A stretch of DNA of 64,000 nt from a virus, in the IMG/VR virus record IMGVR_UViG_3300036651_001908, positions 32,001 through 96,000 of that record. One strand, given 5' to 3'. The position numbers and the translations under genes are program-made. Numbering within the stretch: position 1 is the stretch's first letter; the number at the start of each line of letters is the position of its first letter. Under the pieces are notes generated by a model. That model searched no databases. It saw nothing but the letters and a program-made list of their open reading frames with translations, and had not been told where the DNA came from. This document shows positions 1-64,000 of this stretch, piece by piece.

Positions 1-2
1 CC

Positions 3-173
3 CGCCTGCCGGTCACCTTCCGGGTGAGGGAGGCGGAGGGTGGCTTCTACCGCATCCAGATCCGTCTCGGCAGCGGCCACCTGATCGATCAGAGCGTCAA
101 GGTGATCGACGGCGTGATGGAGGTCACCGTGTCAGAGGACGCGGTGACCATGGGTAGAGGGCAGTTCGAATGA
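3..173 (+). CDS. 3' end of a hypothetical protein (truncated by window edge)
   Basis: Open frame RLPVTFRV...GRGQFE* with GC-rich third positions; stop overlaps the next ATG (ATGA 170-173). Confidence 0.7.
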   Translation, partial: RLPVTFRVREAEGGFYRIQIRLGSGHLIDQSVKVIDGVMEVTVSEDAVTMGRGQFE

Positions 174-1288
174 CTGAGCCGCTAGCGCTGAAGTACCGGC
201 CTACCAACTTCGAGGACATCGTCGGCCAGCGCCTCACTGCCGTCGTCCTCGCGCAGATGGTGAAGACCGGCTCAGTGCCAGCGGGCCTCCTGTTCTCCGG
301 GCCGTCTGGGAGTGGCAAGACCACCGCGGCCCGGATCCTCGCATCCGCCCTCACCGACGCCGAACTCGGCTACATCGAGGTGGACGCCGCCAGCAACGGT
401 GGGGTGGACGCCGTCCGGACGATGATCGACTCTCTACGGTTCGGCACCGGCGAGCCTCGCGTCATCGCATACGACGAAGCCCAGTCGATGAGCCGGGAGG
501 CGTACAACGCTCTCCTGAAGACGCTGGAGGAACCACCGCCCGGCGTGCACTTCATCCTGATCACCACCGAGCCGGAGAAGATCCCGGAGACGGTGAAGAC
601 CAGGGTGATGGAGTTCGAGTTCCAGCGCATCCCCACCGAGGCGATCTTCGACCGGATGGTGCAGGTCGTCACCGCCGAGAAGATCAACATCACCGGTGAC
701 CTGCTCCGGCTGCTCACCCACCGGGCGCAGGGCAACCTGCGCACCGCGCTGACCCTGCTGGACCAGGTGTGGCGTGCCGGAATTGGCACAGTTGAGTCAT
801 TTCTGGACCTCCTCGGAGAAGAAGATTTTGCTCCGGCGCTCATCGCAGCGAGTGCCAACGGCGACTTGGAGCAGGTGTTCATCGCCTTCGAAACCCAGAT
901 GGCGCGTGGGGGCAACCCCGGCGTGATCGTGAGTGGGCTGGTGCACTGCTTCCGGGATGTGCTGGTGCTGCGCTCCGGGGGCAAGATCGCCACCACCGGG
1001 CCCGGTCTGGAGGCCCGGATGGAACTGGCCACTAGGCTCGGCCCAGACCGGATCGTCTCCGTGATCAAGTTGCTCTGGGATCTTCGTACCCGTGTCCGCG
1101 CCAGCGACGATCCGGTCTCCAACGTAGAACTCGTTCTCGTGCTGATGACCGACATGTTCGCGCGTGGCAAGGCCGCCGCGCCGCCGATAGTTCATGCTGT
1201 CAAGCCCGTTACCGCGTCGATCCCCGTGCAGGCTCCGCAGCGTCCTTTGACACCGGAAGAACTTCGTCAACGTTTGGCTGGTCGCTGA
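170..1288 (+). CDS. dnaX: DNA polymerase III gamma/tau-like clamp-loader ATPase
   Basis: N-terminal LALKYRPTNFEDIVGQ, Walker A GPSGSGKTT, EVDAASNGGVD, DEAQ, NALLKTLEEPP, ITTEPEKIPETVKTR: canonical DnaX motifs; gamma-length (372 aa). Confidence 0.93.
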   Translation: MTEPLALKYRPTNFEDIVGQRLTAVVLAQMVKTGSVPAGLLFSGPSGSGKTTAARILASALTDAELGYIEVDAASNGGVDAVRTMIDSLRFGTGEPRVIAYDEAQSMSREAYNALLKTLEEPPPGVHFILITTEPEKIPETVKTRVMEFEFQRIPTEAIFDRMVQVVTAEKINITGDLLRLLTHRAQGNLRTALTLLDQVWRAGIGTVESFLDLLGEEDFAPALIAASANGDLEQVFIAFETQMARGGNPGVIVSGLVHCFRDVLVLRSGGKIATTGPGLEARMELATRLGPDRIVSVIKLLWDLRTRVRASDDPVSNVELVLVLMTDMFARGKAAAPPIVHAVKPVTASIPVQAPQRPLTPEELRQRLAGR

Positions 1289-1289
1289 T

Positions 1290-1538
1290 ATGTGGATTCT
1301 GCTTATGCTCGCTGCGATGGTGCTGCCTGAGGCGGGGGTCCTTCTGGCCGCCTGGCTACTTCACCGACGACGAGTGCGGCGGGGTCTCCAGGCCGTGTAC
1401 TCCCTAGCGGCGGAGTTGGTCAGCCACTGCATGCACTGTGGCCGCATGGTCCGCCAGGGCATCGGCTACTGCGACGTGGTCTGCCGACACGGCTACGAGC
1501 GACGATTCAGTTCGTCGCACTGGACAGACTCGGATTAG
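1290..1538 (+). CDS. small membrane protein with Cys cluster
   Basis: Hydrophobic N-terminus, CMHC...CDVVC motif; starts 1 nt after dnaX stop. Confidence 0.6.
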   Translation: MWILLMLAAMVLPEAGVLLAAWLLHRRRVRRGLQAVYSLAAELVSHCMHCGRMVRQGIGYCDVVCRHGYERRFSSSHWTDSD

Positions 1539-1550
1539 GTGTGCTATAGT
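1521..1550 (+). promoter_or_regulatory. host SigA-type promoter
   Basis: TGGACA-N18-TATAGT with TGn extension. Confidence 0.55.
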
Positions 1551-1584
1551 CCAGACAGGTCCTCGTGGTGGTGGGCTGTCTCCT

Positions 1585-1622
1585 AAGAAGGCCCCGGGTA
1601 GTCCTTTCCCCGGGGCCTTCTT
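1585..1622 (+). terminator. intrinsic terminator-like hairpin
   Basis: AAGAAGGCCCCGGG ... CCCGGGGCCTTCTT inverted repeat separating early genes from the late region. Confidence 0.75.
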
Positions 1623-1629
1623 CGTGCCT

Positions 1630-1638
1630 GCCGATAGT
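1630..1638 (+). promoter_or_regulatory. putative phage late promoter -10 element (GCCGATAGT)
   Basis: One of about 13 related motifs upstream of virion genes; resembles sigma28 -10 GCCGATAA. Confidence 0.7.
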
Positions 1639-1667
1639 TGTGGTAAAGGCTTCGGAGGCGAATCGCC

Positions 1668-1958
1668 ATGACTACTTGGCCCCCCAGTATCCATCAGGAC
1701 GTGACGGATACCATCAACTCACTACTGACCCTTGCTCCAGGGTCCGCAGCGGTCGGTTCCGTGCCGGTGGTGAGCAGCACGGGCGTCGTCACGTATGGCA
1801 TCCCGGCCACGTCGGGCTTCATCTTCTACGACCCCACCGGGGGTTGGCCGTCCTCACCGAGCGTGGGCAAGTTGGTCTTCTACTCGGTCGGCTACCCGTC
1901 GGCTCCGGCGCCCACGACCGGATCGAATGACTCGGTCTGGTTCTTCTCTCCCTCATGA
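1668..1958 (+). CDS. hypothetical virion-associated protein
   Basis: GGAGG RBS; stop overlaps next start (ATGA). Confidence 0.7.
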   Translation: MTTWPPSIHQDVTDTINSLLTLAPGSAAVGSVPVVSSTGVVTYGIPATSGFIFYDPTGGWPSSPSVGKLVFYSVGYPSAPAPTTGSNDSVWFFSPS

Positions 1959-3136
1959 CCACCGCTGCGGTTGCTCGACTTCTGGCAGGCACGTGGACGA
2001 CAGTTCTGGGTACCGGGACGCCAGTCACCCCGCCTCCCTCGGGTCCGCCTCCCTACACGCAGGACTCTGGTCTGGGCACGAACGGCGGACTGGAGCCCAC
2101 GGGCTACACCAGTTACTCCTCGCTGTCCGGAGCGACGATCGTGCAGCGGCTCACCGCGGCAGGCACCCACGTCATGTCGGTGGGCCCTGGCACCTACACG
2201 CTGGCGGGCTTCTCCTCCAACGCCTACGACAGCAATCACGTCGCCACGTCTGCGGGGTTCATTGGCGCGGGGTCGTCAAAGACGTTCCTGACGATGGCGG
2301 CCGGTTCTTCCAGTGGGGCGGCCTTCACTTCCAACACTAATCCGTACACGGCGCTGCGGTTCAACACCGATCCCGGTGGTTTCTTGGAGGACTTCACCTT
2401 CACTGCGACCGCGCAGTCAGTCTCGGACAACTCCGGCAGCAGCCACAATGCCAATAACACCTACAACGGCATCTCCATTGTGGCATCCGACTGGACGATC
2501 CGGCGGATCAAGGTCCTGGGTGTTCCCGGCACCTATTCTGCCCCTCCTGGTGAGACGTTCCCGCTGAATCTCTTCAAGGCCTACGGAACCATTCTCATCG
2601 AAGATGTCGAAATCGATGGACAGGGTGCCTCGGCATCCAACCTCGGGGTCAACGGTACAGGTACGAGTGCCACGGTTGGTACCACGAACATGACGGTCAA
2701 CCGGATGTACTCGCATAACAACCCGTATTCGGGGGGTATTGCGCTGTGGGAGTCGAAGGGCTCCTTCACCTTCAACGACTGCACATTCGACATGTGCCGC
2801 TGCTTCTGGAACATCGAGCGCATGACTGGAACGGTAGACCTGTACCGGCCTCGCATTGGCACCCTGCATACGTTGGGTGCGGCAGTCACCGGCATCTTCT
2901 GTGAGGCGGATGCTACGTGGGGTGCAACCGATGCGAAGAACTTCCGGTTCAACATCCACGACCCCCGCAACCTGGATGACACTCCGTACACCGGTTCGCC
3001 CATCTCGGTTCTTTACGGATCAGCCAATGATGGGGGCACGAACTACTACGGTCGTTCGAACTTCCGGTGCTACAACGCATCTGGGACGGACATCTCCTCT
3101 TCGTTCTACTCCACCGGTGGAAACCCCTACAACTAG
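1955..3136 (+). CDS. putative beta-helix (pectin lyase-like) tailspike/depolymerase
   Basis: G/S/T/N-rich with beta-helix-like strands (WTIRRIKV, ILIEDVEID, MTVNRMYSHNN, FTFNDCTF). Confidence 0.55.
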   Translation: MTTAAVARLLAGTWTTVLGTGTPVTPPPSGPPPYTQDSGLGTNGGLEPTGYTSYSSLSGATIVQRLTAAGTHVMSVGPGTYTLAGFSSNAYDSNHVATSAGFIGAGSSKTFLTMAAGSSSGAAFTSNTNPYTALRFNTDPGGFLEDFTFTATAQSVSDNSGSSHNANNTYNGISIVASDWTIRRIKVLGVPGTYSAPPGETFPLNLFKAYGTILIEDVEIDGQGASASNLGVNGTGTSATVGTTNMTVNRMYSHNNPYSGGIALWESKGSFTFNDCTFDMCRCFWNIERMTGTVDLYRPRIGTLHTLGAAVTGIFCEADATWGATDAKNFRFNIHDPRNLDDTPYTGSPISVLYGSANDGGTNYYGRSNFRCYNASGTDISSSFYSTGGNPYN

Positions 3137-3145
3137 GAATAGATC

Positions 3146-4087
3146 ATGACTCTTCTACAGTGGCGGATGGACGGTACCAATGGTGCCGCTCTCACCACCG
3201 CCAACTCTGGGTTCACCTCTATCATCGCTTCGGGTAGTGCGACGGCGGTCTATTCGACCGGCGCCGCCTTCCAGGGCAGCACTGGTGCTGTTTTCACATC
3301 TGATGGCACCAATGCTTCTATCGCCGTGGCGACGTTCAACGCTTCGTGCACACAGTGCGCTATCTCGATCGCGTTCAAGATTCCCGCTTCCACCCCCGCA
3401 GCGGACTATGGTGTCTTCACTGTCTATGACACGTCAAGTGCCCGCTGCTTCGGTTTCGCGTACCGGTCGAATGGCTATGTCATTTTCAATGACAAGGGAA
3501 ACACTTACACCACCCTGCTGACGGCCGCGCAGGCGACTGCTAACACGTACTTCCGGTTCGAGATTCAGGTCTCGGCTCTGTCAACGACTGCCGGTACCTT
3601 CAGCGTTCAGGTGTACAACGCCGCAGGCACCCAGGTGGGCTCGACGGTGAACGTGTCGAACGGCAACCTCGGCACCACGGCGATGAGTTACACCCATCTC
3701 GGTGCGACTACTGCTACCGCATTCACCGCGACTCTGGACTCCCTCCAACTCAACGATGGCAGCACCAGTCCGATCGGGCTGCTGTCCACGGCTACCCCTC
3801 CGACCGCGAGTGCGACGGTCTCGAACAACATTTCGGTGATCGACGCCAGTGCATCGCACACGAACGACAGTGGCACGCTGACCTTCTCCATCTCCCCCGG
3901 CACCGGGCTGACCTTGCTCGCCCCAGGGATTTGGAAGGCCACCCCACAATCCACCTCGACCACCTACACCTACACCGTCACGGATTCGGTGGGCTCGTCC
4001 AACACTGCGACCGGCACCGCTGTCGTCCCCGCGGCCACGGCGACGGGCATCGCCAGCAAGGTTTTGGTGGGCGGAGTCTGGACCTAA
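3146..4087 (+). CDS. putative minor tail / carbohydrate-binding beta-sandwich protein
   Basis: T/S/A-rich beta protein with lectin-like YFRFEIQV segment and Ig-like C-terminus (YTYTVTDSVG). Confidence 0.55.
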   Translation: MTLLQWRMDGTNGAALTTANSGFTSIIASGSATAVYSTGAAFQGSTGAVFTSDGTNASIAVATFNASCTQCAISIAFKIPASTPAADYGVFTVYDTSSARCFGFAYRSNGYVIFNDKGNTYTTLLTAAQATANTYFRFEIQVSALSTTAGTFSVQVYNAAGTQVGSTVNVSNGNLGTTAMSYTHLGATTATAFTATLDSLQLNDGSTSPIGLLSTATPPTASATVSNNISVIDASASHTNDSGTLTFSISPGTGLTLLAPGIWKATPQSTSTTYTYTVTDSVGSSNTATGTAVVPAATATGIASKVLVGGVWT

Positions 4088-4109
4088 CCTGCCTGTCGAT
4101 GGTATAGGC

Positions 4110-4553
4110 ATGGCTGAAACTCCCTTCGACGCGCCGCTGGATGAACTGGCGGCAGCCTTCGAACTGCCGGAGTACATCGCTGAGGACGAAGTTCTGTCCG
4201 GGTTGTACCACGAAATCGTGCTGCGCCTCCGCCGTGAGGCCGCGGGGCTGCCGATGAAGACGGCCCACATGCTGCTCATTGAGCGCATCGCATCCTTCTA
4301 CGTGACCATCCGGTACAAGGAGAATCACCAGGAGTTTCGGGGCTACCAGCAGAAGGAATTCAACACCTACTGGCTGAGTCTGACCCAGGAGTTCAACAAG
4401 GTGCTCCAGGCCAACGACGAGAAGTTGCGTGAGGCCATGCTGATCGAGATTCAGACGATCGTCTCGGATACTCTGAAGTTGATCACCGACCCCGCTGACC
4501 GGCAGAACGTGCGCCGGAAGTTGTCTGAAGAATTTGCAAAGATGGAGGTCTGA
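4110..4553 (+). CDS. hypothetical helical protein (possible terminase small subunit)
   Basis: 147 aa, upstream of terminase large; ATG lies 6 nt after a late-promoter motif (GTCGATGGT 4095-4103). Confidence 0.6.
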   Translation: MAETPFDAPLDELAAAFELPEYIAEDEVLSGLYHEIVLRLRREAAGLPMKTAHMLLIERIASFYVTIRYKENHQEFRGYQQKEFNTYWLSLTQEFNKVLQANDEKLREAMLIEIQTIVSDTLKLITDPADRQNVRRKLSEEFAKMEV

Positions 4554-4554
4554 A

Positions 4555-4947
4555 ATGGGTTACGTGTTCCCCAACTCGATGCTGAAGATCGACAAGGACG
4601 GCAACACCGTCATGTCGGATTCTCTGGAGCCTGGCGAGAAGATGATCGATGGCACGACCTACGACCAGATCGTGGCTGGTGAGCACGCCGATCCGTCCCC
4701 GGTGGACACGAACCCGACGACCGTCCTCACGGTGGACGAGTCCGGTGTGAACACCGCTCTCGTGACTTCGGATGGTCACCTGGTCACCCGTCTGCTCCCG
4801 CTGGAACTGCGGGCCGCGGAGAACGCTGCGGTGGCTGCCGCCGTGGCTGCTGCACAGCCCACGGCGAACGAGCCCGTCACGGCGCAGCGCGCTGAGGCGA
4901 ATGACTCCGAGCCCATCGCTGACGCCCAGGATGCGCCCCAGGCATGA
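4555..4947 (+). CDS. hypothetical protein
   Basis: GGAGG RBS before ATG 4555; typical codon bias. Confidence 0.7.
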   Translation: MGYVFPNSMLKIDKDGNTVMSDSLEPGEKMIDGTTYDQIVAGEHADPSPVDTNPTTVLTVDESGVNTALVTSDGHLVTRLLPLELRAAENAAVAAAVAAAQPTANEPVTAQRAEANDSEPIADAQDAPQA

Positions 4948-5774
4948 GCGCCCTCGATGACTGGAACATGATTGTGTTCCTGACCGGTGGTGTGGGTCCA
5001 TGCTCGCTGGACCGCTCCCCGAAGAGCAACTGGGTGCAGAAGAACGGCGGCCTGCCGAACTACATCTGCCACATCGCTCGCGCGATCACCGGGAACGGCC
5101 ATTCCATCAACGAGGCCATCCCCATGGCGATCGGTACGGCCAAGCGCTGGGCTGCCGGGGGCTCGACCAACGGAACCGCCACGGCGAAGAGGGTGCACCC
5201 AGCCACCCAGGCCAAGGCCGCCGCCGCTGTCGCCCAGTGGGAGGCGCTGCGCGCTCGTGCACATGCCGGTCACGTCGTCAAGGCCACCCACCCTCTAGGC
5301 GGCCAGTACCTGATGCTGACCGACATCGGCTCGTTCAACACCGAGATGGTCCGGCAGGCGTGGTCCGCGATGCAGCGTGACCTCCAGTTGGGCCACCGGC
5401 CCTACGACCCGGATAACGACGGCGACGACGACTCCCCCGAGTTGGCCTCGGGCTACATCATCGAACTTGGTTCGGACTACATCATCGTGGAGTACTACGA
5501 CAAGGATGGGGTCGGCGCCAGTTTCGCTCGCTATCCTTACACGGTCGAGGGCAACACCGTTTCGTTCGACAACCCTCAGCAGGTGAAGCAGGCCTACGTC
5601 CCGGTCAGCGATGATGACCCGAATCAGCCCGACGAAGACGGCGACGACGACTCGCAGGAGCCGGACGACGAAGACGAAGAATTGACTCCCGAAGAGGAGC
5701 AGGCAGCCAAGGACGAGAACCCGTTCGTCGGCTACACGCCTCTGGAGAAGATCACGCGCGCTGCGGGGTACTAA
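4944..5774 (+). CDS. hypothetical phage head-region protein with acidic C-terminus
   Basis: Coupled to both neighbours; typical codon bias. Confidence 0.75.
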   Translation: MSALDDWNMIVFLTGGVGPCSLDRSPKSNWVQKNGGLPNYICHIARAITGNGHSINEAIPMAIGTAKRWAAGGSTNGTATAKRVHPATQAKAAAAVAQWEALRARAHAGHVVKATHPLGGQYLMLTDIGSFNTEMVRQAWSAMQRDLQLGHRPYDPDNDGDDDSPELASGYIIELGSDYIIVEYYDKDGVGASFARYPYTVEGNTVSFDNPQQVKQAYVPVSDDDPNQPDEDGDDDSQEPDDEDEELTPEEEQAAKDENPFVGYTPLEKITRAAGY

Positions 5775-7646
5775 ATGAAGATGCGTGACATGGCTGAGTT
5801 CTTCTCTCAGCCAGAGCCGCCTCCCCCCACAACGGTCGAATCGATCTTCGAAGAGGAGCCCGTCTCCCTCGACGTGTTCATTCGGGACAAGAAGTACCTG
5901 GGCTCCGAGTGGAATCTCTCGCCCATCCAGGCCGAGTCCGTGCGCACGATCGAGCGGATCTACCTGCCTTCGTTGTACCCCGAGATGGCGAAAGAGTTCG
6001 GTGGCTACTGGGCCGAGCCAATGCCGATGAAGAACATCATCACCCTCCAGTGGGGCAAGGGATCCGGCAAGGACCACGTCTGCCGTATCTCGTCCCTCCG
6101 GGTGGCGTACCTGCTGCTCTGCCTGAAGAGCCCGCTTCAGTACTTCGACATGCCGGAGGACGACTCCATCCACCTGCTGAACATCGCAGCGAACTCGGCT
6201 CAGGCGAACCGGGCGTTCTTCACCCCGCTGACCAAGTCGGTGAAGCGTGGGTGGTTCGCGGACAAGGCAGACCCGAAGCGCGACTCCATCCAATATGCCA
6301 AGAACATCGAGTCCGTCTCTGGGCACTCTGATGCAGAAGGGCAGGAAGGATTGAACATTCTGCTCGGTGTCGCGGATGAGATTGATGCGTTCAAGGCCAG
6401 TGACGAGATGGTGGGCCAGGGCAAGCGAGCCCGTGAGGCATCCACCTCCGCCGAATCCATCCTGAAGATGCTGAAGGGTTCGGCCTCGACCCGATTCCCT
6501 GAGTCCTACAAGCGCGTGGCCATCTCCTACCCGCGCTACGTCGGCTCCACGATCCAGCGGCTCACTGCCGAGGCGGAGGATGACATCAAGGAGGTCGGAC
6601 CGACCTCGATCTACTTCGCGTCCGGCCCCTATGCCACGTGGGACGTGAACCCCCGCATCAAGGGCAAGGAGTCCTTCGCTTCTGACTACCGGCGCAACCC
6701 GGTGGAGGCCGCGGCCATGTACGAGTGCAAGCCGCACCTCGCGACCGACCCGTACTTCCGCAACTTCGAAATCTTCAAGCAGGCGATCGATGCTGAGGAT
6801 CAGCCGCTGCATGTGGACTACGAACTGGAGAACATCAAGTCCAAGCGCACCGGCTCAGTCCAGCAGGTGTGGACGCCGAAGTTCGACTTCGCCTCCGACT
6901 TCGTTCCCGTCCAGGGTGCGCGCTACGCCCTCCACGGCGACCTCGCCATCAAGGGCGACCGGGCCGGTATCGCCATGGCGCACGTCGAGCGCTGGGAGTA
7001 CAAGAAGGACGTTTTACAAGACGAAGAGGGCGGTGACTACGAGGTCTTCACCTATGCGCCCCACGTCAAGGTGGACTTTGTCATCTCATTCGAGGCCGAC
7101 CTGAGCATCATGCCCGCCCGGGAGATTCAGATCCGCTGGGCTCGGTCACTCGCCTACCTGCTGATCAAGCGGGGCTTCGTCATTGACCGGTTCACCTTCG
7201 ACGGCTTCCAGTCCACCGACTCCATGCAGATTCTAGAAATGCATGGCATCACGAGCGAGAAGGTCTCGGCTGACCGCACGGACGATGTCTGGATGACGCT
7301 GCGGGATGTGGCCAGCGATGGCCGTCTGAAGATGCCGTACGACCCGCTGCTGCTCACCGAACTCGGTGCTCTGTCCCGCATCGGGGGCAAGGTGGACCAC
7401 CCTCCGCACGGCTCGAAGGATCTTGCGGACGCGCTCGCCTGTGCCGTGACTGGGGCCATCAATGCGGGCGGTGAAGAAGATGTCGATGGTACCGAGGTAG
7501 AAGTCGGTGCCACCTATTTCGATCTAGGTGAGGCTCTGACCCCTCTAGAGGGGTTGGAGGACATGGACGTGTTCCAGCCGGATGGGGCTTTCGCGCCACT
7601 TCTTGGGATGAAGGAGGTGCAGCACGATGAGTTCTTCGGTTGGTGA
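5775..7646 (+). CDS. terL: terminase large subunit
   Basis: Walker A WGKGSGKD, Walker B VADEID, nuclease motifs HGDLA, TFDGFQS and HGSKDLADA. Confidence 0.92.
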   Translation: MKMRDMAEFFSQPEPPPPTTVESIFEEEPVSLDVFIRDKKYLGSEWNLSPIQAESVRTIERIYLPSLYPEMAKEFGGYWAEPMPMKNIITLQWGKGSGKDHVCRISSLRVAYLLLCLKSPLQYFDMPEDDSIHLLNIAANSAQANRAFFTPLTKSVKRGWFADKADPKRDSIQYAKNIESVSGHSDAEGQEGLNILLGVADEIDAFKASDEMVGQGKRAREASTSAESILKMLKGSASTRFPESYKRVAISYPRYVGSTIQRLTAEAEDDIKEVGPTSIYFASGPYATWDVNPRIKGKESFASDYRRNPVEAAAMYECKPHLATDPYFRNFEIFKQAIDAEDQPLHVDYELENIKSKRTGSVQQVWTPKFDFASDFVPVQGARYALHGDLAIKGDRAGIAMAHVERWEYKKDVLQDEEGGDYEVFTYAPHVKVDFVISFEADLSIMPAREIQIRWARSLAYLLIKRGFVIDRFTFDGFQSTDSMQILEMHGITSEKVSADRTDDVWMTLRDVASDGRLKMPYDPLLLTELGALSRIGGKVDHPPHGSKDLADALACAVTGAINAGGEEDVDGTEVEVGATYFDLGEALTPLEGLEDMDVFQPDGAFAPLLGMKEVQHDEFFGW

Positions 7647-9369
7647 CAACTCTGATCAGACCGAGCAGAGAAGCCTCAAGGGCATCGATGAGCATCAGGA
7701 CAAGAAGCCTGATCCCAAGTCGTATGAAATCGAAATCGGCACTGACCTCAACATGCCGTTCAGCACGCCGTTCAACGGCACTGCTCTCGGCGTGCAGAAG
7801 ACTGCTGACGAAGAACTCCAGGAGATTCGGCGCAACTCCGGCTGGGAGGTGGATGAGGGGCCGACCGTTCGGCAACTGGTCACCATGCGCCGTATGGACG
7901 GCCAGGCCCGTGCGCTCTACCGCCTGCTCTCGCTGCCTGTCCGTGCCGCGCTGAAGTCCGCGACGTTCATTCCGGCCAAGGGCGGCACGGCTGAGGCCGA
8001 CTTCATCTCGAAGGTCTTCACCACGCCCCCCGAGGGCGGCGGAATGTCCGTCACCTTCCACCGGGTGATGAGCCAGATCCTCCAGGGGCTCTTCGACGGC
8101 TTCGCGCCCTTCGAGAAGATTTTCTGGGTCCCGGACTACGGTCCCCTCAAGGGCAAGATCACGCTGAAGAAGTTGGCCTACCGGCCCAGCGAGACGATCA
8201 CCTTCATCACCGACCGGCAGGGCCACTTCCGAGGCTTCCGCCAGCGCGCCGTGATCATGGGCAAGGCCCTCGACGCATACATCCCCGCCTCCAACGCGTT
8301 CTACTACGCGGCCCAGGAGGAGGAGCGGAAGTTCTACGGAATCTCGTTCTTCCAGAGCGCCTTCTACCACTACGACAAGAAGGTCAAACTCTATTACATC
8401 GCCCACGTGGCGGCCCAGCGCTCCGCTGTCGGCACCCGAGCAGGCACTTACCCGCTGAACGCGAACAACGCGCAGCGCGGTGAGTTCGCCAAGTCGCTGT
8501 CGAACCTGAGCCTCGCGCAGTTCATGCTCATGCCTGAGAACTTCAAGGTGGAGATGCTGAAGGAGTCGGGCACGTTCGACTTCCTGGGCTACATCAACCA
8601 CCACAACAGCCAGATGAGCAAGAGCGTCCTCGCGGCGTTCTTCGACGCGAACACCGGTGCCGGAGCGAATGAGGGCTCCTTGGTGTCCTTCGCCGCCCCC
8701 GGCGACGACATGTTCCTGATGATGCTGCGCGCCGTGATGGACGACATCGCTACGGCGATCAACCACTACATCATCCCGCAGTTGGTGGACTTCAACTTCG
8801 AGGGCGGCAAGTACCCGGTCTTCAGTTGGGGCGAACTCACCGACGAGCAGCGTGCCGCGGTGGCGAACTCCTTCGACAAGTTGTCCATCGCTGGCCAGAC
8901 GATGAACGTCACGCCCGAGTTCATGCGTGCTCTGGAGCAGAAGCAGGCCAAGGAGATGGGCCTGGAAATCGACTACGACGCAGTCGAGAAGCGCGAGCAG
9001 GAGCAGCAGCAACAACTGGCTGGCGGCTTCCCGGGGATGCCTGGTGGGCTTCCTGGCATGGGCATGCCAGGTGCCTCCCCGATCGCAGCCGGTCCGGGCG
9101 CTCCGGGCGCTCCCGTCCAGCCCTCGATGGTCCCACCGAACCGGCTCACCCCGGGCGCTCCGGGCACCATCTCGCCGGTGCCGGGTCAGACGGGCATGCA
9201 GCAGGCCGCTGGTCGGACGACGACGCAGTTGAGTCCCGCGCAGCGCGTGGAGGCGTTCCAGTCCTCGCTGGCCAAGTTGACCGACGAGCCCGATCGGTAT
9301 GAGAACCTGTTGCGCCTCGCGTCAGAGATGCTGGACGAGACTCCGGAAGAAGATCAAGAGCCGTTCTGA
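7627..9369 (+). CDS. portal protein (DUF935/Mu gp29-like) with Pro/Gly/Gln-rich tail
   Basis: Follows terL; GFAPFEKIF, FYGISFF, INHHNSQMSKSVL, INHYIIPQLVDFNF motifs typical of this portal family. Confidence 0.88.
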   Translation: MSSSVGDNSDQTEQRSLKGIDEHQDKKPDPKSYEIEIGTDLNMPFSTPFNGTALGVQKTADEELQEIRRNSGWEVDEGPTVRQLVTMRRMDGQARALYRLLSLPVRAALKSATFIPAKGGTAEADFISKVFTTPPEGGGMSVTFHRVMSQILQGLFDGFAPFEKIFWVPDYGPLKGKITLKKLAYRPSETITFITDRQGHFRGFRQRAVIMGKALDAYIPASNAFYYAAQEEERKFYGISFFQSAFYHYDKKVKLYYIAHVAAQRSAVGTRAGTYPLNANNAQRGEFAKSLSNLSLAQFMLMPENFKVEMLKESGTFDFLGYINHHNSQMSKSVLAAFFDANTGAGANEGSLVSFAAPGDDMFLMMLRAVMDDIATAINHYIIPQLVDFNFEGGKYPVFSWGELTDEQRAAVANSFDKLSIAGQTMNVTPEFMRALEQKQAKEMGLEIDYDAVEKREQEQQQQLAGGFPGMPGGLPGMGMPGASPIAAGPGAPGAPVQPSMVPPNRLTPGAPGTISPVPGQTGMQQAAGRTTTQLSPAQRVEAFQSSLAKLTDEPDRYENLLRLASEMLDETPEEDQEPF

Positions 9370-10163
9370 TGACCTCGTACCGCGACCAGATCAGTGCCAC
9401 CGTTGGTGCTCACAGCGCGGTCAACTCGCTGGAGTCACAGGCACGTTCCCGTGTGGCAGCACTGATTCAGCAGTATGAAGCCGGACAGATCACTGGCCAG
9501 CAGATCCGCTACCGTCTAGAGAATCTGGTGCGCCAGGCGTATCGGGCGTCCGGCGAGATAGGCAGCAATCTGGTCGCTGCCCAGTCCGGACTGGAGGACT
9601 GGCAGCCGCAGGAGCGAGTCTTCTCCTCCGCGTACCTGAACGCGCTCCTCATGGATGTGCGCCGGAACCTCCAGGACTACAAGGCCTCGGAGCGGGATGC
9701 TCTAGCGCAGCGGCGACTCCAGTTGCGGATCCAGGCCTCCATCGGCGTCGGCACCCAGCGGGGCTACACCGACGCGCAACTCAAGGGCTACAAGGAACTC
9801 AAGGACTTCGGCTTCCAACTCCGCAAGGTCTGGTGGGCGAACTTCGTCAACAACACCCCCTGCCCAATGTGTGCTGCGCTGCACGGCAAGGACGTGGAAC
9901 TCGAAGAGGACTTCGGCCAGGGGCTGGGGACGAAGGTCTACCACAACCTGGAGGGGCCGCCCCGGCATCCGAACTGCCAGTGCACCCTGGTGGTGCTGAT
10001 CAGCACGCTGGAGAACGCCTACGAGGGCATGAACTTCGATGCCCCACAGAAGGTGGTCACCGACATGTCCACTGACCAGGTTCGCAAGATGCCGCTCGCG
10101 TTCTTCTTGGCCGTCGTCAAGACCCTGAAGAAGATCATCTCGAAGTTCGGACACAAGTCATGA
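9369..10163 (+). CDS. MuF/SPP1 gp7-like minor head protein
   Basis: After portal; KVW...CPMCAALHG...PPRHPNCQC motif. Confidence 0.85.
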   Translation: MTSYRDQISATVGAHSAVNSLESQARSRVAALIQQYEAGQITGQQIRYRLENLVRQAYRASGEIGSNLVAAQSGLEDWQPQERVFSSAYLNALLMDVRRNLQDYKASERDALAQRRLQLRIQASIGVGTQRGYTDAQLKGYKELKDFGFQLRKVWWANFVNNTPCPMCAALHGKDVELEEDFGQGLGTKVYHNLEGPPRHPNCQCTLVVLISTLENAYEGMNFDAPQKVVTDMSTDQVRKMPLAFFLAVVKTLKKIISKFGHKS

Positions 10164-10384
10164 TCGTCAGCACCAGTACCCGGTTCCTCTTCGACTCCTT
10201 TCCCTCCGCCGTGCTGGCGCTGCTGACCGTGCTTCAGGATGCCAGGATTACGGAGAAGGACTACACGTTCTCTGGCCTCGACCCCAAGCAGATCCGTACC
10301 AGTGGGCTCGTTCTCACAGGCGACATCACTGACATCTCCGCTGAACTGGAGAAGATCCCGGGCGCCGTCTCCTTCCCGGACTGA
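10160..10384 (+). CDS. hypothetical protein
   Basis: ATGA coupling to MuF gene. Confidence 0.7.
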   Translation: MIVSTSTRFLFDSFPSAVLALLTVLQDARITEKDYTFSGLDPKQIRTSGLVLTGDITDISAELEKIPGAVSFPD

Positions 10385-10461
10385 CTCCGAAAATCTTGTT
10401 TGGCTGCTCCGGTCGATAGTCCCTTCGTGGGCGAAATCTTGTTGGCGCCCGACGACAGGAG

Positions 10462-13400
10462 ATGGCCTTGAGCGACCTCGATCCGTACGAGGAGATTCTT
10501 CTCCTGAGTCTCGGGATGCGGCACGTCCGTACCCTTCAGGGCGCTGAGTTCTTCCATCTCCCTCTCGGTGCGTTCATTACGCCGGAGGAGATAGAGGCGG
10601 CCACGGCAGCCAACGGGGGCGATCTTGCGCAGGATGCGGCCGAGGCAGCGCAGGATGCAGCCGAGGCCCAGTCCGACGAAATTGCGGACAAGGCGGAAGC
10701 CGCGCAGGATGCGCAGGCCAAGGCAGCGAACGCTGCTTCCAAGATCGCCAAGTTCAAGTTCAAGGGCGTTCCGCCTGGCGCCCTGGGCACGAAGAGTGAG
10801 GCGGAGAAGTCCGCCGCGGCATATGCCAAGAACCCGTCAGCCACGATCTTCAAGAACCTCCCGAGCCACCACCCGTACAACCTGCCCGCAGATCACCCCC
10901 GGCACCTTGCTCCCCCCGCTTCCGAGGCGGCTGCCCTCGCGCTGGACCACCAGCATCACCTGGTCAGCGGCAACCCCGACACGCAGTTCCAGCCCCACCC
11001 GTCAACGTTGACCGGTCCGAACGAGTTCTCCGTCGGGCCGATGAAGTACAACGTCCCGGCTGGTTCCCGGATGTTCCAGCCCAAGGGCATGCCGAACGTC
11101 CGCATCCTCATCACGCCGGACGAGACCGTGCACGCCTTCACCCACGTGGGCGAAGTCGATGTCCCGATGGATCTTCAGCAGGCCTTCGCTGACGTGCTCC
11201 CCCCGGGGGCGAAGAGCAACGATCTTTACCAGACGAAGAACTTCGATGTCGCCGCTCCGGTCACCAGCGACCTGAAGGCGCACATCCAGAACACCCACGA
11301 CACCAAGGCCGCCGCGCGCTATGCCGCAGCCCTGGTGCAGAGCGACCACGCCAACACGGCGGCGGCAGCCGCATCCCCTCCTGCCAAGGGTGCTCCGCCC
11401 GTGGAGCCGCCCGCTGCCATGACCCCGGAGGAGGCGGGGCAGCACGCGTCGATCACCGGTGCGCTCATGCACGCGCACCCCGGGGCAGAACTGGTCAACG
11501 GTGATGGTGAGACCGAGTTCATCAAGCAGCCCGATGGCACGTGGAAGCACGCGCTGTTCAACGCCACGGTGGATGAGTCCGTCGTCCAGAAGTTGGTCAC
11601 CTCGGGCGAACTCCACATCAAGGGTGCTGCTCCCGGCCTGACTCATGATTTCAAGGGCATGTCCAAGGAGCAGTGGCTCGCGTTCTTGAACAAGGCTCCC
11701 GTAGGGGCCAAGTTCCAGATCGACGGCAAGGACATGGTCAAGGGGGAGGACAAGACCTGGAACGGCATTCCTGCCGAGAAGATGGGCACCCTCCGGCTCA
11801 TCGCCAACAACTATGAGGACGGCACCGGCCCGGCTATCCCGAAGAAGGAGGCACCGGCCAGCCCGTACTCCGCTCCGCAGGAGGCGTGGAAGGAGTCGCC
11901 GGTTCCCACCGGGCCGGACCAGATCACGGCCGCCCAGATTCAGGTTGGGGACAAGGTCAATGGCGACCCGGTCACGAAGACCTTCAAGACCGAGACCCCC
12001 GGTCGCGTTCGCGTTGTCACGCGGAGCGAGGCCGGAATGCTCCAGGAGCATTCCTGGCTGAAGACGACCCAAATCGGGGTGGAGCGAGCCAACCACGGTC
12101 TGTCGTTCGATGAGAAGTACCCGAACGCGAACAACGGGAAGCCCAACACCGGGAAGTCGATGAACGACTTCACCAACACTCCGGGTGGAGGCACGGCAGG
12201 TCAGGGTCTCAACACGCCTAAGAAGGCGGACGCGGGTAGTGTAGAGAAGCCCGCAGCGGCTACCCCGCCGCCCAAGAACGAGAATCTGGCTAAGCCGGAG
12301 TATCAGCCATTCGTAGCGCCGAAGGAGAGCAATGTCGGATCAGAAGCCGGAGCAGGAGCAGGTGGAAACCAACCTGCAAGCGGGAACGCTCAGCCCGCAG
12401 GATCGGGAAACGTTCCTGCACATGATGGCGGGAACGGCAACGCCAACGCCGGATCAACTGGTGGATCTTCAGAAGCAGTGGCCGGACAGCAACATCCTGA
12501 TGGCAATGGGGCTGGGCCTGGGGTAATCCCCCCCGAAATCGTCAAGGGTGAACTGCCGCATTCTCCTGCGGTCCAGGCCCTCGCCGCGAAGGGGCTTGTC
12601 ACCCCGCAGATGGTCGAACTCCACGCCGACAAGGGCGCGCAGTTCTTCCAGGACGCCATCTCCCGGCTCAAGGAGAACAACCCCTACGCTGCTGCTGTCT
12701 ACGTCCACCCGGTGGACGAGTACAAGAACATGCGGCTCTTCGTCACGCAGGACGGCACCGCTGGCTTTGCCGTCGATGGGAACAACGCCGTCTCGCTGTT
12801 CATCAGCCCGAAGTCCCCGCACAAGGGTGGCTCGGTCGCGATGCTCACGATGCAGACCGAACTCGGTGCCCGGCGTCTCGACGCCTTTGACACTGTGCTG
12901 CCCGGGATCTACGCCAAGGTCGGCTACGTGCCGTCCGCCCGCGTGAAGTGGGATGACAACTACGCCCCGGACGGCTGGGACAAGAACACCTTCAAGCCGT
13001 GGAACAACGGCGAGCCTGACGTGGTGTTCATGGTTCATGATCCTGCCCACTCGGATGGCACGTACCACCCGGGCGAGGGCAAGGTGTTCGCCTCCTACGA
13101 CCAGGCGGAGGCGTTCACCAAGAAGGCCGCGCTCAACCCGAGCCTGGTCAACCCGGCCAACACCACGCCGGGAGAGGTGCACCACCAGCCCGGTGAAGTC
13201 CTGTCCCACCAGGATCTGAAGAGCCTGCCTCCGGGGCACACGGTGGAGCACACGCCCTCCGGAGTTCAGTACACCAGCCAGGGCCAGGGCCAGTTCCTCT
13301 CACACAAGAGCAACGGCGTCGGTGATGTCGGCCTGATGAAGACGGCTGCTGACGCGGGCAAGATGGCGTACCACTCCAAGACCTCGGGCGCAGCCCCGGC

Positions 13401-16400
13401 TCCGGAGAAGGCTCCTGAGCCCCCGGCCGCCACTGAGGTTCCCAAGGCTCCCGCCGCGCCCCCGGCCGCTCCCGCTCCGGAGAAGAAGTCCGGTCCGGCG
13501 ATGAAGAAGGCCGAGCAGTTGACCAAGGGCGACAAGATCGCCACGGGCACCGTCTTCGGCGTCGATCACATCAACGCGCCCAAGGGCAAGGTCCACGTCT
13601 ACTACCACAACCACAAGGGCGTCATGCAGAAGGGGGAGTGGAACAAGTCCACTCTCATCGGTTACGAGGCCCCGAAGGCTGCCACGCCTGCTCCTGAGAA
13701 GGCTCCTGAGCCCGCAGGATCTGGTGGTGGGGCCGCGCAGCCTCCGACGCCTCCCGAGGCGCCTGCCGCGCCCAGCGGGGGCAATGCGGAGGGGTCTGGC
13801 TCGTCCGACTCCAAGCAACTGTGGGAGAACGGTCCGCAGTTCAGCACGCAGGACATCCAGGCGGCGCACGATGCGCTGAAGAACGCCGGTGCGTTCCAGG
13901 TCTCCTACGGCTTCAAGAGCATCCCCAGCAACCCGCTGGCGAGCCACCAGGCCGAACTCAAGGCCGAGGCCAAGAAGCAGTTCCCGACGATGCAGCCGAA
14001 GGCCGCCGTCGTGAAGTTGCTGCACAACCAACTCTCCCCGGAGCAGAAGGCGGAGAGCAAGGCCGAAGAGGTCGCGAAGATCCACATCGGAGCCAAGGAG
14101 CCGAAGCCCACACAGCAGGGCTTCAACGGTGGTGACTACACCGCAGACGAAATCCGGCACGCCATTCAGGCGCTGGAAGCCGACAACGGCAAGTTGGTGA
14201 AGTCCATTCTCAACAAGGCGGGCAGCCCGCTTGGTGAGTTGAGCCCGATCACGTTGCCGGAGGTGGGGTTCAACAAGGACAAGACCATCACCAAGCAGAA
14301 GTTCATCGACCACCTGAAGAGCCTGCTGCCGAAGGAGACTGGCCCGAAGAAGGTCACGGTCCGTCCTGAGAAGGACATCACCACCGGCACGATCGGCACG
14401 CCGCTGGAGAAGGACGGGCGCTTCGTCGCCCCGCCCAAGGCCGCTCCGAAGAAGGTCACGGTCCGCCCCGAGAAGGACATCACTACGGGCACGGTGGGTA
14501 CTCCGCTGGAGAAGGATGGGCGCTTCAAGGCCAAGGAGAAGTTGCCCCATCAGCCGGGCGACCTCCTTACCGGTGAGCAGGTCAAGGCTCTCCCGGATGG
14601 GCACGTCATTGCGTGGCACACCCATGACGGTGCGACCCACCCCGATGTGCAGCACACCGGGATCAAGGCGGGCGACAAGGTCAACAACGACCATGGGACC
14701 CAGAACAACGTCAGCACACTTGCCATCGTGGCTAACTCGCACGATCCGAATTCTGCTTCTGTGATGAACAAGCATGGCGTTCACTACGTGGGCGGTCCCG
14801 GTGCAACGAAGTTGGATGTCTCGAAGTACAAGAACGAGTTCTCCAAGGCCGAAGAGCCGAAGTTGCCCACTGCATTGGAGAACTTCGACAAGCCTGAGGA
14901 CACCGGACACGGACTTCAGCCGGGCGACCACGTTGATCAGGCTGCCTTCGACAAGTTGGTTCCCGGTGACCAGATCAAGACCTACCCGGGGGGCACGGTT
15001 TACTACACGCTGATGCCCGGTGGTCAGTCCTTCGAGTCCAGCCTGTCCGGCAGTCTCTTCGACAAGGAGGAGATGAACCCGACGGCCTACACCGGCATGG
15101 AGTTCAAGGGGCATGATGCTTCTCATGACGCTGTAACCCCGTCGGCTACCCCTGCGGCCTCTGAGGCTGAGATGCAGACGCACGACCAGGCTGTGGCGCA
15201 GACCCAGGAGTTCACTCCAGCGACGCAGGACCAGATCAACAACGCCGGTGTGGGCTCGCAGATGATCCTTCACTCAGTGAATGGGACTGAGTATCCCTTC
15301 ACCATGGGTACTAACGGTCAGTGGCACAACCCTCAGATGGGTGAGTTCAGCCCCGACCAGATCGATGCCAGCAAGGGTCATTTCGAGATGACCAAGGAAC
15401 TCAAGAAGTTGCCGACCGGCGACCCGAAGACCGTCGAGGAGATGCACGCCTTCCCGGAGAAGACGCAGTTCACCTACCACGCTGCATCCGGGACGATCTA
15501 TGACGCGGCTAAGTCCACCTCGGGGACCGTGCAGATTGCAGGCCTGGGCAACTACACGCCCGAGGGTGTGAAGGACCAGATCACAGCCGGGAAGTTCCAT
15601 GTGGAGCACATCCCCACTCCCGACGCTCATCCGCTCTCCCCTGCGGAGGTCGCTGCTCTCGGTGTGGGTTCCCGTGTCTTCTACTCGGGCGGCTTCGGTC
15701 GCGTCCTGGAGCGCAAGCCCGACGGCATGTGGCAGAGCCCCGGTGGGCAGGATGTGGGAGACGTTACCGGCATCGGTACGGCGCCCATCTACCTGGTCTC
15801 CGAGGCCGACAAGGGCGACCCGGCGAACATCGGCTACAGCCCTGAGATTCTGGATGCCAAGCCGAACAGCGTCGTGACCTACGCCGACGGTGCCGTGGCC
15901 AAGAAGATGGCCTACGCCTGGAACCTGTACAACTCGGATGGCGAGAGTGGAGGCACGCTCAACCCGGCCGTCGTCGCGCAGGACGTAGCCGATGGGCACG
16001 CGACACTGACCCACACCCCCACCGAGGCACAGCCCTTCGCACCCGGGAAGTACATCTCCAACGGCAAGGCCGCCATGCACGTCCTCCCGGACGGCACCGG
16101 TGTCTACGTCGCGAGCACGGGCACGACTTCCAAGTTGTCCAAGGCGAACGTGCTGAAGAACCACGACGCCGGGATGAGCAACTACCTGGGTGCCAACCAC
16201 CCGGTGCCCGAGATTGCGCCCAAGGAGTCGAAGGCTCCTGGTGCGGTCACCAAGGCTGCCGTTGCCGTTCCGACGAGCAAGGACATCCCGGATGGCAACT
16301 ACTACCTGAAGTCCAAGGCCGGTGACAGCATTCTCGTTACTGCCAATGGTCAGCAGGTGGCGAAGAACGGCGAGAACATCGGTGACCTGAAGAAGTTGAA

Positions 16401-19400
16401 GTTGGCCTTCAACAAGGGCCAGATCCTCGACCTCAACGGCACCTCGATTACACCGGTTGGCTACTCCGGTGGTGTCTCCCTGCTCGATACTCCGACGACC
16501 ATTCCGGCTTTGCTCGACCTCCAGAAGTACCTGGATCAGCATCCGGACCTGTTCAAGACGCCCTACTGGTATGGCGTCACGGACAACTTGTCCGCTGCGG
16601 GTTTCCCTCTGTCGTTGAGCGCATTCGTCAAGGCGTACAACGAAACGGCCGGTCCGGGGATGGCAGCCACCACCGGGCACTACTTCATGCAGGACGCACC
16701 CGCGGATGTGAAGGAGGCGATGGCCAACTTCTTCTCGCAGTCGGTCGCAAATCTTCTTGCGAAGGTGGACACGGCGATCCCCGACGCCAACACGTCGGCC
16801 CTGTTCGACTGGACGACGAACGGCCAGGCGAAGCCCCCGCTCCAGTTGGTCTCGATCCCGAAGATCAGCAGCAGCACCGACCCGGCCACGCTCAACGCGT
16901 ATGTGAAGCAGATCACTGAAGCACTCGGCGCGCAGAAGATTTTCAACCTGACCGGCATGACCAAGTACGCCAAGATGGATTGGATCAACGCGGTCAAGAA
17001 GGGCAACTTCGCCCACGCCTACGATTTGGAGGTCGCGTCACACTCGAACAAGGGGAAGGTGCACCCGTCGGGGTACCTGCACCCGGGCTACGAGGGCAAT
17101 GCGGCGACGAACAAGATCCAGTGGGGTCCCGCAGTCGAGGGCGAGGTCCCGGCTGGTGTTCCGGTCGAGGGTAACTGGACCTCCATCGGTGTGGCTGCTT
17201 CCACCGAGGAGTTGCAGAACTACCTCATCGCAGCGCACATGCAGCACCCGGAGCACCTGACCCTCGCGCAGCAGCGTTCCTGGGTCACGTACCACCGCAC
17301 CGGAGACAAGCAGGCCACGGATCAGTTGTCCGCCATGGCGGCTGTGAAGGCGCAGAACGGCGACCCTCAGATCAGTCCGACTCCGGTGTGGACGGACAAC
17401 GTCCAGCCTGCGAAGTCGTACGCCGTGTGGTTCGACAAGGGTCCGTTCCCCACCGAGAACGACATCTACAACGGGCTCACCGACGCCCCGGCCGAGTACC
17501 TGAAGGACAACGCCGGGAACGCCGAACTCCAGAAGTCGTGGGACGCCTGGTCCTCGCCGTACAAGAACAACTACACCAGCCTTCAGGATATGGCACACGG
17601 CGGCTCCTGGGGCACGCAGAAGAAGTTCCTGACGGATCACTTCACCCGGCTCCGGGAGGAGGCTGCGGCGGAGGAAGCCAAGCCGAAGTTCTCGTTGGTG
17701 AAGGAGATTGCCCAGGGCCAGCATCCCGCCTACCTGGTGGAAGACCACGGCAATCAGTACATCTTCAAGCCGGTGGATCCGGGCAAGGACTACCGTGCAG
17801 AAATCGAGGCGGCTGCCCTGCAACTGGGCGCGCTCTGGGGCTTCACGGAGCCGACGGCATCCGTCCAGTCTCTACCGACTGCCTCCGGCGAGCCCATGTT
17901 CGGTGGCCAGGTTGGCCTCCTCCAGTCCCTGATCCCGAACGTCGGGAACATGAACTTCGCTGACGGCCCGGTGGACATCGCGAGCCTGCACCCGAAGCAG
18001 TTGGGCCAGATCGCTGCCGAGCACGTCCTGGACTGGGCGATCGACAACAACGACGGCCACGGCGACAACCTCCTGATGACCCCGGACGGCAACATCGTCG
18101 GCATTGACAAGGGTCGTGCCTTCGCTGCCTTCGGCACCTGGGACGGGCTGAACGGCCCCGGCATGAACTACCAGGCCGAGACCATCGCTTCCAAACTGTT
18201 CATGCTGGCCAAGGCCGGTGTGCTCACCCAGGAGCAGATGGATGGCGCGTACAAGGCGGCGCTGAAGGCTGCGAACAAGATTTTCAAGTCGCCGGATGCA
18301 TCGGCTGTCTCGATCATCGCGAAGGGCCTGGCGAACCGGCCGCACTACCAGCAGGGTCCCGGCTCGAAGGAAGCCGTCATCCAGGCCTTCCTCGATCGCA
18401 AGCACGGGATCGTGGATGACATCAACAAGTTGTGGACGGGGATCTACGCCAAGTCCGGACTGACCAAGCCGGAGCCTCCCGTCAAGGCCTTGAACGAGGA
18501 CTTGCAGTCTGGCTTCCATGAGCCCGACCTCAGCGCGGCCATTCAGGACAAGGCGGTGTGGGGCGTGACCACGTTCCACGCTTCTCCGGACATCAAGAAG
18601 GGTTCCGTCCTGATTTGGCAGGAGAAGAACTCCAACGGCGATCCGGTCGCCAAGGGGCTGTTCGCCGTCAACAAGTACGCCGAGGGCAAGTTGCTGTCCT
18701 GGCTTGATGGCCATCTCAGCACTGATACCAGTGGCTCGTACGCGAGTGCGCAGTCGCTGGCCAACTTCCCGAACATGGAGCCCTTCCGCAAGGCCCTCTC
18801 CACCGCGGGTCGCGAGGTCAGTGATCACCTGGAGTCCGGGAACCCCAGCCCGGAGGTCATGCAGAAGTTCCAGGAGACCAAGGATCAACTTCTTGCGGAT
18901 GCCCAGTTCGGAGACACCCTTCCCGTCACTGCTGGGCAGGGCACCGATCCGATCAAGTTCCCCTCGGGCAATGCAGTGGATCCGGGCGCGCTGGGTCAGT
19001 ACCGTGCTGCGCTCACCCACTACCTGGACGCCGCTTACGAGGTGGAGCAGGCGCAGAAGGAGCAGCGTAAGACCGAGAAGTCACTGTTCGGGATCTACCA
19101 CCCGATCGCGGCGAAGACCACTCCGGCCACCTACCTGAACCCGGAGAAGGGTCTGGCCTACACCGAACTGACTACCGGAGACTTCATCACGAACATGGGG
19201 GTTGTGGTTCCGGCATCGCAGTTGCCTGACGGGGCGAAGGAGGGCTTGAACGGCTGGACTGCCATCAATGGGGCTCAGCAGTCCAGCGGGCTCACGGTGG
19301 TGAAGGAGCACGCGGGCGACCTGGCCGGGGCACTGAAGGAGGGCGGGCTCAAGGAGCAGTCCGACACCTTCAGCACCGCGGGCCACAATGGTTCGGAGTA

Positions 19401-20547
19401 CGTCGTTCATCTGACTACCGGTGAGTACATCCGGTTCCGTAACAGCGATCACACCAGCACCGATCAGTCGCAGTGGGACCAGATCCGCTTCCGGCTCTCC
19501 GGTTCCGATCACGAGGCCAGCCTGTCTCGGGTGGAGGCCGTGCTCAATCAGATGGGCCTGGACATGTCCGGGGCCGAGCCTGAGCACACGGAGGACATCT
19601 ACTGGAAGGAGATGTTCAATGCTCTGATCGGCAGCAGTCAGCAGATTCCGGCTGCTCAGAAGCAGGTTCTCGAAGACATGGCGCAACTCCGGAATGACCT
19701 CATGACGGAGCATGGTGTCTCGTACGACGGGATTGCGGACAAGCACCTGATCGAAGCCATTGCGGCGTCGAAGACGGTTGTTCCGGATCAGCATCAGTTC
19801 TGGCACGACAAGGCGGTGCAGGCATTCGGCCAGAAGAAGGTCGATGAGTGGCTGGCTGCGGAGAAGCACCTGCCGCAGTTCCAGCACTTTGATCTGGCCA
19901 ACCCGGAGAAGACGACCGGTCACGCTTTCTGGAACCGGCTCGACTTCACCCTGGAGCAGATCCTGGCGAAGCAGACGCTGCTTGGTCAGGGCACCATGGG
20001 TAAGGACAAGTCGTTGGCCAACTTCATCAAGTCCGGTAACTCGATCAGCACCGAGGAGCGCTTGCGCATGCTTGGTGTATTCGGTCACGGTATCTCGAAG
20101 GAGTCCGACCAGCCCAAGGGTGGTGCCAACTACGTCTTCGCCCGTACCGCCTATGACAAGGCGAAGTACGAAGGGGCTGCGGGCTTCGGTCCGCACGTCA
20201 TCTACTGGAACCCGGCGCTGTTCTTGCAGACCGGAACCAAGGGGTTCAACTACGACGCGTACGGCGAGCAGGACTCTCTATATAGAGCACAGGCCGACAT
20301 CCTGAAGGCACTGCGCCACGGGAACATGGACAACGAGACCGACATCCAGAACGCCATCTCCGTCTTCGACTACATGGAAATCATGATCTTCGATCTGGCA
20401 GAGAACCGCAATGCCGCGATTCAGAAGATGAAGGCGCTCGGACATGCCATACTGCGTGGTGTACCCATCGAGGAGCGGCTGATCATGCGTCAGGACGTAA
20501 ACAAGGCCATGGCGACCGTCATGGCGGCGTGGGGGAAGAACACATGA
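10462..20547 (+). CDS. giant multidomain (polyvalent-type) protein, 3361 aa: GNAT-like, repeated small domains, HipA/PI3-4 kinase-like, possible C-terminal ART-like domain
   Basis: Single 10-kb ORF with AGGAG RBS; GTAGFAV...GARRLDAFDTVLPGIYAKVGY (about 12640-13045); YIFKP...AEIEAAA...DWAIDNNDGHGDNLL...GIDKGRAF (about 17700-18125); STEER...GGANYVFAR...NE (about 20040-20340). Confidence 0.85.
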   Translation: MALSDLDPYEEILLLSLGMRHVRTLQGAEFFHLPLGAFITPEEIEAATAANGGDLAQDAAEAAQDAAEAQSDEIADKAEAAQDAQAKAANAASKIAKFKFKGVPPGALGTKSEAEKSAAAYAKNPSATIFKNLPSHHPYNLPADHPRHLAPPASEAAALALDHQHHLVSGNPDTQFQPHPSTLTGPNEFSVGPMKYNVPAGSRMFQPKGMPNVRILITPDETVHAFTHVGEVDVPMDLQQAFADVLPPGAKSNDLYQTKNFDVAAPVTSDLKAHIQNTHDTKAAARYAAALVQSDHANTAAAAASPPAKGAPPVEPPAAMTPEEAGQHASITGALMHAHPGAELVNGDGETEFIKQPDGTWKHALFNATVDESVVQKLVTSGELHIKGAAPGLTHDFKGMSKEQWLAFLNKAPVGAKFQIDGKDMVKGEDKTWNGIPAEKMGTLRLIANNYEDGTGPAIPKKEAPASPYSAPQEAWKESPVPTGPDQITAAQIQVGDKVNGDPVTKTFKTETPGRVRVVTRSEAGMLQEHSWLKTTQIGVERANHGLSFDEKYPNANNGKPNTGKSMNDFTNTPGGGTAGQGLNTPKKADAGSVEKPAAATPPPKNENLAKPEYQPFVAPKESNVGSEAGAGAGGNQPASGNAQPAGSGNVPAHDGGNGNANAGSTGGSSEAVAGQQHPDGNGAGPGVIPPEIVKGELPHSPAVQALAAKGLVTPQMVELHADKGAQFFQDAISRLKENNPYAAAVYVHPVDEYKNMRLFVTQDGTAGFAVDGNNAVSLFISPKSPHKGGSVAMLTMQTELGARRLDAFDTVLPGIYAKVGYVPSARVKWDDNYAPDGWDKNTFKPWNNGEPDVVFMVHDPAHSDGTYHPGEGKVFASYDQAEAFTKKAALNPSLVNPANTTPGEVHHQPGEVLSHQDLKSLPPGHTVEHTPSGVQYTSQGQGQFLSHKSNGVGDVGLMKTAADAGKMAYHSKTSGAAPAPEKAPEPPAATEVPKAPAAPPAAPAPEKKSGPAMKKAEQLTKGDKIATGTVFGVDHINAPKGKVHVYYHNHKGVMQKGEWNKSTLIGYEAPKAATPAPEKAPEPAGSGGGAAQPPTPPEAPAAPSGGNAEGSGSSDSKQLWENGPQFSTQDIQAAHDALKNAGAFQVSYGFKSIPSNPLASHQAELKAEAKKQFPTMQPKAAVVKLLHNQLSPEQKAESKAEEVAKIHIGAKEPKPTQQGFNGGDYTADEIRHAIQALEADNGKLVKSILNKAGSPLGELSPITLPEVGFNKDKTITKQKFIDHLKSLLPKETGPKKVTVRPEKDITTGTIGTPLEKDGRFVAPPKAAPKKVTVRPEKDITTGTVGTPLEKDGRFKAKEKLPHQPGDLLTGEQVKALPDGHVIAWHTHDGATHPDVQHTGIKAGDKVNNDHGTQNNVSTLAIVANSHDPNSASVMNKHGVHYVGGPGATKLDVSKYKNEFSKAEEPKLPTALENFDKPEDTGHGLQPGDHVDQAAFDKLVPGDQIKTYPGGTVYYTLMPGGQSFESSLSGSLFDKEEMNPTAYTGMEFKGHDASHDAVTPSATPAASEAEMQTHDQAVAQTQEFTPATQDQINNAGVGSQMILHSVNGTEYPFTMGTNGQWHNPQMGEFSPDQIDASKGHFEMTKELKKLPTGDPKTVEEMHAFPEKTQFTYHAASGTIYDAAKSTSGTVQIAGLGNYTPEGVKDQITAGKFHVEHIPTPDAHPLSPAEVAALGVGSRVFYSGGFGRVLERKPDGMWQSPGGQDVGDVTGIGTAPIYLVSEADKGDPANIGYSPEILDAKPNSVVTYADGAVAKKMAYAWNLYNSDGESGGTLNPAVVAQDVADGHATLTHTPTEAQPFAPGKYISNGKAAMHVLPDGTGVYVASTGTTSKLSKANVLKNHDAGMSNYLGANHPVPEIAPKESKAPGAVTKAAVAVPTSKDIPDGNYYLKSKAGDSILVTANGQQVAKNGENIGDLKKLKLAFNKGQILDLNGTSITPVGYSGGVSLLDTPTTIPALLDLQKYLDQHPDLFKTPYWYGVTDNLSAAGFPLSLSAFVKAYNETAGPGMAATTGHYFMQDAPADVKEAMANFFSQSVANLLAKVDTAIPDANTSALFDWTTNGQAKPPLQLVSIPKISSSTDPATLNAYVKQITEALGAQKIFNLTGMTKYAKMDWINAVKKGNFAHAYDLEVASHSNKGKVHPSGYLHPGYEGNAATNKIQWGPAVEGEVPAGVPVEGNWTSIGVAASTEELQNYLIAAHMQHPEHLTLAQQRSWVTYHRTGDKQATDQLSAMAAVKAQNGDPQISPTPVWTDNVQPAKSYAVWFDKGPFPTENDIYNGLTDAPAEYLKDNAGNAELQKSWDAWSSPYKNNYTSLQDMAHGGSWGTQKKFLTDHFTRLREEAAAEEAKPKFSLVKEIAQGQHPAYLVEDHGNQYIFKPVDPGKDYRAEIEAAALQLGALWGFTEPTASVQSLPTASGEPMFGGQVGLLQSLIPNVGNMNFADGPVDIASLHPKQLGQIAAEHVLDWAIDNNDGHGDNLLMTPDGNIVGIDKGRAFAAFGTWDGLNGPGMNYQAETIASKLFMLAKAGVLTQEQMDGAYKAALKAANKIFKSPDASAVSIIAKGLANRPHYQQGPGSKEAVIQAFLDRKHGIVDDINKLWTGIYAKSGLTKPEPPVKALNEDLQSGFHEPDLSAAIQDKAVWGVTTFHASPDIKKGSVLIWQEKNSNGDPVAKGLFAVNKYAEGKLLSWLDGHLSTDTSGSYASAQSLANFPNMEPFRKALSTAGREVSDHLESGNPSPEVMQKFQETKDQLLADAQFGDTLPVTAGQGTDPIKFPSGNAVDPGALGQYRAALTHYLDAAYEVEQAQKEQRKTEKSLFGIYHPIAAKTTPATYLNPEKGLAYTELTTGDFITNMGVVVPASQLPDGAKEGLNGWTAINGAQQSSGLTVVKEHAGDLAGALKEGGLKEQSDTFSTAGHNGSEYVVHLTTGEYIRFRNSDHTSTDQSQWDQIRFRLSGSDHEASLSRVEAVLNQMGLDMSGAEPEHTEDIYWKEMFNALIGSSQQIPAAQKQVLEDMAQLRNDLMTEHGVSYDGIADKHLIEAIAASKTVVPDQHQFWHDKAVQAFGQKKVDEWLAAEKHLPQFQHFDLANPEKTTGHAFWNRLDFTLEQILAKQTLLGQGTMGKDKSLANFIKSGNSISTEERLRMLGVFGHGISKESDQPKGGANYVFARTAYDKAKYEGAAGFGPHVIYWNPALFLQTGTKGFNYDAYGEQDSLYRAQADILKALRHGNMDNETDIQNAISVFDYMEIMIFDLAENRNAAIQKMKALGHAILRGVPIEERLIMRQDVNKAMATVMAAWGKNT
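12332..12526 (+). CDS. nested (+1 frame) 64-aa overprinted protein inside the giant gene
   Basis: AAGGAG at 12322-12327; G/C-ending codon bias moves into this frame for the length of the ORF; TAGTGT at 12237 upstream. Confidence 0.7.
   Translation: MSDQKPEQEQVETNLQAGTLSPQDRETFLHMMAGTATPTPDQLVDLQKQWPDSNILMAMGLGLG
14344..14526 (+). repeat. duplicated 27-aa unit PKKVTVRPEKDITTGT(I/V)GTPLEKDGRF
   Basis: Two near-identical copies (14344-14424, 14446-14526) within the giant protein. Confidence 0.9.
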
Positions 20548-20849
20548 ACATCCAAGGTGACCCTCGGGTCGAAGTGAAGCGGGTCTTCCCCTACGGGGCT
20601 CAGGCGGCGACGGAGAATCCGAATCAGCCGGACTTCAAGATCGTGGATGTCCAGGTCAAGCAGGCCGCGGATGGTGAATGGATCATGGGCGGCTGGGCCT
20701 ACCCGAACAAGATGATGACCTTCGAACTCGCGGACGCCACCGAGACACCCCGAGGCTGGATCGTCTACAAGGGCAGCGTCCGCTACCTGCTCACCCCGCT
20801 GAGCCAGCAAGTGGGGCAAGCGCTCTACGCGGAGATTGAGGCGATCTGA
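20544..20849 (+). CDS. small hypothetical protein coupled to the giant gene
   Basis: ATGA overlap with giant-gene stop. Confidence 0.75.
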   Translation: MNIQGDPRVEVKRVFPYGAQAATENPNQPDFKIVDVQVKQAADGEWIMGGWAYPNKMMTFELADATETPRGWIVYKGSVRYLLTPLSQQVGQALYAEIEAI

Positions 20850-21133
20850 TGGCGCTCTATCTGATCCACTGCAAGCCCAATGGTGAGCCGGTCGGGATCT
20901 GGGACGACACCGGAGACCACGTCTACGCCGATCCGAAGTACGAGACCCGGGGGCAGTTGACCTTCGACTCCCGTGGGTCGAAGAACCCGTGGTCCTCCTT
21001 CGTGGACGGACTCAGTCGGGGCACGCCGCACGCTTCGCTGTGGCAGTCCGATGACACCCCGCTGGACAAGGGACAGGCGCTTGATCAGGCCCGGAGCCAG
21101 TACCAGGGGCTCAACAAACCTCCGCTCCGATAG
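20849..21133 (+). CDS. small hypothetical protein
   Basis: TGATG coupling; typical codon bias. Confidence 0.75.
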   Translation: MALYLIHCKPNGEPVGIWDDTGDHVYADPKYETRGQLTFDSRGSKNPWSSFVDGLSRGTPHASLWQSDDTPLDKGQALDQARSQYQGLNKPPLR

Positions 21134-21144
21134 TACAAGTCGAA

Positions 21145-22683
21145 ATGACTGATGTAGCGGAAGTTGATGTTGACAACTCGCGCCCCCGCCTGAGTGGGGG
21201 TGGTGAGGGCCTTCTGCGCCCGGACTTCGGGTTCGCCGCAGCCGCCGCATCTCTACTGGGATGCGACCTCTCCCACTGGAACGGTGCCGTTGACATCGCG
21301 AAACTGGGCGCCCAGTTCGTCATCCTCAAGTTGGGGGGCTCGGATTCGGGCCGCTACACCGACCGGATGTACTCCACTTGGGCTCCCGAGGTTCGTGCCG
21401 CGAAGAAGCACCTCGGGCACTATTGGTTCAACGGAGCCGGTGACCCCGTTGCGGACGCCCGGTACTTCGTCGCGAACCTCTCGCACTACCAGGACGAGGA
21501 TCTTCTTGTTCTAGACATTGAGTCGGAGATTCCGGGTACGCCATGGACTCCGTCGCATGCTCTGGCATGGTTCAAGGAGGTCCGGGCGCTGAAGCCGAAG
21601 GCTCGGCTCGTGGCCTACATGTCGTCCTCCGTGACGACTGCTTTCGATTGGTCCGAGGTCGTCAAGTTCGGTGTCGAACTCTGGGTCGCGAACTACGGAG
21701 CCAACACCGGGAGCAAGCCGTCGGGCACCCCGGTCGTCGGGCACTGGAAGAACTGGATCATCTGGCAGTACACCAGCGTCGGTCGCATCGCGGGTGTCCC
21801 CGGTGCGGTGGACCTCAACTTCGCACACCCCAGCCTCTTCGCTCCGCTTCCTGCTCCGACGCCGGTTCCCAAGCCGGTTCCCAAGCCTGTCCCCGCTGTG
21901 CCTACCAAGGCCGAGGGCACAGCCATTCAGGAGTGGGCCAAGCACGGTGGCTACACGGGTCCGATCGATGGTGACCCGCAGAAGTACACCTGGACGGCCT
22001 GCCAGGTCCTGCTCAAGAAGGACTGGGGCTACACCGGCATCGAGGACGGCGTTCCGGGCACCCTCACTTACGAGGCGTTCGAGCGTTTGGCCAAGGCTAA
22101 GGGCGGCTACACCGGCTCGGTGACCAATGGTGTGCCCGACGCTGCCCTCTGGGCTGCGGTCGCTAAGGCTGTCACCCCGGCCCCTGCGCATGTTCCTGCC
22201 CCGGTTCCTGCGCCCGCACCTGCTCCGGCCCCCAAGCCGATCCCAGCCCCTACTCCTACCCCGGCGCCTGTTCCCGCTCCGGTTCCCCCCAAGGATGACG
22301 CCATGCAGACCATTTACTCCCGTACCTTCGCTCCGAATCAGCCTGTCAAGCCCGCTGAATGGACCACCGTCGAACTGGACGGGAAGGGTGTCTTCTCCTT
22401 CATCATCGCCAATGAGGATGGGAACTACGACATCAACGCGTCGTTCCAGTTCGCAGGCATCCCGGTGGGAGACAGCGCGCAGGCACGTCTAGCGATCGTG
22501 GACGCCAACGGCAAGGTGCTGCACCAGACGCCGGTGGTGGAGTTCGCGGGCACGCCCGGCAGCACCTTCGCTGCCCTCGGGCGCTTCGTCGCACTGAAGA
22601 AGGGCGAACGTCTTCGCGTGCAGGTCGCGGCCTTCACGCCGGGCGTGGTCCTGGCCCGCGGCGACGTGCAGTGGCACTCCTAG
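21145..22683 (+). CDS. endolysin: GH25 muramidase + peptidoglycan-binding repeats + C-terminal beta domain
   Basis: GCDLSHWNG, LVLDIES, IWQYTSVGRIAGVPGAVDLN (GH25); GYTGPIDG/GYTGIEDG repeats; Pro-Ala linkers. Confidence 0.9.
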   Translation: MTDVAEVDVDNSRPRLSGGGEGLLRPDFGFAAAAASLLGCDLSHWNGAVDIAKLGAQFVILKLGGSDSGRYTDRMYSTWAPEVRAAKKHLGHYWFNGAGDPVADARYFVANLSHYQDEDLLVLDIESEIPGTPWTPSHALAWFKEVRALKPKARLVAYMSSSVTTAFDWSEVVKFGVELWVANYGANTGSKPSGTPVVGHWKNWIIWQYTSVGRIAGVPGAVDLNFAHPSLFAPLPAPTPVPKPVPKPVPAVPTKAEGTAIQEWAKHGGYTGPIDGDPQKYTWTACQVLLKKDWGYTGIEDGVPGTLTYEAFERLAKAKGGYTGSVTNGVPDAALWAAVAKAVTPAPAHVPAPVPAPAPAPAPKPIPAPTPTPAPVPAPVPPKDDAMQTIYSRTFAPNQPVKPAEWTTVELDGKGVFSFIIANEDGNYDINASFQFAGIPVGDSAQARLAIVDANGKVLHQTPVVEFAGTPGSTFAALGRFVALKKGERLRVQVAAFTPGVVLARGDVQWHS

Positions 22684-22847
22684 TCCCAGTCGGTTGACCG
22701 GATCTGTCGCTTCGCGATACGGCGCTGCCGCTTCGCAGCGGAGTGCTTCGCCCACGCTAGGTACTTGTGCGTGTGCGAGACGTAGCGCCTGCACATCTTG
22801 CAGAAGGCGTCGTGCTCGTCTTGCTTCTCGTCCCTGTGTCCCATCAT
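22680..22847 (-). CDS. 55-aa basic protein (below ORF-track cutoff)
   Basis: MMGHRDEKQDEHDAFCKMCRRYVSHTHKYLAWAKHSAAKRQRRIAKRQIRSTDWD*; ATGA coupling to the ParB-like gene; stop overlaps the lysin stop. Confidence 0.6.
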   Translation of the reverse strand: MMGHRDEKQDEHDAFCKMCRRYVSHTHKYLAWAKHSAAKRQRRIAKRQIRSTDWD

Positions 22848-23164
22848 GTGCTAGATACTACACCCTCTAGAACAAGAACTCTAGCCTCGATCGTCTCTTG
22901 GCCAGCGAGCATGGCGCGGGTCACCCGATGGTGGCCGTCCTCCAGGTAGTTCTCTCCGCCCCAGACGATGACATGCGGATGAACGTCGCCCCCCACCGGG
23001 GTGGCCACTGGGCCAATGAGGGGCTGGAAGTAGATCCCATCCTGTGTGGCGGTGAGAGTATCGATCCGCACCGACTCCACTGGGACCTCTAGCCATGTCG
23101 CTGAGGTCTTCCCCGACGTGCCCCAGGGGCAGCCGTTCTCTCTGCTGATCACGCGGCGAAACAC
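22844..23164 (-). CDS. ParB/Srx-like N-terminal domain protein
   Basis: VRIDTLTATQ...PHVIVWGGENYLEDGHHRVTRA; GTG start 6 nt after the minus-strand late motif (23171-23179). Confidence 0.8.
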   Translation of the reverse strand: MFRRVISRENGCPWGTSGKTSATWLEVPVESVRIDTLTATQDGIYFQPLIGPVATPVGGDVHPHVIVWGGENYLEDGHHRVTRAMLAGQETIEARVLVLEGVVSST

Positions 23165-23170
23165 GTTTCT

Positions 23171-23209
23171 ACTATCGGGATAGAACTGGATTCCGAGTCT
23201 GCCGATAGT
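23171..23209. promoter_or_regulatory. back-to-back late promoter motifs
   Basis: ACTATCGGG (CCCGATAGT on - strand, 23171-23179) and GCCGATAGT (+, 23201-23209), each 6-7 nt from a start codon. Confidence 0.75.
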
Positions 23210-23216
23210 ACGTGTC

Positions 23217-24320
23217 ATGGCTACCGGTCGTGCAATCGTCCCCCCAGTGCGGGGTGAGGGATTCGTAGAACTCGCGCGCTCGCGCAAGGGCCGCGTCTTC
23301 GAAAAGCAGATCCTCAATTACGGGGACCTGCTCTACCCGGGTGTCAAGGGTGGCAAGGTCCACATCGATGACGAGTGGGCCGACAAACTCATCACGAACT
23401 TCTCCAACGGAGTCTGCGACATCGTCCAGGTTCCGAAGGCTGGCCCGAATAACGAGCACACCGAAGACCCCGATCGCAACATCGGTGAGGTCATTGGGCT
23501 TGTGAAGCGCAACGGAAAGATTTACGCGCACCTCGATGCTCGTGATGCTGAGGCGGCTGAGAAGTTGGGCAAGACCCTTCTCGGGGCGTCAGCGATGCTG
23601 CACCTCGACTACACCGACACCAAGACGGGATCGAAGGTCGGGCCGACTCTTCTCCACGTCGCGGTCACAAACCGCCCGTATATCACGGGTCTTGAGGACT
23701 TCGAGGAAGTCCTCGCTGCTTCTGCCGATGGTAGTGGCGAAGAGGTCGTCATGCTGACGGCTACGGACAATCAGGAAGGAAGCGTCATGACGCTTGAGGA
23801 ACTTCTTGCTGAGTTGAAGTCTGAGCACGGCATCGACGTTGCCGAACTCCAGACCAAGGCTGAGCAGAGCGAGATGGCCGCAGCCCTCTCCAACAAGATC
23901 GAGACCGAACTCGGTACTGCTGGCGTGCTCACGCTGAGCAATGGCGAGAAGGCAACCGCAGACGAACTCATCAACGCCATCGGAGAGGCCGGTCAGAAGA
24001 TCGTCTCCCTCTCCTCGCGGGTGGACGAGTTGGTCGAGAAGGGTGCCAAGGACGCGGCGGCCTCTCGGGTCGAGGGTCTGGTCCGTAGCGGCCACATCCT
24101 CCCGAAGAACAAGGACGCCCAGATCGAACTTCTGCTCTCGAACAGCGACCTGTTCGAGAAGTTGCTTCCCGAGAAGCCTCTCGTGAAGTTGTCCAACAAC
24201 GAGGAGGACGGCGAAGCCGGATTCCACGTCGAGGACGACCAGCAGAAGCAGACCGTCGAGGCCGAAGTTGCTCGTCTGACCCAGGTGGCAGACCAGCAGC
24301 GCGGGTTCGTTCGTTCCTGA
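23217..24320 (+). CDS. capsid maturation protease (Mu gpI-like) fused to scaffold
   Basis: GASAMLHLDY...GPTLLHVAVTNRPYITGL then coiled-coil; internal AGGAAG-ATG at 23787 may give a separate scaffold. Confidence 0.8.
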   Translation: MATGRAIVPPVRGEGFVELARSRKGRVFEKQILNYGDLLYPGVKGGKVHIDDEWADKLITNFSNGVCDIVQVPKAGPNNEHTEDPDRNIGEVIGLVKRNGKIYAHLDARDAEAAEKLGKTLLGASAMLHLDYTDTKTGSKVGPTLLHVAVTNRPYITGLEDFEEVLAASADGSGEEVVMLTATDNQEGSVMTLEELLAELKSEHGIDVAELQTKAEQSEMAAALSNKIETELGTAGVLTLSNGEKATADELINAIGEAGQKIVSLSSRVDELVEKGAKDAAASRVEGLVRSGHILPKNKDAQIELLLSNSDLFEKLLPEKPLVKLSNNEEDGEAGFHVEDDQQKQTVEAEVARLTQVADQQRGFVRS

Positions 24321-24360
24321 CCTCAACTCAACTCCCCAGATCAGATTTTAGGAGGGCACC

Positions 24361-24795
24361 ATGACGAACTCTCTCGGGTTCTTCACGCAGTACCCCGGTA
24401 ACGCAATTCCGGGTGCAGGCTTCACCAGTGGCAACAACTTCGTTGACGACGAGTTGCTGTTCTCCACGCACAACTACATCCAGAAGGGTGTGACGCTGGA
24501 GCCCGGAAACGGAGTTCTCCCGCTCGGCACCATCCTGGCTCGTCGTACCGACACCAAGCGCTACGTCGCGTACAACTCGGGCGGCTCCAACGGCACCAAC
24601 GTCGCGCTGGGCATCCTGCGCAACACGGTGGACACCGGGACCGACTCGTCTGCCAACGCCCAGATCTGGCAGGCGAACATCCTCTACTCCGGCCTGCTCA
24701 AGTACTCCGCGGTCTCCGCGGCGAACTCGGGCGTCTCGCTGACCTCGGTGCTGAACGCCACGGTCAACACGACCGCGGGGTTCTTCAAGTTCTGA
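24361..24795 (+). CDS. head decoration protein (lambda gpD-like)
   Basis: GVLPLGTILAR...YVAY...ALGIL motif, directly upstream of MCP. Confidence 0.8.
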   Translation: MTNSLGFFTQYPGNAIPGAGFTSGNNFVDDELLFSTHNYIQKGVTLEPGNGVLPLGTILARRTDTKRYVAYNSGGSNGTNVALGILRNTVDTGTDSSANAQIWQANILYSGLLKYSAVSAANSGVSLTSVLNATVNTTAGFFKF

Positions 24796-24804
24796 TTCTG
24801 ACAT

Positions 24805-24958
24805 CGGGAAGTTGACGGTGCGGCAGGGCGCAATCCCTGCCAATCCGTGAGCGGCCCGAAAGCCACTCAATAGACCAGCCAAGTGACTCCTTTCGCGGGA
24901 GGGCGCAGGTCGGACACCACGGTGTCGCTGACATCAACCCCATCTATCCGAAAGGAAA
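24805..24958 (+). ncRNA. candidate structured RNA leader of the major capsid gene
   Basis: Several stacked hairpins, including GGCAGGG/CCCTGCC, GACAC/GTGTC and TCC-GAAA-GGA over the RBS. Confidence 0.4.
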
Positions 24959-24964
24959 GTCGAG

Positions 24965-26008
24965 ATGTCCGTCATTTCGCTTCTCCAGCCCGTCGTACTG
25001 ATGGGCGTGATTCAGAAGTTCACGACGCCGGAGAATCTGACGCTGCTGAACTCCGTTCAGAAGACCCCGTGGCCGTTCCCCACGGCCCAGTGGGAGGTCA
25101 TCCGCGGTTCGCGCGCCATCGCGCGGCCCAACGTCCCGAACTCCGAGGCGCACGTCGTGCCCCGGCTCGGTCGCGAGAGCCAGTCGGCTGCCTTCATCTA
25201 CCTCCGGGAGAAGAAGGTCTTCGAGCCGACCACGCTCCACTGGCTGCGCCAGGCTGCGAACAACACGTCCGAACTCGCCAAGGTCAACGCTGAGGCTGCT
25301 GTTCTTCGCGAGATTCAGGACCTCAACACACGGTTCGACAACTTCGCGGAGTTCCTGCTCTGGCAGTCCCTGACGGGCCAGATCACCCTGGACTACCCGG
25401 ACGTGCAGGCGAGCGTGAACTACAAGTTCCTCTCGACGCACAAGCCGAGGGTCGTCGCCTCCTGGGCTTCCGCGACCGCCATCCAGATCATGTCGGACAT
25501 CCGCGCCATCAAGCGCCTCATCCGCCGTGATGGCCGCGTCCAGGCCCAGGTCGCGTACGCGACTGAGCCCACCCTGGCGTACATCTTCAACGCCTTCGCC
25601 AACACCGGCACCCAGCCCGGAACGCTGCTGAGCGACCGCATGAAGGACATGTACTACAGCAACGGCACGCTGCCGGGGTTCATGGGCCTCGACTGGCAGG
25701 TTCAGGAGAACGTGTACGACGCCACCGGCGCCGCCTACACGGCCAACCCGACCAACCCCGGCCAGGAGCAGATGTTCCTCCCGGACAACGCTCTCGTCGT
25801 CGCCAACCTCCAGGACAACCGTCCGTTCGAACTCATCCAGGGCCCGACGGCCGACGATGAGGCCCCGGACGGGTTCACCGGCAAGTACGCGAAGACCTGG
25901 CAGGAGAAGGACCCCTCGGCCCGTCAGTACCTGCTGGAGTGGAACGTGCTCCCGATCATCACGCGCCCCGAGCAGATCGTCTACGTCGCGGATGTCACCG
26001 CTCCGTGA
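24965..26008 (+). CDS. major capsid protein (lambda gpE-like)
   Basis: 347 aa, very strong codon bias, EFLLWQSLTGQI, KTWQEKDPSAR...LPII; after decoration gene, before terminator. Confidence 0.88.
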   Translation: MSVISLLQPVVLMGVIQKFTTPENLTLLNSVQKTPWPFPTAQWEVIRGSRAIARPNVPNSEAHVVPRLGRESQSAAFIYLREKKVFEPTTLHWLRQAANNTSELAKVNAEAAVLREIQDLNTRFDNFAEFLLWQSLTGQITLDYPDVQASVNYKFLSTHKPRVVASWASATAIQIMSDIRAIKRLIRRDGRVQAQVAYATEPTLAYIFNAFANTGTQPGTLLSDRMKDMYYSNGTLPGFMGLDWQVQENVYDATGAAYTANPTNPGQEQMFLPDNALVVANLQDNRPFELIQGPTADDEAPDGFTGKYAKTWQEKDPSARQYLLEWNVLPIITRPEQIVYVADVTAP

Positions 26009-26023
26009 GCATGATGCTCTAGT

Positions 26024-26054
26024 GAAAGGCCCCGGCTAACCACCGGGGCCTTTC
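26024..26054 (+). terminator. intrinsic terminator
   Basis: GAAAGGCCCCGG-loop-CCGGGGCCTTTC after MCP. Confidence 0.8.
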
Positions 26055-26098
26055 TCGTGGTACAGCAATTGTTCACTTGTGTGGTGTAGGGTGGTGGC

Positions 26099-26404
26099 AT
26101 GTTCGAAAACGAACACCGCGACCTTCTACTGAAGTGGATGCGGAACATCAGCGCAGAGTTACGCGCTCTGCGGAGGGAGATTCATCACATGTCCGACGAC
26201 CAGACCCACCTCGACGCCGACGTTCAGGCGCTCACCGATGGCCTCACCGCTGTGGAGGCGGAGATTGCGGCGCTGAAGAGCCAGCCGCAGGCTGCCGCGC
26301 TCAACTTCACGGCGCTCGACGCGGCCGTGGCCCGCATCAAGGGTGACGTGCCCGTGGCTCCGGCCCCCGCGCCCGCCCCCGCACCCACCCCGCCCGCCGT
26401 CTGA
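26099..26404 (+). CDS. small coiled-coil protein with Pro-Ala tail
   Basis: Heptad pattern; TAGGGT -10-like element just upstream. Confidence 0.7.
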   Translation: MFENEHRDLLLKWMRNISAELRALRREIHHMSDDQTHLDADVQALTDGLTAVEAEIAALKSQPQAAALNFTALDAAVARIKGDVPVAPAPAPAPAPTPPAV

Positions 26405-26443
26405 GTGGTAGGCTGACGCCTGCAACGGGCACTAGCCCGAAGA

Positions 26444-26488
26444 AGTGAAGGCCCCGAGTGCTCCGGACGGTGCATGAGGGGCCTTCGC
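26444..26488 (+). terminator. terminator-like hairpin
   Basis: GTGAAGGCCCC ... GGGGCCTTCGC. Confidence 0.5.
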
Positions 26489-26549
26489 GCTGTCTGGTAA
26501 AAGAAGAAATCAACTTCTCTTCTCGGCGTGTCGGGTGCATAGTGTATGC

Positions 26550-26903
26550 ATGCCAGGAATGCGAGCGTACGACCAGCGGTTTCATGACCTACCTGCGTGG
26601 GCCAAGGAAGAACTCAAGGGGGCGCAGGAGGAGATAGATCGCCTACTCGCCACCGTCGCCCGTCTCGTCGGGAAGGAACAGACCACTGTCTCCATCCGGC
26701 GTGAGGATGCGGGTGGGGAGCAGATCAGACAGTTCATCCCCGAGGGCACCGGAGTAGATTTCGATCTACCGAACGGCTCTCGTCTCACCGTGAAGAGGGA
26801 CGTGAACTCTCTACGCGTGACCGAGGGAACCGACACGTCACAGATCGTCGTGGTCCCCCAGACCACCGGTGTGATCAACATCGGAGTGCTCCGACAGAAG
26901 TAA
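26550..26903 (+). CDS. hypothetical protein
   Basis: ORF with plausible codon bias filling the gap. Confidence 0.65.
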   Translation: MPGMRAYDQRFHDLPAWAKEELKGAQEEIDRLLATVARLVGKEQTTVSIRREDAGGEQIRQFIPEGTGVDFDLPNGSRLTVKRDVNSLRVTEGTDTSQIVVVPQTTGVINIGVLRQK

Positions 26904-26987
26904 TTCTCCAGAGTTTACAACAAGAAGACTCTGGTCACCCATACTATATGTGCGGCGAACCGCCGATAGTACCAACAAGGAGGAAAC

Positions 26988-27629
26988 GTGCCCGCACGTA
27001 ATTCAGGCTCAGAGGAGCCGCTGGATCTAGACGATCTTCTCGGCACCGATGAGGACGTGGCTGCGGCTGTCGTCTCGGAGCACCCGGAGATGGTCCCTGC
27101 CGAGTCGGCTGAAGAGCGTCGCATCCGCGAACTCCAGGCTGAACTCGCCAAGCCCGCCCCGAAGAAGAACGCTCGGCCCACTCCCGAGAGCCAGTTGACG
27201 CCGGACCAGAAGAAGATCCGCGACCTCGAAGACCAACTCGCTCGCCGTCGTAGCCAGGAGGCGGACGACGCTGACACCGAGTGGGAGGAAGCCTCAGGTG
27301 AGGGAGAGCGAATTCTTCTTCATGTCTGCGAGGACGGCCTGATCGCCATGGGTGTCGTCTGGTACCGCGGCCAGGAGATTGAGTTCGTCGTCGGCTCCGA
27401 GGCCTACGAGCAGACCAAGGACCGCAACGGCGTCTCCTGGCTGGACATGCTGGACGACATCGACGCGCAGTTCGAGCGCTGGGGCGCCCAGTACATCAAG
27501 CGTGGTCCGTGGCGTGGCAAGAAGTGGGGAGACACCTCTGTGCTCTCCGACCCCGAGGAGATTGCAGCGGCCAAGACCGCTGCCGAAGCCGAGCGTCGGC
27601 GCAACCGCGCTGCACCCGTCATCCGCTAG
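26988..27629 (+). CDS. hypothetical virion-region protein
   Basis: AAGGAGG RBS and late motif at 26962-26970. Confidence 0.8.
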   Translation: MPARNSGSEEPLDLDDLLGTDEDVAAAVVSEHPEMVPAESAEERRIRELQAELAKPAPKKNARPTPESQLTPDQKKIRDLEDQLARRRSQEADDADTEWEEASGEGERILLHVCEDGLIAMGVVWYRGQEIEFVVGSEAYEQTKDRNGVSWLDMLDDIDAQFERWGAQYIKRGPWRGKKWGDTSVLSDPEEIAAAKTAAEAERRRNRAAPVIR

Positions 27630-27640
27630 TGAGGTAACCG

Positions 27641-28363
27641 ATGCCCTACCCGACTTTCACCGCCCAAGATGTCGCTGACTTCTCGGGTAGGGACATCTCC
27701 TCCTACCCAGTTCCCTTCTCTACGATGGCGCTGCACCAGGCAGCCCTCCTCTTCAAGATTGCCACGGGCATCTCGGACGACCTCTACCCGACGGATCCGG
27801 ACGCGGCCCAGATCGCCAGGTACGGCATCATCGCTCTAGCGGACGAACTCATTCTTCAGCAGCCGTTCCAGCAGATCGTTGCCTCTCCGATCAACTCCGA
27901 GAGCATCGGCTCGTACCACTACATGAAGTCGTACAGCCGCTCGGTGTCCACGGCATCGTTGAAGTTGCAGGGCAACACTTTCGCCAAGATGACGCGCTCG
28001 GCCATCATGGGCTCCGTCACGGGCTGCATGTGGTTCGACATCGCGGTGGACACCCTCGGACTCAAGAACTCGGCGCGTGGACAGTTCCTCAATGGGGGCA
28101 TCGAAATCATGGAGCATGATGCTCCGCTGGTGACGGCCCAGGGCCTCAACCGTCGGATGCTTTCGCCTTCCGACCTGAACCTCTTCGACTTCTCCATGGG
28201 CGGCCTGGGCGGGATCGGCTGGGACCCGGCTCAGGGCTATGGGAACGTTCCGATCTACATCGCAGGCCAGCCGCAGCCGTCCGCTCCCCCGCAGGCCTCC
28301 ATCATCAGTGGGTCAGCGGAAGGTATCGAGTACCCGAACGACCAGCAGGGCTTCTTCGAGTAG
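27641..28363 (+). CDS. head-to-tail adaptor
   Basis: Position after MCP; SESIGSYHY motif typical of adaptors. Confidence 0.7.
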   Translation: MPYPTFTAQDVADFSGRDISSYPVPFSTMALHQAALLFKIATGISDDLYPTDPDAAQIARYGIIALADELILQQPFQQIVASPINSESIGSYHYMKSYSRSVSTASLKLQGNTFAKMTRSAIMGSVTGCMWFDIAVDTLGLKNSARGQFLNGGIEIMEHDAPLVTAQGLNRRMLSPSDLNLFDFSMGGLGGIGWDPAQGYGNVPIYIAGQPQPSAPPQASIISGSAEGIEYPNDQQGFFE

Positions 28364-28429
28364 GTCATTTCTCTCCTGCCGATTGTAGAGAGGGAGCCCT
28401 CAGGGCTGGACCCAATCGGAAGGTAACTC

Positions 28430-28663
28430 ATGGCACTCGATAGGCGCAGGGTCACAATGACCAATGCCGTCGCCACCGCAAACGGGGTGGAGATTCACCA
28501 GGCTGAGGACTTCGTAGACATCGAGCACATCGATGAGTACGTGGCCGACGCGAAGACTCGCTGGCAGGCCGTCACGGTCGGAGACGAGCCGGACGATGGC
28601 CCCGCTGGGGCCGACGGCACGTATGACGTGGTTGCTGCCACCAATCCCCCGCAGGAGGGCTGA
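28430..28663 (+). CDS. hypothetical protein
   Basis: Late motif variant GCCGATTGT at 28378; RBS. Confidence 0.7.
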   Translation: MALDRRRVTMTNAVATANGVEIHQAEDFVDIEHIDEYVADAKTRWQAVTVGDEPDDGPAGADGTYDVVAATNPPQEG

Positions 28664-28666
28664 TCC

Positions 28667-29032
28667 ATGGTACGCAACAACACGATGCTGAACACCCTCG
28701 CGAACGCCTACAAGGGCGCGGCGGTGTACGGCGCTCTCTTCACCGGCGCCGGTCCGGCCTCCGGTGCGTCGAACACTGCTTCCAACGAGTGCACGGGTGG
28801 TTCTCCCGCCTATGCACGGAAGGTGCTCGCCTGGGGCTCCCCGGCTGCCGGTGTCGTCTCCTCGACTGCGGTCACCTTCGACATCGCTTCGGGCACGACG
28901 GTGACGTACTTCGGTGTGACCACCTCCGGTACTGCGGCCACCGCGGACGTGCAGGACTCGGTCTCGATCACCTCGCAGAACTTCGCGTCGCAGGGGACCT
29001 ACCAGATCACCCCGACCTACACCCAGACCTGA
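28667..29032 (+). CDS. small tail/fibre-associated structural protein
   Basis: NECTGGSPAYARK...W...VTFDI...TVTYFGV pattern seen in actinophage structural proteins; strong codon bias. Confidence 0.7.
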   Translation: MVRNNTMLNTLANAYKGAAVYGALFTGAGPASGASNTASNECTGGSPAYARKVLAWGSPAAGVVSSTAVTFDIASGTTVTYFGVTTSGTAATADVQDSVSITSQNFASQGTYQITPTYTQT

Positions 29033-29050
29033 TCCGGGGGAACGCTGACT

Positions 29051-29084
29051 GGGGGCCGACTGCCACGAGCGGTCGGCCCCTTTT
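29051..29084 (+). terminator. intrinsic terminator
   Basis: GGGGCCGAC...GTCGGCCCC followed by TTTT. Confidence 0.8.
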
Positions 29085-29123
29085 CGGTCCTAGGCAGAAC
29101 AAGATTTAGGAAGGACCAGGCCC

Positions 29124-29923
29124 ATGGCCGATTCCTCGGTAGCGATCACAGCCGGTACAGGCACGCCCATCCGTGTACTGACTGCCTTGGGCACCGCGAG
29201 TGCCGACCAGCAGGTCATCACCATCGCGGACTCTTCCGGCAACCTTCTTGGTACGCAGGCCGCTCCTATTCCGGTTTCGATTGCGCAGAGCGGGGGCCAG
29301 ACCACTACCTCGGGCACCATCTCCGCGTCTGCGACGAACACTCCAGGCACGGCAGTCACCGCCTCCACCACGGCACAGATCGTACGGCAGCCCTGCCCGG
29401 GGTGGCCTACTTCCGTGTCCGCTGCTCGGCTTTCACGTCGGGCACCATCGCGGTCCTCATGGCCCCCGGTCCCACGTTGGTGGAACCGAACCCGTCGCTT
29501 GCAGCGTCCAGCGCTGTCATCGGCACCGTCGTGGATTCGCCCATCCTGACCGCGGTGGCCACGATGACCACTGTGGTGAACTCTGCACCGGGTGCTACGG
29601 GCACGATTGGCCACGCCGCAGCGACCATCACGGCTGCGGTCACCACTGCCGCTGCCTTCCTCAGCGCTCCGGGCGCGGGGCTCTCGATCTACATCACCGA
29701 CATCAATGCCACGAACTCCGGGGCATCGGCCACGCTTGTGTCTCTATTCGCGGGCGCTGCAACGGTGCCTCTCGCTGCGAAGTACCTCCCTGTGACAAGC
29801 AGTGCGCCGCCCACCTCGTACCACACTCCGATCCGTGTCGGGACCGCGACGGCTCTGAACTACACCAACTCGGTGGCATCCACTTCGGTCTTCGTGCAGG
29901 TCACGTACTACGTCGCCCCGTAG
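29124..29923 (+). CDS. structural protein split by a -1 frameshift near 29396-29402
   Basis: A/T/S-rich reading continues from ORF 29124 into ORF 29402-29923 across CCCGGGG; the unshifted tail reads as off-frame sequence. Confidence 0.65.
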
Positions 29924-29935
29924 GAGGTGTAAGCC

Positions 29936-32900
29936 GTGCCCGGAACCTTTGTCTCCTCTTCTAGCAACCACGTTGTTGGCGCATCTTCCCTGACCGGCAC
30001 CATCGTGGTGAACGCGCCAGCGAGTATCGCCTCCGGCAACCTTCTTGTCGCTGTTTTTACCAACTCCCACAACGGTGGCGTTCAGAGCGACTTGACTGCG
30101 CCCTCCGGGTGGACACGGGCCGATTCAGCGTTCTTCCGCAGCACGGTCGGTACCGGTTCGGTATTCTGGAAAGTCGCCTCTGGGGCCGAACCTTCGACTT
30201 ACACCTTCACGAGCACATACTCGTCTGCGGGCGGCCACTATTTGAACACTGCCATTCTCCAGTACGCAAGCATCGACCCCATCACTCCTGTGTCGGCCGC
30301 GCCCGTTTGGACGGCATACACCTCGGGTACGACTGCGCCTGCCGCCGCCAGCGTGACCCCTACGACCGCGAACGGCACCTCGATCGAGGCGTGGGCTGGC
30401 TTCAACGGGGGCTCGGTCACCACCTTCCCCTCAGGAGCCATTGGCCGCACCTCATATACCGACTCCTCGAACTACAGCCTCTATACCGCTGACGCCCCGC
30501 TGACCGCTGGGGCTGGGACGGCGACTGGATCGAAAACTCCGACCACCAGTTCGGATGACTGGATCAGCGTCCAGTTGGTGCTCAACCCCCGGACGACGGC
30601 AGCCTATTCAGCCAGCGCGGCGCTTTCAGGTTCTGGATCCCTTTCTGCATCTCTGCTCCCTGGCCTGGCCTCCTCTGCAACTCTCGCGGGCTCGGGCGGC
30701 CTGACCGCGGTCAACGTTCCCAACATCGTCTTTTCTGGCGGTATGGGGGGCGCTGGTGCGCTGACCGCGACCAACACCCCCTCGGTCATCACGACTGCTG
30801 CCCTCTCCGGAGCCGGTGCACTGACCGCTGCCAACCTGCCCTCTTTCCCCATCACCCCCCAGTTGGCCGGTGCAGGAGCACTGACCGCGACCAACACTCC
30901 CTCCTTCTCGATCACCCCGCAGTTGGCAGGTGCTGGGTCACTGAGCACCACCGTCCTGCCCAGCCTGATCCTCACTCCGCAGTTGTCCGGCGCGGGTGCA
31001 CTGAGTGCCACGAACACCCCTAGCCTGATTTTGGCGACGGCCCTGGCAGGGGCGGGGGTGCTGTCGGGCGCTGTCACCGCTCTATCGATCACCCTGGCCC
31101 AGTCGCTCACGGGAACCGGTGCCCTGACCGCGACCCTGAAGCCGATCGAGGTCACCACCGCTGCACTCTCCGGAGCAGGCTCTTTGACGGTGGCCCCGCT
31201 CGTCTTCGAAGCCACGACGGCTGCCCTCTCTGGAGCAGGTGCGCTGACGGCGACCAACCTGCCATCCTTCCCCATCACTCCCCAGTTGACCGGTGCGGGT
31301 TCCTTGACCTCGGTCGGTGGCCCGCTCTACACCGCTACGGCCACGCTCTCTGGCACTGGCTCGCTGACGGCCACCAACCTGCCCAGCCTGATCCTGGCCT
31401 CCAGCCTGACCGGCTCCGGCACGCTGTCCAGCACGGTCAAGCCGGGCCTGATTCTGGCGACCGCGCTCACTGGTGCCGGTGCTCTGACCGGAGCCGTCTC
31501 CGGTCTCTCGCTTATTTCTGCTTCTACCCTCACCGGCGCTGGCGCCCTCTCAGTGTCGGCTACACCTATCTTGGTGACCACAGCGGGGCTGTCCGGTGCA
31601 GGCACCCTGACCTACATCGGTGGCCCGCTCTACACCGCGACCGCATCCTTCTCGGGCACTGGCTCTCTGGCGGCTCCTGTGCTGCCTTCGCTGATTCTCG
31701 CTACAGCACTTACGGGCGCTGGCAGCCTCACGGTGGCACGGGTATCCGCCCTGGCCACAAACGCCGCCCTGGCTGGCGCGGGTGCCCTGTCTGGTGCCAT
31801 CACCGGTCTTACACTGGTCCTCTCACAGAGCCTGTTGGGGTCGGGAACGCTTTCGGCGGCCGTGTTGGCGAAGCCGATCCTCGCCATCGCGCTTTCGGGC
31901 TCCGGTTCGCTCACTGCCGCCAACCTGCCCAGCGTCAGCACGGCGGCTGCCCTGACAGGCTCCGGTGCCCTGACCTACATCGGTGGCCCGCTCTACACCG
32001 CGACCGCATCCTTCTCGGGCACTGGCTCTCTGGCGGCTCCTGTGCTGCCTTCGCTGATTCTCGCTACAGCACTTACGGGCGCTGGCTCGCTGACGGCCAC
32101 CAACCTGCCCAGCCTGACCCTGGCCACCAACCTGACCGGTACCGGCGTGCTCTCTGCGGCCCTGTTGCCGAAGCCGGTCCTTGCCGTCGCTCTGGCAGGC
32201 TCGGGTGCCCTGTCTGTGCAGGCTGGGCAGAACTTCCAGGCCTCCGCAGCCCTCTCGGGCACGGGTGCCTTGACGTTCGTGGCTGTACCCATCCTCACGG
32301 CACTGGCCGCTCTCTCCGGTGCAGGCAGCCTGTCGGCCACGAATGTGCCTGGTCTGCTCCTCTCGACCAGCCTTTCCGGCGCTGGAGTCCTGTCCGCGAC
32401 GGTGTCGCCCGGCTGGGTACTGGCCTCCAGCCTCACCGGCTCCGGCACGCTGTCCAGCACGGTCAAGCCGGGCTTCCCCGTGGCAGTCGCCCTGACAGGA
32501 TCTGGTGCGCTGTCCATTCAGGCTGGGCAGGACTTCCAGGTCAACGTGGCCCTCGCAGGGACGGGCTCGCTCACCGTCTCTGTCCTGCCTCAGTTCGCAC
32601 TGCCCGGTGTCCTTGCGGGGTCTGGCACCATGGTGGCGACGAGCGTGCCGAGTCTCGTCATCTCTGGTGTTCTGTCAGGCACTGGTGCTCTGAGCGCCGC
32701 CATTCTTCCGAAAATCTTGTTTGCCAGCAGCCTCACCGGCTCCGGCCTGCTCTCCGCGCTGTTCGCTCCGGGGCTCTCCGTTCCCGAGTTCTTCTCGGGC
32801 TCCGGGTCGCTCACGGAGACGGCGGCTCTGCTGGCCTCGGGTGGGGCTTCCTTCTCTGGGAGTGGGGCGCTCACGTACGGGGCTGTTCCCTACATCGCAA

Positions 32901-33328
32901 AGCCGGAGAACCTGTCGGGCACGGGTGCCCTGGCTGCCGCGATCGTGGCGAGCACGCATGTTCCTGCGGGGCTGGACGGCGCCGGTCAACTGACTACGGT
33001 GCGCAACTTCAGTGCGCTGGCCGCCTTCACTGGTGCAGGTATCCTCACCACCTTCTCCGGCCCGAAGCATGTCATCGACTTCGCCCCCCTGCTCGGTACC
33101 GGTGTTCTCAGCACCGAGACCTTCTACCCGCCATTCCTCGCCCTCGTGGTGTCCGAGTTCGTGGGAAGTGGCATTCAGGCCCTCGGCTTCGAGGGCAACC
33201 CGGTGGGGGCGATTGTAGAGAACAGCAACTCCGTTTCCGTCCTCGGGTTTGAGAGCAACCCCGTCTCGGCAATCGCGGAGAACGACGGGCTCGTGGAGAA
33301 AGTGAGTTTTGGAAATGAATCTTCCTGA
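29936..33328 (+). CDS. long repeat-rich minor tail/fibre protein
   Basis: N-terminal beta domain then dozens of about 20-aa L(S/T/A)G(A/S/T)GxL repeats; exact 119-bp duplication 31605-31723 / 31968-32086. Confidence 0.8.
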   Translation: MPGTFVSSSSNHVVGASSLTGTIVVNAPASIASGNLLVAVFTNSHNGGVQSDLTAPSGWTRADSAFFRSTVGTGSVFWKVASGAEPSTYTFTSTYSSAGGHYLNTAILQYASIDPITPVSAAPVWTAYTSGTTAPAAASVTPTTANGTSIEAWAGFNGGSVTTFPSGAIGRTSYTDSSNYSLYTADAPLTAGAGTATGSKTPTTSSDDWISVQLVLNPRTTAAYSASAALSGSGSLSASLLPGLASSATLAGSGGLTAVNVPNIVFSGGMGGAGALTATNTPSVITTAALSGAGALTAANLPSFPITPQLAGAGALTATNTPSFSITPQLAGAGSLSTTVLPSLILTPQLSGAGALSATNTPSLILATALAGAGVLSGAVTALSITLAQSLTGTGALTATLKPIEVTTAALSGAGSLTVAPLVFEATTAALSGAGALTATNLPSFPITPQLTGAGSLTSVGGPLYTATATLSGTGSLTATNLPSLILASSLTGSGTLSSTVKPGLILATALTGAGALTGAVSGLSLISASTLTGAGALSVSATPILVTTAGLSGAGTLTYIGGPLYTATASFSGTGSLAAPVLPSLILATALTGAGSLTVARVSALATNAALAGAGALSGAITGLTLVLSQSLLGSGTLSAAVLAKPILAIALSGSGSLTAANLPSVSTAAALTGSGALTYIGGPLYTATASFSGTGSLAAPVLPSLILATALTGAGSLTATNLPSLTLATNLTGTGVLSAALLPKPVLAVALAGSGALSVQAGQNFQASAALSGTGALTFVAVPILTALAALSGAGSLSATNVPGLLLSTSLSGAGVLSATVSPGWVLASSLTGSGTLSSTVKPGFPVAVALTGSGALSIQAGQDFQVNVALAGTGSLTVSVLPQFALPGVLAGSGTMVATSVPSLVISGVLSGTGALSAAILPKILFASSLTGSGLLSALFAPGLSVPEFFSGSGSLTETAALLASGGASFSGSGALTYGAVPYIAKPENLSGTGALAAAIVASTHVPAGLDGAGQLTTVRNFSALAAFTGAGILTTFSGPKHVIDFAPLLGTGVLSTETFYPPFLALVVSEFVGSGIQALGFEGNPVGAIVENSNSVSVLGFESNPVSAIAENDGLVEKVSFGNESS

Positions 33329-33608
33329 GGATGGCGTGGTAAACGCCAAGGTTGTTTTCTCCGCGTATCCCACCGACCCGGGTACGACAGTGAAGTGGTC
33401 CCTGGACCGCGAGACCTGGCTGGACTTCGACACCAATCCCACTCTGCAAGCGGACGGCACCTACGTCGGCTACGTGCTTCTCCGCGGACCTGATGCGGAT
33501 TCGACGGATGGCCACCTCGTGCAGTTCGACTCCACTCCCCTGTGGGCGAAGGTCATGGACGCCCCCGAAATCATCCCGCTCCGTGTCGGGATAATCACGT
33601 TCTACTGA
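33315..33608 (+). CDS. hypothetical protein
   Basis: Overlaps end of the fibre gene; typical codon bias. Confidence 0.7.
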   Translation: MNLPEDGVVNAKVVFSAYPTDPGTTVKWSLDRETWLDFDTNPTLQADGTYVGYVLLRGPDADSTDGHLVQFDSTPLWAKVMDAPEIIPLRVGIITFY

Positions 33609-33641
33609 CCCCCGGGTCGATGGTAGGGACAGGAGAGTGCC

Positions 33642-34031
33642 ATGCGCATCGAGTTCATTAGCGACTGGTCGGATGTCAACCGTGAGTTGGACCGGCTGGA
33701 GCGACTGCCTAACGGCGCCGCTATCACGTTGCTCGATGGTCTCCTCGGCGCCACCTTCTCCGCGGTCGAAGCCAACGTGCACGTTCTCACCGGCCGCCTC
33801 AAGGGCACCGGGGAAATGAAGTCTGAGGTCTTGGGTGAGGAGTGGGTGGGCATCATCCACTACGGCACCCCCGGCTTCTTCGATGTGCACCATCACCATT
33901 ACGGCCCTGAGGTGATGTACGCAATCTTCGAGAAGCGGCGCGGGGGCACACATGACTTCTTCAATCCGGCGAAAGCCATGGAGTCCTCTTTCGTAGAGGC
34001 TCTGGTCCTGATCTTGCGAGGTGACGTATGA
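33642..34031 (+). CDS. neck/tail-completion protein (HK97 gp10-like)
   Basis: VHVLTGRLKGTG...YAIFE...HDFF motifs; late motif 33616-33624. Confidence 0.65.
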   Translation: MRIEFISDWSDVNRELDRLERLPNGAAITLLDGLLGATFSAVEANVHVLTGRLKGTGEMKSEVLGEEWVGIIHYGTPGFFDVHHHHYGPEVMYAIFEKRRGGTHDFFNPAKAMESSFVEALVLILRGDV

Positions 34032-34477
34032 GCATCAACACCAGCATGTTCATCTCCCGTGCTCGGGTGGAGCAGCAGGACTACACCGTGGTGAATGGAC
34101 AGCCGACGGTTACCTGGGCACAGGCCACGGATCCGGACCCGGATCTATCGGCTATGTTGCGGAACCTCCCGTGTAGGCTGGACCTCACCTTCCTTCGTCC
34201 CGGCAAGGACGTGATCGCTCCGGTGAATGCGGGTCGCGCTCCGGACCGTGTCGGTGTCCTCTTCTGTGGGCCTACGGCTCCTATCCGAGCCGGGCAGCGT
34301 CTCGTCATGATCCCTGGGCCGAATGGGCTGATCCCTGTTCAGGGAACATTTGAGATTCGGCAGATCCCCGACATGGCCGTGGGCATGGTCGGTGGGCACC
34401 ACCAAGAGGTGCAGGTTGTGGAGACCAATCAGGAACTGGCGGGCCGCTGGCCGGACGACCTCCCCGGGGGCGACTGA
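34028..34477 (+). CDS. head-tail joining (stopper) protein
   Basis: Position; PCRLD, IRAGQRL, HHQEVQV motifs. Confidence 0.65.
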   Translation: MSINTSMFISRARVEQQDYTVVNGQPTVTWAQATDPDPDLSAMLRNLPCRLDLTFLRPGKDVIAPVNAGRAPDRVGVLFCGPTAPIRAGQRLVMIPGPNGLIPVQGTFEIRQIPDMAVGMVGGHHQEVQVVETNQELAGRWPDDLPGGD

Positions 34478-35034
34478 TGACGCGGCTCACCGTGGCGCTC
34501 CGGAACTTCCTGGTGCAGACGCCCGAGATGCAAAATCTTGTTTCCGCGGGCACCATCGGCCACGGCGTGCACTGGCCAGACGGCTGGGTCTTCGCGGACA
34601 TGTCCTACGCGAGCATCGAGAAGTACAGCGCCAAGGCCATGATCGTGCTGACCGAGTCCGGCAACTACAACCCGATGAACGTCTACAACACCATGCAGTT
34701 CCCTCGGGTGCTCCTTGACATCTGGGCCTCGCCCACCCGGGACGCCAATGGCTCCCCGATCAAGGACGACGCGGACAACATCGCGGAGAACATCTTCTCT
34801 CAGATCAAGCACTACGTGCACATCACCCACCCTGCGGTGCACTCCACATCTCCGGCCTTCATGGGCTCCCCCGGGAGCATGCTCCAGTGGGGGACCGCTG
34901 CGGAGATGGCGAGCAACACCGGTGTCTTCATCGGTGACTGCACGTATACGAACGGACCTGTCTACTCGAAGGTGACGGACGGGAACGGCGTCTTGATGGC
35001 GCGCTACACACTCGGCGTACAAGTCGTCGGGTAA
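34477..35034 (+). CDS. tail terminator-like protein
   Basis: Position; PRVLLDIWA motif. Confidence 0.6.
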   Translation: MTRLTVALRNFLVQTPEMQNLVSAGTIGHGVHWPDGWVFADMSYASIEKYSAKAMIVLTESGNYNPMNVYNTMQFPRVLLDIWASPTRDANGSPIKDDADNIAENIFSQIKHYVHITHPAVHSTSPAFMGSPGSMLQWGTAAEMASNTGVFIGDCTYTNGPVYSKVTDGNGVLMARYTLGVQVVG

Positions 35035-35059
35035 CTCAACCCAGGAGGCCACAGAGCCC

Positions 35060-36115
35060 ATGAAAATCATCTTGGCAATTCCGCTGAGTGTCTATTCCGG
35101 CTACGGCCGCGACGGCATCGGCATGACCCAGGCACTCGTCCGCGCTGGGCACGACGTGTATCTACACCCTGAGGGTGTGCAGTCGCCACTGCCCCCGGAC
35201 GTTGCCATGCTCCTGACCAAGACGCTGGAGGGCAAGTTCGACCTCGGCATCGTGCATGTCGCCCCGGATCAGATGGCTCCCAACAAGTCCCTGCGGATGG
35301 TCTGCACCACGCTCATCGGCTGGACCATGTGGGAATACACCAACATGAACAACTGCCCTGGGCACACCAAGTTCAAGAAGGAATGGGAGCCGTACGATGC
35401 GCTGATCGCGTACGACTACAACACCGCGGACTGCCTGCGCCCGTATTTCAAGAAGTCCATTCACGTGGTGCAGGGTGGCTTCGAGCCCAAGGGCTTCGAA
35501 TACCACGAGCGGGACTGGAGCGCGAACCCCTTCTTCTTCGGCATGATCGGTGTGCTGTCGCCCCGGAAGAACCCGTTCGCTGCGATCAACGCCTTCTCTC
35601 GGCTGAAGCAGGAGGAGCCGGACCTCATGGAGAACGCCCGGCTCATCCTGAAGACTTCGACCCCGGGTCTGCATCATGGCATCGAGGACTCGCTTCCCGG
35701 TGTCCGGGTCGTCTACGACGTGTGGAACGACACCCAGGTGAAGGACTTCTATCGGCGGATCAACGTGCTGCTCGCACCGTCTCGGGGTGAGGGGAAAAAT
35801 CTTCCTTGCCTGGAGGCGCTGTCCACGGGAGCCGGGGTCATCGCCACGAACTGGGGCGGCCACCGGGTGTGGATGGATGAGTCCATCGCCTACCCCCTCG
35901 ACTACGACTTCATCAAGGTCAACCACTACCAGAAGAACTCCCCCATGTGGACCGAGGTGAAGGTGGACCACCTCATGTCACTCATGAAGCACTGCCTTTT
36001 GAATCGAGAAGAGGTTCGTGACAAGGGGCGGCTGGCATCGAAGATCATCCCGGCGACCTGCAACTGGGACGCTCGCATGGCCGAACTGTTCGAGAAGTTG
36101 GGGCTGACCGCATGA
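35060..36115 (+). CDS. glycosyltransferase (GT-B fold, GT4-like)
   Basis: SGYGR, TMWE, PRKN, PSRGEGKNLPCLEALSTGAGVIATNWGG signature. Confidence 0.9.
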   Translation: MKIILAIPLSVYSGYGRDGIGMTQALVRAGHDVYLHPEGVQSPLPPDVAMLLTKTLEGKFDLGIVHVAPDQMAPNKSLRMVCTTLIGWTMWEYTNMNNCPGHTKFKKEWEPYDALIAYDYNTADCLRPYFKKSIHVVQGGFEPKGFEYHERDWSANPFFFGMIGVLSPRKNPFAAINAFSRLKQEEPDLMENARLILKTSTPGLHHGIEDSLPGVRVVYDVWNDTQVKDFYRRINVLLAPSRGEGKNLPCLEALSTGAGVIATNWGGHRVWMDESIAYPLDYDFIKVNHYQKNSPMWTEVKVDHLMSLMKHCLLNREEVRDKGRLASKIIPATCNWDARMAELFEKLGLTA

Positions 36116-36333
36116 CTACGACCGTTGAACTTCGGTGTCCTACCGGGTTCCGCAGGCTCTTCTCGAAACTCATCCTGGCGGGCGAGCGCCCCCGGGTGAC
36201 AGGAGGCAATCTCCTGGAGTTCGCGTGCTCCGACTGCCGGAAGGAACTCAGGGAGCAGGGCACGGCGTGTCGCCTCGTGCTGCACCGGTTCGACCTGGCC
36301 GGGGAACTCGTGGAGTCCTTGGTGCTCGAATGA
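36112..36333 (+). CDS. small Cys-containing (zinc-ribbon-like) protein
   Basis: LRCP...ACSDC...H; ATGA coupling. Confidence 0.7.
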   Translation: MTTTVELRCPTGFRRLFSKLILAGERPRVTGGNLLEFACSDCRKELREQGTACRLVLHRFDLAGELVESLVLE

Positions 36334-36392
36334 GTCCGGACCGATAGTACCTCTTCGATAGCCCAAGGGGGCAAAGAGAGGAGTCGCCAGAG

Positions 36393-36998
36393 ATGGCTAC
36401 TACGCAGATTTACGAAGGCTTTTCGCTTTCGCACGCCGCCATCCTTGACGGCCAGTCCGACGACGCTCAGGTGAACTTCGGTACCTTCTACGGCGTCCGA
36501 TCCGGTTCGATCGCACTCCAGGTGCAGTCGTTCGACAACACGGGTGACGACGCGGTGCTGAGCACCTGGTACTGGGCTGACAAGGCCACGGTCACCATCA
36601 CGTCGGGGTACATCCCGTTCCAGACCATCTCGGTGCTGACCGGCTCGCAGATCACCTCCTCGGGTGCTGGCAACTCGGCCATCTACCAGTTGCCCCTCTG
36701 GGAACTCGGCTCCATGAACACGTCGCCTCGCCCGATGATGGTGCGCGTTCCCTCGAAGGACTCGGCGGGCAACATCCGCCAGTTGGACTTCATTCTGTAC
36801 AAGGTCCAGTTCGAGCCGATTTCGTTCACCGGCCCCGACTACAAGGTCGGCCTCCTCGTGAACTACACCGGCACCGCGCTGATGTCGTCCATCGATGAGA
36901 AGGGCAACCCCGTCCTGGACTCCCAGACCGGTCTCCCCTCGAAGCAGATCGGCCGTCTGGTCTCGTCCGGCGTGGGTGGCGCTGACACCCTGATGTAA
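36393..36998 (+). CDS. major tail protein
   Basis: 201 aa, strong codon bias, own late motif (36340-36348), directly before tail chaperones and tape measure. Confidence 0.8.
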   Translation: MATTQIYEGFSLSHAAILDGQSDDAQVNFGTFYGVRSGSIALQVQSFDNTGDDAVLSTWYWADKATVTITSGYIPFQTISVLTGSQITSSGAGNSAIYQLPLWELGSMNTSPRPMMVRVPSKDSAGNIRQLDFILYKVQFEPISFTGPDYKVGLLVNYTGTALMSSIDEKGNPVLDSQTGLPSKQIGRLVSSGVGGADTLM

Positions 36999-37030
36999 TA
37001 CCCCGCAAGCCCCAACTGAAGGAGAGTCGC

Positions 37031-37588
37031 ATGACGACCGCAAGTGAAGTAGACGCCCTCGACCCCGAGTCGGACATCATCCAACTCGAATCTGGCGATC
37101 GAGTGGTGATTCAGCGTCTTCGCACTCGGCAGATGTTCCGGCTGCTGAAGATCCTGACGCACGGTGCCGGTCCGGCACTGAACAACCTCAACGTGGGCGC
37201 GGACACGGCAGAGTTCATCACCCAACTCATCGCTGTCACGGTGATGGCGATCCCGAACGCTGAAGACGAGACCATCGACTTCGTCCTCAGCATGGTGGAC
37301 TCGGCCGACACCATCGACCCGCCGCGGACGAAGGCTGACCGGGCTCGGAATGAGGAACTGCGGGACAACCTCGCAGCGAATCTGCTGAACCCGTCGCTGG
37401 ACGACCTTCTCTCGATCATCGAGATTGTCATCCGCAAGGAGGCGCCGGAGATTGCAGCGCTGGGAAAACGCTTGGGGGCGCTCCTCCAGACGACGCTGGG
37501 GAACGCTCCGACGGCGGAGCCGGAGCCGGAGAGTCTGCCCGAGCCGGAGAAGCGCAAGCCCTCTTCGAGAAGCGCCTCGAAGGCATAG
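37031..37588 (+). CDS. tail assembly chaperone (gpG-like)
   Basis: Between major tail and tape measure genes; in-frame G GGA AAA slippery site at 37462-37468. Confidence 0.85.
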   Translation: MTTASEVDALDPESDIIQLESGDRVVIQRLRTRQMFRLLKILTHGAGPALNNLNVGADTAEFITQLIAVTVMAIPNAEDETIDFVLSMVDSADTIDPPRTKADRARNEELRDNLAANLLNPSLDDLLSIIEIVIRKEAPEIAALGKRLGALLQTTLGNAPTAEPEPESLPEPEKRKPSSRSASKA

Positions 37589-37977
37589 ACCATGACCATC
37601 TCGTTGGCCGCTACGCCATCATCTATGACCTCGTGGCCAACGAGTATGGCTGGACTGATGAGCAGATCGGAGACCTCCCTGTAATCCGCCTTCGTCAGAT
37701 CGTCGCTGCGATTCACATGCGCCAATTCATCCGAACCCGTGAAGAGAACGCTCGCTTCTCTTGGCTGGCTCGGGCGCTTGGCACTCTGATCGCTGCGGGG
37801 TATCAGACGGAGGGAGAGAACCCCGCTATCGACCACGCAGCCAACTTGTCCATGGATGAAATCGAAGCGGCAGCCATGAAGGATGCCACTGGGGAAGGTA
37901 CGGCCCGTGCTGTTCAGGAGAACGGTGAGGGTTCGTACGAGAAGTTGATGAAGTACATGGGCGGCCCGCCCAGATAG
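37462..37977 (+). CDS. tail assembly chaperone -1 frameshift extension (gpGT-like)
   Basis: The -1 frame is open from GGGAAAA through ANEYGWTDEQI to TAG 37977. Confidence 0.85.
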   Translation, partial: GKTLGGAPPDDAGERSDGGAGAGESARAGEAQALFEKRLEGIDHDHLVGRYAIIYDLVANEYGWTDEQIGDLPVIRLRQIVAAIHMRQFIRTREENARFSWLARALGTLIAAGYQTEGENPAIDHAANLSMDEIEAAAMKDATGEGTARAVQENGEGSYEKLMKYMGGPPR

Positions 37978-37990
37978 CAGGAGGTGAGAA

Positions 37991-40900
37991 GTGTCGGACT
38001 TCAGGGAAACCGATGTCACGTACAAGGCCAAGGCCAACTTCTCCGAACTGCTTGCCCAGATCGCTGCTGTCAAGGCGGCTATCGATGCTCTCCGTGCGAC
38101 CGAGAAGGATGCGAATTCCGGCTCCACCCAGGAGAACAAGGATGTCGCGGCCTCTCAGAACGCGATCACGAAGTCGCTCAAGGAGCGCGCGGCTGCTCAG
38201 CGGACCCTCAACGATCTAGAGAAGAAGGCCAAGGGCGCCTCTACCGGTGGAACCGCGGGCCAAGCGGGCGGCTCTGCGGTCTCCGACCTCAACGCGGTAG
38301 ACGACGCGCAGAAGAAGGTCAGCAACAGCCGTCGCAAGATGGTCAAGGACACGCAGGATCTGTCCAAGGCCGAGCAGGATCTTGCGGCTGCACGCTTCCG
38401 TGCCTCCGCGGCAGGAGACACCAGCGACCTCTCTCGCATGGGTCTCGAAAAGAAGATTTTCGGCCAGGTCGTGCAGAACATCGCTGCATATAACGATCTG
38501 GAGAAGGCGCAGACCCGGGCAGATACGCACCACGTCTTCGGTCTGCGGGACATCAAGTTCGCTGCCGAAGAGGCGGGGCGGGCCGAGAGTGCCGCGAGTG
38601 ATGCGGGGACGGCAAGTGACTCGCGTCGTGCCGGGAGCATTCGGGCGATCACCTCAGGTCTTCGGGAGCAAGGGGTCGAAGCGGAGAAGACCGCGACCCG
38701 GGTGCAGAATCTCTTCGCGAAGATCGCATCCCTCTCTACCGGTCTCAGTGGCATCATCAATAGGTTGCCTCCTGTGGGCCCTGGCGCGCTTGTCGGAATG
38801 GGGCTCGCTGCTCTTCCGGCGCTCTACCCCATCCTCTCCTCCCTCCTGAACGTCGTCGGTCCTCTGATCGCAGGTTTCGGTGCCCTGGGCGCAGGCACAC
38901 TGGCATTCGCATCGAACCTCGCCTCTCTGTCTGCTGGTCTTGTGGCAGTCGTGCCCCTCATGGCGGGCATGGCCACCATGATGGGCACGATCAAGATGGC
39001 GCTTGCGGGTGTCACCGGGCCCAAGGGTGCCATGGCGTTGTATGCCAGGTGGCAGGATCTGATCGCCCTTGGTGCCTCACCTGCGGTCATCGGTCGGGCC
39101 CAGAAGGCTTATCAGAACGCGTTCCAGTCCTTGGCTCCCGCTGCTCAGCAGTTCGTGACGTGGAACCAAAGCATGCAGAACGCCTTCGATGCCATTCAGC
39201 ATGCGGTCCAGCAGAACTTCTTCGCGCAGTTCGTCAAGGATCTGCACCTGGTCAACGGGCTTCTCCCCCCTCTCGCGAAACTGTTCATGAACACCGCTAC
39301 GGCCATGGGCCAGGTCGTAGACGACATCCTCAAGGCCCTGTCCGGGCCGCGGTGGATCACGGCCATCAATACGTTCGCTGACACGATCGTTCCGCTGATC
39401 GGCGTGGTCAGCAAGACCATCATCAGCACCCTCGGGTTGTTCCGAGACCTGACCATCGCCGCCCTCCCCTTCACGGTCAAGATGGTGAATGGGCTCAACA
39501 ACGTCGTTGCCGGTCTCGTCGCGATGCTGAACACCCCGGGCAGGGCCGCCGCGTTCACTGCCTTCCTCGATGTCGTCTACAGCCGCCTGCTCGTCTGGCT
39601 GGACATCGTCAAGAACATCGCTCTGGTCATGGCCCGCTACAGCAGCGCCGCCTCCGGCTGGAGCAATGATGTTGTCAAGAACTTCGACAAGGTCACCAAG
39701 CACTGGGCGGACATGGCGAAGGCCGCCGAGAAGCCGAACTCAGGATTCAAGAAGTACCTGGAGGAAATCAAGCCGCTCCTTGCCGCCTTCGGCCGACTGG
39801 GCAGTGAAGCCGTCGGCTGGATCAAGCGGATGATGTTCGATCCCCAGAACATCAAGGACATGACGAAGATCGCGGATGCTTTCGGCATCCTCGGTCACGC
39901 CCTTGCCAGTCTGCTTGACACCTTGACCAAGGGCGGCGACTTCTCGGTCATCGTTGACATCGTTGCCCAACTGATCAAGTTGATCGACCAGATTCTGAAA
40001 CTGGGAGGCATCCAGGGCATTCAGGGTGTCTGGAACATCATCGACAACCTGCTGAAGTTCCTGAACGGGCTGCTTGCCTGGGCTTCGAAGGCTCCGGTCA
40101 TCGGGAATGTTCTTGGCCCGATCGTCACCTCGTTGAGTGTGTTGGCGACGCTCTCGTTCATCGGCAAGTTCACGGGCCTGACCGACCTCTTCGCTTCCCT
40201 GATGCTCCTGGCGGGTACTCCTGGGATCCTTGCTGTGCTGGATCGCCTTCCCGGTGTGGTCCCCTTCATGTCGAAGACCGGTGTCAAGTTCACGGACGCC
40301 AAGAACCCCATGCAGCAGACGAAGAATGGTGAGCCGTCTGTCTGGGCCACCAAGCCTTCGAAGAACGACCCGCTCTACAAGTACAACAAGGGCGCCAAGA
40401 TCGGTGACCCCGTCATGGGTCCCGGCATTATCGATGCGGGGGCCATGAGCACCCGGCAGGCTGCGCTTGCCTACGCGAAGCGGCTGAGCGCCTTCCAGGG
40501 CGAGGAGCGCGCCTTCGCCCTTGCCAGTGGTGGGAAGGACACCGCCAGCATCCTTGAGAAGTTGGGGGGCTTCCTGGGCCTCGGGGCCAAGGGTGGTGCC
40601 TTCCGCTCCACCACGCAGGCGCTGATGGATGCGGGCCTCATGGCCAAGGGGGGCAAGGCCTGGGGCCTGGGTGGGCTGCTCGGCAAGGGCATCTCTGGTG
40701 TTGGGAGCAAGATCCTCCCCGGCATCGGTGCCTTGTTCGGGGGCATGGATCTTTTCAACATGACCCAGAACGCGGGCTCCTCGAAGGGCAGCCCGGAGGT
40801 TCAGCGGTTCCTCAAGCACCCGACCCAGGCCAACGCGCTGGCCATGGCCAAGTCCATCAACGGTGGGGTGTGGGGCGGAGCCGGACAGGGGGCGCTCGAT

Positions 40901-43339
40901 GGCTTCGGCATCGGCTCCCTCCTCGGTCCCTGGGGCATGCTCGGTGGGGCACTTGTGGGCGGTGTCTACGGGGGAGCCACGGGTGGCATCCAGGCGAGCG
41001 GCTCGAAGAACCTGGGTCGCGGTTGGGGGAACATTGCCCAACAGGCATGGAAGAACCCGGGCTCACTGAGTGGCACGTTGGGCACCGCCTACGGCATGCT
41101 CGGCCAGGCGATGGGGCTCCCCAAGGGCTACGGGTCGGCCTTCGGAGGGGTTGTCGGGGGTGCCGCAGGGTTTGGGCTCGGGAACGCCAAGGGCCTGATC
41201 GGGAACTTCCAGCACGGTGGTGACCAGATCGCAGGCTTCTTCAAGGGTGCAGCCAACAACTTCACCTATGGAGCGAAGCAGATCAGTGGCTTCTTCAAGG
41301 GTGTAGCCGACAACTTCACCTATGGAGGGAAGCAGATCGTCGGCTTCTTCAAGGGTGTCGTCGCGAACTTCGCCCATGGTGCTCAGCAGATCGCCTCCTT
41401 CTTCAAGCCTGTCACGGATAAGTTCGCCGCGGGTGCGAAGCAGATCGGTGACTGGTGGAGCAAGGAGGTCATCCCTGGCTGGGCCCACGGTGCTAAGCAG
41501 ATCGGTGACTGGTGGAGCAAGCAGGTTGTTCCCGCTTGGGCCCACGGCGCTAAGCAGATCGGTGACTGGTGGAGCAAGGAGGTCATCCCTGGCTGGGCCC
41601 ACGGCGCTAAGCAGATCGGTGACTGGTGGAGCAAGACGGTTGTTCCTGCCTGGGCGCATGGTGCTCAGCAGATCGCCGCATTCTTCAAGCCTGTCGTGGA
41701 CGGTTGGTTCATCGTCGCGAAGCAGGTCGGCCAGTTCTTCAAGCCCATGGTGGACAAGTGGGCCTACGGAGCGAAGCAGATCGGTGATTGGTTCCATGGT
41801 GTAATCAACAACTTCGCCCACGGCTGGTCACAGATCGCTGGGTGGTGGAAGGGAGTCATTGACAACTTCGCCCACGGCTGGTCACAGATCGCTGGGTGGT
41901 GGAAGGGAGTCATTGACAACTTCGCCCACGGCTGGTCACAGATCACCGATTGGTTCCATGGTGTAATCGACAACTTCGCCCATGGCTGGAAGCAGATCAC
42001 CGATTGGTTCCAGGGCCTGATCAACAACTTCGCCCACGGGTGGAAGCAGATCACCGATTGGTTCACTCAGGTCGGTAAGAACATTGACAATGGCTGGCAT
42101 TCACTCACTCAGTGGTGGCACGACATTGGCAAGCACATCGATGGCTGGTGGAACGGCGTCACCAGTTGGTGGCAGCAGGTCGGCAAGAACGTCAACAAGT
42201 GGTGGGATGGTGTCACCAGTTGGTGGCAGCAGGTTGGCAAGAACGTCAACAAGTGGTGGGACGGCGTCACCAGTTGGTGGCAGCAGGTTGGCAAGAACGT
42301 CAGCAAGTGGTGGGATGGCGTCACCAGTGCTTGGGTCAAGATCGGTCAGAACATCCGTGGTTGGTGGGACGGCGTCTCCACTGCTTGGGTCAAGATCGGC
42401 AAGGACATCCGTGGTTGGTGGGATGGTGTCACCAGTGGCTTTGTCAAGATCGGCAAGGACATCTACAACTGGTGGAATGGGGTCACCAGCGGATTTGTGA
42501 ATATAGGAAAGAAGATTTTCGCACTCTTCGGCGGGGTCGCCGGGGCCTTCATGAATGCCATCAAGACCATCGGTGGGATTGGAGGCGCAGTCGGAGGCGC
42601 AGTCTCAGGTCCCCTCGGCAGTGTGATCAGTGGCGCGCTGAAGGCGGCTGGTGCTCCGCTGTCTTGGGCCGGGGACATCGCGAAGATCATTCACTTCGAG
42701 TCCGGTGGAAACGCCAACGCCCAGAACAACTGGGACAGCAACGCCAAGGCCGGTCACCCGTCGCAGGGTCTGATGCAGTTGATTCCGGGCACCTTCTCGG
42801 CGTATGCCGGAGGGTACGCCAGTAGGGGCATCCGGGACCCCTTCGCGAATGTGTTCGCGGGCATCCGGTACATCATGGCCAACTACGGCAGCGTCTACAA
42901 TGTTCCGGGCATCAAGTCGCTGGCTGCGGGAGGCTCCTACGTGGGCTACTCCACCGGTGGTTCCGTCACTGGTGGGGCCGGTCCCCGGTGGAAGAAGAAC
43001 GGCACCGACACCGTTCCTGCCATGCTCACACCGGGTGAGTTCGTCATCCGCAAGCCGGTCGTGGACCTGCTCGGGGTCCAGAACCTTCGTCTGCTGAATA
43101 GCATGACGACCTACTCCAAGTTCCTCACCGGGCCGATGCGCTCCCCGCGCCCACCGGTGGTTGCGCCCTACCAGCCTGGGGTGCCCGGCTGGATGAGGAG
43201 CCCTGGGTTCAGTGGTCACGGCCCGAGCCCTGCTCAGACCTTCGGCAACATCATCATCAACAACCCGCTGCCCGAGCGGGCCAGCGATACCCTTCCGCGC
43301 ACCACGCGCAAGATGGGTTACCTCGGCCCGACCCGATAG
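37991..43339 (+). CDS. tape measure protein with C-terminal lytic transglycosylase (SLT) domain
   Basis: 1782 aa, 11/22-aa Trp/Phe repeats (about 41200-42490), ESGGNANAQNNWDSNA...GLMQLIPGTF, DTVPAMLTPGEFV. Confidence 0.95.
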   Translation: MSDFRETDVTYKAKANFSELLAQIAAVKAAIDALRATEKDANSGSTQENKDVAASQNAITKSLKERAAAQRTLNDLEKKAKGASTGGTAGQAGGSAVSDLNAVDDAQKKVSNSRRKMVKDTQDLSKAEQDLAAARFRASAAGDTSDLSRMGLEKKIFGQVVQNIAAYNDLEKAQTRADTHHVFGLRDIKFAAEEAGRAESAASDAGTASDSRRAGSIRAITSGLREQGVEAEKTATRVQNLFAKIASLSTGLSGIINRLPPVGPGALVGMGLAALPALYPILSSLLNVVGPLIAGFGALGAGTLAFASNLASLSAGLVAVVPLMAGMATMMGTIKMALAGVTGPKGAMALYARWQDLIALGASPAVIGRAQKAYQNAFQSLAPAAQQFVTWNQSMQNAFDAIQHAVQQNFFAQFVKDLHLVNGLLPPLAKLFMNTATAMGQVVDDILKALSGPRWITAINTFADTIVPLIGVVSKTIISTLGLFRDLTIAALPFTVKMVNGLNNVVAGLVAMLNTPGRAAAFTAFLDVVYSRLLVWLDIVKNIALVMARYSSAASGWSNDVVKNFDKVTKHWADMAKAAEKPNSGFKKYLEEIKPLLAAFGRLGSEAVGWIKRMMFDPQNIKDMTKIADAFGILGHALASLLDTLTKGGDFSVIVDIVAQLIKLIDQILKLGGIQGIQGVWNIIDNLLKFLNGLLAWASKAPVIGNVLGPIVTSLSVLATLSFIGKFTGLTDLFASLMLLAGTPGILAVLDRLPGVVPFMSKTGVKFTDAKNPMQQTKNGEPSVWATKPSKNDPLYKYNKGAKIGDPVMGPGIIDAGAMSTRQAALAYAKRLSAFQGEERAFALASGGKDTASILEKLGGFLGLGAKGGAFRSTTQALMDAGLMAKGGKAWGLGGLLGKGISGVGSKILPGIGALFGGMDLFNMTQNAGSSKGSPEVQRFLKHPTQANALAMAKSINGGVWGGAGQGALDGFGIGSLLGPWGMLGGALVGGVYGGATGGIQASGSKNLGRGWGNIAQQAWKNPGSLSGTLGTAYGMLGQAMGLPKGYGSAFGGVVGGAAGFGLGNAKGLIGNFQHGGDQIAGFFKGAANNFTYGAKQISGFFKGVADNFTYGGKQIVGFFKGVVANFAHGAQQIASFFKPVTDKFAAGAKQIGDWWSKEVIPGWAHGAKQIGDWWSKQVVPAWAHGAKQIGDWWSKEVIPGWAHGAKQIGDWWSKTVVPAWAHGAQQIAAFFKPVVDGWFIVAKQVGQFFKPMVDKWAYGAKQIGDWFHGVINNFAHGWSQIAGWWKGVIDNFAHGWSQIAGWWKGVIDNFAHGWSQITDWFHGVIDNFAHGWKQITDWFQGLINNFAHGWKQITDWFTQVGKNIDNGWHSLTQWWHDIGKHIDGWWNGVTSWWQQVGKNVNKWWDGVTSWWQQVGKNVNKWWDGVTSWWQQVGKNVSKWWDGVTSAWVKIGQNIRGWWDGVSTAWVKIGKDIRGWWDGVTSGFVKIGKDIYNWWNGVTSGFVNIGKKIFALFGGVAGAFMNAIKTIGGIGGAVGGAVSGPLGSVISGALKAAGAPLSWAGDIAKIIHFESGGNANAQNNWDSNAKAGHPSQGLMQLIPGTFSAYAGGYASRGIRDPFANVFAGIRYIMANYGSVYNVPGIKSLAAGGSYVGYSTGGSVTGGAGPRWKKNGTDTVPAMLTPGEFVIRKPVVDLLGVQNLRLLNSMTTYSKFLTGPMRSPRPPVVAPYQPGVPGWMRSPGFSGHGPSPAQTFGNIIINNPLPERASDTLPRTTRKMGYLGPTR

Positions 43340-43377
43340 ACCCGCGCCGATAGTTCCCCCTAGGAGGGCATAGACCC

Positions 43378-44211
43378 GTGACGAACACAACCTCGGCGTA
43401 CTGGGCCATCAATGGGACCAGCCTTCAGACCTACGCGTGGAATATCTCCTCGTGGGGAGACAAGCAGACTCTTCCTCCGACGCGTGGCGCAAATCTTCTT
43501 GTGCCGATGGCCACCGGGCAGACCTACGTTCCTAAGGTTCCGGACAGCCGCACCATCACCCTGAACATGTGGGTCTCGGGGGCTAACCCGGATGGCAGCA
43601 TCCCGAGGAACCCCACCGCTCTCGCCACCTTCCAGGCGAATTACGCTGCGTTGCAGGCGCTCTTCTGGAACATCCGAGGCCAGATGCAGTTGTCGCAGGT
43701 GATGACCTACCCGGACGGCACGACACATACCGTCATCGCGCTTGCTGAGTATGCGGGCGGTATGCAGCCGTCGATGCAGGGCCAAGCGGCTGCCGCCTTC
43801 AGTGTGGATCTACTTCTTGCCGACCCATTCTTCTACGGCCCTCAGATCACGCAGACCCTGTCGTCTTCGACCGTCGTGAACGTCGTGGGGGACGACCGCA
43901 CGGACGCAGTCTTCTTCACTCTAAGCGGCGCGCGGAACAACCTGCGCATCCAGAACACCACGATGCTCGCCCAGCCCTACTTCGTCTACAACTACTCCAC
44001 CGCTTCAGGAGACTCCGTCGTCTTCGATGTGCAGAACTTCAAGGTCACTCACACGCCTTCGGGCAGTGGCGCGTATCAGGCCGCGGGGCGAATCAGCCAT
44101 GGAGCCGACCCGTTCTGGCTCCCCCTCGTTCCGGGGAACAACACCATCGCCATGAGCAGCACGTCTGGAACCGGCACGGTAAGCCTGGCTTACCAGCCTA
44201 GGTGGTTCTGA
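43378..44211 (+). CDS. distal tail (Dit-like) protein
   Basis: Follows tape measure; LADPFFYG, LVPGNNTI, C-terminal RWF. Confidence 0.8.
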   Translation: MTNTTSAYWAINGTSLQTYAWNISSWGDKQTLPPTRGANLLVPMATGQTYVPKVPDSRTITLNMWVSGANPDGSIPRNPTALATFQANYAALQALFWNIRGQMQLSQVMTYPDGTTHTVIALAEYAGGMQPSMQGQAAAAFSVDLLLADPFFYGPQITQTLSSSTVVNVVGDDRTDAVFFTLSGARNNLRIQNTTMLAQPYFVYNYSTASGDSVVFDVQNFKVTHTPSGSGAYQAAGRISHGADPFWLPLVPGNNTIAMSSTSGTGTVSLAYQPRWF

Positions 44212-47200
44212 TGGGAGACTGGACCGGTACTACCCCCTGGACCGGGTCTCGCACCTGGGGCCCCGATGGGGCAAGTGTTGGGCTTACCGGGTCAGGCTCC
44301 CTGCACATTGCTGTTTCGACCAGCCCCAGCATGGGCGGCTCCGGTTCCCTGGCGGTCTCCCGGGCTACCCCGGCTATCAAGCCTGCTGTCGCACTGACCG
44401 GAGCCGGTGTTCTCAGCCTGCTGACTTCGGTCGCGATGACCTCGCCTCAGGTGCTCTACGGCTACCCGTCCTCACTGGAGTTCCGGGTCACCAAGTACAC
44501 CACTGCTCGGACGACGCCCACGGTCTACGATGAGGTGCTGAACGGACCGCTGGCTGGCTCGTGGCTGGACGAGTTGGTGGGTCCCGGTAGTGGCACCCTC
44601 ACACTCTCAACTCAGCACCCGAAGGTGTTGGCCGACCCGACACTGCTGGCGCAGCGCAACTGGATCACCGCGCTGCGGGATGGCCAGGTGGTAGGCCGCT
44701 TCATCTTGCAGACCAAGGAACTGGTGCTGGCGGGCTCCAACGGGGACATGGCCGACCGTCTCTGGACTATCTCGGGTGAAGGTCTGCGGACTCTGCTGCA
44801 CGACGCGGTTGTTTTCCCCGAGAACGGACAGGTCGGGAAGACGACGGGAACCACCCGCTACTTCAACTTCGCCACGGTGATGAAGAGTCGTTGGTATAAC
44901 TCCAGCCAGTGGGTGGCGCCACATTCTGGCCCCAACTATCTCGCTAAGAATTCGTACTTCTTGAAGTACCCCGCAGGGTACCCCATCGCCCAGGGCCAGT
45001 GGATCTGGGGCTCGACTCGGGACGCCAACGGACATGCTGCGGTCGGCTACAACTACTTCCGTTGTGAGTTCACTGCGACGGTGTCTGACTCCTCGCAGAC
45101 GTACTCGTTCTACGCCGCGGGTGATGACGCCCTCAACCTTTACCTCGATGGCATCCCCATTGCGAATACTGCTGTCGGGCAGAAGAGTTGGGCGAACGTC
45201 GTTGCGGTCGAGGGTATCTCTCTTACCCAGGGTGCCCATGTGCTCTCCGCACAGGTGTACAACGCCCAGGGCCGGGCAGGTTTCATGGCCTGTGTTCGGC
45301 AAGACGCGAACGACTCCACGAGCACCGCGATCAAGACCCTCTCCTACACCGGTGATTCACACTGGAAAGTCAACGCGTACCCCTCGCAGGAACCGGGCTG
45401 GACCATCGGTGAGGTCTTGCTCCAGTTGTGGGGCGAGGCTCAGACCCGAGGTGTGGACTTCCCTGCCCAGTTGCGCCCTACCTTTTCCGAAAATACGGAT
45501 TCCGCGGGCGTGGCCTGGCCGTCCACCGGTTCGTATTCGTTCCCGCTCAACACCGACTACTCCGACATGCTCGCCCAGATGGAGGCCATGGGTTGTGAGG
45601 CCTGGGTAGATCCTTCCACTCTGACGTTCAACGTCTACGTGGTGAAGGGCATCGATTACTCGGTTGTCGCGTCGTATCCGAACCCCCCCACATTGCAGAT
45701 CGGACAGAACCTCACTGCGACGGATGAGACATCAACCGCGGCACTGAAGAATGGTCTTCTTGTTCAGGCCGCGGACGGCTGGACCTACCAGACTGACAGC
45801 AACTCGCTCTCCACCTTCGGCCGCATCGAGGGTGGCACGCAGGTCAGCGTGAATCTGAATCAGGCCAGCACCATCATCAGCAAAACCTTCTCGTTGATGA
45901 GCACGCCGCAGGTGTCCACGACGTACCAGATCATCGACACCGGCAACATCAAGCCGGGTATCGACTTCACCTTGGGTGACTGGATCATGGCTCCGGCCAT
46001 GAACGTGGACCCCAACACACTTGCGCGGCGCCGCGTGATGTCCATCACCTATGCCCTGGACACGTCGAATAACAACCCGAACGTTGTCTACGCGGTCGAG
46101 TTGGACACGGTCTATCAGGACCACATCACCACACTGACCAACCTCATCTCGAAGTTGAACAATCAGGACACGGTCACTGGAGCGAAGACTTCCAAGGCCG
46201 TCCCTTCTACTGGAGCCGGTGCCCCCATCGGCGCGGGCAGTTCACCCGCCACGCGCTCCGCGCTCTACGCTCCCACGTCCTTCGCAGTCGGCACCATCAC
46301 GGGTACCTACGACTCCAATGGCAACCCCACCTGTGCACTCGCACTCTCGTGGGTCTGCCCCGTGGACGATGAGGGCAACGACCAGGACGTGGCCCACTAC
46401 GAGATTTACGGGTCCACTCCCACCGTCGCCTGGGCCCTCCTGTCACGGGTGGATGGGGCGAACCTCACCACGACGCTGAACGTCACTCCGGTTCAGTCCT
46501 GGACCCTCGGTGTTCGCGCTGTGGCGGCCTGGGATGCAGGCCTCCTGTCGGACTTCAGCAACATGGTCACCGTCACGTCGATCAAGCCGGGGACAGCGCT
46601 GGATCCGCCCACTGCTCCGACGCTGGCCACGGACAAGGGAACGATCACTGCCCACTGGGACGGGAAGTTGATCAACTCCGGGGGTGTGTCGTACACGCCA
46701 CCGGTGCAGTTCAAGAACGTCTCCTGCTACATCTACACGAACTCGCCCAGCGAGAGCGACATCCACCAGGTGGCAGGGCTGCTCCAGGGCGCGGGCGCAG
46801 TCGTCATCTCCGGGCTCGCCGTCGGCACGCTCTACTACGTTGTGTTCTTCGCCAATGACAACGGAGGGCTGTCGTCTGCGCAGTCCGCCCCGGCTTCAGT
46901 GACGGTCATCGGTATCACCGGCCCGGACATCCTGGCCAACTCGATCACGGCGAACCAACTGGCCGTCGGGGCAATCACCGCAGACAAGTTGGATGTCGGA
47001 ACGGTTCCGCAAGGCAACCAGTACAACCGGGTGCCGAACCCGCTGTCGAACACCGCCTACTGGTCGTTGGTGGTCTCGTCCACCAACGCGTTCAACTTGG
47101 GTGGCTCGGCCAATGCGACCGCGCTCGCGGCGGTCGGGGCAGTTCCGGCCGGACTGGCACTGCTCCCGACGCCTACTGCTGCCGCCTATTGCTACGTCGC

Positions 47201-48875
47201 GAACAAGTCTGTCGTCCCACTCTCCGGGTCGGTTTACATCACGATGGATTCGCAGGCCAACCTCGCATACCCGGTGGTGACCGAGTATGACTCCACCGGT
47301 ACGGGAGTGGACTACCCGATCGCGTCGAACACTCAGGGAACCCGCTACAAGTTCAACGCCACCGCTGTTGCCTACGCCGTCAAGGTTTCCTCTCCGGCTG
47401 CGTCGTCACCGGTGCAGGACATCGTCACCTTCATCACCGTCTTCGAGACGGTGGGATCAGGGGATGGCCTGAACTCGTGGGCCGAACTTTCACCGGACGG
47501 GCTGCGGCTCTACTCGGGGGAGAATCAAAACCCAACCATCGTCCTCTCAGCCTCCGCCAACGACCTGCTTTCACTCTCGGATTCGGCAGGCGATCAGATC
47601 GCAACCATCGACATCGCGGGGAATGCGAGTTTCCAGAATGTGTCGATGCTCGCTGGGTCAACCATCGATGGCGCCGAATTGGTGCTTGACCCTACCGATG
47701 AAGACTTCCCCTCCACCCTTTCTGAGTCCACTCCGAATGGCAATGGGTGGACCCGTGGCGATGTCACACTGGCTGACGGTTCCGGAGGGACGGTGGCACT
47801 TCTTGACCGGCTCGGCCGGGGTGTCATCTACGACGTGACCTGGCCGAGCCAGGAAGGGCGCACGATCAGCACTCAGTACGCGCGCATCGCACAGGATTCC
47901 TTCACTCTGGAGGATGGGCGCTCTTACCTTTTCATTCTTGAACTGGCCGGGTTGCAACTCCAAAACTCTTCAGGAGTGAACATCTACGTGGAGTTGCAAA
48001 TGAAAGTCGGTGCTCCCAATACTTCGATCACAGATGGCCAAACGGTTGGCCGGGCCGTTATCCATAATGGGGATTCGGGTTACTGGTCGATTCCGCCCAT
48101 TGTTTATTCTGCGTCGAACAACAGCACAGCGATTGATACGGCCAATCGAGTTATTCCGGCTGGCACCCCCATCTACTGGCAGGTGAATACCAACCTTTCT
48201 GCGGCGCCGACCCCCTATACCCTCGCAGAGTTTGGCTTCTCCAGGGGCTTCACCGTTGTGGATGTGGGCAGTGTCTACCCGACGCACCCGTTGAACGGAA
48301 CGGATGCTCTGGCGGATGTCCATGACTACTCCACCTCGGGGGGCTCCTCAGGTGGTACTTCGGGAGGCACCCCTGCTTCTTCCAAGACGGTCACTGGTAC
48401 AGCGACCTGGAGTCGGACCTGGAACAACTCGGGATCGAACATCGTCTCCGGCAGTGGGCAGTACACCAACTCGAACGCGCTCTACCAGGGCAATGGCGTC
48501 ACCGCGATGGGTGGGGAGTTCGGCTTCTCGTCTTCGTTCCTCAGTCAGTTCGCTGGCAAGACGGTTACCTCAGCAAGCGTTTACCTGAAGAACGCCTACC
48601 AGGCCTATTCGGGCAAGTCGGCGTTGATGGGCACCTCGAACCACACGTCGGCCCCATCCACTATCTCCGGCCGTGGAAGCAACACCTTCAGCCGGGGGTT
48701 CTCGGCAGGTGAGGGCCAGTGGATCCCACTTTCCGGTGCCATTCGAGACGGCCTGTCCTCGGGGTCGGTGAGTGCATTCCGCGTCGGTGTTGATGGTTCT
48801 GACTCGAACTACATGTACTTCGAGGGTGTGGGCTATGGCAGTCACCCCCCGCAGTTGAAGGTCACATTCTACTGA
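44211..48875 (+). CDS. tail tip / central fibre protein with FN3-like domains
   Basis: TGATG coupling to Dit; hub-like N-terminus, FN3-like segments, ANSITANQLAVGAITADKL motif. Confidence 0.8.
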   Translation: MGDWTGTTPWTGSRTWGPDGASVGLTGSGSLHIAVSTSPSMGGSGSLAVSRATPAIKPAVALTGAGVLSLLTSVAMTSPQVLYGYPSSLEFRVTKYTTARTTPTVYDEVLNGPLAGSWLDELVGPGSGTLTLSTQHPKVLADPTLLAQRNWITALRDGQVVGRFILQTKELVLAGSNGDMADRLWTISGEGLRTLLHDAVVFPENGQVGKTTGTTRYFNFATVMKSRWYNSSQWVAPHSGPNYLAKNSYFLKYPAGYPIAQGQWIWGSTRDANGHAAVGYNYFRCEFTATVSDSSQTYSFYAAGDDALNLYLDGIPIANTAVGQKSWANVVAVEGISLTQGAHVLSAQVYNAQGRAGFMACVRQDANDSTSTAIKTLSYTGDSHWKVNAYPSQEPGWTIGEVLLQLWGEAQTRGVDFPAQLRPTFSENTDSAGVAWPSTGSYSFPLNTDYSDMLAQMEAMGCEAWVDPSTLTFNVYVVKGIDYSVVASYPNPPTLQIGQNLTATDETSTAALKNGLLVQAADGWTYQTDSNSLSTFGRIEGGTQVSVNLNQASTIISKTFSLMSTPQVSTTYQIIDTGNIKPGIDFTLGDWIMAPAMNVDPNTLARRRVMSITYALDTSNNNPNVVYAVELDTVYQDHITTLTNLISKLNNQDTVTGAKTSKAVPSTGAGAPIGAGSSPATRSALYAPTSFAVGTITGTYDSNGNPTCALALSWVCPVDDEGNDQDVAHYEIYGSTPTVAWALLSRVDGANLTTTLNVTPVQSWTLGVRAVAAWDAGLLSDFSNMVTVTSIKPGTALDPPTAPTLATDKGTITAHWDGKLINSGGVSYTPPVQFKNVSCYIYTNSPSESDIHQVAGLLQGAGAVVISGLAVGTLYYVVFFANDNGGLSSAQSAPASVTVIGITGPDILANSITANQLAVGAITADKLDVGTVPQGNQYNRVPNPLSNTAYWSLVVSSTNAFNLGGSANATALAAVGAVPAGLALLPTPTAAAYCYVANKSVVPLSGSVYITMDSQANLAYPVVTEYDSTGTGVDYPIASNTQGTRYKFNATAVAYAVKVSSPAASSPVQDIVTFITVFETVGSGDGLNSWAELSPDGLRLYSGENQNPTIVLSASANDLLSLSDSAGDQIATIDIAGNASFQNVSMLAGSTIDGAELVLDPTDEDFPSTLSESTPNGNGWTRGDVTLADGSGGTVALLDRLGRGVIYDVTWPSQEGRTISTQYARIAQDSFTLEDGRSYLFILELAGLQLQNSSGVNIYVELQMKVGAPNTSITDGQTVGRAVIHNGDSGYWSIPPIVYSASNNSTAIDTANRVIPAGTPIYWQVNTNLSAAPTPYTLAEFGFSRGFTVVDVGSVYPTHPLNGTDALADVHDYSTSGGSSGGTSGGTPASSKTVTGTATWSRTWNNSGSNIVSGSGQYTNSNALYQGNGVTAMGGEFGFSSSFLSQFAGKTVTSASVYLKNAYQAYSGKSALMGTSNHTSAPSTISGRGSNTFSRGFSAGEGQWIPLSGAIRDGLSSGSVSAFRVGVDGSDSNYMYFEGVGYGSHPPQLKVTFY

Positions 48876-48953
48876 TCCGATAGTAGTAGACGGAGAAACC
48901 TCAATTTCCGGGCCTTCTCCCATGCCGCTCACAGCGATCTAAGGGGGACACCC

Positions 48954-49514
48954 ATGTCGTTCATTACTGGTGCACAACTTGCGCGCTTGCTGAATGACTA
49001 TGGCCCTACCGTCGCCTTTCTCACCCTTTTCGTTGTCTCCATCACCGCCCTGATCCTGATGTGGAAGCCGGTCTCGAAGTTCATGACCGCGGTCAACCTC
49101 ATCATCGCGCTTCCGAAGCGCATGGACGAGCAGGACGCATTGGTCGCGGAGGGGCAAACCAAGGTCGCAGAGATGCACAAGGATCTGGACACGCACATCA
49201 AGGAAGGTGCGCCCTGGATCACGAAGTTGGATGAGGTGGAGAAGCAGGTCCACGTCGTTCTCCAGCAGCAGGCGGAGGTCGTCCACGAGGTGAAGCCCAA
49301 TAGCGGGACCTCGATGAAGGATGCGCTGAACCGCATCGAGAATGAAGTTCTACCGGCGTTGGCGAAGCAGATGTCGGCGTTGGGCGCTGCTGAGAAGAAG
49401 CAGTCCACCCGCGTCAACGATCGTCACGACGCGGAGGACGAGCAGGCTGCGGCGAAGCCCGCGCCCCGTCGTCGGGCACTACGCAAGCCGACCGATAGTA
49501 CCGAAGAGCCCTGA
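48954..49514 (+). CDS. membrane protein with coiled coil (lysis cassette)
   Basis: One N-terminal TM; HEVKPNSGTSMKDALNRIE motif common in actinophage lysis-region proteins. Confidence 0.75.
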   Translation: MSFITGAQLARLLNDYGPTVAFLTLFVVSITALILMWKPVSKFMTAVNLIIALPKRMDEQDALVAEGQTKVAEMHKDLDTHIKEGAPWITKLDEVEKQVHVVLQQQAEVVHEVKPNSGTSMKDALNRIENEVLPALAKQMSALGAAEKKQSTRVNDRHDAEDEQAAAKPAPRRRALRKPTDSTEEP

Positions 49515-49524
49515 GGAGGACCCC

Positions 49525-50100
49525 ATGAGAAATCTTCTTTCCAAGGTCTGGTGGGAGGCCGCTGGTGGTCGTGCTCTACGCACGGCGATCGTCGTCACCC
49601 TGCCGTACCTGCCAGCCATCTACGTCGGCCAGATCCCGTATCTGGTCATCCTCTCCACCGCGGGTCTCGCGGCCATCCTCTCGCTGCTCACCTCGGTGGT
49701 GGGGCTGCCTGAGGTTGATGGCAAGAACCCTGTCTGGTGGTTCGCCATCGCAGAGCGTGTGGTCAAGACCATCGCGCAGGCGATCGTCGCCGGGATCGGC
49801 AACGCTGTGCTGATCCAGGATGTGCACTGGCCGAACATCCTCCAGGCTGCTCTCGCTGCGGGCTTCGGCTCGCTCCTGTTCGCGTTCCTGAAGGATCTGC
49901 CTGAGACCACCGTGCCGACGGCAGTCACTCCTGTCGCTCCCATCCCGGTCATCATCAGTGGCCCTGTCACCACGACCTCCGGTGCTGTGAGTGCGAACGT
50001 GACCTATACATCCAACCCCGCATCGGCTACAGTGCCCACCGACTCGGCGCCCGCCGAGATTCCAACCAAGGAGACAGTCCTCGATGAACCCGCTCAGTGA
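49525..50100 (+). CDS. holin, tandem r1t-like domains
   Basis: Two copies of WW.A..ER/GR..KT/RT..; LSLLTSVVGLPEV; GAGGAG RBS; late motif at 49491. Confidence 0.8.
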   Translation: MRNLLSKVWWEAAGGRALRTAIVVTLPYLPAIYVGQIPYLVILSTAGLAAILSLLTSVVGLPEVDGKNPVWWFAIAERVVKTIAQAIVAGIGNAVLIQDVHWPNILQAALAAGFGSLLFAFLKDLPETTVPTAVTPVAPIPVIISGPVTTTSGAVSANVTYTSNPASATVPTDSAPAEIPTKETVLDEPAQ

Positions 50101-50182
50101 CAACGACGCTCTAGAGAACGTGGACGGCTACGCCTGCCCGATCGATCCCATGGACCGTCTGGGCTGCGACTCCTGTCAGTGA
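50084..50182 (+). CDS. 32-aa acidic microprotein ending in CDSCQ
   Basis: MNPLSDNDALENVDGYACPIDPMDRLGCDSCQ*; AAGGAG at 50068-50073; last ORF before terminator. Confidence 0.6.
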   Translation: MNPLSDNDALENVDGYACPIDPMDRLGCDSCQ

Positions 50183-50219
50183 TGTATACTGACAGGTAGG
50201 CCGTCTGCCCGTGCCCCTG

Positions 50220-50253
50220 AAGCCCCCGTCCTCACCCTGAGGACGGGGGCTTT
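50220..50253 (+). terminator. intrinsic terminator ending the late region
   Basis: AAGCCCCCGTCCTCA-ccc-TGAGGACGGGGGCTTT. Confidence 0.85.
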
Positions 50254-50450
50254 GGTGTGCTATACTCAAGGCACGACCCCTTGACCATGGATGTGGGGGT
50301 TGCCCCGCCTTCGGCCCCCGGTGAAGAGACTGCGTCTTAGTATCCGGGGGCCGTCGTGCATCTATCGACCTACATGCACGCGACACGCCGTGGGGCCAAA
50401 AATCGTTACCTCATTTTGTGGCCATCCCCAGGCAAATTATGCTATAAGGC

Positions 50451-50603
50451 ATGGCCCCCATCCCCGAGTCCACCGAACTCATGGTGACCCACGCCAGCGA
50501 AGCGTTCATGGAGGACTTCCGGTACGCGGAAGCCATCGCCCGCGCAGCCGTCGCCCTTCTAGCCCGTCGCGAGGTGCACCCCGGTACTGCTACCGTGGTG
50601 TAG
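50451..50603 (+). CDS. 50-aa hypothetical protein (probably leaderless)
   Basis: MAPIPESTELMVTHASEAF...; TATGCT 7 nt upstream; abuts helicase start. Confidence 0.55.
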   Translation: MAPIPESTELMVTHASEAFMEDFRYAEAIARAAVALLARREVHPGTATVV

Positions 50604-52280
50604 ATGCTGAGATACGACACACGCAACTTCTCGAACTCGCAGCGTGAGGCCCTGGCCTGGAAGGCGCACGAGTACAAGGACTTCGCGCTCCCTCCGCTGA
50701 CCGCCTGGAACTATGCCCTCTGCCGGAAGCACCGCAACGGCTGGGTAGAACAAGATTTCAACGAGGCCGGTGAGGTCACCGCCGAGCGCACCGTGTACGA
50801 CCGGCCCATGCCGGGCTGCCGCCAGTGTGGGATCCACTTCCGCAAGCACCAGCGGGTCAGCATCATGTGGCTTTATCTGAAGAAGAGAGCCCTCCTCGCT
50901 GACACCATGGGCACCGGCAAGACCACGAGCGCTGCCGGGCTCATCGCCCTCCTTCTAGAGACCGGGGAACTCCCGGAGGTGGGCCGCGTCGTCATCGTCC
51001 CTCGGGCACCGGCGCTGTACCAGTGGCGGGAGGAACTGCTGCGGATGATCCCGGGGCTGGACATCGCCATGGCGGAGGGCACGAAGCGCAAGCGGATGGA
51101 GACCTACTCCAGCGAGTGGCAGGTGCTCCTCATCGGCCCCGAGATGCTGAGGCAGAAAGATGATTTCGCTGCACTCCGGCACATCCCGCTGGCTGCCCTC
51201 ATCTGTGACGACATCGACCCGCTCCGCAACCCGGATACCGAGACCTCGTACACCCTGGACAAGTTGGGGGAGCAAGCCGACCGGTACGTGATCATGTCTG
51301 GCACCCCGCTCCAGAAGCGTCTCCCGGAACTGCACGCCGTTCTCGACGGCATTGGTGGCCTGGGTGCTCTGGGAGGTTTGGACGCCTTCACCCGACGCTA
51401 CGTTCGCAGTGAGTGGGTGGTGGACCACGACCGCTCCGGCCGGGAGTTCAAGCGGCAGCAGATCGTGGGCTACCAGAACCTCGATGAACTCAAGCGGAAG
51501 ATGGCTCCCCTCGTGCTGCGCCGCACCGCCGACGACCTCGATGACGTGGACCTCCCCGCCATCCAGCCGGAGGACGTGTTCCTCTCGCTCTACCCATCGC
51601 AGCGCGCGAAGTATGACGAACTCCGTCAGGGCGTCATCCGGATCATGAAGGAGCAGGGCACGGAGGTCAAGCACACCACCGCGCTCTCCCGCATCCACTA
51701 CGGAGCAGCCATCTGCGCCGGGCTCGCTGCCCTGGGTGAGCCGGACGGTCCGCGCACCAGCGTGAAGTTGGACTGGATCGAGAGCAAGTTGATGGACGGG
51801 GGTGACCTGGAGGACGAGAAGGTGGTCATCTTCGCCCGGCTGAAGAACTCGGTCCGCGCGCTCCAGGCCCGGCTCACCGCCCGGGGCATCGGCTTCGAGA
51901 CGGTGTGGGGTGACGAGCCCGACAAGCGGAAGCGGCATGCCAGTCAGCAGAGGTTCTGGGAGGACCCAGCCTGCCGGGTGATGATCGGTACCAGCGCCAT
52001 GGAGCAGAGCCTGAACCTCCAGGTCAGCCGTCACCTCATCAACGCCGACATGATCCTGAACCCTGCGCGTATGGCACAGTTGGCAGGCCGCATCCGGCGA
52101 GACGGCAGCGCATACCGCACGGTGTATGTACACAACCTGCTCACACATGACACCCAGGAGGCGCGGTACCTCGCCGTGCTGGAGCGGGAGGCGGCGCTGG
52201 CCAGCCACATCTGGGACGAGACGGACGAACTCTTCCGCTCGCTCTCCTCCACCGAACTGCTTCGCCTGATCACGGGCTGA
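50604..52280 (+). CDS. SNF2-family helicase/ATPase
   Basis: LLADTMGTGKT, MSGTPLQ, VLRRT, KVVIFA, QSLNLQ, QLAGRIRRDG; motif II reads DDID. Confidence 0.9.
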   Translation: MLRYDTRNFSNSQREALAWKAHEYKDFALPPLTAWNYALCRKHRNGWVEQDFNEAGEVTAERTVYDRPMPGCRQCGIHFRKHQRVSIMWLYLKKRALLADTMGTGKTTSAAGLIALLLETGELPEVGRVVIVPRAPALYQWREELLRMIPGLDIAMAEGTKRKRMETYSSEWQVLLIGPEMLRQKDDFAALRHIPLAALICDDIDPLRNPDTETSYTLDKLGEQADRYVIMSGTPLQKRLPELHAVLDGIGGLGALGGLDAFTRRYVRSEWVVDHDRSGREFKRQQIVGYQNLDELKRKMAPLVLRRTADDLDDVDLPAIQPEDVFLSLYPSQRAKYDELRQGVIRIMKEQGTEVKHTTALSRIHYGAAICAGLAALGEPDGPRTSVKLDWIESKLMDGGDLEDEKVVIFARLKNSVRALQARLTARGIGFETVWGDEPDKRKRHASQQRFWEDPACRVMIGTSAMEQSLNLQVSRHLINADMILNPARMAQLAGRIRRDGSAYRTVYVHNLLTHDTQEARYLAVLEREAALASHIWDETDELFRSLSSTELLRLITG

Positions 52281-52343
52281 AATCATGAAACCCGAGAGCC
52301 ACCGCCGTGTGGCATACCCTATCCCGACCGAAGGAGGCTTCCG

Positions 52344-52634
52344 GTGACAGATTCCGATGAGCAGGAGTTGGCTGCCGCTGCTCTAGAGGACGCGCTCCTC
52401 AGGTACATGCGGGCCCGGACCGACAACTCAGAGACCATGGTTCTAGAGGGATACATCTTCGAGGCCTTCGGGCGCACGATGGAGAACCTGGACAACCACG
52501 AGACCAGCCACATCTGGGGACACATGGACAGCCAGCCGGTGCACATCACCATCGGGCTGGCCGAGATGCTGAAGTTGACCGTGAAGGATTGGTTCCTCAA
52601 CGGTGAGCCCCGAGATGGTGACGACGACGACTGA
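52344..52634 (+). CDS. hypothetical protein
   Basis: AAGGAGG RBS; coupled to sigma gene. Confidence 0.7.
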   Translation: MTDSDEQELAAAALEDALLRYMRARTDNSETMVLEGYIFEAFGRTMENLDNHETSHIWGHMDSQPVHITIGLAEMLKLTVKDWFLNGEPRDGDDDD

Positions 52635-53365
52635 TGCTCGACGCAGTTCGGGCGGAGTTGGTTCGGAAGAACGTCGCCCTCGCCCGCTATCTAGCACGGG
52701 TTGCGTACGAGCGCAACCCGACAGAACTAGAACTTGACGAGGTGACCTCCATCGCCTACCAGGGGCTGGTGACCGCCGCCATCCGCTGGGACCCCATCGG
52801 GCAGAACATCGATGAAGAAGGCCTCCGTGAGACGGCCAAACACCCTTCCGGAAGAGCGTTTGCAGGGTATGCTCGACAGCGGATCGTGGGGGAGATACTG
52901 GATTGGCAGCGACGACGCGACCACGTTCAGCGATCCTACCGCACCATCTACAAAACCCTGATCGCAGCCGGGTTTACCGGCTCCTTCGATCAGGGGCCGT
53001 CCGCGAAGACGCTGGCCGCGAAGTTGGGGCTAGACGAAGAACGGGTACGTCGTGTAGTATATGCCGTACACGCATCACCCGTAAGCGTGGAAACAGTTCA
53101 GGACGAGACACAGGTATCCCATGCCGAATATGATTTCGAGTCTTCCGCCGTGGAGACCTCGATCAAGCAAGCCGTCGTGCTCGCCTTGCAGCAACTGCCT
53201 ACGGTTCAACGCCACGTAGTTGCACTGCGCTACTATCGCGGGTGGGAATTTCAAGCGATAGCAGTTGAGTTAGGCGTCAGCCTCCCTGTAGTTCGTGAAG
53301 CACACTCTGAAGGAGTGATTGCTTTACATGCTGCAATGCGCCGACGCGCCCAGGAGTCCTCCTAG
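52634..53365 (+). CDS. RNA polymerase sigma factor, FliA/WhiG (sigma28)-like
   Basis: Region 2: GLVTAAIRWDP...FAGYARQRIVGEILDWQRRRDHVQRSYR; region 4: LP..QRHVVALRYYRG...IAVELGVS. Confidence 0.88.
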   Translation: MLDAVRAELVRKNVALARYLARVAYERNPTELELDEVTSIAYQGLVTAAIRWDPIGQNIDEEGLRETAKHPSGRAFAGYARQRIVGEILDWQRRRDHVQRSYRTIYKTLIAAGFTGSFDQGPSAKTLAAKLGLDEERVRRVVYAVHASPVSVETVQDETQVSHAEYDFESSAVETSIKQAVVLALQQLPTVQRHVVALRYYRGWEFQAIAVELGVSLPVVREAHSEGVIALHAAMRRRAQESS

Positions 53366-53428
53366 ACATTGATGCCTCCAGTTTGCTTTCCTCACCTGTA
53401 GATTTGCCCCACGAAGGAGTGACCCCGG

Positions 53429-53671
53429 ATGGTCAACAGTGATACCCCTAAGGCCCCCAAGACGGTGGAAGAAGTCATCGCCTACCTGGAGAACGCCCTC
53501 GATGAGATGCGGCGAGACGACACTCCTGACCAACTCGCCGGGATCGATCCGGACACCGCCTTCGAACTGGGTTACGAGACGGCGATCTTCGACCTTCGCC
53601 ATGCGGCAGACGTTCCCGAGATGGGCATCATCGAGTTCGAGTTCCAGAAGAGAGAAGAGGTGGGTGACTAA
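53429..53671 (+). CDS. hypothetical protein
   Basis: AAGGAG RBS. Confidence 0.7.
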   Translation: MVNSDTPKAPKTVEEVIAYLENALDEMRRDDTPDQLAGIDPDTAFELGYETAIFDLRHAADVPEMGIIEFEFQKREEVGD

Positions 53672-53937
53672 TGCCTCGTAAGATCCCGGCGCCGTTCAAG
53701 CGACCCAGTATCAACCTAGAGGACACGGGCCGGTCGTGGCAACATCTCCCAGCGTTCTATGTGCAAGCGGGGGACATCGTGGCGGACCTCGGTCTCGTCG
53801 GTGAGGTGATGCACGCCGGTGGGATCCTCAACTACGTGGTGATCACCAACCGGTTCGGGGACAGCAAGCGCTTCGAGCCGCACGAGCAGGTCTTCGCCTT
53901 CGTGCCGCACGGTACGCCCACCTCTCTACCCGAGTAG
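53671..53937 (+). CDS. hypothetical protein
   Basis: TAATG coupling. Confidence 0.7.
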   Translation: MPRKIPAPFKRPSINLEDTGRSWQHLPAFYVQAGDIVADLGLVGEVMHAGGILNYVVITNRFGDSKRFEPHEQVFAFVPHGTPTSLPE

Positions 53938-53943
53938 CCGACC

Positions 53944-55407
53944 ATGGCCGATGCTCGTGAGCATGCGGCGGTGATCTTCGCGGCGCTGATCCCTGGTCGG
54001 AAAGACCTGCTCGATTCAGCCCGCGGTCAACTCACCCCCGAGCACTTCCCGGACGCCGTCCAGCGGCAGTTCTGGAAGATCATCTCCTACTACGCCGAGC
54101 GCACCGGCAGCGTCCTGACGGACACCGCGCTCAGCGACATCACCCGGACCCTCGACGCTGGCAAGCAGGCGCTGTACCAGCAGGTGTTCGACAGCGCGTT
54201 CAAGCGCACGGTGGGCGACGACGACTTCACCTGGTCCCTCGACCAGATCCGGGAACTCGCAGCCGACCAGGCCACCGCAGCGGTCCTCGCCACCTCGCAG
54301 CAGATCCTCCGGCAAGGCTGGGAAGACCCCACCGGCACGACGTTGCAGGGGCAGGAGGATGCCCGCACCTACCTGCTGGAAGCCCTGGCCGCGATCGACG
54401 CTGATCTGCTCCACCAGGCTTCACCCGAGGGCACGATCCAGGACGATGAGGACCGGTTCCTCAAGCAGTACGCACAGCGCAAACAAGATTTTCAGAGCGG
54501 TGTCAGCCATGGCATCGGCTTCGGCCTCCGCGACCTGGACGAGAAGGTGGGCGGCCTCCAGCCTGGTGACCTCGTGCTCATTGCGGGCTACTCGTCGGAC
54601 GGCAAGTCCTCCATGGCTGTGCAGTTGGCCTGGAGCGCAGCCGTGGAGCAGGGGAGGAACGTCCTCTTCTTCACGACCGAGACGGTGTACGAGACGACCG
54701 AGCGGAGGATCTTCGCCCGGCACAGCAAGCAGCCGGTGTTCGGACTCCGTGAGGGTCTGGACACCAAGGATCTAAAACTCGGACGGCTGAAGCCCCACGA
54801 GGAGCAGGCGCTGCCCATCGTGGTCGGGGACCTCGCGCGCAACCCGGCGTACGGGAAGATCCACATCAAGCAGGTGCCCCGGCAGGCCAACATCGCCACG
54901 CTGGAAGCGCACGCCATGACGGTCTCCCGGCAGATGAAGATCGACCTCATCGTGATCGACTACCTGGCGCTGCTCTCCTCCGACTCCCGGCGCACCACCG
55001 ACCGTGAGTCTCTAGCCGGGATCATCAAGGCCAGCAAGGTCTGGGCCACCACCTTCGACAACGGCCGGGGTGTGCCGATCGTCAGCCCGTGGCAGGTGAA
55101 CCGTGCCTCCCGAGACGCAGCGCTCAGGGACGGCTACTACTCCTCCTCCGCGCTGGCTGACACGGCGGAGGCCACGAACTCCTCCGACGTGATCGTGAGC
55201 CTGCTGGCACCGGCTGACAACGAGGGCCGCTACGCCGAGGTGCGGGGCCAGGTGCTGAAGAACCGAGACGGTCAGACCAGCAACTCGCTCCTGCTGGACG
55301 TGGACTACGCCACCAGCACGTTCACGTCCAAGGCGTCCATCTCCTTCGACAGTTTCGCTGCGGCAGCGGGCGCGACGGCAGAGGGTCTGGACGACCTCCT
55401 GCAATGA
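53944..55407 (+). CDS. dnaB: replicative DNA helicase, DnaB-like
   Basis: GGLQPGDLVLIAGYSSDGKS, FFTTE, IVIDYLALL, QVNR, KNRDG. Confidence 0.92.
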   Translation: MADAREHAAVIFAALIPGRKDLLDSARGQLTPEHFPDAVQRQFWKIISYYAERTGSVLTDTALSDITRTLDAGKQALYQQVFDSAFKRTVGDDDFTWSLDQIRELAADQATAAVLATSQQILRQGWEDPTGTTLQGQEDARTYLLEALAAIDADLLHQASPEGTIQDDEDRFLKQYAQRKQDFQSGVSHGIGFGLRDLDEKVGGLQPGDLVLIAGYSSDGKSSMAVQLAWSAAVEQGRNVLFFTTETVYETTERRIFARHSKQPVFGLREGLDTKDLKLGRLKPHEEQALPIVVGDLARNPAYGKIHIKQVPRQANIATLEAHAMTVSRQMKIDLIVIDYLALLSSDSRRTTDRESLAGIIKASKVWATTFDNGRGVPIVSPWQVNRASRDAALRDGYYSSSALADTAEATNSSDVIVSLLAPADNEGRYAEVRGQVLKNRDGQTSNSLLLDVDYATSTFTSKASISFDSFAAAAGATAEGLDDLLQ

Positions 55408-55558
55408 CGCTCCGGGCCGAAGACGCCCCGGGGTACATCGCGGACCTGATCCGGACAGCGGAACATCATCTGGAGCAGGCACACGGACTGCTGGACGCAG
55501 CAGAGCAGATCATGAAGAAGATGGCGGACGGGGAGAAGATCAGTCTATGATACAGGGC

Positions 55559-55999
55559 ATGCAGAACCGCACCCTCTGGCACGCACCGGACCTGACGATG
55601 GTGGACGAGCCGCTACTGCTGTCTCTAGTCAAGTACCGGCTACACAAGGACCGGCAGTTGCTCCCGCCCTTCCCGGAGTTCGAGGCGCAGGCAAATCTTG
55701 TTTCCTCGTACACCCTGGACGACAAGCAGATGCCGATCCTCGACCTGGACTTCGACCACCTCGTGGTGGAGTCCACCACCGACGGGCACCACCACCTGTA
55801 CATCAACGTGCCGATGAGCCGGATGAAGTGGCGCGTCCTCATGCTCGTGCTGTGGTGGACCGGCGTGGTGGAGATGGGCAACGCGGTCTGGTCTCTTCGT
55901 CGCGGGGCGAACTTCGTCCGTCCGCCTCAGGTGAAGAAGACAGCGGTCGAGAGCGTCAAACCGACGTACGGCTGGATCTTCAAACTCAAGGAGCACTGA
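55559..55999 (+). CDS. hypothetical protein with AEP/prim-pol-like DxD and HxH motifs
   Basis: PILDLDFD...STTDGHHHLY; TATGAT shortly upstream of ATG. Confidence 0.6.
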   Translation: MQNRTLWHAPDLTMVDEPLLLSLVKYRLHKDRQLLPPFPEFEAQANLVSSYTLDDKQMPILDLDFDHLVVESTTDGHHHLYINVPMSRMKWRVLMLVLWWTGVVEMGNAVWSLRRGANFVRPPQVKKTAVESVKPTYGWIFKLKEH

Positions 56000-56547
56000 T
56001 GCGTGGGCTGATCGCACTGGCGAACAGCCGCATGACCATCGTGGATGCCTACCGGCAGTGTGGGCACGACATCTATGAGGCCTACGGCGCCAAGTTGTAC
56101 TGCCCGTGGGGCTTCCTGCACCACGACGGTGGCACCTCCCGCTCCCTGCGGCTGTACCTGGATGACAACTCCTCCTACTGCTTCGCCTGCTCCGAGCGAC
56201 TGGATCCGGTGGGGGTGTACCGGAAGACGCACGACCTCTCGGCCAAGGCTGCGGCCGAGCGGATCCTGGAGGACACCAACTACCGGCCACCGACGCCCGA
56301 GCAGGTGTGGGCGGACGCCCTGGCCTACCACCCGGAGCCAGACCGTACTGCTCTTGCCGCTGCGCTGGAGATGTACTTGACTGACCTCGATCCCGACTTC
56401 GAGGAGCACGCGCTCACCGGGGTGGTCAGCCACTATTACTCCGCGGTGCTGGAACTACTGTCGTCCGTCCATACCGATGAGGACGCTGCGCTCTGGCTGG
56501 CCATGGCCAAGACCGGCATGGCCGGAAAACTTGAAATCAGTGGTTGA
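55999..56547 (+). CDS. primase-type CHC2 zinc-finger protein (no TOPRIM domain)
   Basis: CPWGFLHHD...S......YCFAC; about 182 aa. Confidence 0.75.
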   Translation: MRGLIALANSRMTIVDAYRQCGHDIYEAYGAKLYCPWGFLHHDGGTSRSLRLYLDDNSSYCFACSERLDPVGVYRKTHDLSAKAAAERILEDTNYRPPTPEQVWADALAYHPEPDRTALAAALEMYLTDLDPDFEEHALTGVVSHYYSAVLELLSSVHTDEDAALWLAMAKTGMAGKLEISG

Positions 56548-56572
56548 CAGCGTGGTGTAGAGAGACTATGGT
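56544..56572 (+). promoter_or_regulatory. strong host SigA-type promoter
   Basis: TTGACA-N17-TATGGT. Confidence 0.8.
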
Positions 56573-56611
56573 GTAGATCACAAGGTCACCAAAGATCCTG
56601 AGGAGGACACC

Positions 56612-56851
56612 ATGACCAACAACACCACTCTCCGTCTCGGACAGCCCGTCACCTACACCGACAGCCGCGGCTACCAGAAGGCTGCCTTCGTGGTCGGCAC
56701 CAGCGACTCGGTCCAGCCGGGCCACGACCTGCCCGTGCCCGATGAGGGCCACGCGCACCTCGCCATCTTCTCCCCGACCGGTGCGGTCTACGCCCGGCAC
56801 AACATCCCGGAGGCCGTGGACGCCTTCTCCACTCAGGCCTACACGGTCTGA
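56612..56851 (+). CDS. small hypothetical protein (own promoter and terminator)
   Basis: GAGGAG RBS; hairpin 56863-56898 downstream. Confidence 0.8.
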   Translation: MTNNTTLRLGQPVTYTDSRGYQKAAFVVGTSDSVQPGHDLPVPDEGHAHLAIFSPTGAVYARHNIPEAVDAFSTQAYTV

Positions 56852-56862
56852 GTCCCCAGGCC

Positions 56863-56901
56863 AGCCGCACCCCGCCCCTCGTCCGGCCGGGTGCGGCTTT
56901 C
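56863..56901 (+). terminator. intrinsic terminator
   Basis: AGCCGCACCC...GGGTGCGGCT-TT. Confidence 0.6.
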
Positions 56902-56922
56902 CTATCTACAGGAGCAACCACC

Positions 56923-57402
56923 ATGACTCGCCTCGCACTCATCGACATCGATGGCGTCTTAGCCAACGACTCGCACCGCACGCCGCACGCCATCCTCCGG
57001 GAGTGGGCCGAGTACTTCGACCCCGAACGGATGCTGGCTGACACCGTGTGGCCCGAGGGGCGTGCCCTGGTCCAGCGCTTGTGGCTGAGGAGAACGGAGA
57101 TTGCCTACCTCACTGGGCGTCGGGAGGACCGGCGCGATGTCACAGAGCGGTGGCTGATCAACAACCGCTTCCCCTACGGTCAGTTGTACATGCGCCACCC
57201 CGACATGAAGATGCGCCTGGCTGAACTGAAGGCCTCGATCATCCGGGACATCAAGCAGGCAACACCGACTCTGGACATCGTCCTCTACGACGACGACCCT
57301 GAGGTCATCCGTACCGTCCGTGAGGAGTTCGGGGACGACACCGCGGTGCACTGCACCTGGTACGTCAAGCCGGACGAACTCATCCGCCGCGCTTCCGCGT
57401 GA
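56923..57402 (+). CDS. HAD-superfamily phosphatase (PNK 3'-phosphatase-like)
   Basis: IDIDGVL, LTGR, LYMR, K, YDDD motifs. Confidence 0.85.
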   Translation: MTRLALIDIDGVLANDSHRTPHAILREWAEYFDPERMLADTVWPEGRALVQRLWLRRTEIAYLTGRREDRRDVTERWLINNRFPYGQLYMRHPDMKMRLAELKASIIRDIKQATPTLDIVLYDDDPEVIRTVREEFGDDTAVHCTWYVKPDELIRRASA

Positions 57403-57410
57403 GGAGGTGA

Positions 57411-57608
57411 ATGATGGACATTGCAATCTCAACCTCGCTCACCATCGTCTTCGTGGCGTTCTGCGCGATGCTGGTCGCAGGCTGCGTCTGGGTCGTCGTC
57501 GTGATCGTCACGGCCATCCGGAAGCGTCTCGGCCGGGTCGCCCCGGTCGCCCCTGGTCGGCACCACCTGGACGTGGCATGCGATCCGGTACAGGACTTGA
57601 CGGAGTAA
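57411..57608 (+). CDS. small membrane protein
   Basis: GGAGG RBS; long hydrophobic segment. Confidence 0.7.
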   Translation: MMDIAISTSLTIVFVAFCAMLVAGCVWVVVVIVTAIRKRLGRVAPVAPGRHHLDVACDPVQDLTE

Positions 57609-57625
57609 CCCGTCGCATATATAGT
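57597..57625 (+). promoter_or_regulatory. host SigA-type promoter
   Basis: TTGACG-N17-TATAGT, followed by a hairpin-rich leader (13-bp stem 57703-57738). Confidence 0.7.
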
Positions 57626-57757
57626 TGCCTCAACGTCGCGAGCCGTGGATCCCCCTCCACCGACCCGATGTCCAGGCAGCGATTCTTCACTCTCGCTGCT
57701 ACGGAGCGGCGGGCTCTTCCCCAGTAGCCCGCCGCTCCCCCTGTCACTGGAGACAAA

Positions 57758-58555
57758 ATGGAAATCTTCGGACACACCGCCATCGTCAACTCTCTACGCA
57801 ACGAACTCCCAGCAGTCTCCCTCTTCGTCGGCCCGCGCTCTATAGGCAAGTGGACCTGCGCTGAGGTCATCGCCAAGCACCACGGCATCACGCACGTCCT
57901 CGAAGTGCCCCGGCTCAACGTTGAGACGGCACGAGCGCTGGCCAGCCACAGCCAGGTGGCCACACCGGACGGCAAGGCGCTGGCCATCGTCCGCCTCGGG
58001 GACTACACCGAGGAGCGGGCGCCGCAGAACATCCTGCTGAAGTCTCTAGAGGAGCCCGCCGAGGGCCACCACTTCATCCTCATCTCCCATGACCTGGTCG
58101 CGGAGACCGTCGCCTCTCGCGCGACCCGCTTCGAGTTCGGCTACCTGTCGGTGGCGTCCATCGAGCACGCGCTCCGCCAGCGTGGGCTGCCCGAGCACGA
58201 GGTGACACAGTTCGCGCGCCAGTGCCACGGCCGGGTCGGGGATGCCCTGCACATGGCCGATCTTTTGCAGAAGAAGGCCCTGGTGATCACGGCCATGCGG
58301 GCTATCCAAGAACATGATTCCGAATCTCTAGCCCGGTGCGCCGATGCCTGGACTCCTGCACACACAGAAACGGCGGTGGCATGGTGTTACGAAGCGATCA
58401 TCGGGAGGGACAAGTCCCGCCTGTTCAGCAAGGCGGAATTGGGCGACATGTCCAGGAAGACAGCGACTCGTATCCTGATCGCCCTACGCGACACGCATCG
58501 GCCCCGGCTGGTGGTGAGGGGCTCGCTGCAATCCGTCCTGTCGGCAATGGGCTGA
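57758..58555 (+). CDS. holB: DNA polymerase III delta'-like clamp-loader subunit
   Basis: IFGH, LFVGPRSIGK, NILLKSLEEP, FILIS, TVASR. Confidence 0.8.
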   Translation: MEIFGHTAIVNSLRNELPAVSLFVGPRSIGKWTCAEVIAKHHGITHVLEVPRLNVETARALASHSQVATPDGKALAIVRLGDYTEERAPQNILLKSLEEPAEGHHFILISHDLVAETVASRATRFEFGYLSVASIEHALRQRGLPEHEVTQFARQCHGRVGDALHMADLLQKKALVITAMRAIQEHDSESLARCADAWTPAHTETAVAWCYEAIIGRDKSRLFSKAELGDMSRKTATRILIALRDTHRPRLVVRGSLQSVLSAMG

Positions 58556-58684
58556 CCAAGGCGCACATCGGGATCATCACCCTGTGGTGTCCCGTGTGTC
58601 AGGAGGATGGCGTAGCCTATTCAGTCATGGTGGCGAACGCCTGGATCCGACACCACGACAACCTTCACGCTCTAGAGGACTCCG

Positions 58685-58933
58685 ATGTATCCCGATGACC
58701 TGACCGACATGACTGGGATGCAGGTCATCCTCAGTGAAGCCGTGGGGCGTGACAACGCCATCGTGATGGAGGGTGAACCGTGGTTCAACGCCAAGGTCGC
58801 CATGCACCCGCTGGACTTCTACGAGATGGGTACTCCTCCCGGATCGCTGAAGCGACTGGAGAAGGGGCTCGACTACCTGCTCGCTGAGGCCAACCGGCAA
58901 CTGGATCAACTGGAGGCCCGCCTTGCTGCCTGA
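58685..58933 (+). CDS. hypothetical protein
   Basis: GAGGA RBS; typical codon bias. Confidence 0.7.
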   Translation: MYPDDLTDMTGMQVILSEAVGRDNAIVMEGEPWFNAKVAMHPLDFYEMGTPPGSLKRLEKGLDYLLAEANRQLDQLEARLAA

Positions 58934-59123
58934 GAACCATGAGTACGAAGTGCTCCGCCTGCTGGTGGTCTCCTACCCCTCCACCTGCATCGCGGATGAC
59001 CGGCACCGCATCCGTCCGGGCGACAAGGCTGCCCGGCTCCAGCGTGCGGACAACCCCATGTGGCCGGTGCCTGGGCTGGTCTGCTACAAGTGCGCCAAGG
59101 GCATGCGTAGGGCGGTTGCCTGA
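58923..59123 (+). CDS. small Cys/His protein
   Basis: C...H...CYKC; coupled to next gene. Confidence 0.6.
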   Translation: MLPENHEYEVLRLLVVSYPSTCIADDRHRIRPGDKAARLQRADNPMWPVPGLVCYKCAKGMRRAVA

Positions 59124-60103
59124 TGTCCACGTTTTCGGCCTGGTGGAAGGCCTACCAGGATGGCAAGGGCATCCGGCAGATCACTTACGTCTGCGGCACC
59201 GAGAAGATCCTGGTGGATGAGGTGGTCGGTGGCATCCAGCGCTCGGTGGCCGACGCATGGGGATCCATGAACCTGGCGGTCACCGAGACCAATCAGCGGG
59301 AAATCTGGGAGATGCTGGACCGGCGTCCGATGTTCTACACCAACGCACTCACCGTGCTCTACCACGCGCAGGAACTCCAGGACACCCAGCGGCTGTGGGA
59401 GTGGTGGAAGAACAAGAAGTACAACCCGCACCACTATCTAATTCTTGTTTCTGATCTGGACGCCGCGCCCCGCCAGCAGGTCGGTGACCCGAAGGAGCAC
59501 AAGACCGAGGTCGTCCCCCACCTGCGCTTCGGTGCCGCGGGCTGGCTCATCGAGTGCAAGCCCTTCACTCAAGCCACCACGTCCACCGCCGTCCAGTGGG
59601 TGCGCTCGAAGGTGGAGATGACCGACGCCGTCGCCGGGCACCTGCTCAACCGTGCCGATGGTGACCTCCGGCTGGTGCGGGACGCGACCCAGAAACTCAA
59701 GGTGTTCCCTGGCACCATCACCCAGAGTGTGATCAACGACCTCTTCACCGCCGTGCCCCGTGACTCCTTCGTGGATGCCCTGCTCGCCCTCGACAAGAAG
59801 ACTGCCCTCGCCGCGCTGGAGCGCCTGCCCACCGAGGACTACTCCAGGACGCTGGGCATGCTGGACTCGTCTCTAGAACTGGCGGGGACGGTCCATGACT
59901 TCGAGACGAACAACAAGCCGAGGCTCGAACTGATCAAGGCGGCAGGCAAGAAGGCTTGGCTGCTGCCGGAGGTGGAGAAGGTCGCGAAGCACTACGACCT
60001 GAAGCGGCGCAACCGGACGCGGCAACTGCTGCTCATGGCCGACGAAGCCCTCCAGGGTGGCGAGACCACGGGAGTGTTCGAGTCGCTGGTGGCGCTGTGG
60101 TAA
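59123..60103 (+). CDS. holA: DNA polymerase III delta-like clamp-loader subunit
   Basis: YVCGTEKILVDE, GDLRLVRDATQKL, ITQSVI, FVDALL...KTAL, ADEALQGG: HolA-like layout, 326 aa. Confidence 0.7.
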   Translation: MSTFSAWWKAYQDGKGIRQITYVCGTEKILVDEVVGGIQRSVADAWGSMNLAVTETNQREIWEMLDRRPMFYTNALTVLYHAQELQDTQRLWEWWKNKKYNPHHYLILVSDLDAAPRQQVGDPKEHKTEVVPHLRFGAAGWLIECKPFTQATTSTAVQWVRSKVEMTDAVAGHLLNRADGDLRLVRDATQKLKVFPGTITQSVINDLFTAVPRDSFVDALLALDKKTALAALERLPTEDYSRTLGMLDSSLELAGTVHDFETNNKPRLELIKAAGKKAWLLPEVEKVAKHYDLKRRNRTRQLLLMADEALQGGETTGVFESLVALW

Positions 60104-60309
60104 AGCGCGCCCGCAACTACCGGCTCGGCAAGTGGGGGTACCGAGGGGTGCGCTACCACGAGCACTCGGACCTGTTCCAAGCCCGGTGCTGTGGTGAGGA
60201 GACCTACCACGAGGAGCCCGAGGACGCCGCCCGCGCGTACGATGCCATGGCCAAGAGGCACTTCGGTGACTCCGCCATCCTGAACTTCCCGGAGGAGACC
60301 GATGACTAG
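60097..60309 (+). CDS. stand-alone AP2 DNA-binding domain protein
   Basis: GYRGV...FQAR...EDAARAYDAMAKRHFGDSAILNFP. Confidence 0.8.
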   Translation: MVKRARNYRLGKWGYRGVRYHEHSDLFQARCCGEETYHEEPEDAARAYDAMAKRHFGDSAILNFPEETDD

Positions 60310-62692
60310 GAACTACGCGGCGATTCGGTCAGCCGAAAAGTTTGAGGCCTTCGTGCAGCGCCTTCTCGAAGAGGGCAAGCCGTTCGGGTTCGACATCGAA
60401 TCCGGCTACTCCGGTCCAGACCTGGCAGGAGCAGCGCTGCTGCCCTTCCATCCCCGCTGGATCATGACGGGGTTCTCCTTCACGAACAGTGTCGAATGGG
60501 GCCGTTACGTCCCGGTCGCCCATGACACCGGGCAGAACGTAGACGACCCCCGGCGCACGGCGGCGGCGTTGTGGCGGCTCTTGCAGAGCGGTAAGGGTGT
60601 GGCGCATAACGCTTCCTTTGAATTGTTGGGGCTGTCGCGGTGGTTCCGAGACATGCTCTCGGATGATCCTGAACTCGGCCTGGAAGTACACAAGTCGAAG
60701 GGCACGTTCCCGATCTACAGCGACACGCTCATCGAGGCCTACTGCACCGGGCTGTTCGCTCCGCAGAACACTGGCGGCCCCGGCATCGGCCTGAAGGGGC
60801 TGACCAAGTTCGTCTTCGACCACCAGATGGTGGAGTTCAAGAGTTTGTTCGACAAGTATACGACGAAGGTGAGGTTCAACTCTCTACCGCCCGAGGGTGT
60901 CAACGTCGAATACGCCTGCGAAGACAGTGTGTGGTGCCTGGCCCTGCACCTGAAGCACTACCCGCTGGTGAAGGACTCGTTCATCTTCAAGACCGAGATG
61001 CAGTTGCAGCCGGTGCTGACCGAGATGGAGATGGAAGGCCTGCTTCTCGACTGGGGGAAGATCCACGAGAAGACTGAGGAGGTGCAGCACTTCCGCGACA
61101 GGATGAACGAGGAAATCATGGCCAACCTCTCCGAGCGGATGGGCGAGGTCATCAACTTCAACCTGGCCTCCACCAAGGAACTCGGAAATCTTCTTTTCGA
61201 ACGGCTCGGCCTGCCGATCAAGAACCGTAGCGAGAAGACCGGCGCCGCATCCACGAGCGAGAAGGCGCTGCACGCCATCGCCCAGCGGGATCCCGTCGTC
61301 GCTCGCGTCCTGGAGTACCGCGAGGTCAACAAACTCCTTGGCTCCTACCTCCGCAAGTACGACACCGAACTCAACTACTGCGACTGTGGCCGAGCCCACC
61401 CGAACCACAAGCAGACGGGGGCAGCGACCGGCCGCATGTCGGTGGACCAGGTCTCGTATCAGCAGTGGCCGAAGCCGTACCACTACGAACTTGGTGACGG
61501 CACGACCTTCGACCTGAACTTCCGCGACCTGCTCATCTCCCCGAAGGAGTACCGCATCGTCGGCTACGACTTCAGTCAGGTGGAGTTGCGTGTGCTCGCA
61601 GGGCTGGCCAACGAGACGGCTCTACTCAAGGCCTTCGCGGACGGCACCGACATCCACAAGGCCACGGCCAGCCAGATGATGGGCATCCCGCTCGACCAGG
61701 TCACGAAGAAGCAGCGCGCCCAGGGCAAGACGCTGAACTTCGCGGTGGTCTACGGCTCCGGGCCCGCGAACATCGCTGAACTGCTGACCACCCCCGATGC
61801 CCCGGTCACCACCGAGGACGCTCAGGAACTCCTCTCGAAGTACTTCGCCGCCTTCTCCAACCTCAAGGGCTGGATGGATGAGCAGGTGGAGTTCGGGCGC
61901 AAGAACAAGTACGTGCTCACACCGTTCGGCCGTCGCTTCACCATCTGGGAGTACGACTCCCACAACGGCTGGATCGTCAGCAAGGGTGACCGCATGTGCG
62001 TGAACGCCCCGGTGCAGGGCGGCGCTGCGGATTACATGAAGATCGGCATGGTGCGGGCGCAGCGGGCGATCAAGAAGGCCGGGCTCCAGGAGAAGATCCG
62101 CCTGGTGATGACAGTGCACGACGCCCTGGAGTTCTACGTGCACGAGTCGGTCAGCACGCAGGAGGTCATCGATCTGATCACGCCGCAGGTGTCGTTCAAG
62201 GTGAAGCACCTGCCGAACCTGCCGGAGATTCTGGCCGAATGGCACGAGGGTCCGACGTGGGGCAGCGTGGTGGATGTGCTGCTCGACGCTGAGAAGCACG
62301 TCACCGGCTATGAACTGGATGGGGTGGAGGGGATCTTCGAGACGTGGCAGGAAGTGCTGGCGGCTACCACCGCCGAGCCTGATCCGGTGACCGAGCCCGA
62401 GGAGGAACAGGGAAGTCCCATCCCGGTAGAGTCACATGTCTCTGGATACACCATCTCGATCCCGCGGATGCCTGATGAGCAGCAACTGACATCGTTCCTC
62501 GCTTTCATGAATGAACACCCCGGGTCTCATCCGGTGGTCGTTGCGAGTCCTGCTGGCAACATCACCATGGAGACGAGACATACGCTGCCACCGTTTGCTG
62601 TGACTCAGATCAGTATTCTTCTCGGCGGCGCATCGGTCACTGAGACCAGGGAGAACTCGCTTGAAAATCTTGTTCGGGAGTTGGAACTGTGA
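60302..62692 (+). CDS. polA: family A DNA polymerase (3'-5' exo + pol) with C-terminal extension
   Basis: FDIES, HNASFE, YACED (exo); TGRMS, DFSQVELRVLA, RAQGKTLNFAVVYG, VQGGAAD, VHDAL (pol). Confidence 0.95.
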   Translation: MTRNYAAIRSAEKFEAFVQRLLEEGKPFGFDIESGYSGPDLAGAALLPFHPRWIMTGFSFTNSVEWGRYVPVAHDTGQNVDDPRRTAAALWRLLQSGKGVAHNASFELLGLSRWFRDMLSDDPELGLEVHKSKGTFPIYSDTLIEAYCTGLFAPQNTGGPGIGLKGLTKFVFDHQMVEFKSLFDKYTTKVRFNSLPPEGVNVEYACEDSVWCLALHLKHYPLVKDSFIFKTEMQLQPVLTEMEMEGLLLDWGKIHEKTEEVQHFRDRMNEEIMANLSERMGEVINFNLASTKELGNLLFERLGLPIKNRSEKTGAASTSEKALHAIAQRDPVVARVLEYREVNKLLGSYLRKYDTELNYCDCGRAHPNHKQTGAATGRMSVDQVSYQQWPKPYHYELGDGTTFDLNFRDLLISPKEYRIVGYDFSQVELRVLAGLANETALLKAFADGTDIHKATASQMMGIPLDQVTKKQRAQGKTLNFAVVYGSGPANIAELLTTPDAPVTTEDAQELLSKYFAAFSNLKGWMDEQVEFGRKNKYVLTPFGRRFTIWEYDSHNGWIVSKGDRMCVNAPVQGGAADYMKIGMVRAQRAIKKAGLQEKIRLVMTVHDALEFYVHESVSTQEVIDLITPQVSFKVKHLPNLPEILAEWHEGPTWGSVVDVLLDAEKHVTGYELDGVEGIFETWQEVLAATTAEPDPVTEPEEEQGSPIPVESHVSGYTISIPRMPDEQQLTSFLAFMNEHPGSHPVVVASPAGNITMETRHTLPPFAVTQISILLGGASVTETRENSLENLVRELEL

Positions 62693-63222
62693 TCCCTGAA
62701 CTGGAGAAGTACGACACCCCGCTCGCCGGGGTGGAGCAGCGGATGACCGGCTGGGTGGAGGAGGCGCTGGAACTCCGGCACGGCGCAGCCGAGGATCCGG
62801 ACGGCACCCTCGACGGCATCCTCTTGGTGATCTTTCCCGATGAGGTGATCCACGCCTTGCAACGGGTGCGCGCCCGTTCCGACCGGGTCGATGGGCTGCT
62901 GGCCAACATCACCCGCGCCCGAGGCAGGCTCCGTCGCATGCAGGCCAACGCCAAGTTCGAAGCCGAGCGTGCCTACGCTGAGGCAGCCAGCCGGGGGCTC
63001 ACCCACCGGGTGGACTTCTCCTCCGCCAAGGAGCGGGACAGCAACGCCCGGCTGGATTCTTTTGAACAGGAACGCGTCGCTCACCATGCCGCCCAGGCGG
63101 TGGCCATGGCGGACGAATGCTACGAGGTCATCCGTGACATCTCGTGGCAGTTGAACGGCATGCGCACCGAACTCCGGGCCGTGCTGAACGCCCTCCAGAT
63201 GGAGTCCAGTTTGGAGCGGTAA
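62689..63222 (+). CDS. hypothetical coiled-coil protein
   Basis: GTGA coupling to polA. Confidence 0.75.
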   Translation: MIPELEKYDTPLAGVEQRMTGWVEEALELRHGAAEDPDGTLDGILLVIFPDEVIHALQRVRARSDRVDGLLANITRARGRLRRMQANAKFEAERAYAEAASRGLTHRVDFSSAKERDSNARLDSFEQERVAHHAAQAVAMADECYEVIRDISWQLNGMRTELRAVLNALQMESSLER

Positions 63223-63308
63223 CCTCCTGAGTATTACACGGACGTGTGATAGACTCATCCCCGGCATCAGGATCGTGATGCCACCCACAGAACAAGAAAT
63301 GAGACGAC

Positions 63309-64000
63309 ATGCCTCGCATCGATTTCGCCCCAGAGTTCAAGAAGGCGACGACCAACTACGACTTCCCGAAGTTGAAGTTGAAGAAGGATGAGCAGGCCCG
63401 CATCCTGATCTACGAAGCGCAGCCGATGATGGAGTTCGTTCACACCATCCGTGCTCCGAAGGTCATCATGGGCAAGCCCGTGATGGAGACCAAGTCCCGT
63501 CGCGATGGCACGCAGTACCAGGACTACCAGATGGACTTCCTCTCGAAGCCGATCTGCCTCGGGGACTACAACATCCTCATGGAGAAGGGCAGCGACCCGA
63601 AGAACTGCCCCGTCTGCGCTCTAGCGCACGAGTCCACCGACATGGCCGCGGCACCGCAGCGTCGGTTCGCCATCCACGTGGTGCGGTACAAGACGAAGCA
63701 GGGCACGACGAAGCCCGCCGTCCCCTTCTCGGTGGAACTCGTGGTGTGGTCCTTCACGGACAAGACCTACAACAAGATCGAGGAGTTCCGTGAGGAGTGG
63801 GGCGACCTGCGCCAGCACGACATCGTTCTGAACTGCACCAACGAGCCGTTCCAGTTGTACGACATCAGCATCAGCCCGACGGCTGAGTGGATGCAGGACG
63901 AAGAGCGCATGAAGTTGGTGAAGACCACGTTCAAGGAGAATCAGATCCCCGACCTCTCCATCGCCTGCGGCTCCCGCAAGGAGAAGAAGTGGATCGATGA
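63309..64000 (+). CDS. ssDNA-binding protein, gp32-like (truncated by window edge)
   Basis: Open from ATG 63309: LKLKKDEQARI...H...ICL...CPVC...RRFAIHVV...VWSF...DI; layout like Zn-binding gp32-type SSBs. Confidence 0.65.
   Translation, partial: MPRIDFAPEFKKATTNYDFPKLKLKKDEQARILIYEAQPMMEFVHTIRAPKVIMGKPVMETKSRRDGTQYQDYQMDFLSKPICLGDYNILMEKGSDPKNCPVCALAHESTDMAAAPQRRFAIHVVRYKTKQGTTKPAVPFSVELVVWSFTDKTYNKIEEFREEWGDLRQHDIVLNCTNEPFQLYDISISPTAEWMQDEERMKLVKTTFKENQIPDLSIACGSRKEKKWID

Follow-up and report, generated by a model that had tools for sequence, protein, structure and literature searches.

A dispersed, orientation-free 10-bp word suggests a protein reader along the whole chromosome of a soil actinophage

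Introduction

Short words that recur throughout a genome have been described in both bacteria and phages. Neisseria DUS and Pasteurellaceae USS are 9-12-nt words of bacterial chromosomes that are read by a competence pilin, selected for density, free in orientation and located in genes as well as in terminator hairpins, with lineage dialects distinguished by their first bases; parS sites, in turn, are palindromic. In temperate Cluster A phages (L5, Bxb1, TipsytheTRex), stoperators are described as intergenic 13-mers, found in promoters and in short gaps between genes and with an orientation tied to transcription, which are read by a monomeric phage protein and for which immunity groups have their own site dialects (PMC9283540). 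According to the description of phage tf, 14 single-strand nicks are spread over 46 kb, at a density of one per 3.3 kb, at the asymmetric 9-mer TACT/RTGMC, which has two degenerate positions and is found nowhere else in the tf genome; the ends of this genome are short direct repeats, the function of the nicks is given there as unknown, and the nick sites of tf, T5 and phiKMV-like phages all lie on one strand (PMC3517423). As to host enzymes, mycobacterial topoisomerase I is reported to be sequence-specific for C(G/T)CTT(C/G) (PMC6379724), and the bacterial topoisomerase I enzymes are all reported to prefer cytosine at -4 (PMC6101483).

The word analysed here was noticed in a window of 64,000 nt, the whole stretch under study, which runs from base 32001 to base 96000 of a virus record (G000) made up of a single contig of 123,755 bp. 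The record is a ~124-kb soil actinophage with a siphovirus-type genome that encodes a replisome and a sigma factor of its own. It has 361-bp terminal repeats, is present in the assembled contigs of six soil runs and encodes a DnaB-like helicase, a primase homologue, PolA, a clamp, a clamp loader, an SSB, a RecA-like and an Mre11-like protein.

Enrichment of the word

All 17 exact copies of AAATCTTSTT that a first-pass annotation had listed in the window, and its three near matches (27311, 35797 and 59440), are present, the exact copies at the coordinates and on the strands given there (Table 1). Its expectation of well under one copy is also borne out, as 100 dinucleotide-preserving shuffles of the window give 0.02 (sd 0.14, maximum 1); the GC content, put at about 65%, is 62%. 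Over the whole genome (123.8 kb) there are 37 copies, 36 of them unique because one sits within the 361-bp terminal repeat, corresponding to about one per 3.4 kb on either strand, and AAATCTT is the top-enriched 7-mer (62 versus 6.3). The word is a sharp 10 bp with one S position and a PWM-like tolerance for only a few single substitutions (AATTCTTSTT, 9; AAATCATSTT, 6; AAATCTTSAT, 5; the other 26 variants, 0-3), and the core is no stricter than positions 1-3 and 9-10. One-mismatch copies in the window number nine, versus three for the reversed control pattern. Every 10-kb bin is occupied both in this genome and in that of a distant relative (G001), with Poisson-like spacing.

Table 1. Copies of the word, its variants and neighbouring boxes in the window (window coordinates)
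Feature	Position	Strand	Context
exact AAATCTTCTT	819..828	-	antisense in clamp-loader gene (170-1288); sense codons GAA GAA GAT TTT (EEDF)
exact AAATCTTGTT	10391..10400	+	intergenic; CGATAGT box 13 nt downstream
CGATAGT box, promoter-like (context)	10414..10420	+	ahead of giant gene, between two word copies
exact AAATCTTGTT	10434..10443	+	intergenic; box 13 nt upstream; giant-gene start about 20-25 nt downstream
exact	16749..16758	+	sense, giant gene; GCA AAT CTT CTT (ANLL)
exact	18274..18283	-	antisense, giant gene; AAC AAG ATT TTC (NKIF); AGATCT avoidance forces ATT
variant AATTCTTCTT	27311..27320	+	variant class n=9 genome-wide
exact	29098..29107	-	intergenic, past terminator-like hairpin; + strand AACAAGATTT-aggaagg-...-ATG of ORF 29124-29549
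exact	32712..32721	+	sense, 1130-aa gene; AAA ATC TTG TTT (KILF)
exact	34533..34542	+	sense, tail-terminator homologue, 20 nt in; CAA AAT CTT GTT (QNLV)
variant AAATCATCTT	35064..35073	+	variant class n=6 genome-wide
core-only copy AAATCTTCCT	35797..35806	+	
exact	38450..38459	-	antisense, tape-measure gene; AAG AAG ATT TTC (KKIF); AGATCT avoidance forces ATT
exact	42509..42518	-	antisense, tape-measure gene; KKIF; AGATCT avoidance forces ATT
exact	43491..43500	+	sense, Dit-like tail gene; GCA AAT CTT CTT (ANLL)
CGATAGT box (context)	49493..49499	+	ahead of holin-like gene
exact	49530..49539	+	holin-like gene codons 2-5; AGA AAT CTT CTT (RNLL); 37 nt past box start
exact	50749..50758	-	antisense, helicase gene; GAA CAA GAT TTC (EQDF)
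variant AAATCATCTT	51157..51166	-	
exact	54482..54491	-	antisense, DnaB-like helicase gene; AAA CAA GAT TTT (KQDF)
exact	55693..55702	+	sense; GCA AAT CTT GTT (ANLV)
variant AATTCTTGTT	59440..59449	+	
exact	61186..61195	+	sense, DNA polymerase I; GGA AAT CTT CTT (GNLL)
exact	62665..62674	+	polymerase gene 3' end; next gene's GTG 14 nt on; GAA AAT CTT GTT (ENLV)

Copies in genes

Coding and intergenic copies were told apart by heuristic gene calls made in this analysis, and their counts are approximate since two or more ORFs, among them the sigma factor gene and 29124-29549, escaped the calls. In the window, 14 of 17 copies lie in CDS and three are intergenic; genome-wide, 22 of 36 lie in called CDS, and intergenic DNA is 2-2.6x enriched in copies. 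Seven of the eight sense copies of the window read xxA AAT CTT STT and one AAA ATC TTG TTT, while the six antisense copies are divided equally between AAS AAG ATT TTC and GAA/AAA SAA GAT TTY. These are rare codons, as indicated by their share in the synonymous family (AAT 0.13, CTT 0.08, GTT 0.10, ATT 0.12, TTT 0.05, AAA 0.05, AGA 0.02). The use of different frames and rare codons, already remarked upon at first pass, is thus confirmed for several frames and both orientations. The spelling AAT CTT CTT accounts for 5 of 16 N-L-L tripeptides, and AAT CTT GTT for 3 of 7 N-L-V tripeptides.

Codon shuffles, suggested at first pass as a check, were run on the whole genome and the enrichment survives them: the 22 copies in CDS compare with 2.49 +/- 1.22 (maximum 7, n=300) upon within-gene synonymous shuffling, 0.14 upon shuffling of codon order and 6.07 +/- 1.28 (maximum 11) upon synonymous shuffling that preserves the next base. 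Protein sequence, as had been supposed, does not explain the copies, and the signal is genome-wide and acts at the DNA level. AGATCT is underused in the genome (2 sites versus 15-25 expected), and the earlier caveat that K-I-F copies may be by-products of its avoidance holds in that all five K-I-F tripeptides are spelled AAG ATT TTC, but it concerns only the 7 of 21 coding copies in which the commonest-codon spelling would make AGATCT. This spelling is clean in the other 14, as in 36 of 39 coding copies of G001, and avoidance accounts for at most 7 of the 21. The coding copies are unstructured; two intergenic copies are the exact loop of hairpins (genome 3532 and 12462).

Orientation, gene starts and promoters

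The 36 copies are split 25 + / 11 -, with 10 + / 8 - in the central 70 kb, where they are mostly deep within genes, and 10:0 on the + strand in the right arm; a mirror-image orientation toward the two genome ends is absent. Ten of the 36 lie within -60..+30 of a called start, versus 5.2 expected (P=0.03, both orientations), and the same test in G001 is not significant (11/49 versus 7.5). Five copies in the genome arms (genome positions 1372, 105436, 109652, 114457 and 114719) immediately precede an SD-ATG, with AASAAGATTT on the sense strand. Within +/-45 nt of the word no position is conserved above 0.45 bit, giving no sign of a partner element.

Promoters have words of their own, both separate from AAATCTTSTT: TTGCAT-17-TACCAT-6-ATG for early genes and CGATAGT for late genes, the latter recurring in the window upstream of nine genes with structural or lysis functions. 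The two copies said to flank the giant-gene promoter do so, around a promoter-like CGATAGT box. The identity of the word as a sigma-70-type or phage-sigma promoter was rejected, as there is no second element at fixed spacing and separate early and late words exist.

Relatives and turnover of sites

In G001, assigned in IMG/VR to the class with direct terminal repeats, the top word is GAATCTT (67 versus 10.1), which is split 37+/30- despite the location of nearly all genes on a single strand; GAATCTTCT occurs 40 times versus 1.5. GAATCTTST is found in 49 copies in both orientations (strands 28:21), with 39 in CDS (22 in the same orientation as the gene and 17 anti) and 10 intergenic. The G001 word is a one-base, G-first dialect of the G000 word. 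When orthologues are aligned, none of the 18 G000 sites that they contain truly coincides in position with any of the 28 G001 sites, and aligned conserved residues are spelled AAT CTT GTT in G000 and with common codons, e.g. AAC CTC GTG, in G001. The copy at 43491 is aligned to GCC AAC ATC GTC, and at 55693 N-L-V-S-S is kept as AAC CTC GTG TCC TCG. Density is kept and positions turn over. The two genomes are not mutual closest relatives, and closer relatives are without the strong word, thus requiring either repeated loss or independent expansion.

Other genomes display different patterns. Early genes of Magritte carry A(C/G)AAGATTCGGAG at their SD/ATG, eight times and in a single orientation, and G004 has five related sites of this start-element kind, all on one strand. 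GGAGAAGAATCATG occurs about 15 times in G002, and the excess in G002, G006 and G016 is modest, mostly antisense and resembles coding bias. Replication genes are conserved in relatives without the word.

Host-type genomes and candidate readers

Across 301 Actinomycetes genomes, RAATCTTSTT is a rare word. Sampled genomes of at least 2.4 Mb have at most about 10 copies per Mb where the phage has about 290, and 1.4-Mb genomes have at most 65 copies with controls raised too; a 5-10x excess over the reversed control is common. A host genome-wide word of the Chi or uptake-sequence type was rejected, as strong over-representation is lacking in the sampled Actinomycetes chromosomes.

A Pfam scan (E<=0.01) covered 102 distinct G000 proteins of roughly 200 genes, including small and unassigned window genes; the terminase, portal, capsid, helicase, polymerase and SSB of the window and two tiny ORFs were outside it. 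None of the 102 has a ParB-like or AP2 domain, the binders proposed at first pass, and the giant protein, also named there, has no Pfam match. Among the same proteins, no HNH or other nickase-candidate nuclease, no immunity repressor (HTH plus stoperator domain) and no integrase was recognised. The small DNA-binding candidates are a sigma-70 family factor, a WhiB-like protein and an HTH_23 protein, with sub-threshold matches to Zn-finger, RHH and MarR; no DNA-binding gene is exclusive to the two motif-rich genomes, G000 and G001. The WhiB-like protein is found only in G000, G001 and G006 among 12 genomes, and three distant viral records encoding WhiB have 0 copies of the word. The correlation of WhiB with the word rests on three genomes, related to each other.

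Interpretation

The enrichment of the word is independent of coding, frame, orientation, structure and promoters, it entails selection at synonymous sites, and it is absent from host-type genomes. This suggests a protein reader along the whole phage chromosome. The reading that we tentatively put first, as possible rather than probable, is a stoperator-like recognition site, though not a member of that class, for a sequence-specific DNA-binding protein that the phage encodes and that acts genome-wide. Of the binding site inferred at first pass, the genome-wide signal at the DNA level is supported, and membership in the stoperators or the parS sites is not. AAATCTTSTT would be a word recognised by itself on double-stranded DNA, and selection would maintain about one copy per 3.4 kb over the whole chromosome, with copies placed in either orientation wherever protein sequence or an intergenic gap permits. 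The reader, probably monomeric, would occupy sites genome-wide in a mode akin to the operator/stoperator networks of Cluster A or to the dispersed sites of chromosome-organising proteins. Occupancy at a few copies could additionally gate expression, as at the pair around the giant-gene box, in codons 2-5 of the holin-like gene and at several copies before SD-ATG. We infer the protein nature of the reader, its phage origin and the effect of occupancy. That the Pfam scan of 102 proteins yielded no binder counts against this reading, and a classical regulator is not indicated, since most copies are within genes, far from promoters, and the start association in G001 is not significant.

The main rival, which we regard as unlikely, is a single-strand nick site of the T5/phiKMV/tf type, cut by a phage-encoded nickase in packaged DNA. 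A site-specific nickase fits the same anatomy equally well, strand use excepted. The density equals that of tf, the over-represented consensus is asymmetric and of about 9 nt as in tf, both motif-rich genomes have terminal repeats, and some one-strandedness is present in the + bias of G000, complete in its right arm, and in the related sites of Magritte and G004. However, both strands carry the word, as in central G000 and in G001, the scanned proteins include no nickase candidate, and the listed piece ends of the low-depth runs X4-X6 (assembled contigs) miss the word. In the high-depth run X1, one of five junctions adjoins the copy at 49530, in assembled contigs, where nicks are not visible.

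It is improbable that a host factor reads the word, such as an actinobacterial topoisomerase I that would relax phage DNA at strong sites during heavy transcription and replication. The word does contain TCTT(C/G), its sole degenerate position being the C/G of the mycobacterial site, and AT-rich flanks, the two hairpin-loop copies (single strands being the substrate of type IA enzymes) and the lack of a topoisomerase gene among annotated G000 proteins are in line with this; even spread and free orientation would suit control of DNA topology. Nonetheless, 5 of 6 positions match, with A in all 36 copies where the -4 cytosine belongs, which the published register places at the initial C of the hexamer, positions outside the core are as strict as the core, and the motif is mycobacterial whereas the host is not a Mycobacterium on any evidence here.

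Somewhat less probable still is a signal for the replication or recombination machinery of the phage, either sites where primase preferentially starts or a hotspot of the Chi kind for a RecA/Mre11-type system. The phage encodes the replication and recombination proteins listed above, and priming or recombination would need sites on both strands and an even spread. Known primase sites are, however, trinucleotides and known Chi sites G-rich words of 5-8 nt, and no primase site of 10 nt is known; Chi-type words are over-represented in host genomes while this one is not in the 301 Actinomycetes, orientation is not mirrored toward the genome ends, and relatives without the word keep their replication genes.

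An element acting in RNA or at translation starts, the remaining copies being noise, is very improbable and already contradicted by orientation for the bulk of sites. Start-associated sequences of Cluster K mycobacteriophages are reportedly conserved asymmetric words, directional and directly upstream of start codons. The Magritte, G004 and G002 sites and the five G000 arm copies before SD-ATG recall them, but only a handful of the 36 copies fit, the central copies are not directional, G001 has 25-31 copies per orientation on a one-strand genome, and antisense copies cannot act in mRNA. Equally remote, and contradicted for most sites, is a by-product of restriction-site avoidance plus codon or mutational bias with no reader, which could draw on AAATCT/AGATTT being the one-step neighbour of the avoided AGATCT, on the K-I-F spellings and on the excesses seen in Actinomycetes and in G002, G006 and G016, but leaves unexplained the clean commonest-codon spellings, about 15 intergenic copies, four further bases (TSTT) that 6-mer avoidance is unable to fix, and an enrichment of at least 100-fold with sense frames wholly of rare codons.

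Comparison with known systems

The word does not belong to parS/ParB, as it is asymmetric and no ParB domain is present in the 102 distinct proteins scanned. From the mycobacterial topoisomerase I strong site it differs in being four bases longer, and equally strict there, and in having A for cytosine in 36/36 copies, which excluded membership. It resembles start-associated sequences in the Magritte and G004 elements and in a few G000 copies, whereas most G000 copies are neither directional nor start-bound (10/36 near starts). With the nick sites of tf, T5 and phiKMV it shares asymmetry, a degenerate position, ~3.3-kb density and direct terminal repeats; unlike them, it uses both strands. The likeness to DUS/USS extends to a stand-alone, density-kept and orientation-free word, genic in preferred frames and also in terminator hairpins, with a first-base dialect, but this word is phage-only, with few copies in the 301 Actinomycetes genomes. 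Finally, like Cluster A stoperators, it is a short asymmetric word in more than 20 copies across an actinophage genome; unlike them, it is a 10-mer, located mostly inside genes (22/36 in G000, 39/49 in G001) and free in orientation (22 same/17 anti in G001, 10 + /8 - in central G000), and genic location together with free orientation rules out membership in the stoperator class.

A dispersed word written into coding sequence

All 17 exact copies of the word AAATCTTSTT (S = G or C) that the first-pass annotation had located in the window were recovered, against 0.02 expected, and the whole phage genome holds 37, of which 36 are unique. In an unbiased scan, no 7-mer is more enriched than the core AAATCTT (62 against 6.3 expected), and no other 10-mers exceed two forms of the full word (19 against 0.10 and 18 against 0.26). 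The forms of the word, A-first in the phage under study and G-first in its distant relative G001, are AAATCTTGTT, AAATCTTCTT and GAATCTTCTT. The word is sharply bounded; the sequence flanking it shows weak preferences only, and three of 29 single-substitution classes are enriched (AATTCTTSTT with 9 copies, AAATCATSTT with 6 and AAATCTTSAT with 5), the remaining classes having 0-3, while its invariance at positions 1-7 and 9-10 is a consequence of the search design.

According to heuristic gene calls, which overlooked two or more ORFs, the sigma-factor gene among them, 22 of the 36 copies lie within coding sequence. The enrichment withstood the codon shuffles by which the annotation had proposed to check it (300 of each kind): the 22 coding copies compare with 2.49 +/- 1.22 (maximum 7) after synonymous shuffling within genes, 0.14 (maximum 1) after shuffling of codon order, and 6.07 +/- 1.28 (maximum 11) after synonymous shuffling with the next base fixed. 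In the window, the copies are spelled with codons whose within-family usage is 0.02-0.13, and they occur in three sense and antisense framings. The phage carries the word at a density of about 290 per Mb, no 10-kb bin of the phage or of G001 is without a copy, and the spacing is close to Poisson (CV 0.85 and 0.79-0.86, against 0.96-0.98 under random placement).

Selection on density rather than position

Selection acts on the density of the word and not on its position, and selection at its synonymous sites is directly evidenced. Among 46 reciprocal-best pairs between the phage and G001, those carrying any [AG]AATCTT site contain 18 in the phage and 28 in G001, the pair formed by the giant gene (3 and 5 sites) being excluded from the site alignment. 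One pair of sites falls within 4 residues of each other, and since its two members have opposite orientation and unrelated local sequence, the true positional coincidences number zero. At conserved residues where the phage spells the word, common codons stand in G001: AAT CTT GTT TCC TCG for N-L-V-S-S corresponds to AAC CTC GTG TCC TCG, CTT CTT after R-G-A-N corresponds to ATC GTC, and AAG ATT TTC within F-E-K-I-F-W corresponds to AAG GTC TTC.

The word in relatives and in bacterial genomes

G001 has a genome of 125.8 kb with direct terminal repeats and 65% GC, in which GAATCTTSTT occurs 28 times and the reversed control, the word read backwards, not once. Its most enriched word is GAATCTT (67 against 10.1), with GAATCTTCT at 40 against 1.5; the GAATCTT sites are unstructured, occupy every frame and are split 37 to 30 between plus and minus strands despite a near-one-strand gene layout. 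Across whole records of 15 further large relatives, AATCTTSTT was counted against its reversed control at 15 vs 3 in G002, 13 vs 0 in G006, 11 vs 1 in G016, 5 vs 2 in G009, 4 vs 1 in G015, 3 in G004 and 2 each in G003 and G005 (each vs 0), and 0-1 in the seven other records. The modest excess in G002, G006 and G016 is read as coding bias because the AATCTTST sites are mostly antisense (26:11, 20:5 and 14:2), their first base is variable and many lie at Lys-rich N-termini; in bacterial genomes, too, it is common for the word to exceed its reversed control 5-10-fold. The clade nearer the phage (terminase 57-62% identical) carries the word in some form and the outer clade (43-51%) lacks it, G-first being the common state across relatives and A-first peculiar to the phage.

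Magritte, a singleton siphovirus of Microbacterium and the only cultured relative (PMC11663251), was the only relative found in the phage collection and has zero AAATCTT. Its top words are promoters; A(C/G)AAGATTCGGAG occurs eight times, in a single orientation, only in the early region (84.5-99 kb, L002), at the SD/ATG, and its genome announcement makes no mention of motifs (PMC11663251). Start-associated words were also seen in G004 (ctccGAATCTTCT, five times, 88-104 kb) and G002 (GGAGAAGAATCATG, about 15 times, genome-wide). An IMG/VR capsid scan gave 80 loci of 50-72% identity, none of them enriched in AAATCTTSTT, with a single copy in three and none in the rest; the 1-2 copies in the closest capsid relatives reflect a conserved peptide. 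Capsid scans gave no close relative of the phage (best 72%) or of G001 (best 65%), an endolysin scan of bacterial genomes gave no relative, and the best match of a polymerase scan of metagenomes (60% identity) was without the word. Other enriched words in relatives were tandem protein repeats or intergenic elements, and the matches of a tandem-word pattern scan of IMG/VR, at least 118, were chance occurrences in AT-rich contigs. Contigs of the record are present in six soil-metagenome runs, with no RNA run listed among those that contain it, and four of the six carry the same strain over 42700-62699, with zero differences in long pieces (assembled contigs).

The WhiB-family gene of the phage argues for an actinobacterial host. 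Of actinobacterial genomes gathered by 16S primer sequence, five of 4.4-7.3 Mb contain 1-15 copies of RAATCTTSTT, and among 301 Actinomycetes genomes none of at least 2.4 Mb exceeds 25; genomes of about 1.4 Mb reach 65, with the reversed control raised too. The unpublished genomes among the 301 (G283, G027, G056, G063 and G035) have 1-12 copies each and the result is unchanged without them. Given the phage density, these low counts indicate that the word is not a host-type genome-wide signal in the genomes searched, and the search of host genomes proposed in the annotation, made in these genomes, found it rare.

Gene map and candidate readers

The record is a single contig of 123,755 bp with 62.4% GC and a 361-bp terminal repeat with 2 mismatches; the window covers its bases 32001-96000. 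Its gene map is based on annotation carried over from Magritte and on Pfam. In the window, genes for terminase, portal and a MuF-like protein are accompanied by those for a lysin (GH25), scaffold/protease, decoration protein and capsid, by tail genes, of which the tape measure encodes 1782 aa, and by a holin-like gene; a block devoted to replication comprises helicase, sigma-70-family factor, DnaB, primase homologue, clamp-loader parts and PolA. Partial homologues of the giant gene (1968-3237 aa) occupy the same place in G001, G002, G006 and G016, and tblastn of the giant protein against Magritte gave no match. The minus-strand genes called in the window are a VapB-like gene and a doubtful short ORF, HicA-like homologues are encoded elsewhere in the genome, and Rfam returned zero families on the window at gathering score.

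Features of the phage genome (window positions unless marked genome; those of the three sub-threshold matches are not assigned to window or genome)
Feature	Position	Strand	Remarks
Giant gene	10468-20547	+	3359 aa, no Pfam family
Capsid	24965-26008		separate gene, not within the giant gene
Additional ORF	29124-29549		missed by heuristic gene calls
Sigma-70-family factor	52634-53365	+	Pfam regions 2, 3, 4; missed by heuristic gene calls
SSB	63309-64304		after PolA, extends beyond window end
RecA-like recombinase, RNase T-type exonuclease	directly past window end		
VapB-like antitoxin	22844-23080	-	Pfam 3e-15; candidate DNA-binding protein
Doubtful ORF	52727-52843	-	38 aa
Zn-finger-like	7485-7859		sub-threshold Pfam match, candidate
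RHH-like	9763-10074		sub-threshold Pfam match, candidate
MarR-like	20720-20965		sub-threshold Pfam match, candidate
HTH_23 protein	genome 110007-110327	-	Pfam; candidate DNA-binding protein
WhiB-like protein	genome 26493-26855	-	outside window; Cys cluster, basic C-terminal tail
Three tRNA genes	genome 15343-15656 (L209)		outside window; Tyr-GTA, Leu-CAA, third with four-base anticodon acaa (ARAGORN)
Early units, about 12, near-identical	genome 4600-9200, 115833, 121582		outside window
(C)CGATAGTA(C) boxes	1632, 10414, 21128, 23203, 26964, 36342, 43348, 48878, 49493		
CTCTAGAG sites	7543, 50109, 52381, 58044, 58670; genome 514, 16881, 105342		

The reading tentatively favoured here is that a phage-encoded, site-specific DNA-binding protein acts on the word genome-wide. 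The ParB-like and AP2 binders named in the annotation have no counterpart among 102 distinct phage proteins scanned with Pfam, in which neither domain occurs. The sigma factor, whose Magritte counterpart is annotated merely as 'DNA binding protein', is kept in 10 of 11 comparison genomes (no match in G010), motif-free ones included. The WhiB-like protein is present only in the phage, G001 and G006 among 12 genomes, and as a correlate of the word it fails past these three, three distant WhiB-encoding viral records having 0 copies. No DNA-binding gene is exclusive to the phage and G001, and gene-content profiling for the reader is confounded by phylogeny.

That the copies are instead nick sites, used on two strands, is possible although doubtful: density, type of word and terminal repeats match the nick sites of phage tf, whereas strand use differs (PMC3517423). 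A reading by a host enzyme such as topoisomerase I (TopA) is decidedly unlikely: TCTT(C/G) is common to the word and the mycobacterial enzyme's site (PMC6379724), but the two differ at the -4 cytosine (PMC6101483). A replication or recombination signal is quite improbable.

Hairpins, promoters and start sites

The 62 AAATCTT occurrences fall into two populations. Nine core-only ones and one full copy lie in strong GC-rich hairpins, all outside the window, which are located 16-30 nt past the stops of minus-strand genes and constitute a terminator-like repeat family, since their upper stem contains TCTT base-paired with AAGA. At genome 3532 and 12462, a full copy coincides exactly with the loop of an intergenic hairpin, and coding copies have no structure (z-scores around 0). 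Near gene starts, the association is weak in the phage (10 of 36 against 5.2 expected, P=0.03) and not significant in G001 (11 of 49 against 7.5). An RNA or start element is a highly improbable explanation.

A second enriched word, TTCATACTGCGATGGTA, corresponds on the minus strand to a -35 TTGCAT, 17 nt, a -10 TACCAT, 6 nt and ATG; these elements serve the left arm as early promoters, leaderless and of host type. In each early unit, a GC-rich terminator hairpin precedes the same -35, 17 nt, -10, 6 nt and leaderless ATG, and nine of these hairpins bear AAATCTT in their loop or in the upper part of the stem. Nine genes of the window with structural or lysis functions are preceded by a third word, (C)CGATAGTA(C), with no shared -35 element among its boxes; it is probably a late promoter, presumably recognised together with the phage sigma factor. 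Many relatives have the related boxes CGATAGTA, CGATACTC and GATATCCC among their top words. The dispersed word itself is not a promoter, since early and late promoter words are separate and no conserved partner of the 10-mer is found within +/-45 nt in the phage or G001.

In agreement with the annotation, copies 10391 and 10434 do stand on either side of a CGATAGT box (10414), and copy 49530 starts 37 nt past the start of another box and forms codons 2-5 of the holin-like gene. In soil run X1 (depth about 230-415), two contigs overlap by 30 nt at 49504-49533 and break exactly at this copy, one of five junctions over the 20 kb examined; the break may be accidental, or strains may diverge at a fork that starts in the word.

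Palindrome avoidance

AGCT is absent from the phage and from G001, where about 425 and about 409 sites would be expected, and G002 has a single one against about 473; this extreme avoidance points to heavy restriction pressure and to unmodified DNA. Many 6-mer palindromes are missing, among them CTCGAG, CTGCAG, GCCGGC, GTCGAC, GACGTC, GAGCTC and CAGCTG. AGATCT has 2 sites against 15-25 expected, and the caveat of the annotation that its avoidance might generate the three K-I-F copies is correct but limited in reach: it forces ATT in K-I-(F/S/Y) contexts and thereby explains 7 of the 21 coding copies of the phage, leaving 14 of 21, together with 36 of 39 in G001, for which clean commonest-codon spellings exist. 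Five of 16 N-L-L tripeptides are spelled AAT CTT CTT, and 3 of 7 N-L-V tripeptides AAT CTT GTT. A by-product with no reader is therefore scarcely credible.

The 8-bp palindrome CTCTAGAG is a second dispersed word of the phage, with eight sites, mostly within genes (16 both-strand counts against 1.6 expected). TCTAGA is about 2-fold enriched in the phage, with just one site in G001.

Comparison with known systems

The stoperators of Cluster A mycobacteriophages share with the word an asymmetric multi-copy logic, from which it departs in location and orientation (PMC9283540); the stoperator-like membership proposed in the annotation fails on these two points. Indeed, for each of the classes that it resembles, the word falls short on the defining tests, and a literature search with six 10-mers gave, among the matches listed, only primers and oligonucleotides from unrelated fields. 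Since more than 80% of the genes in this phage family are without identifiable homologues (PMC11663251), an identified reader would provide a handle on it. For annotation, rare-codon clusters in such genomes may be DNA signals and not translation features.

Bacterial DNA uptake sequences show the same population behaviour as the dispersed word, which, unlike them, is rare in the bacterial genomes searched. The word could serve as a 'self-tag' of the phage, a sequence dispersed along the genome to mark identity, in dialects that differ by lineage (A-first in the phage and G-first in G001), by which a phage-encoded machine would distinguish phage from host DNA without base modification; this is an unlikely reading. 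Such a tag might, for example, let a phage nuclease spare phage DNA, or direct packaging, replication or transcription factors there, and if true it would be the viral counterpart of the uptake sequences. Words written by selection into coding sequence are rare and informative, and here a 10-mer at about 290 per Mb marks a large uncultured actinophage lineage, with a one-base dialect in a distant relative. Chi, uptake sequences, stoperators and nick sites each led to a dedicated protein machine, and the identity of the reader would likewise bring to light either a novel protein that regulates or organises phage chromosomes genome-wide, or a nick system acting on two strands, the first of its kind.

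Follow-up and report, generated by a model that had tools for sequence, protein, structure and literature searches.

Does a stretch of bases inside the gene of a giant phage protein encode a second, separate protein in another frame, and what might such a protein do to the domain encoded directly behind it? These questions are raised by a locus in the window, by which we mean the whole stretch of 64,000 nucleotides of viral DNA that was analyzed. A sequence-only reading of this DNA had proposed that a small, overprinted gene is hidden in a linker of the giant protein, that it is expressed separately, and that it travels with the adjacent GNAT-like domain, possibly as its inhibitor or immunity factor. 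The observation itself is confirmed here and the interpretation is largely supported. The features concerned are listed below.

7627-9369: portal gene, upstream of the giant gene (PHROG portal match)
9369-10163: MuF-like minor head gene, directly before the giant gene (PHROG head-morphogenesis match)
10462-20547, plus strand: giant gene for a polyvalent-type virion protein of 3361 aa, in the frame called F0 here (list of open reading frames)
12322-12327, plus strand: Shine-Dalgarno-like AAGGAG, 4 nt (AGCA) before the nested ATG (read from the letters)
12331-12525, plus strand: the same bases in F0, a low-complexity linker rich in G, A, N and S, or 'shadow' frame (translation and composition)
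12332-12526, plus strand: nested gene of 64 aa in the +1 frame of the giant ORF, from ATG 12332 to TAA 12524-12526
12523-13161, plus strand: divergent GNAT-fold (acetyltransferase-like) domain of the giant protein, the predicted partner (AF2, VIA-align, Foldseek)

The giant protein of the window has no match in Pfam. Its homologues measure 1869-4209 aa, and some of them carry the Pfam domains 'Large polyvalent protein associated domain 38' (LPD38) and 'ART-PolyVal'. With its size, its place in the head module, its GNAT-fold domain and these homologues, the protein fits the polyvalent class.

Two reading frames over one linker

The nested ORF, the AAGGAG 4 nt upstream of its ATG and the linker character of the giant frame were all found as they had been described, the 65 residues of the linker including 19 G, 12 A, 8 N and 6 S. 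The proposed switch in frame-specific GC3 is also present. Over the whole giant gene, the GC content at codon positions 1, 2 and 3 is 0.62/0.44/0.82. Between 12343 and 12537, F0 has 0.78/0.66/0.42, which in the nested frame reads 0.66/0.42/0.78; the nested ORF itself has 0.67/0.39/0.78 in its own frame, with an F0 GC3 of 0.38-0.42. The switch occurs a single time in the giant gene. Its alternative frames hold 21 ORFs of at least 50 codons, and the nested ORF is the one among them whose own-frame GC3 is the highest of its three positions. Likewise, the 180-nt segment with the lowest GC3-GC1 of the giant gene is 12334-12513 (-0.38 versus a gene mean of +0.21; sd 0.13).

The signals for translation are of unequal weight. 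AAGGAG occurs 19 times in the giant gene and four of these copies are followed by an ATG or GTG after 3-9 nt, so that the copy in the window is a weak signal when taken alone. In the relatives, SD-like 4-mers or longer motifs precede 39% of the candidate nested ATGs (n = 87) versus 9% of the other +1-frame ATGs (n = 1205), an approximately four-fold enrichment. A translation signal, the absence of which had been named as a point against the gene, is thus present in the window and enriched among its relatives, and we infer that the ORF is translated. The TAGTGT hexamer that had been taken for a -10-like element does exist at 12237-12242. Its promoter role is unsupported: it matches TATAAT at three of six positions, and a sigma-70 consensus scan of 11800-12900 returned no promoter-like site. 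Given the empty scan, the small protein would need an internal translation start on a 10-kb mRNA already occupied by ribosomes that translate F0. An assembly error is unlikely as the origin of the ORF. Contigs of four soil-metagenome runs, one of which may be the source of the record, cover it with no differences, i.e., no variant letter in 12332-12526. The runs that contain the nested sequence are DNA runs, with no RNA run among those listed.

Relatives of the small gene and of its arrangement

The nested protein matches no family in Pfam, NCBIfam or PHROG, and tblastn of the 64-aa peptide, by which the sequence-only reading had hoped to trace it, gave no match at E <= 1 in phages and plasmids. 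Searching 1.84 billion representatives with phmmer yielded two 60-aa proteins, aligned to query residues 10-64 (E 2e-5) and 8-64 (E 2.4e-4), and a profile search added two further stand-alone homologues of 60-61 aa, one of which is a hypothetical protein of Microbacterium resistens. Across five small proteins 18 columns are invariant, and the nested protein keeps all of them. The family is uncurated and comprises members of 41-90 aa. When a profile was built from the +1 peptides of the relatives with the window left out, it found the nested protein at rank 1 (E 2.3e-5). A metagenome scan added one distant stand-alone relative (L006). A scan of viral contigs with a three-sequence alignment of the small protein gave 63 pattern matches, none of which was confirmed, and among 401 sampled Actinomycetes genomes the window-type profile was positive in the center genome only.

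Several candidates were rejected. Two long repeat proteins retrieved by phmmer (P0020 and P0021; nine and five stretches) share a 'TLTPDQL'-like repeat and were set aside as low-complexity matches. A Cellulomonas match (L005), limited to residues 17-37 and located inside a 267-aa ORF, was treated as spurious. BLASTP gave no sign of an in-frame copy of the nested peptide in the giant homologues P0001-P0019, of which P0001 is the nearest (best E 0.41).

Synteny bears out that the small gene travels with the enzyme domain, as had been suggested: the pair recurs in giant genes of phages, in one MuF-fused gene for a minor capsid protein, in a Microbacterium element and in two-gene cassettes on plasmids. 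Homologues of the domain were found in 18 phage records, 44 plasmid records and 299 viral contigs. On the plasmids of Rhodococcus (three examined) and Kineococcus (one), the small gene lies directly upstream of a stand-alone GNAT-like gene and always in the +1 frame relative to it; three of the four records annotate it as a CDS, while the fourth is devoid of any annotation. It is nested in a long ORF in gp4 of Microbacterium phage UtzChips, where the GNAT-like domain is fused to an annotated minor capsid protein, in a 388-aa ORF of a Microbacterium MAG, in Limnohabitans phage DC33 and in the window. The phage records examined list the long CDS alone and leave the inner gene unannotated. In short phage versions, the sole F0 start codons lie upstream of or inside the small ORF, which argues that nesting is the rule and not the accident of one fusion. 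The C-terminal end of the small protein is strictly conserved and lies a few codons before the domain start. None of four more distant GNAT relatives is accompanied by the small gene. The label 'overprinted', if it is to mean a de novo birth of the small gene, is doubtful because stand-alone relatives exist.

The breadth of the arrangement was assessed on the best 80 of the 299 domain-encoding viral contigs, clustered to 48 groups with carriers ranging from 41% to 70% GC. Stops in the +1 frame of homologous loci would have spoken against the gene, according to the sequence-only reading. In 46 of the 48 clusters the +1 frame stays open over at least 45 codons up to the start of the domain, as the +2 frame does in 15; at a GC content below 0.58 the counts are 24 of 25 and 7 of 25. 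L062 and L073 fail the distance criterion with a +1 ORF that is present and runs past the domain start, and the clusters without any small ORF number four (L016, L060, L069 and L080). Leave-one-out tests were based on 43 representatives, with L034, L041 and L081 left out. The profile ranked the +1 segment top among all six-frame segments in 36 of these loci (E < 1e-3 in 23) and missed it in seven. In the corresponding 45 codons, stops are found in F0 in none of the 43 cluster representatives and in the +2 frame in 36. Median leave-one-out scores amount to 15.8 bits for the nested frame, 6.2 for F0 and 2.2 for F+2, with the nested peptide better conserved than F0 in 33 of 43 cases (Wilcoxon p 2e-6). 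Counted by F0 codon position, the within-cluster variable sites are distributed as 137/79/548 in the domain and as 93/42/65 in the overlap; the latter counts peak at the nested wobble position and form a mixture without a clean single-frame pattern. By these comparisons, both frames are kept open in diverged relatives beyond chance. For the window itself, blastn of 11800-13200 against phages returned one 85-base match only, and a search of viral contigs for related loci with the single domain protein returned none.

The GNAT-fold domain and competing explanations

That the neighboring domain is GNAT-like is borne out by its predicted structure. The AF2 model is confident (pLDDT 94.1, pTM 0.89) and every one of the 50 VIA-align matches listed is a GNAT enzyme (Z 8.2-10.0; 61 chains at Z >= 8), with 2fiw as the best one (Z 10.0, rmsd 3.4, 135 aligned). 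The top rows of Foldseek are all GNATs as well, though at E >= 2.2e-3. No acetyltransferase model of Pfam or NCBIfam matches the domain (at E <= 1 and E <= 0.1), and a profile search of the PDB gave 2qec alone (E 0.069). GNAT enzymes bind the pyrophosphate of acetyl-CoA with a Q/R-x-x-G-x-G/A motif after beta4. Judged by eye from alignments, this position reads H-K-G-G-S-V-A in the window and H-R-G-S-A-Q-A in another locus (L004). Motif A is degenerate, and the domain might therefore not be an active enzyme.

The nested protein is modeled by AF2 as three helices (residues 22-32, 40-49 and 52-61; pLDDT 78.8) with no strand element. The ESM Atlas returned nothing usable for it, and the best Foldseek match in the PDB has an E of 4.8. 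Co-prediction with the domain, one of the checks that had been proposed, gave an ipSAE of 0.94 in three runs, compared to 0.00 for the best of three controls. Of 80 solved complexes 58 attain the ipSAE mark, and of 110 mismatched pairs 2 do so, rates that are rough as own alignments were used here. The runs agree in 100% of the contacts (85-87 contacts, partner pLDDT 86-87) and place the small protein over the beta4/beta5 cleft of the domain, which we take to be the acetyl-CoA and acceptor site in GNAT enzymes. The predicted interface comprises domain residues 92-97, 101-105, 124-126, 129 and 132, and small-protein residues 24-37, 50-54 and 57-64. The small protein is hence a predicted binder of the domain, and the modeled complex suggests a function as inhibitor or immunity protein. 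Orphan small genes, of which the Microbacterium resistens gene is one, occur in integrated-element-like contexts in a genome without a match to the domain and would fit such a function too. Orphan immunity genes are known to occur without their cognate partner in like fashion.

We consider it probable, though well short of certain, that a protein translated on its own from the nested gene acts as inhibitor or immunity factor of the enzyme domain with which it travels. In that case, the 195 bases at 12332-12526 would be coding in two frames. Read in F0, they would yield the disordered Gly/Ala/Asn/Ser linker of a packaged, presumably injected polyvalent protein; read in +1, they would yield a small gene product translated from its own Shine-Dalgarno sequence and ATG on the same late mRNA. 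The three-helix product would bind the GNAT-fold domain encoded immediately downstream, with its conserved helices and C-terminal tail covering the beta4/beta5 cleft, and may keep the acetyltransferase domain silent in the virion-producing cell. As it resides inside the linker that adjoins the domain, the small gene would move with the domain when polyvalent genes are reshuffled.

Synteny and the binding model would suit any stable partner, and the small protein may also assist the domain, as a folding or packaging chaperone, as a subunit for activity or targeting, or as a substrate or scaffold of the acyltransferase. We regard such a positive role as unlikely. A chaperone or subunit role would hardly account for small genes that occur as orphans where the domain is absent, and the more distant GNAT relatives do without the small gene (0 of 4). 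The strictly conserved C-terminal end and the tail contacts in the cleft are in line with a substrate or pseudo-substrate; GNATs, however, acylate amines, and a C-terminal tail in the cleft does not fit this chemistry. A second alternative is that a two-gene cassette of the small gene and a GNAT gene was swallowed by a read-through fusion, leaving an untranslated relic of which the signature survives. The stand-alone cassettes on plasmids and the empty promoter scan upstream suit a relic; the searches found no close relatives of the window lineage, and its metagenome contigs are identical. A relic is nonetheless quite improbable: the ORF is intact (ATG, SD and stop) with all 18 family-invariant residues, its GC3 signature is undecayed, the arrangement recurs in 46 of 48 diverged clusters, also at low GC content, where frames seldom stay open by chance (24/25 versus 7/25), and the F0 starts of the short phage versions lie upstream of or inside the small ORF.

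Programmed ribosomal frameshifting from F0 to +1 would instead produce a truncated giant protein ending in the C-terminal part of the small peptide. It would account for +1 open segments of 100-262 codons in several relatives, far beyond the conserved core of 50-90 aa. In the window, however, the +1 segment opens just five codons before the nested ATG, SD-like signals are enriched before nested ATGs, and elsewhere annotated genes encode the small protein by itself; we give frameshifting very little credence. Least credible of all, to the point of being negligible, is an open frame that arose by chance or through the base composition of a linker rich in Gly and Ala, in a genome of 62% GC. The giant gene does contain 21 alternative-frame ORFs of this size class, and GGN and GCN codons raise the GC content at positions 1 and 2, but amino-acid composition alone cannot give an F0 GC3 of 0.38. 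Moreover, significant full-length homologues exist, with annotated stand-alone genes among them, and both the leave-one-out recognition (E 2.3e-5) and the contrast between the +1 and +2 frames point away from chance.

If the nested inhibitor is real, it opens a concrete experimental way into the question of how a phage copes with producing an enzyme weapon that it packages. A broader version, which we hold tentatively and at somewhat less than even odds, is that of an old and widespread dual-coding module, in which a disordered linker of injected polyvalent proteins from phages or plasmids houses an out-of-frame, active-site-plugging inhibitor of the next acetyltransferase domain and the orphans act as host-side immunity. 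Nesting would then ensure that the inhibitor is inherited with the domain during domain shuffling, that its synthesis from the shared mRNA precedes the emergence of the enzyme domain from the ribosome, and that it is not carried along when the giant protein goes into the virion. The small-protein family may in that case protect cells against injected acetyltransferases, and orphans in integrated elements of bacteria would guard the host as a new kind of anti-phage or anti-plasmid defense. The suggested principle is that the floppy linkers of giant polyvalent effectors can house partner genes controlling the neighboring domain. Culturable carriers are at hand (Microbacterium phages UtzChips, Barnstormer and Caron; Rhodococcus plasmids), so bench work is directly possible.

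Comparison with known systems

In phages and bacteria, few long same-strand gene overlaps are firmly backed by comparative evidence, and genes of this kind are thrown out by annotation pipelines. The nested case described here is unusually well supported, with stand-alone homologues, dozens of diverged carriers and both frames open. In phage lambda, Rz1 is a complete small gene in the +1 frame within the larger Rz gene; both products are probably made from one mRNA and cooperate. The small gene of the window similarly has its own start and stop and lies wholly inside a longer gene in the +1 frame. Unlike in Rz1/Rz, the outer frame encodes just a disordered linker within a multi-enzyme protein of 3361 aa, the inner gene is free-standing elsewhere, and the proposed relation is that of enzyme and inhibitor, not of subunits in a common machine; the two systems are not homologous.

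Iyer et al. (2017, PMC5512222) described RimI-like GNAT domains of polyvalent proteins and stand-alone counterparts of these domains in Actinobacteria and mycobacteriophages. The giant protein of the window shares with the polyvalent proteins the giant multidomain architecture and the place in the head module. The main text of PMC5512222 has no occurrence of 'overlapping', its single 'reading frame' passage is unrelated, and it describes no nested partner gene. In the article texts searched, we came across no account of a gene nested ahead of a GNAT domain, whether in polyvalent or in MuF proteins. MuF polymorphic toxins (Jamet et al. 2017, PMC5576092) are head-module proteins of phages encoded beside the portal; they carry effector domains and come with a cognate small ORF for protection. 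In this article, 'acetyltransferase' and 'GNAT' do not occur and the single 'overlap' refers to a clustering parameter. The fusion to a minor capsid protein in UtzChips resembles these toxins. The small gene of the window precedes the domain and is nested in another frame, and so falls outside the toxin/immunity definition as worded in PMC5576092.

In the GNAT/RHH type II toxin-antitoxin pairs KacAT, TacAT and AtaRT, a small protein encoded directly upstream of the GNAT reportedly neutralizes the enzyme by contact (PMC6698736, PMC9177977). The gene order, the proximity and the binding predicted by the complex model (ipSAE 0.94) are alike at the present locus. The small protein differs from those antitoxins. 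The nested protein and eight relatives have no RHH or DUF1778 match in Pfam or NCBIfam, a fold match in the PDB is lacking, and no similarity to known antitoxins is detectable with these three resources. The GNAT itself differs as well, being a domain of a virion protein in place of a free toxin, and the two genes overlap fully in different frames.

The nested small ORF, a probable gene, in the window

The IMG/VR record holding the window comprises 123,755 bp in total, the window being its bases 32001-96000, and the features concerned are the following.

10462-20547, + strand: giant ORF of 3361 aa, 3' of a portal gene and a MuF-like head-morphogenesis gene
12332 (ATG) to 12526 (TAA), + strand, frame +1 of the giant ORF: nested small ORF of 64 aa
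12523-13161, within the giant ORF after the linker: GNAT-fold domain

The sequence-only reading had proposed a separately expressed small gene here, and the 64-aa ORF is indeed present with AAGGAG 4 bases 5' of its ATG. The claimed linker is found as well: read in the giant frame, the stretch gives 65 residues, among them 19 G, 12 A, 8 N and 6 S. A frame-specific GC3 switch is borne out. The giant gene has a GC content of 0.62/0.44/0.82 at codon positions 1/2/3, while giant-frame values across the small ORF are 0.78/0.66/0.42, so the normal pattern (0.66/0.42/0.78) falls in the nested frame. This ORF is the only one of 21 alternative-frame ORFs (at least 50 codons) in the giant gene whose own-frame GC3 is highest. 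When the giant gene is scanned in 180-nt windows, positions 12334-12513 are its extreme of GC3-GC1 (-0.38 vs. +0.21 ± 0.13). The second-lowest stretch lies near the 5' end (10534-10713; 0.82/0.47/0.70) and its composition lacks the +1-frame signature. The claimed promoter did not hold up: the -10-like hexamer itself is present, but no promoter-like site near the small ORF passes a consensus scan. An assembly frameshift is unlikely, since contigs from four soil-metagenome runs (one of which may be the source) cover the small ORF with zero differences. Over window positions 11500-13500, contigs of six soil-metagenome runs (2020) are identical letter for letter where they cover it, with word shares of 0.81-1.00; three of the samples may be the source of the DNA. 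The original observation is confirmed, the promoter excepted, and the small ORF is very probably a real gene.

The small protein, the GNAT-fold domain and their distribution

The AlphaFold model of the small protein alone consists of three helices (pLDDT 78.8), for which neither a PDB fold match nor a curated family was found. Searching 1.84 billion representatives with phmmer returned two 60-aa proteins (query residues 10-64 and 8-64; E = 2e-5 and 2.4e-4), both finishing at the C-terminal position of the query; two further matches are repeat proteins and were discounted. A profile search added two relatives of 60-61 aa, one being a hypothetical protein of Microbacterium resistens, and the five-sequence alignment has 18 invariant columns. 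The nested peptide is absent in frame from all 19 giant homologues compared. By eye, the +1 peptides share a core with a helix (e.g., L-S-P-E-D-R-x-L-V) followed by H/Y-P-x-L-T/S-x-E-x-A and finish in G-F, G-M or G-L directly before the stop, and window-type proteins have an extra third helix, W-P-D-x-x-I-L-x-A-M.

No Pfam or NCBIfam entry matches the adjacent domain. Its AlphaFold model has a pLDDT of 94.1 and a pTM of 0.89, and all 50 of the VIA-align matches listed are GNAT acetyltransferases (2fiw: Z 10.0, rmsd 3.4, 135 residues aligned; RimI 5isv: Z 9.4). The top rows of Foldseek are GNATs throughout, with weak E-values. This predicted fold agrees with Iyer et al. 2017 (PMC5512222), where RimI-like GNAT domains are described as parts of polyvalent proteins and, in Actinobacteria, as solo versions.

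The domain is present in 18 phage and 44 plasmid records, and its homologues occur in giant proteins of 1869-4209 aa, some of which carry Pfam LPD38 or ART-PolyVal domains. One giant homologue (P0005) has a Zeta-toxin-like kinase Pfam match at residues 635-729, besides LPD38 and the GNAT-like domain. The supposition that the small gene travels with the domain was substantiated outside the window. On plasmids of Rhodococcus (n = 3) and Kineococcus (n = 1), a gene of 50-59 aa, whose product can be aligned with the window's small protein, lies directly 5' of a stand-alone domain gene of ~200 aa; three of these four records annotate it as a CDS, and the remaining one has no annotation at all. The small ORF is nested in Microbacterium phage UtzChips (+1 frame of gp4, 'minor capsid protein', just 5' of the domain), in a Microbacterium MAG (in a 388-aa ORF) and, more diverged, in a 3125-aa protein of Limnohabitans phage DC33. 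Its frame relative to the domain is +1 in every plasmid, phage and MAG case examined. In short phage domain proteins (L011, L013, L051, L037, L065, L075) giant-frame start codons are found only within the small ORF or 5' of it, which shows that nesting is not confined to giant fusions.

As to neighbourhoods, in two of the Rhodococcus plasmids (L009, L095) the cassette is preceded at ~350 nt by a gene annotated as N-formylglutamate amidohydrolase and closely followed by toxin-antitoxin or Abi genes, namely AbiEii/AbiGii in L009, and in L095 an RHH protein and a 'toxin'. In the Microbacterium MAG (L004, 7653-11665), ORFs that by eye are ParA-like (7653-8903), FHA-domain-like (8900-9595) and a DUF1524/HNH-like nuclease (10865-11665) flank the 388-aa ORF, a setting that points to a plasmid or conjugative element.

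The small gene also occurs alone, namely in M. resistens (beside Rep-like and integrase-like ORFs, by eye), a Cryobacterium MAG and a metagenome contig (there beside an integrase-like ORF). The domain was found at none of these three loci, nor does the whole M. resistens genome contain a match to it. By analogy, such copies would behave like orphan immunity genes. The window-type gene is rare, occurring in one of 401 sampled Actinomycetes genomes, the centre genome. In M. resistens (L002, 7600-11200) the orphan (9953-10159) lies in an apparent integrated element with a GC3 below that of its flanks; by eye, its neighbours are an integrase-like ORF (-), a 423-aa ORF with a TIR-like N-terminus (8465-9736) and a Rep-like 335-aa ORF (10166-11173, -).

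Maintenance of both reading frames

Scanning IMG/VR with an alignment of six domain sequences yielded 299 relatives, the best 80 of which were fetched; with other loci included, 83 loci with enough upstream sequence formed 48 clusters (80% identity of the domain). In the +1 frame, 46 of the 48 clusters have a stretch of 45 or more codons free of stops that ends between -150 and +60 nt relative to the domain start (median 100 codons), vs. 15 clusters in the +2 frame (median 35.5); below 58% GC the counts are 24 vs. 7 of 25. In a leave-one-out profile, the left-out +1 segment ranks first among six-frame segments in 36 of 43 representatives (E < 1e-3 in 23); the window's peptide ranks first with E = 2.3e-5, and the match of L062 to another segment is the same +1 ORF, slightly past the distance limit. 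The small ORF was not found in four clusters (L016, L060, L069, L080), nor before four more distant GNAT homologues (Streptomyces phage R4 gp79, Vibrio phage VP505, a Methanobrevibacter virus and HATV-2). In L058, a viral contig, the homologue is not nested but stands as a separate ORF (122-325) ~1.6 kb 5' of the GNAT-like domain. Four viral contigs (L027, L050, L037, L065; 53-62% GC) have +1 segments of 168-262 codons before the domain, beyond the 50-90-aa core; either these small proteins are longer or something else holds the frame open.

Over the last 45 nested codons, stops occur in the giant frame in 0 of 43 representatives and in the +2 frame in 36. The median leave-one-out score is highest for the nested peptide (15.8 bits), followed by the giant-frame peptide (6.2) and the +2 reading (2.2), and the nested score exceeds the giant-frame score in 33 of 43 (Wilcoxon p = 2e-6). 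When the variable sites within clusters are sorted by giant-frame codon position, the domain has 137/79/548 and the overlap 93/42/65; in the overlap, variability peaks at the nested wobble position with a secondary share from the giant wobble. We read this, on the basis of site counts rather than a formal test, as probable selection on both frames that acts more strongly on the nested one. Among candidate nested ATGs (n = 87), 39% have an SD-like motif of 4 nt or more before them, vs. 9% of other +1-frame ATGs of the same genes (n = 1205).

A predicted complex and comparison with known systems

Complex prediction, with the small protein (36 alignment rows) as partner of the domain (39 rows), gave an ipSAE of 0.94 in all three runs vs. 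0.00 for the best of three controls. Of 80 solved complexes 58 reach the mark, as do 2 of 110 mismatched pairs; with custom alignments these counts are only rough. The models have 85-87 contacts and a partner pLDDT of 86-87, and contact agreement between the runs is at least 100%. This prediction supports binding of the small protein to the domain. On the domain, the predicted interface comprises residues 92-97 and 101-105 (strand 88-94 and the following loop) and 124-126, 129 and 132 (after strand 118-122), including the family-invariant T124 and L126 and the nearly invariant F93. GNAT enzymes bind acetyl-CoA and the acceptor in the cleft between these two strands. With residues 24-37, 50-54 and the entire conserved C-terminal tail (57-64) of the small protein in predicted contact, an occluding inhibitor would be the most economical reading. 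Binding and silencing of the adjacent GNAT-fold domain by the small protein is thus the mechanism best supported by synteny, orphan distribution and the strongly scoring predicted complex, and a fairly probable one.

As an embedded +1-frame gene, the nested gene resembles Rz1 within Rz of phage lambda. A nested gene of the present kind is not described in the literature searched, nor in the main text of PMC5512222 and PMC5576092. As in the GNAT/RHH toxin-antitoxin pairs KacAT, TacAT and AtaRT (PMC6698736, PMC9177977), the small protein is encoded before a GNAT that it is predicted to neutralise, but it does not come out as RHH/DUF1778 when tested. By analogy with MuF polymorphic toxins, it may be the protective ORF of a head-module effector; however, it lies upstream of the domain and out of frame inside the gene, while PMC5576092 describes the MuF immunity ORF as downstream.
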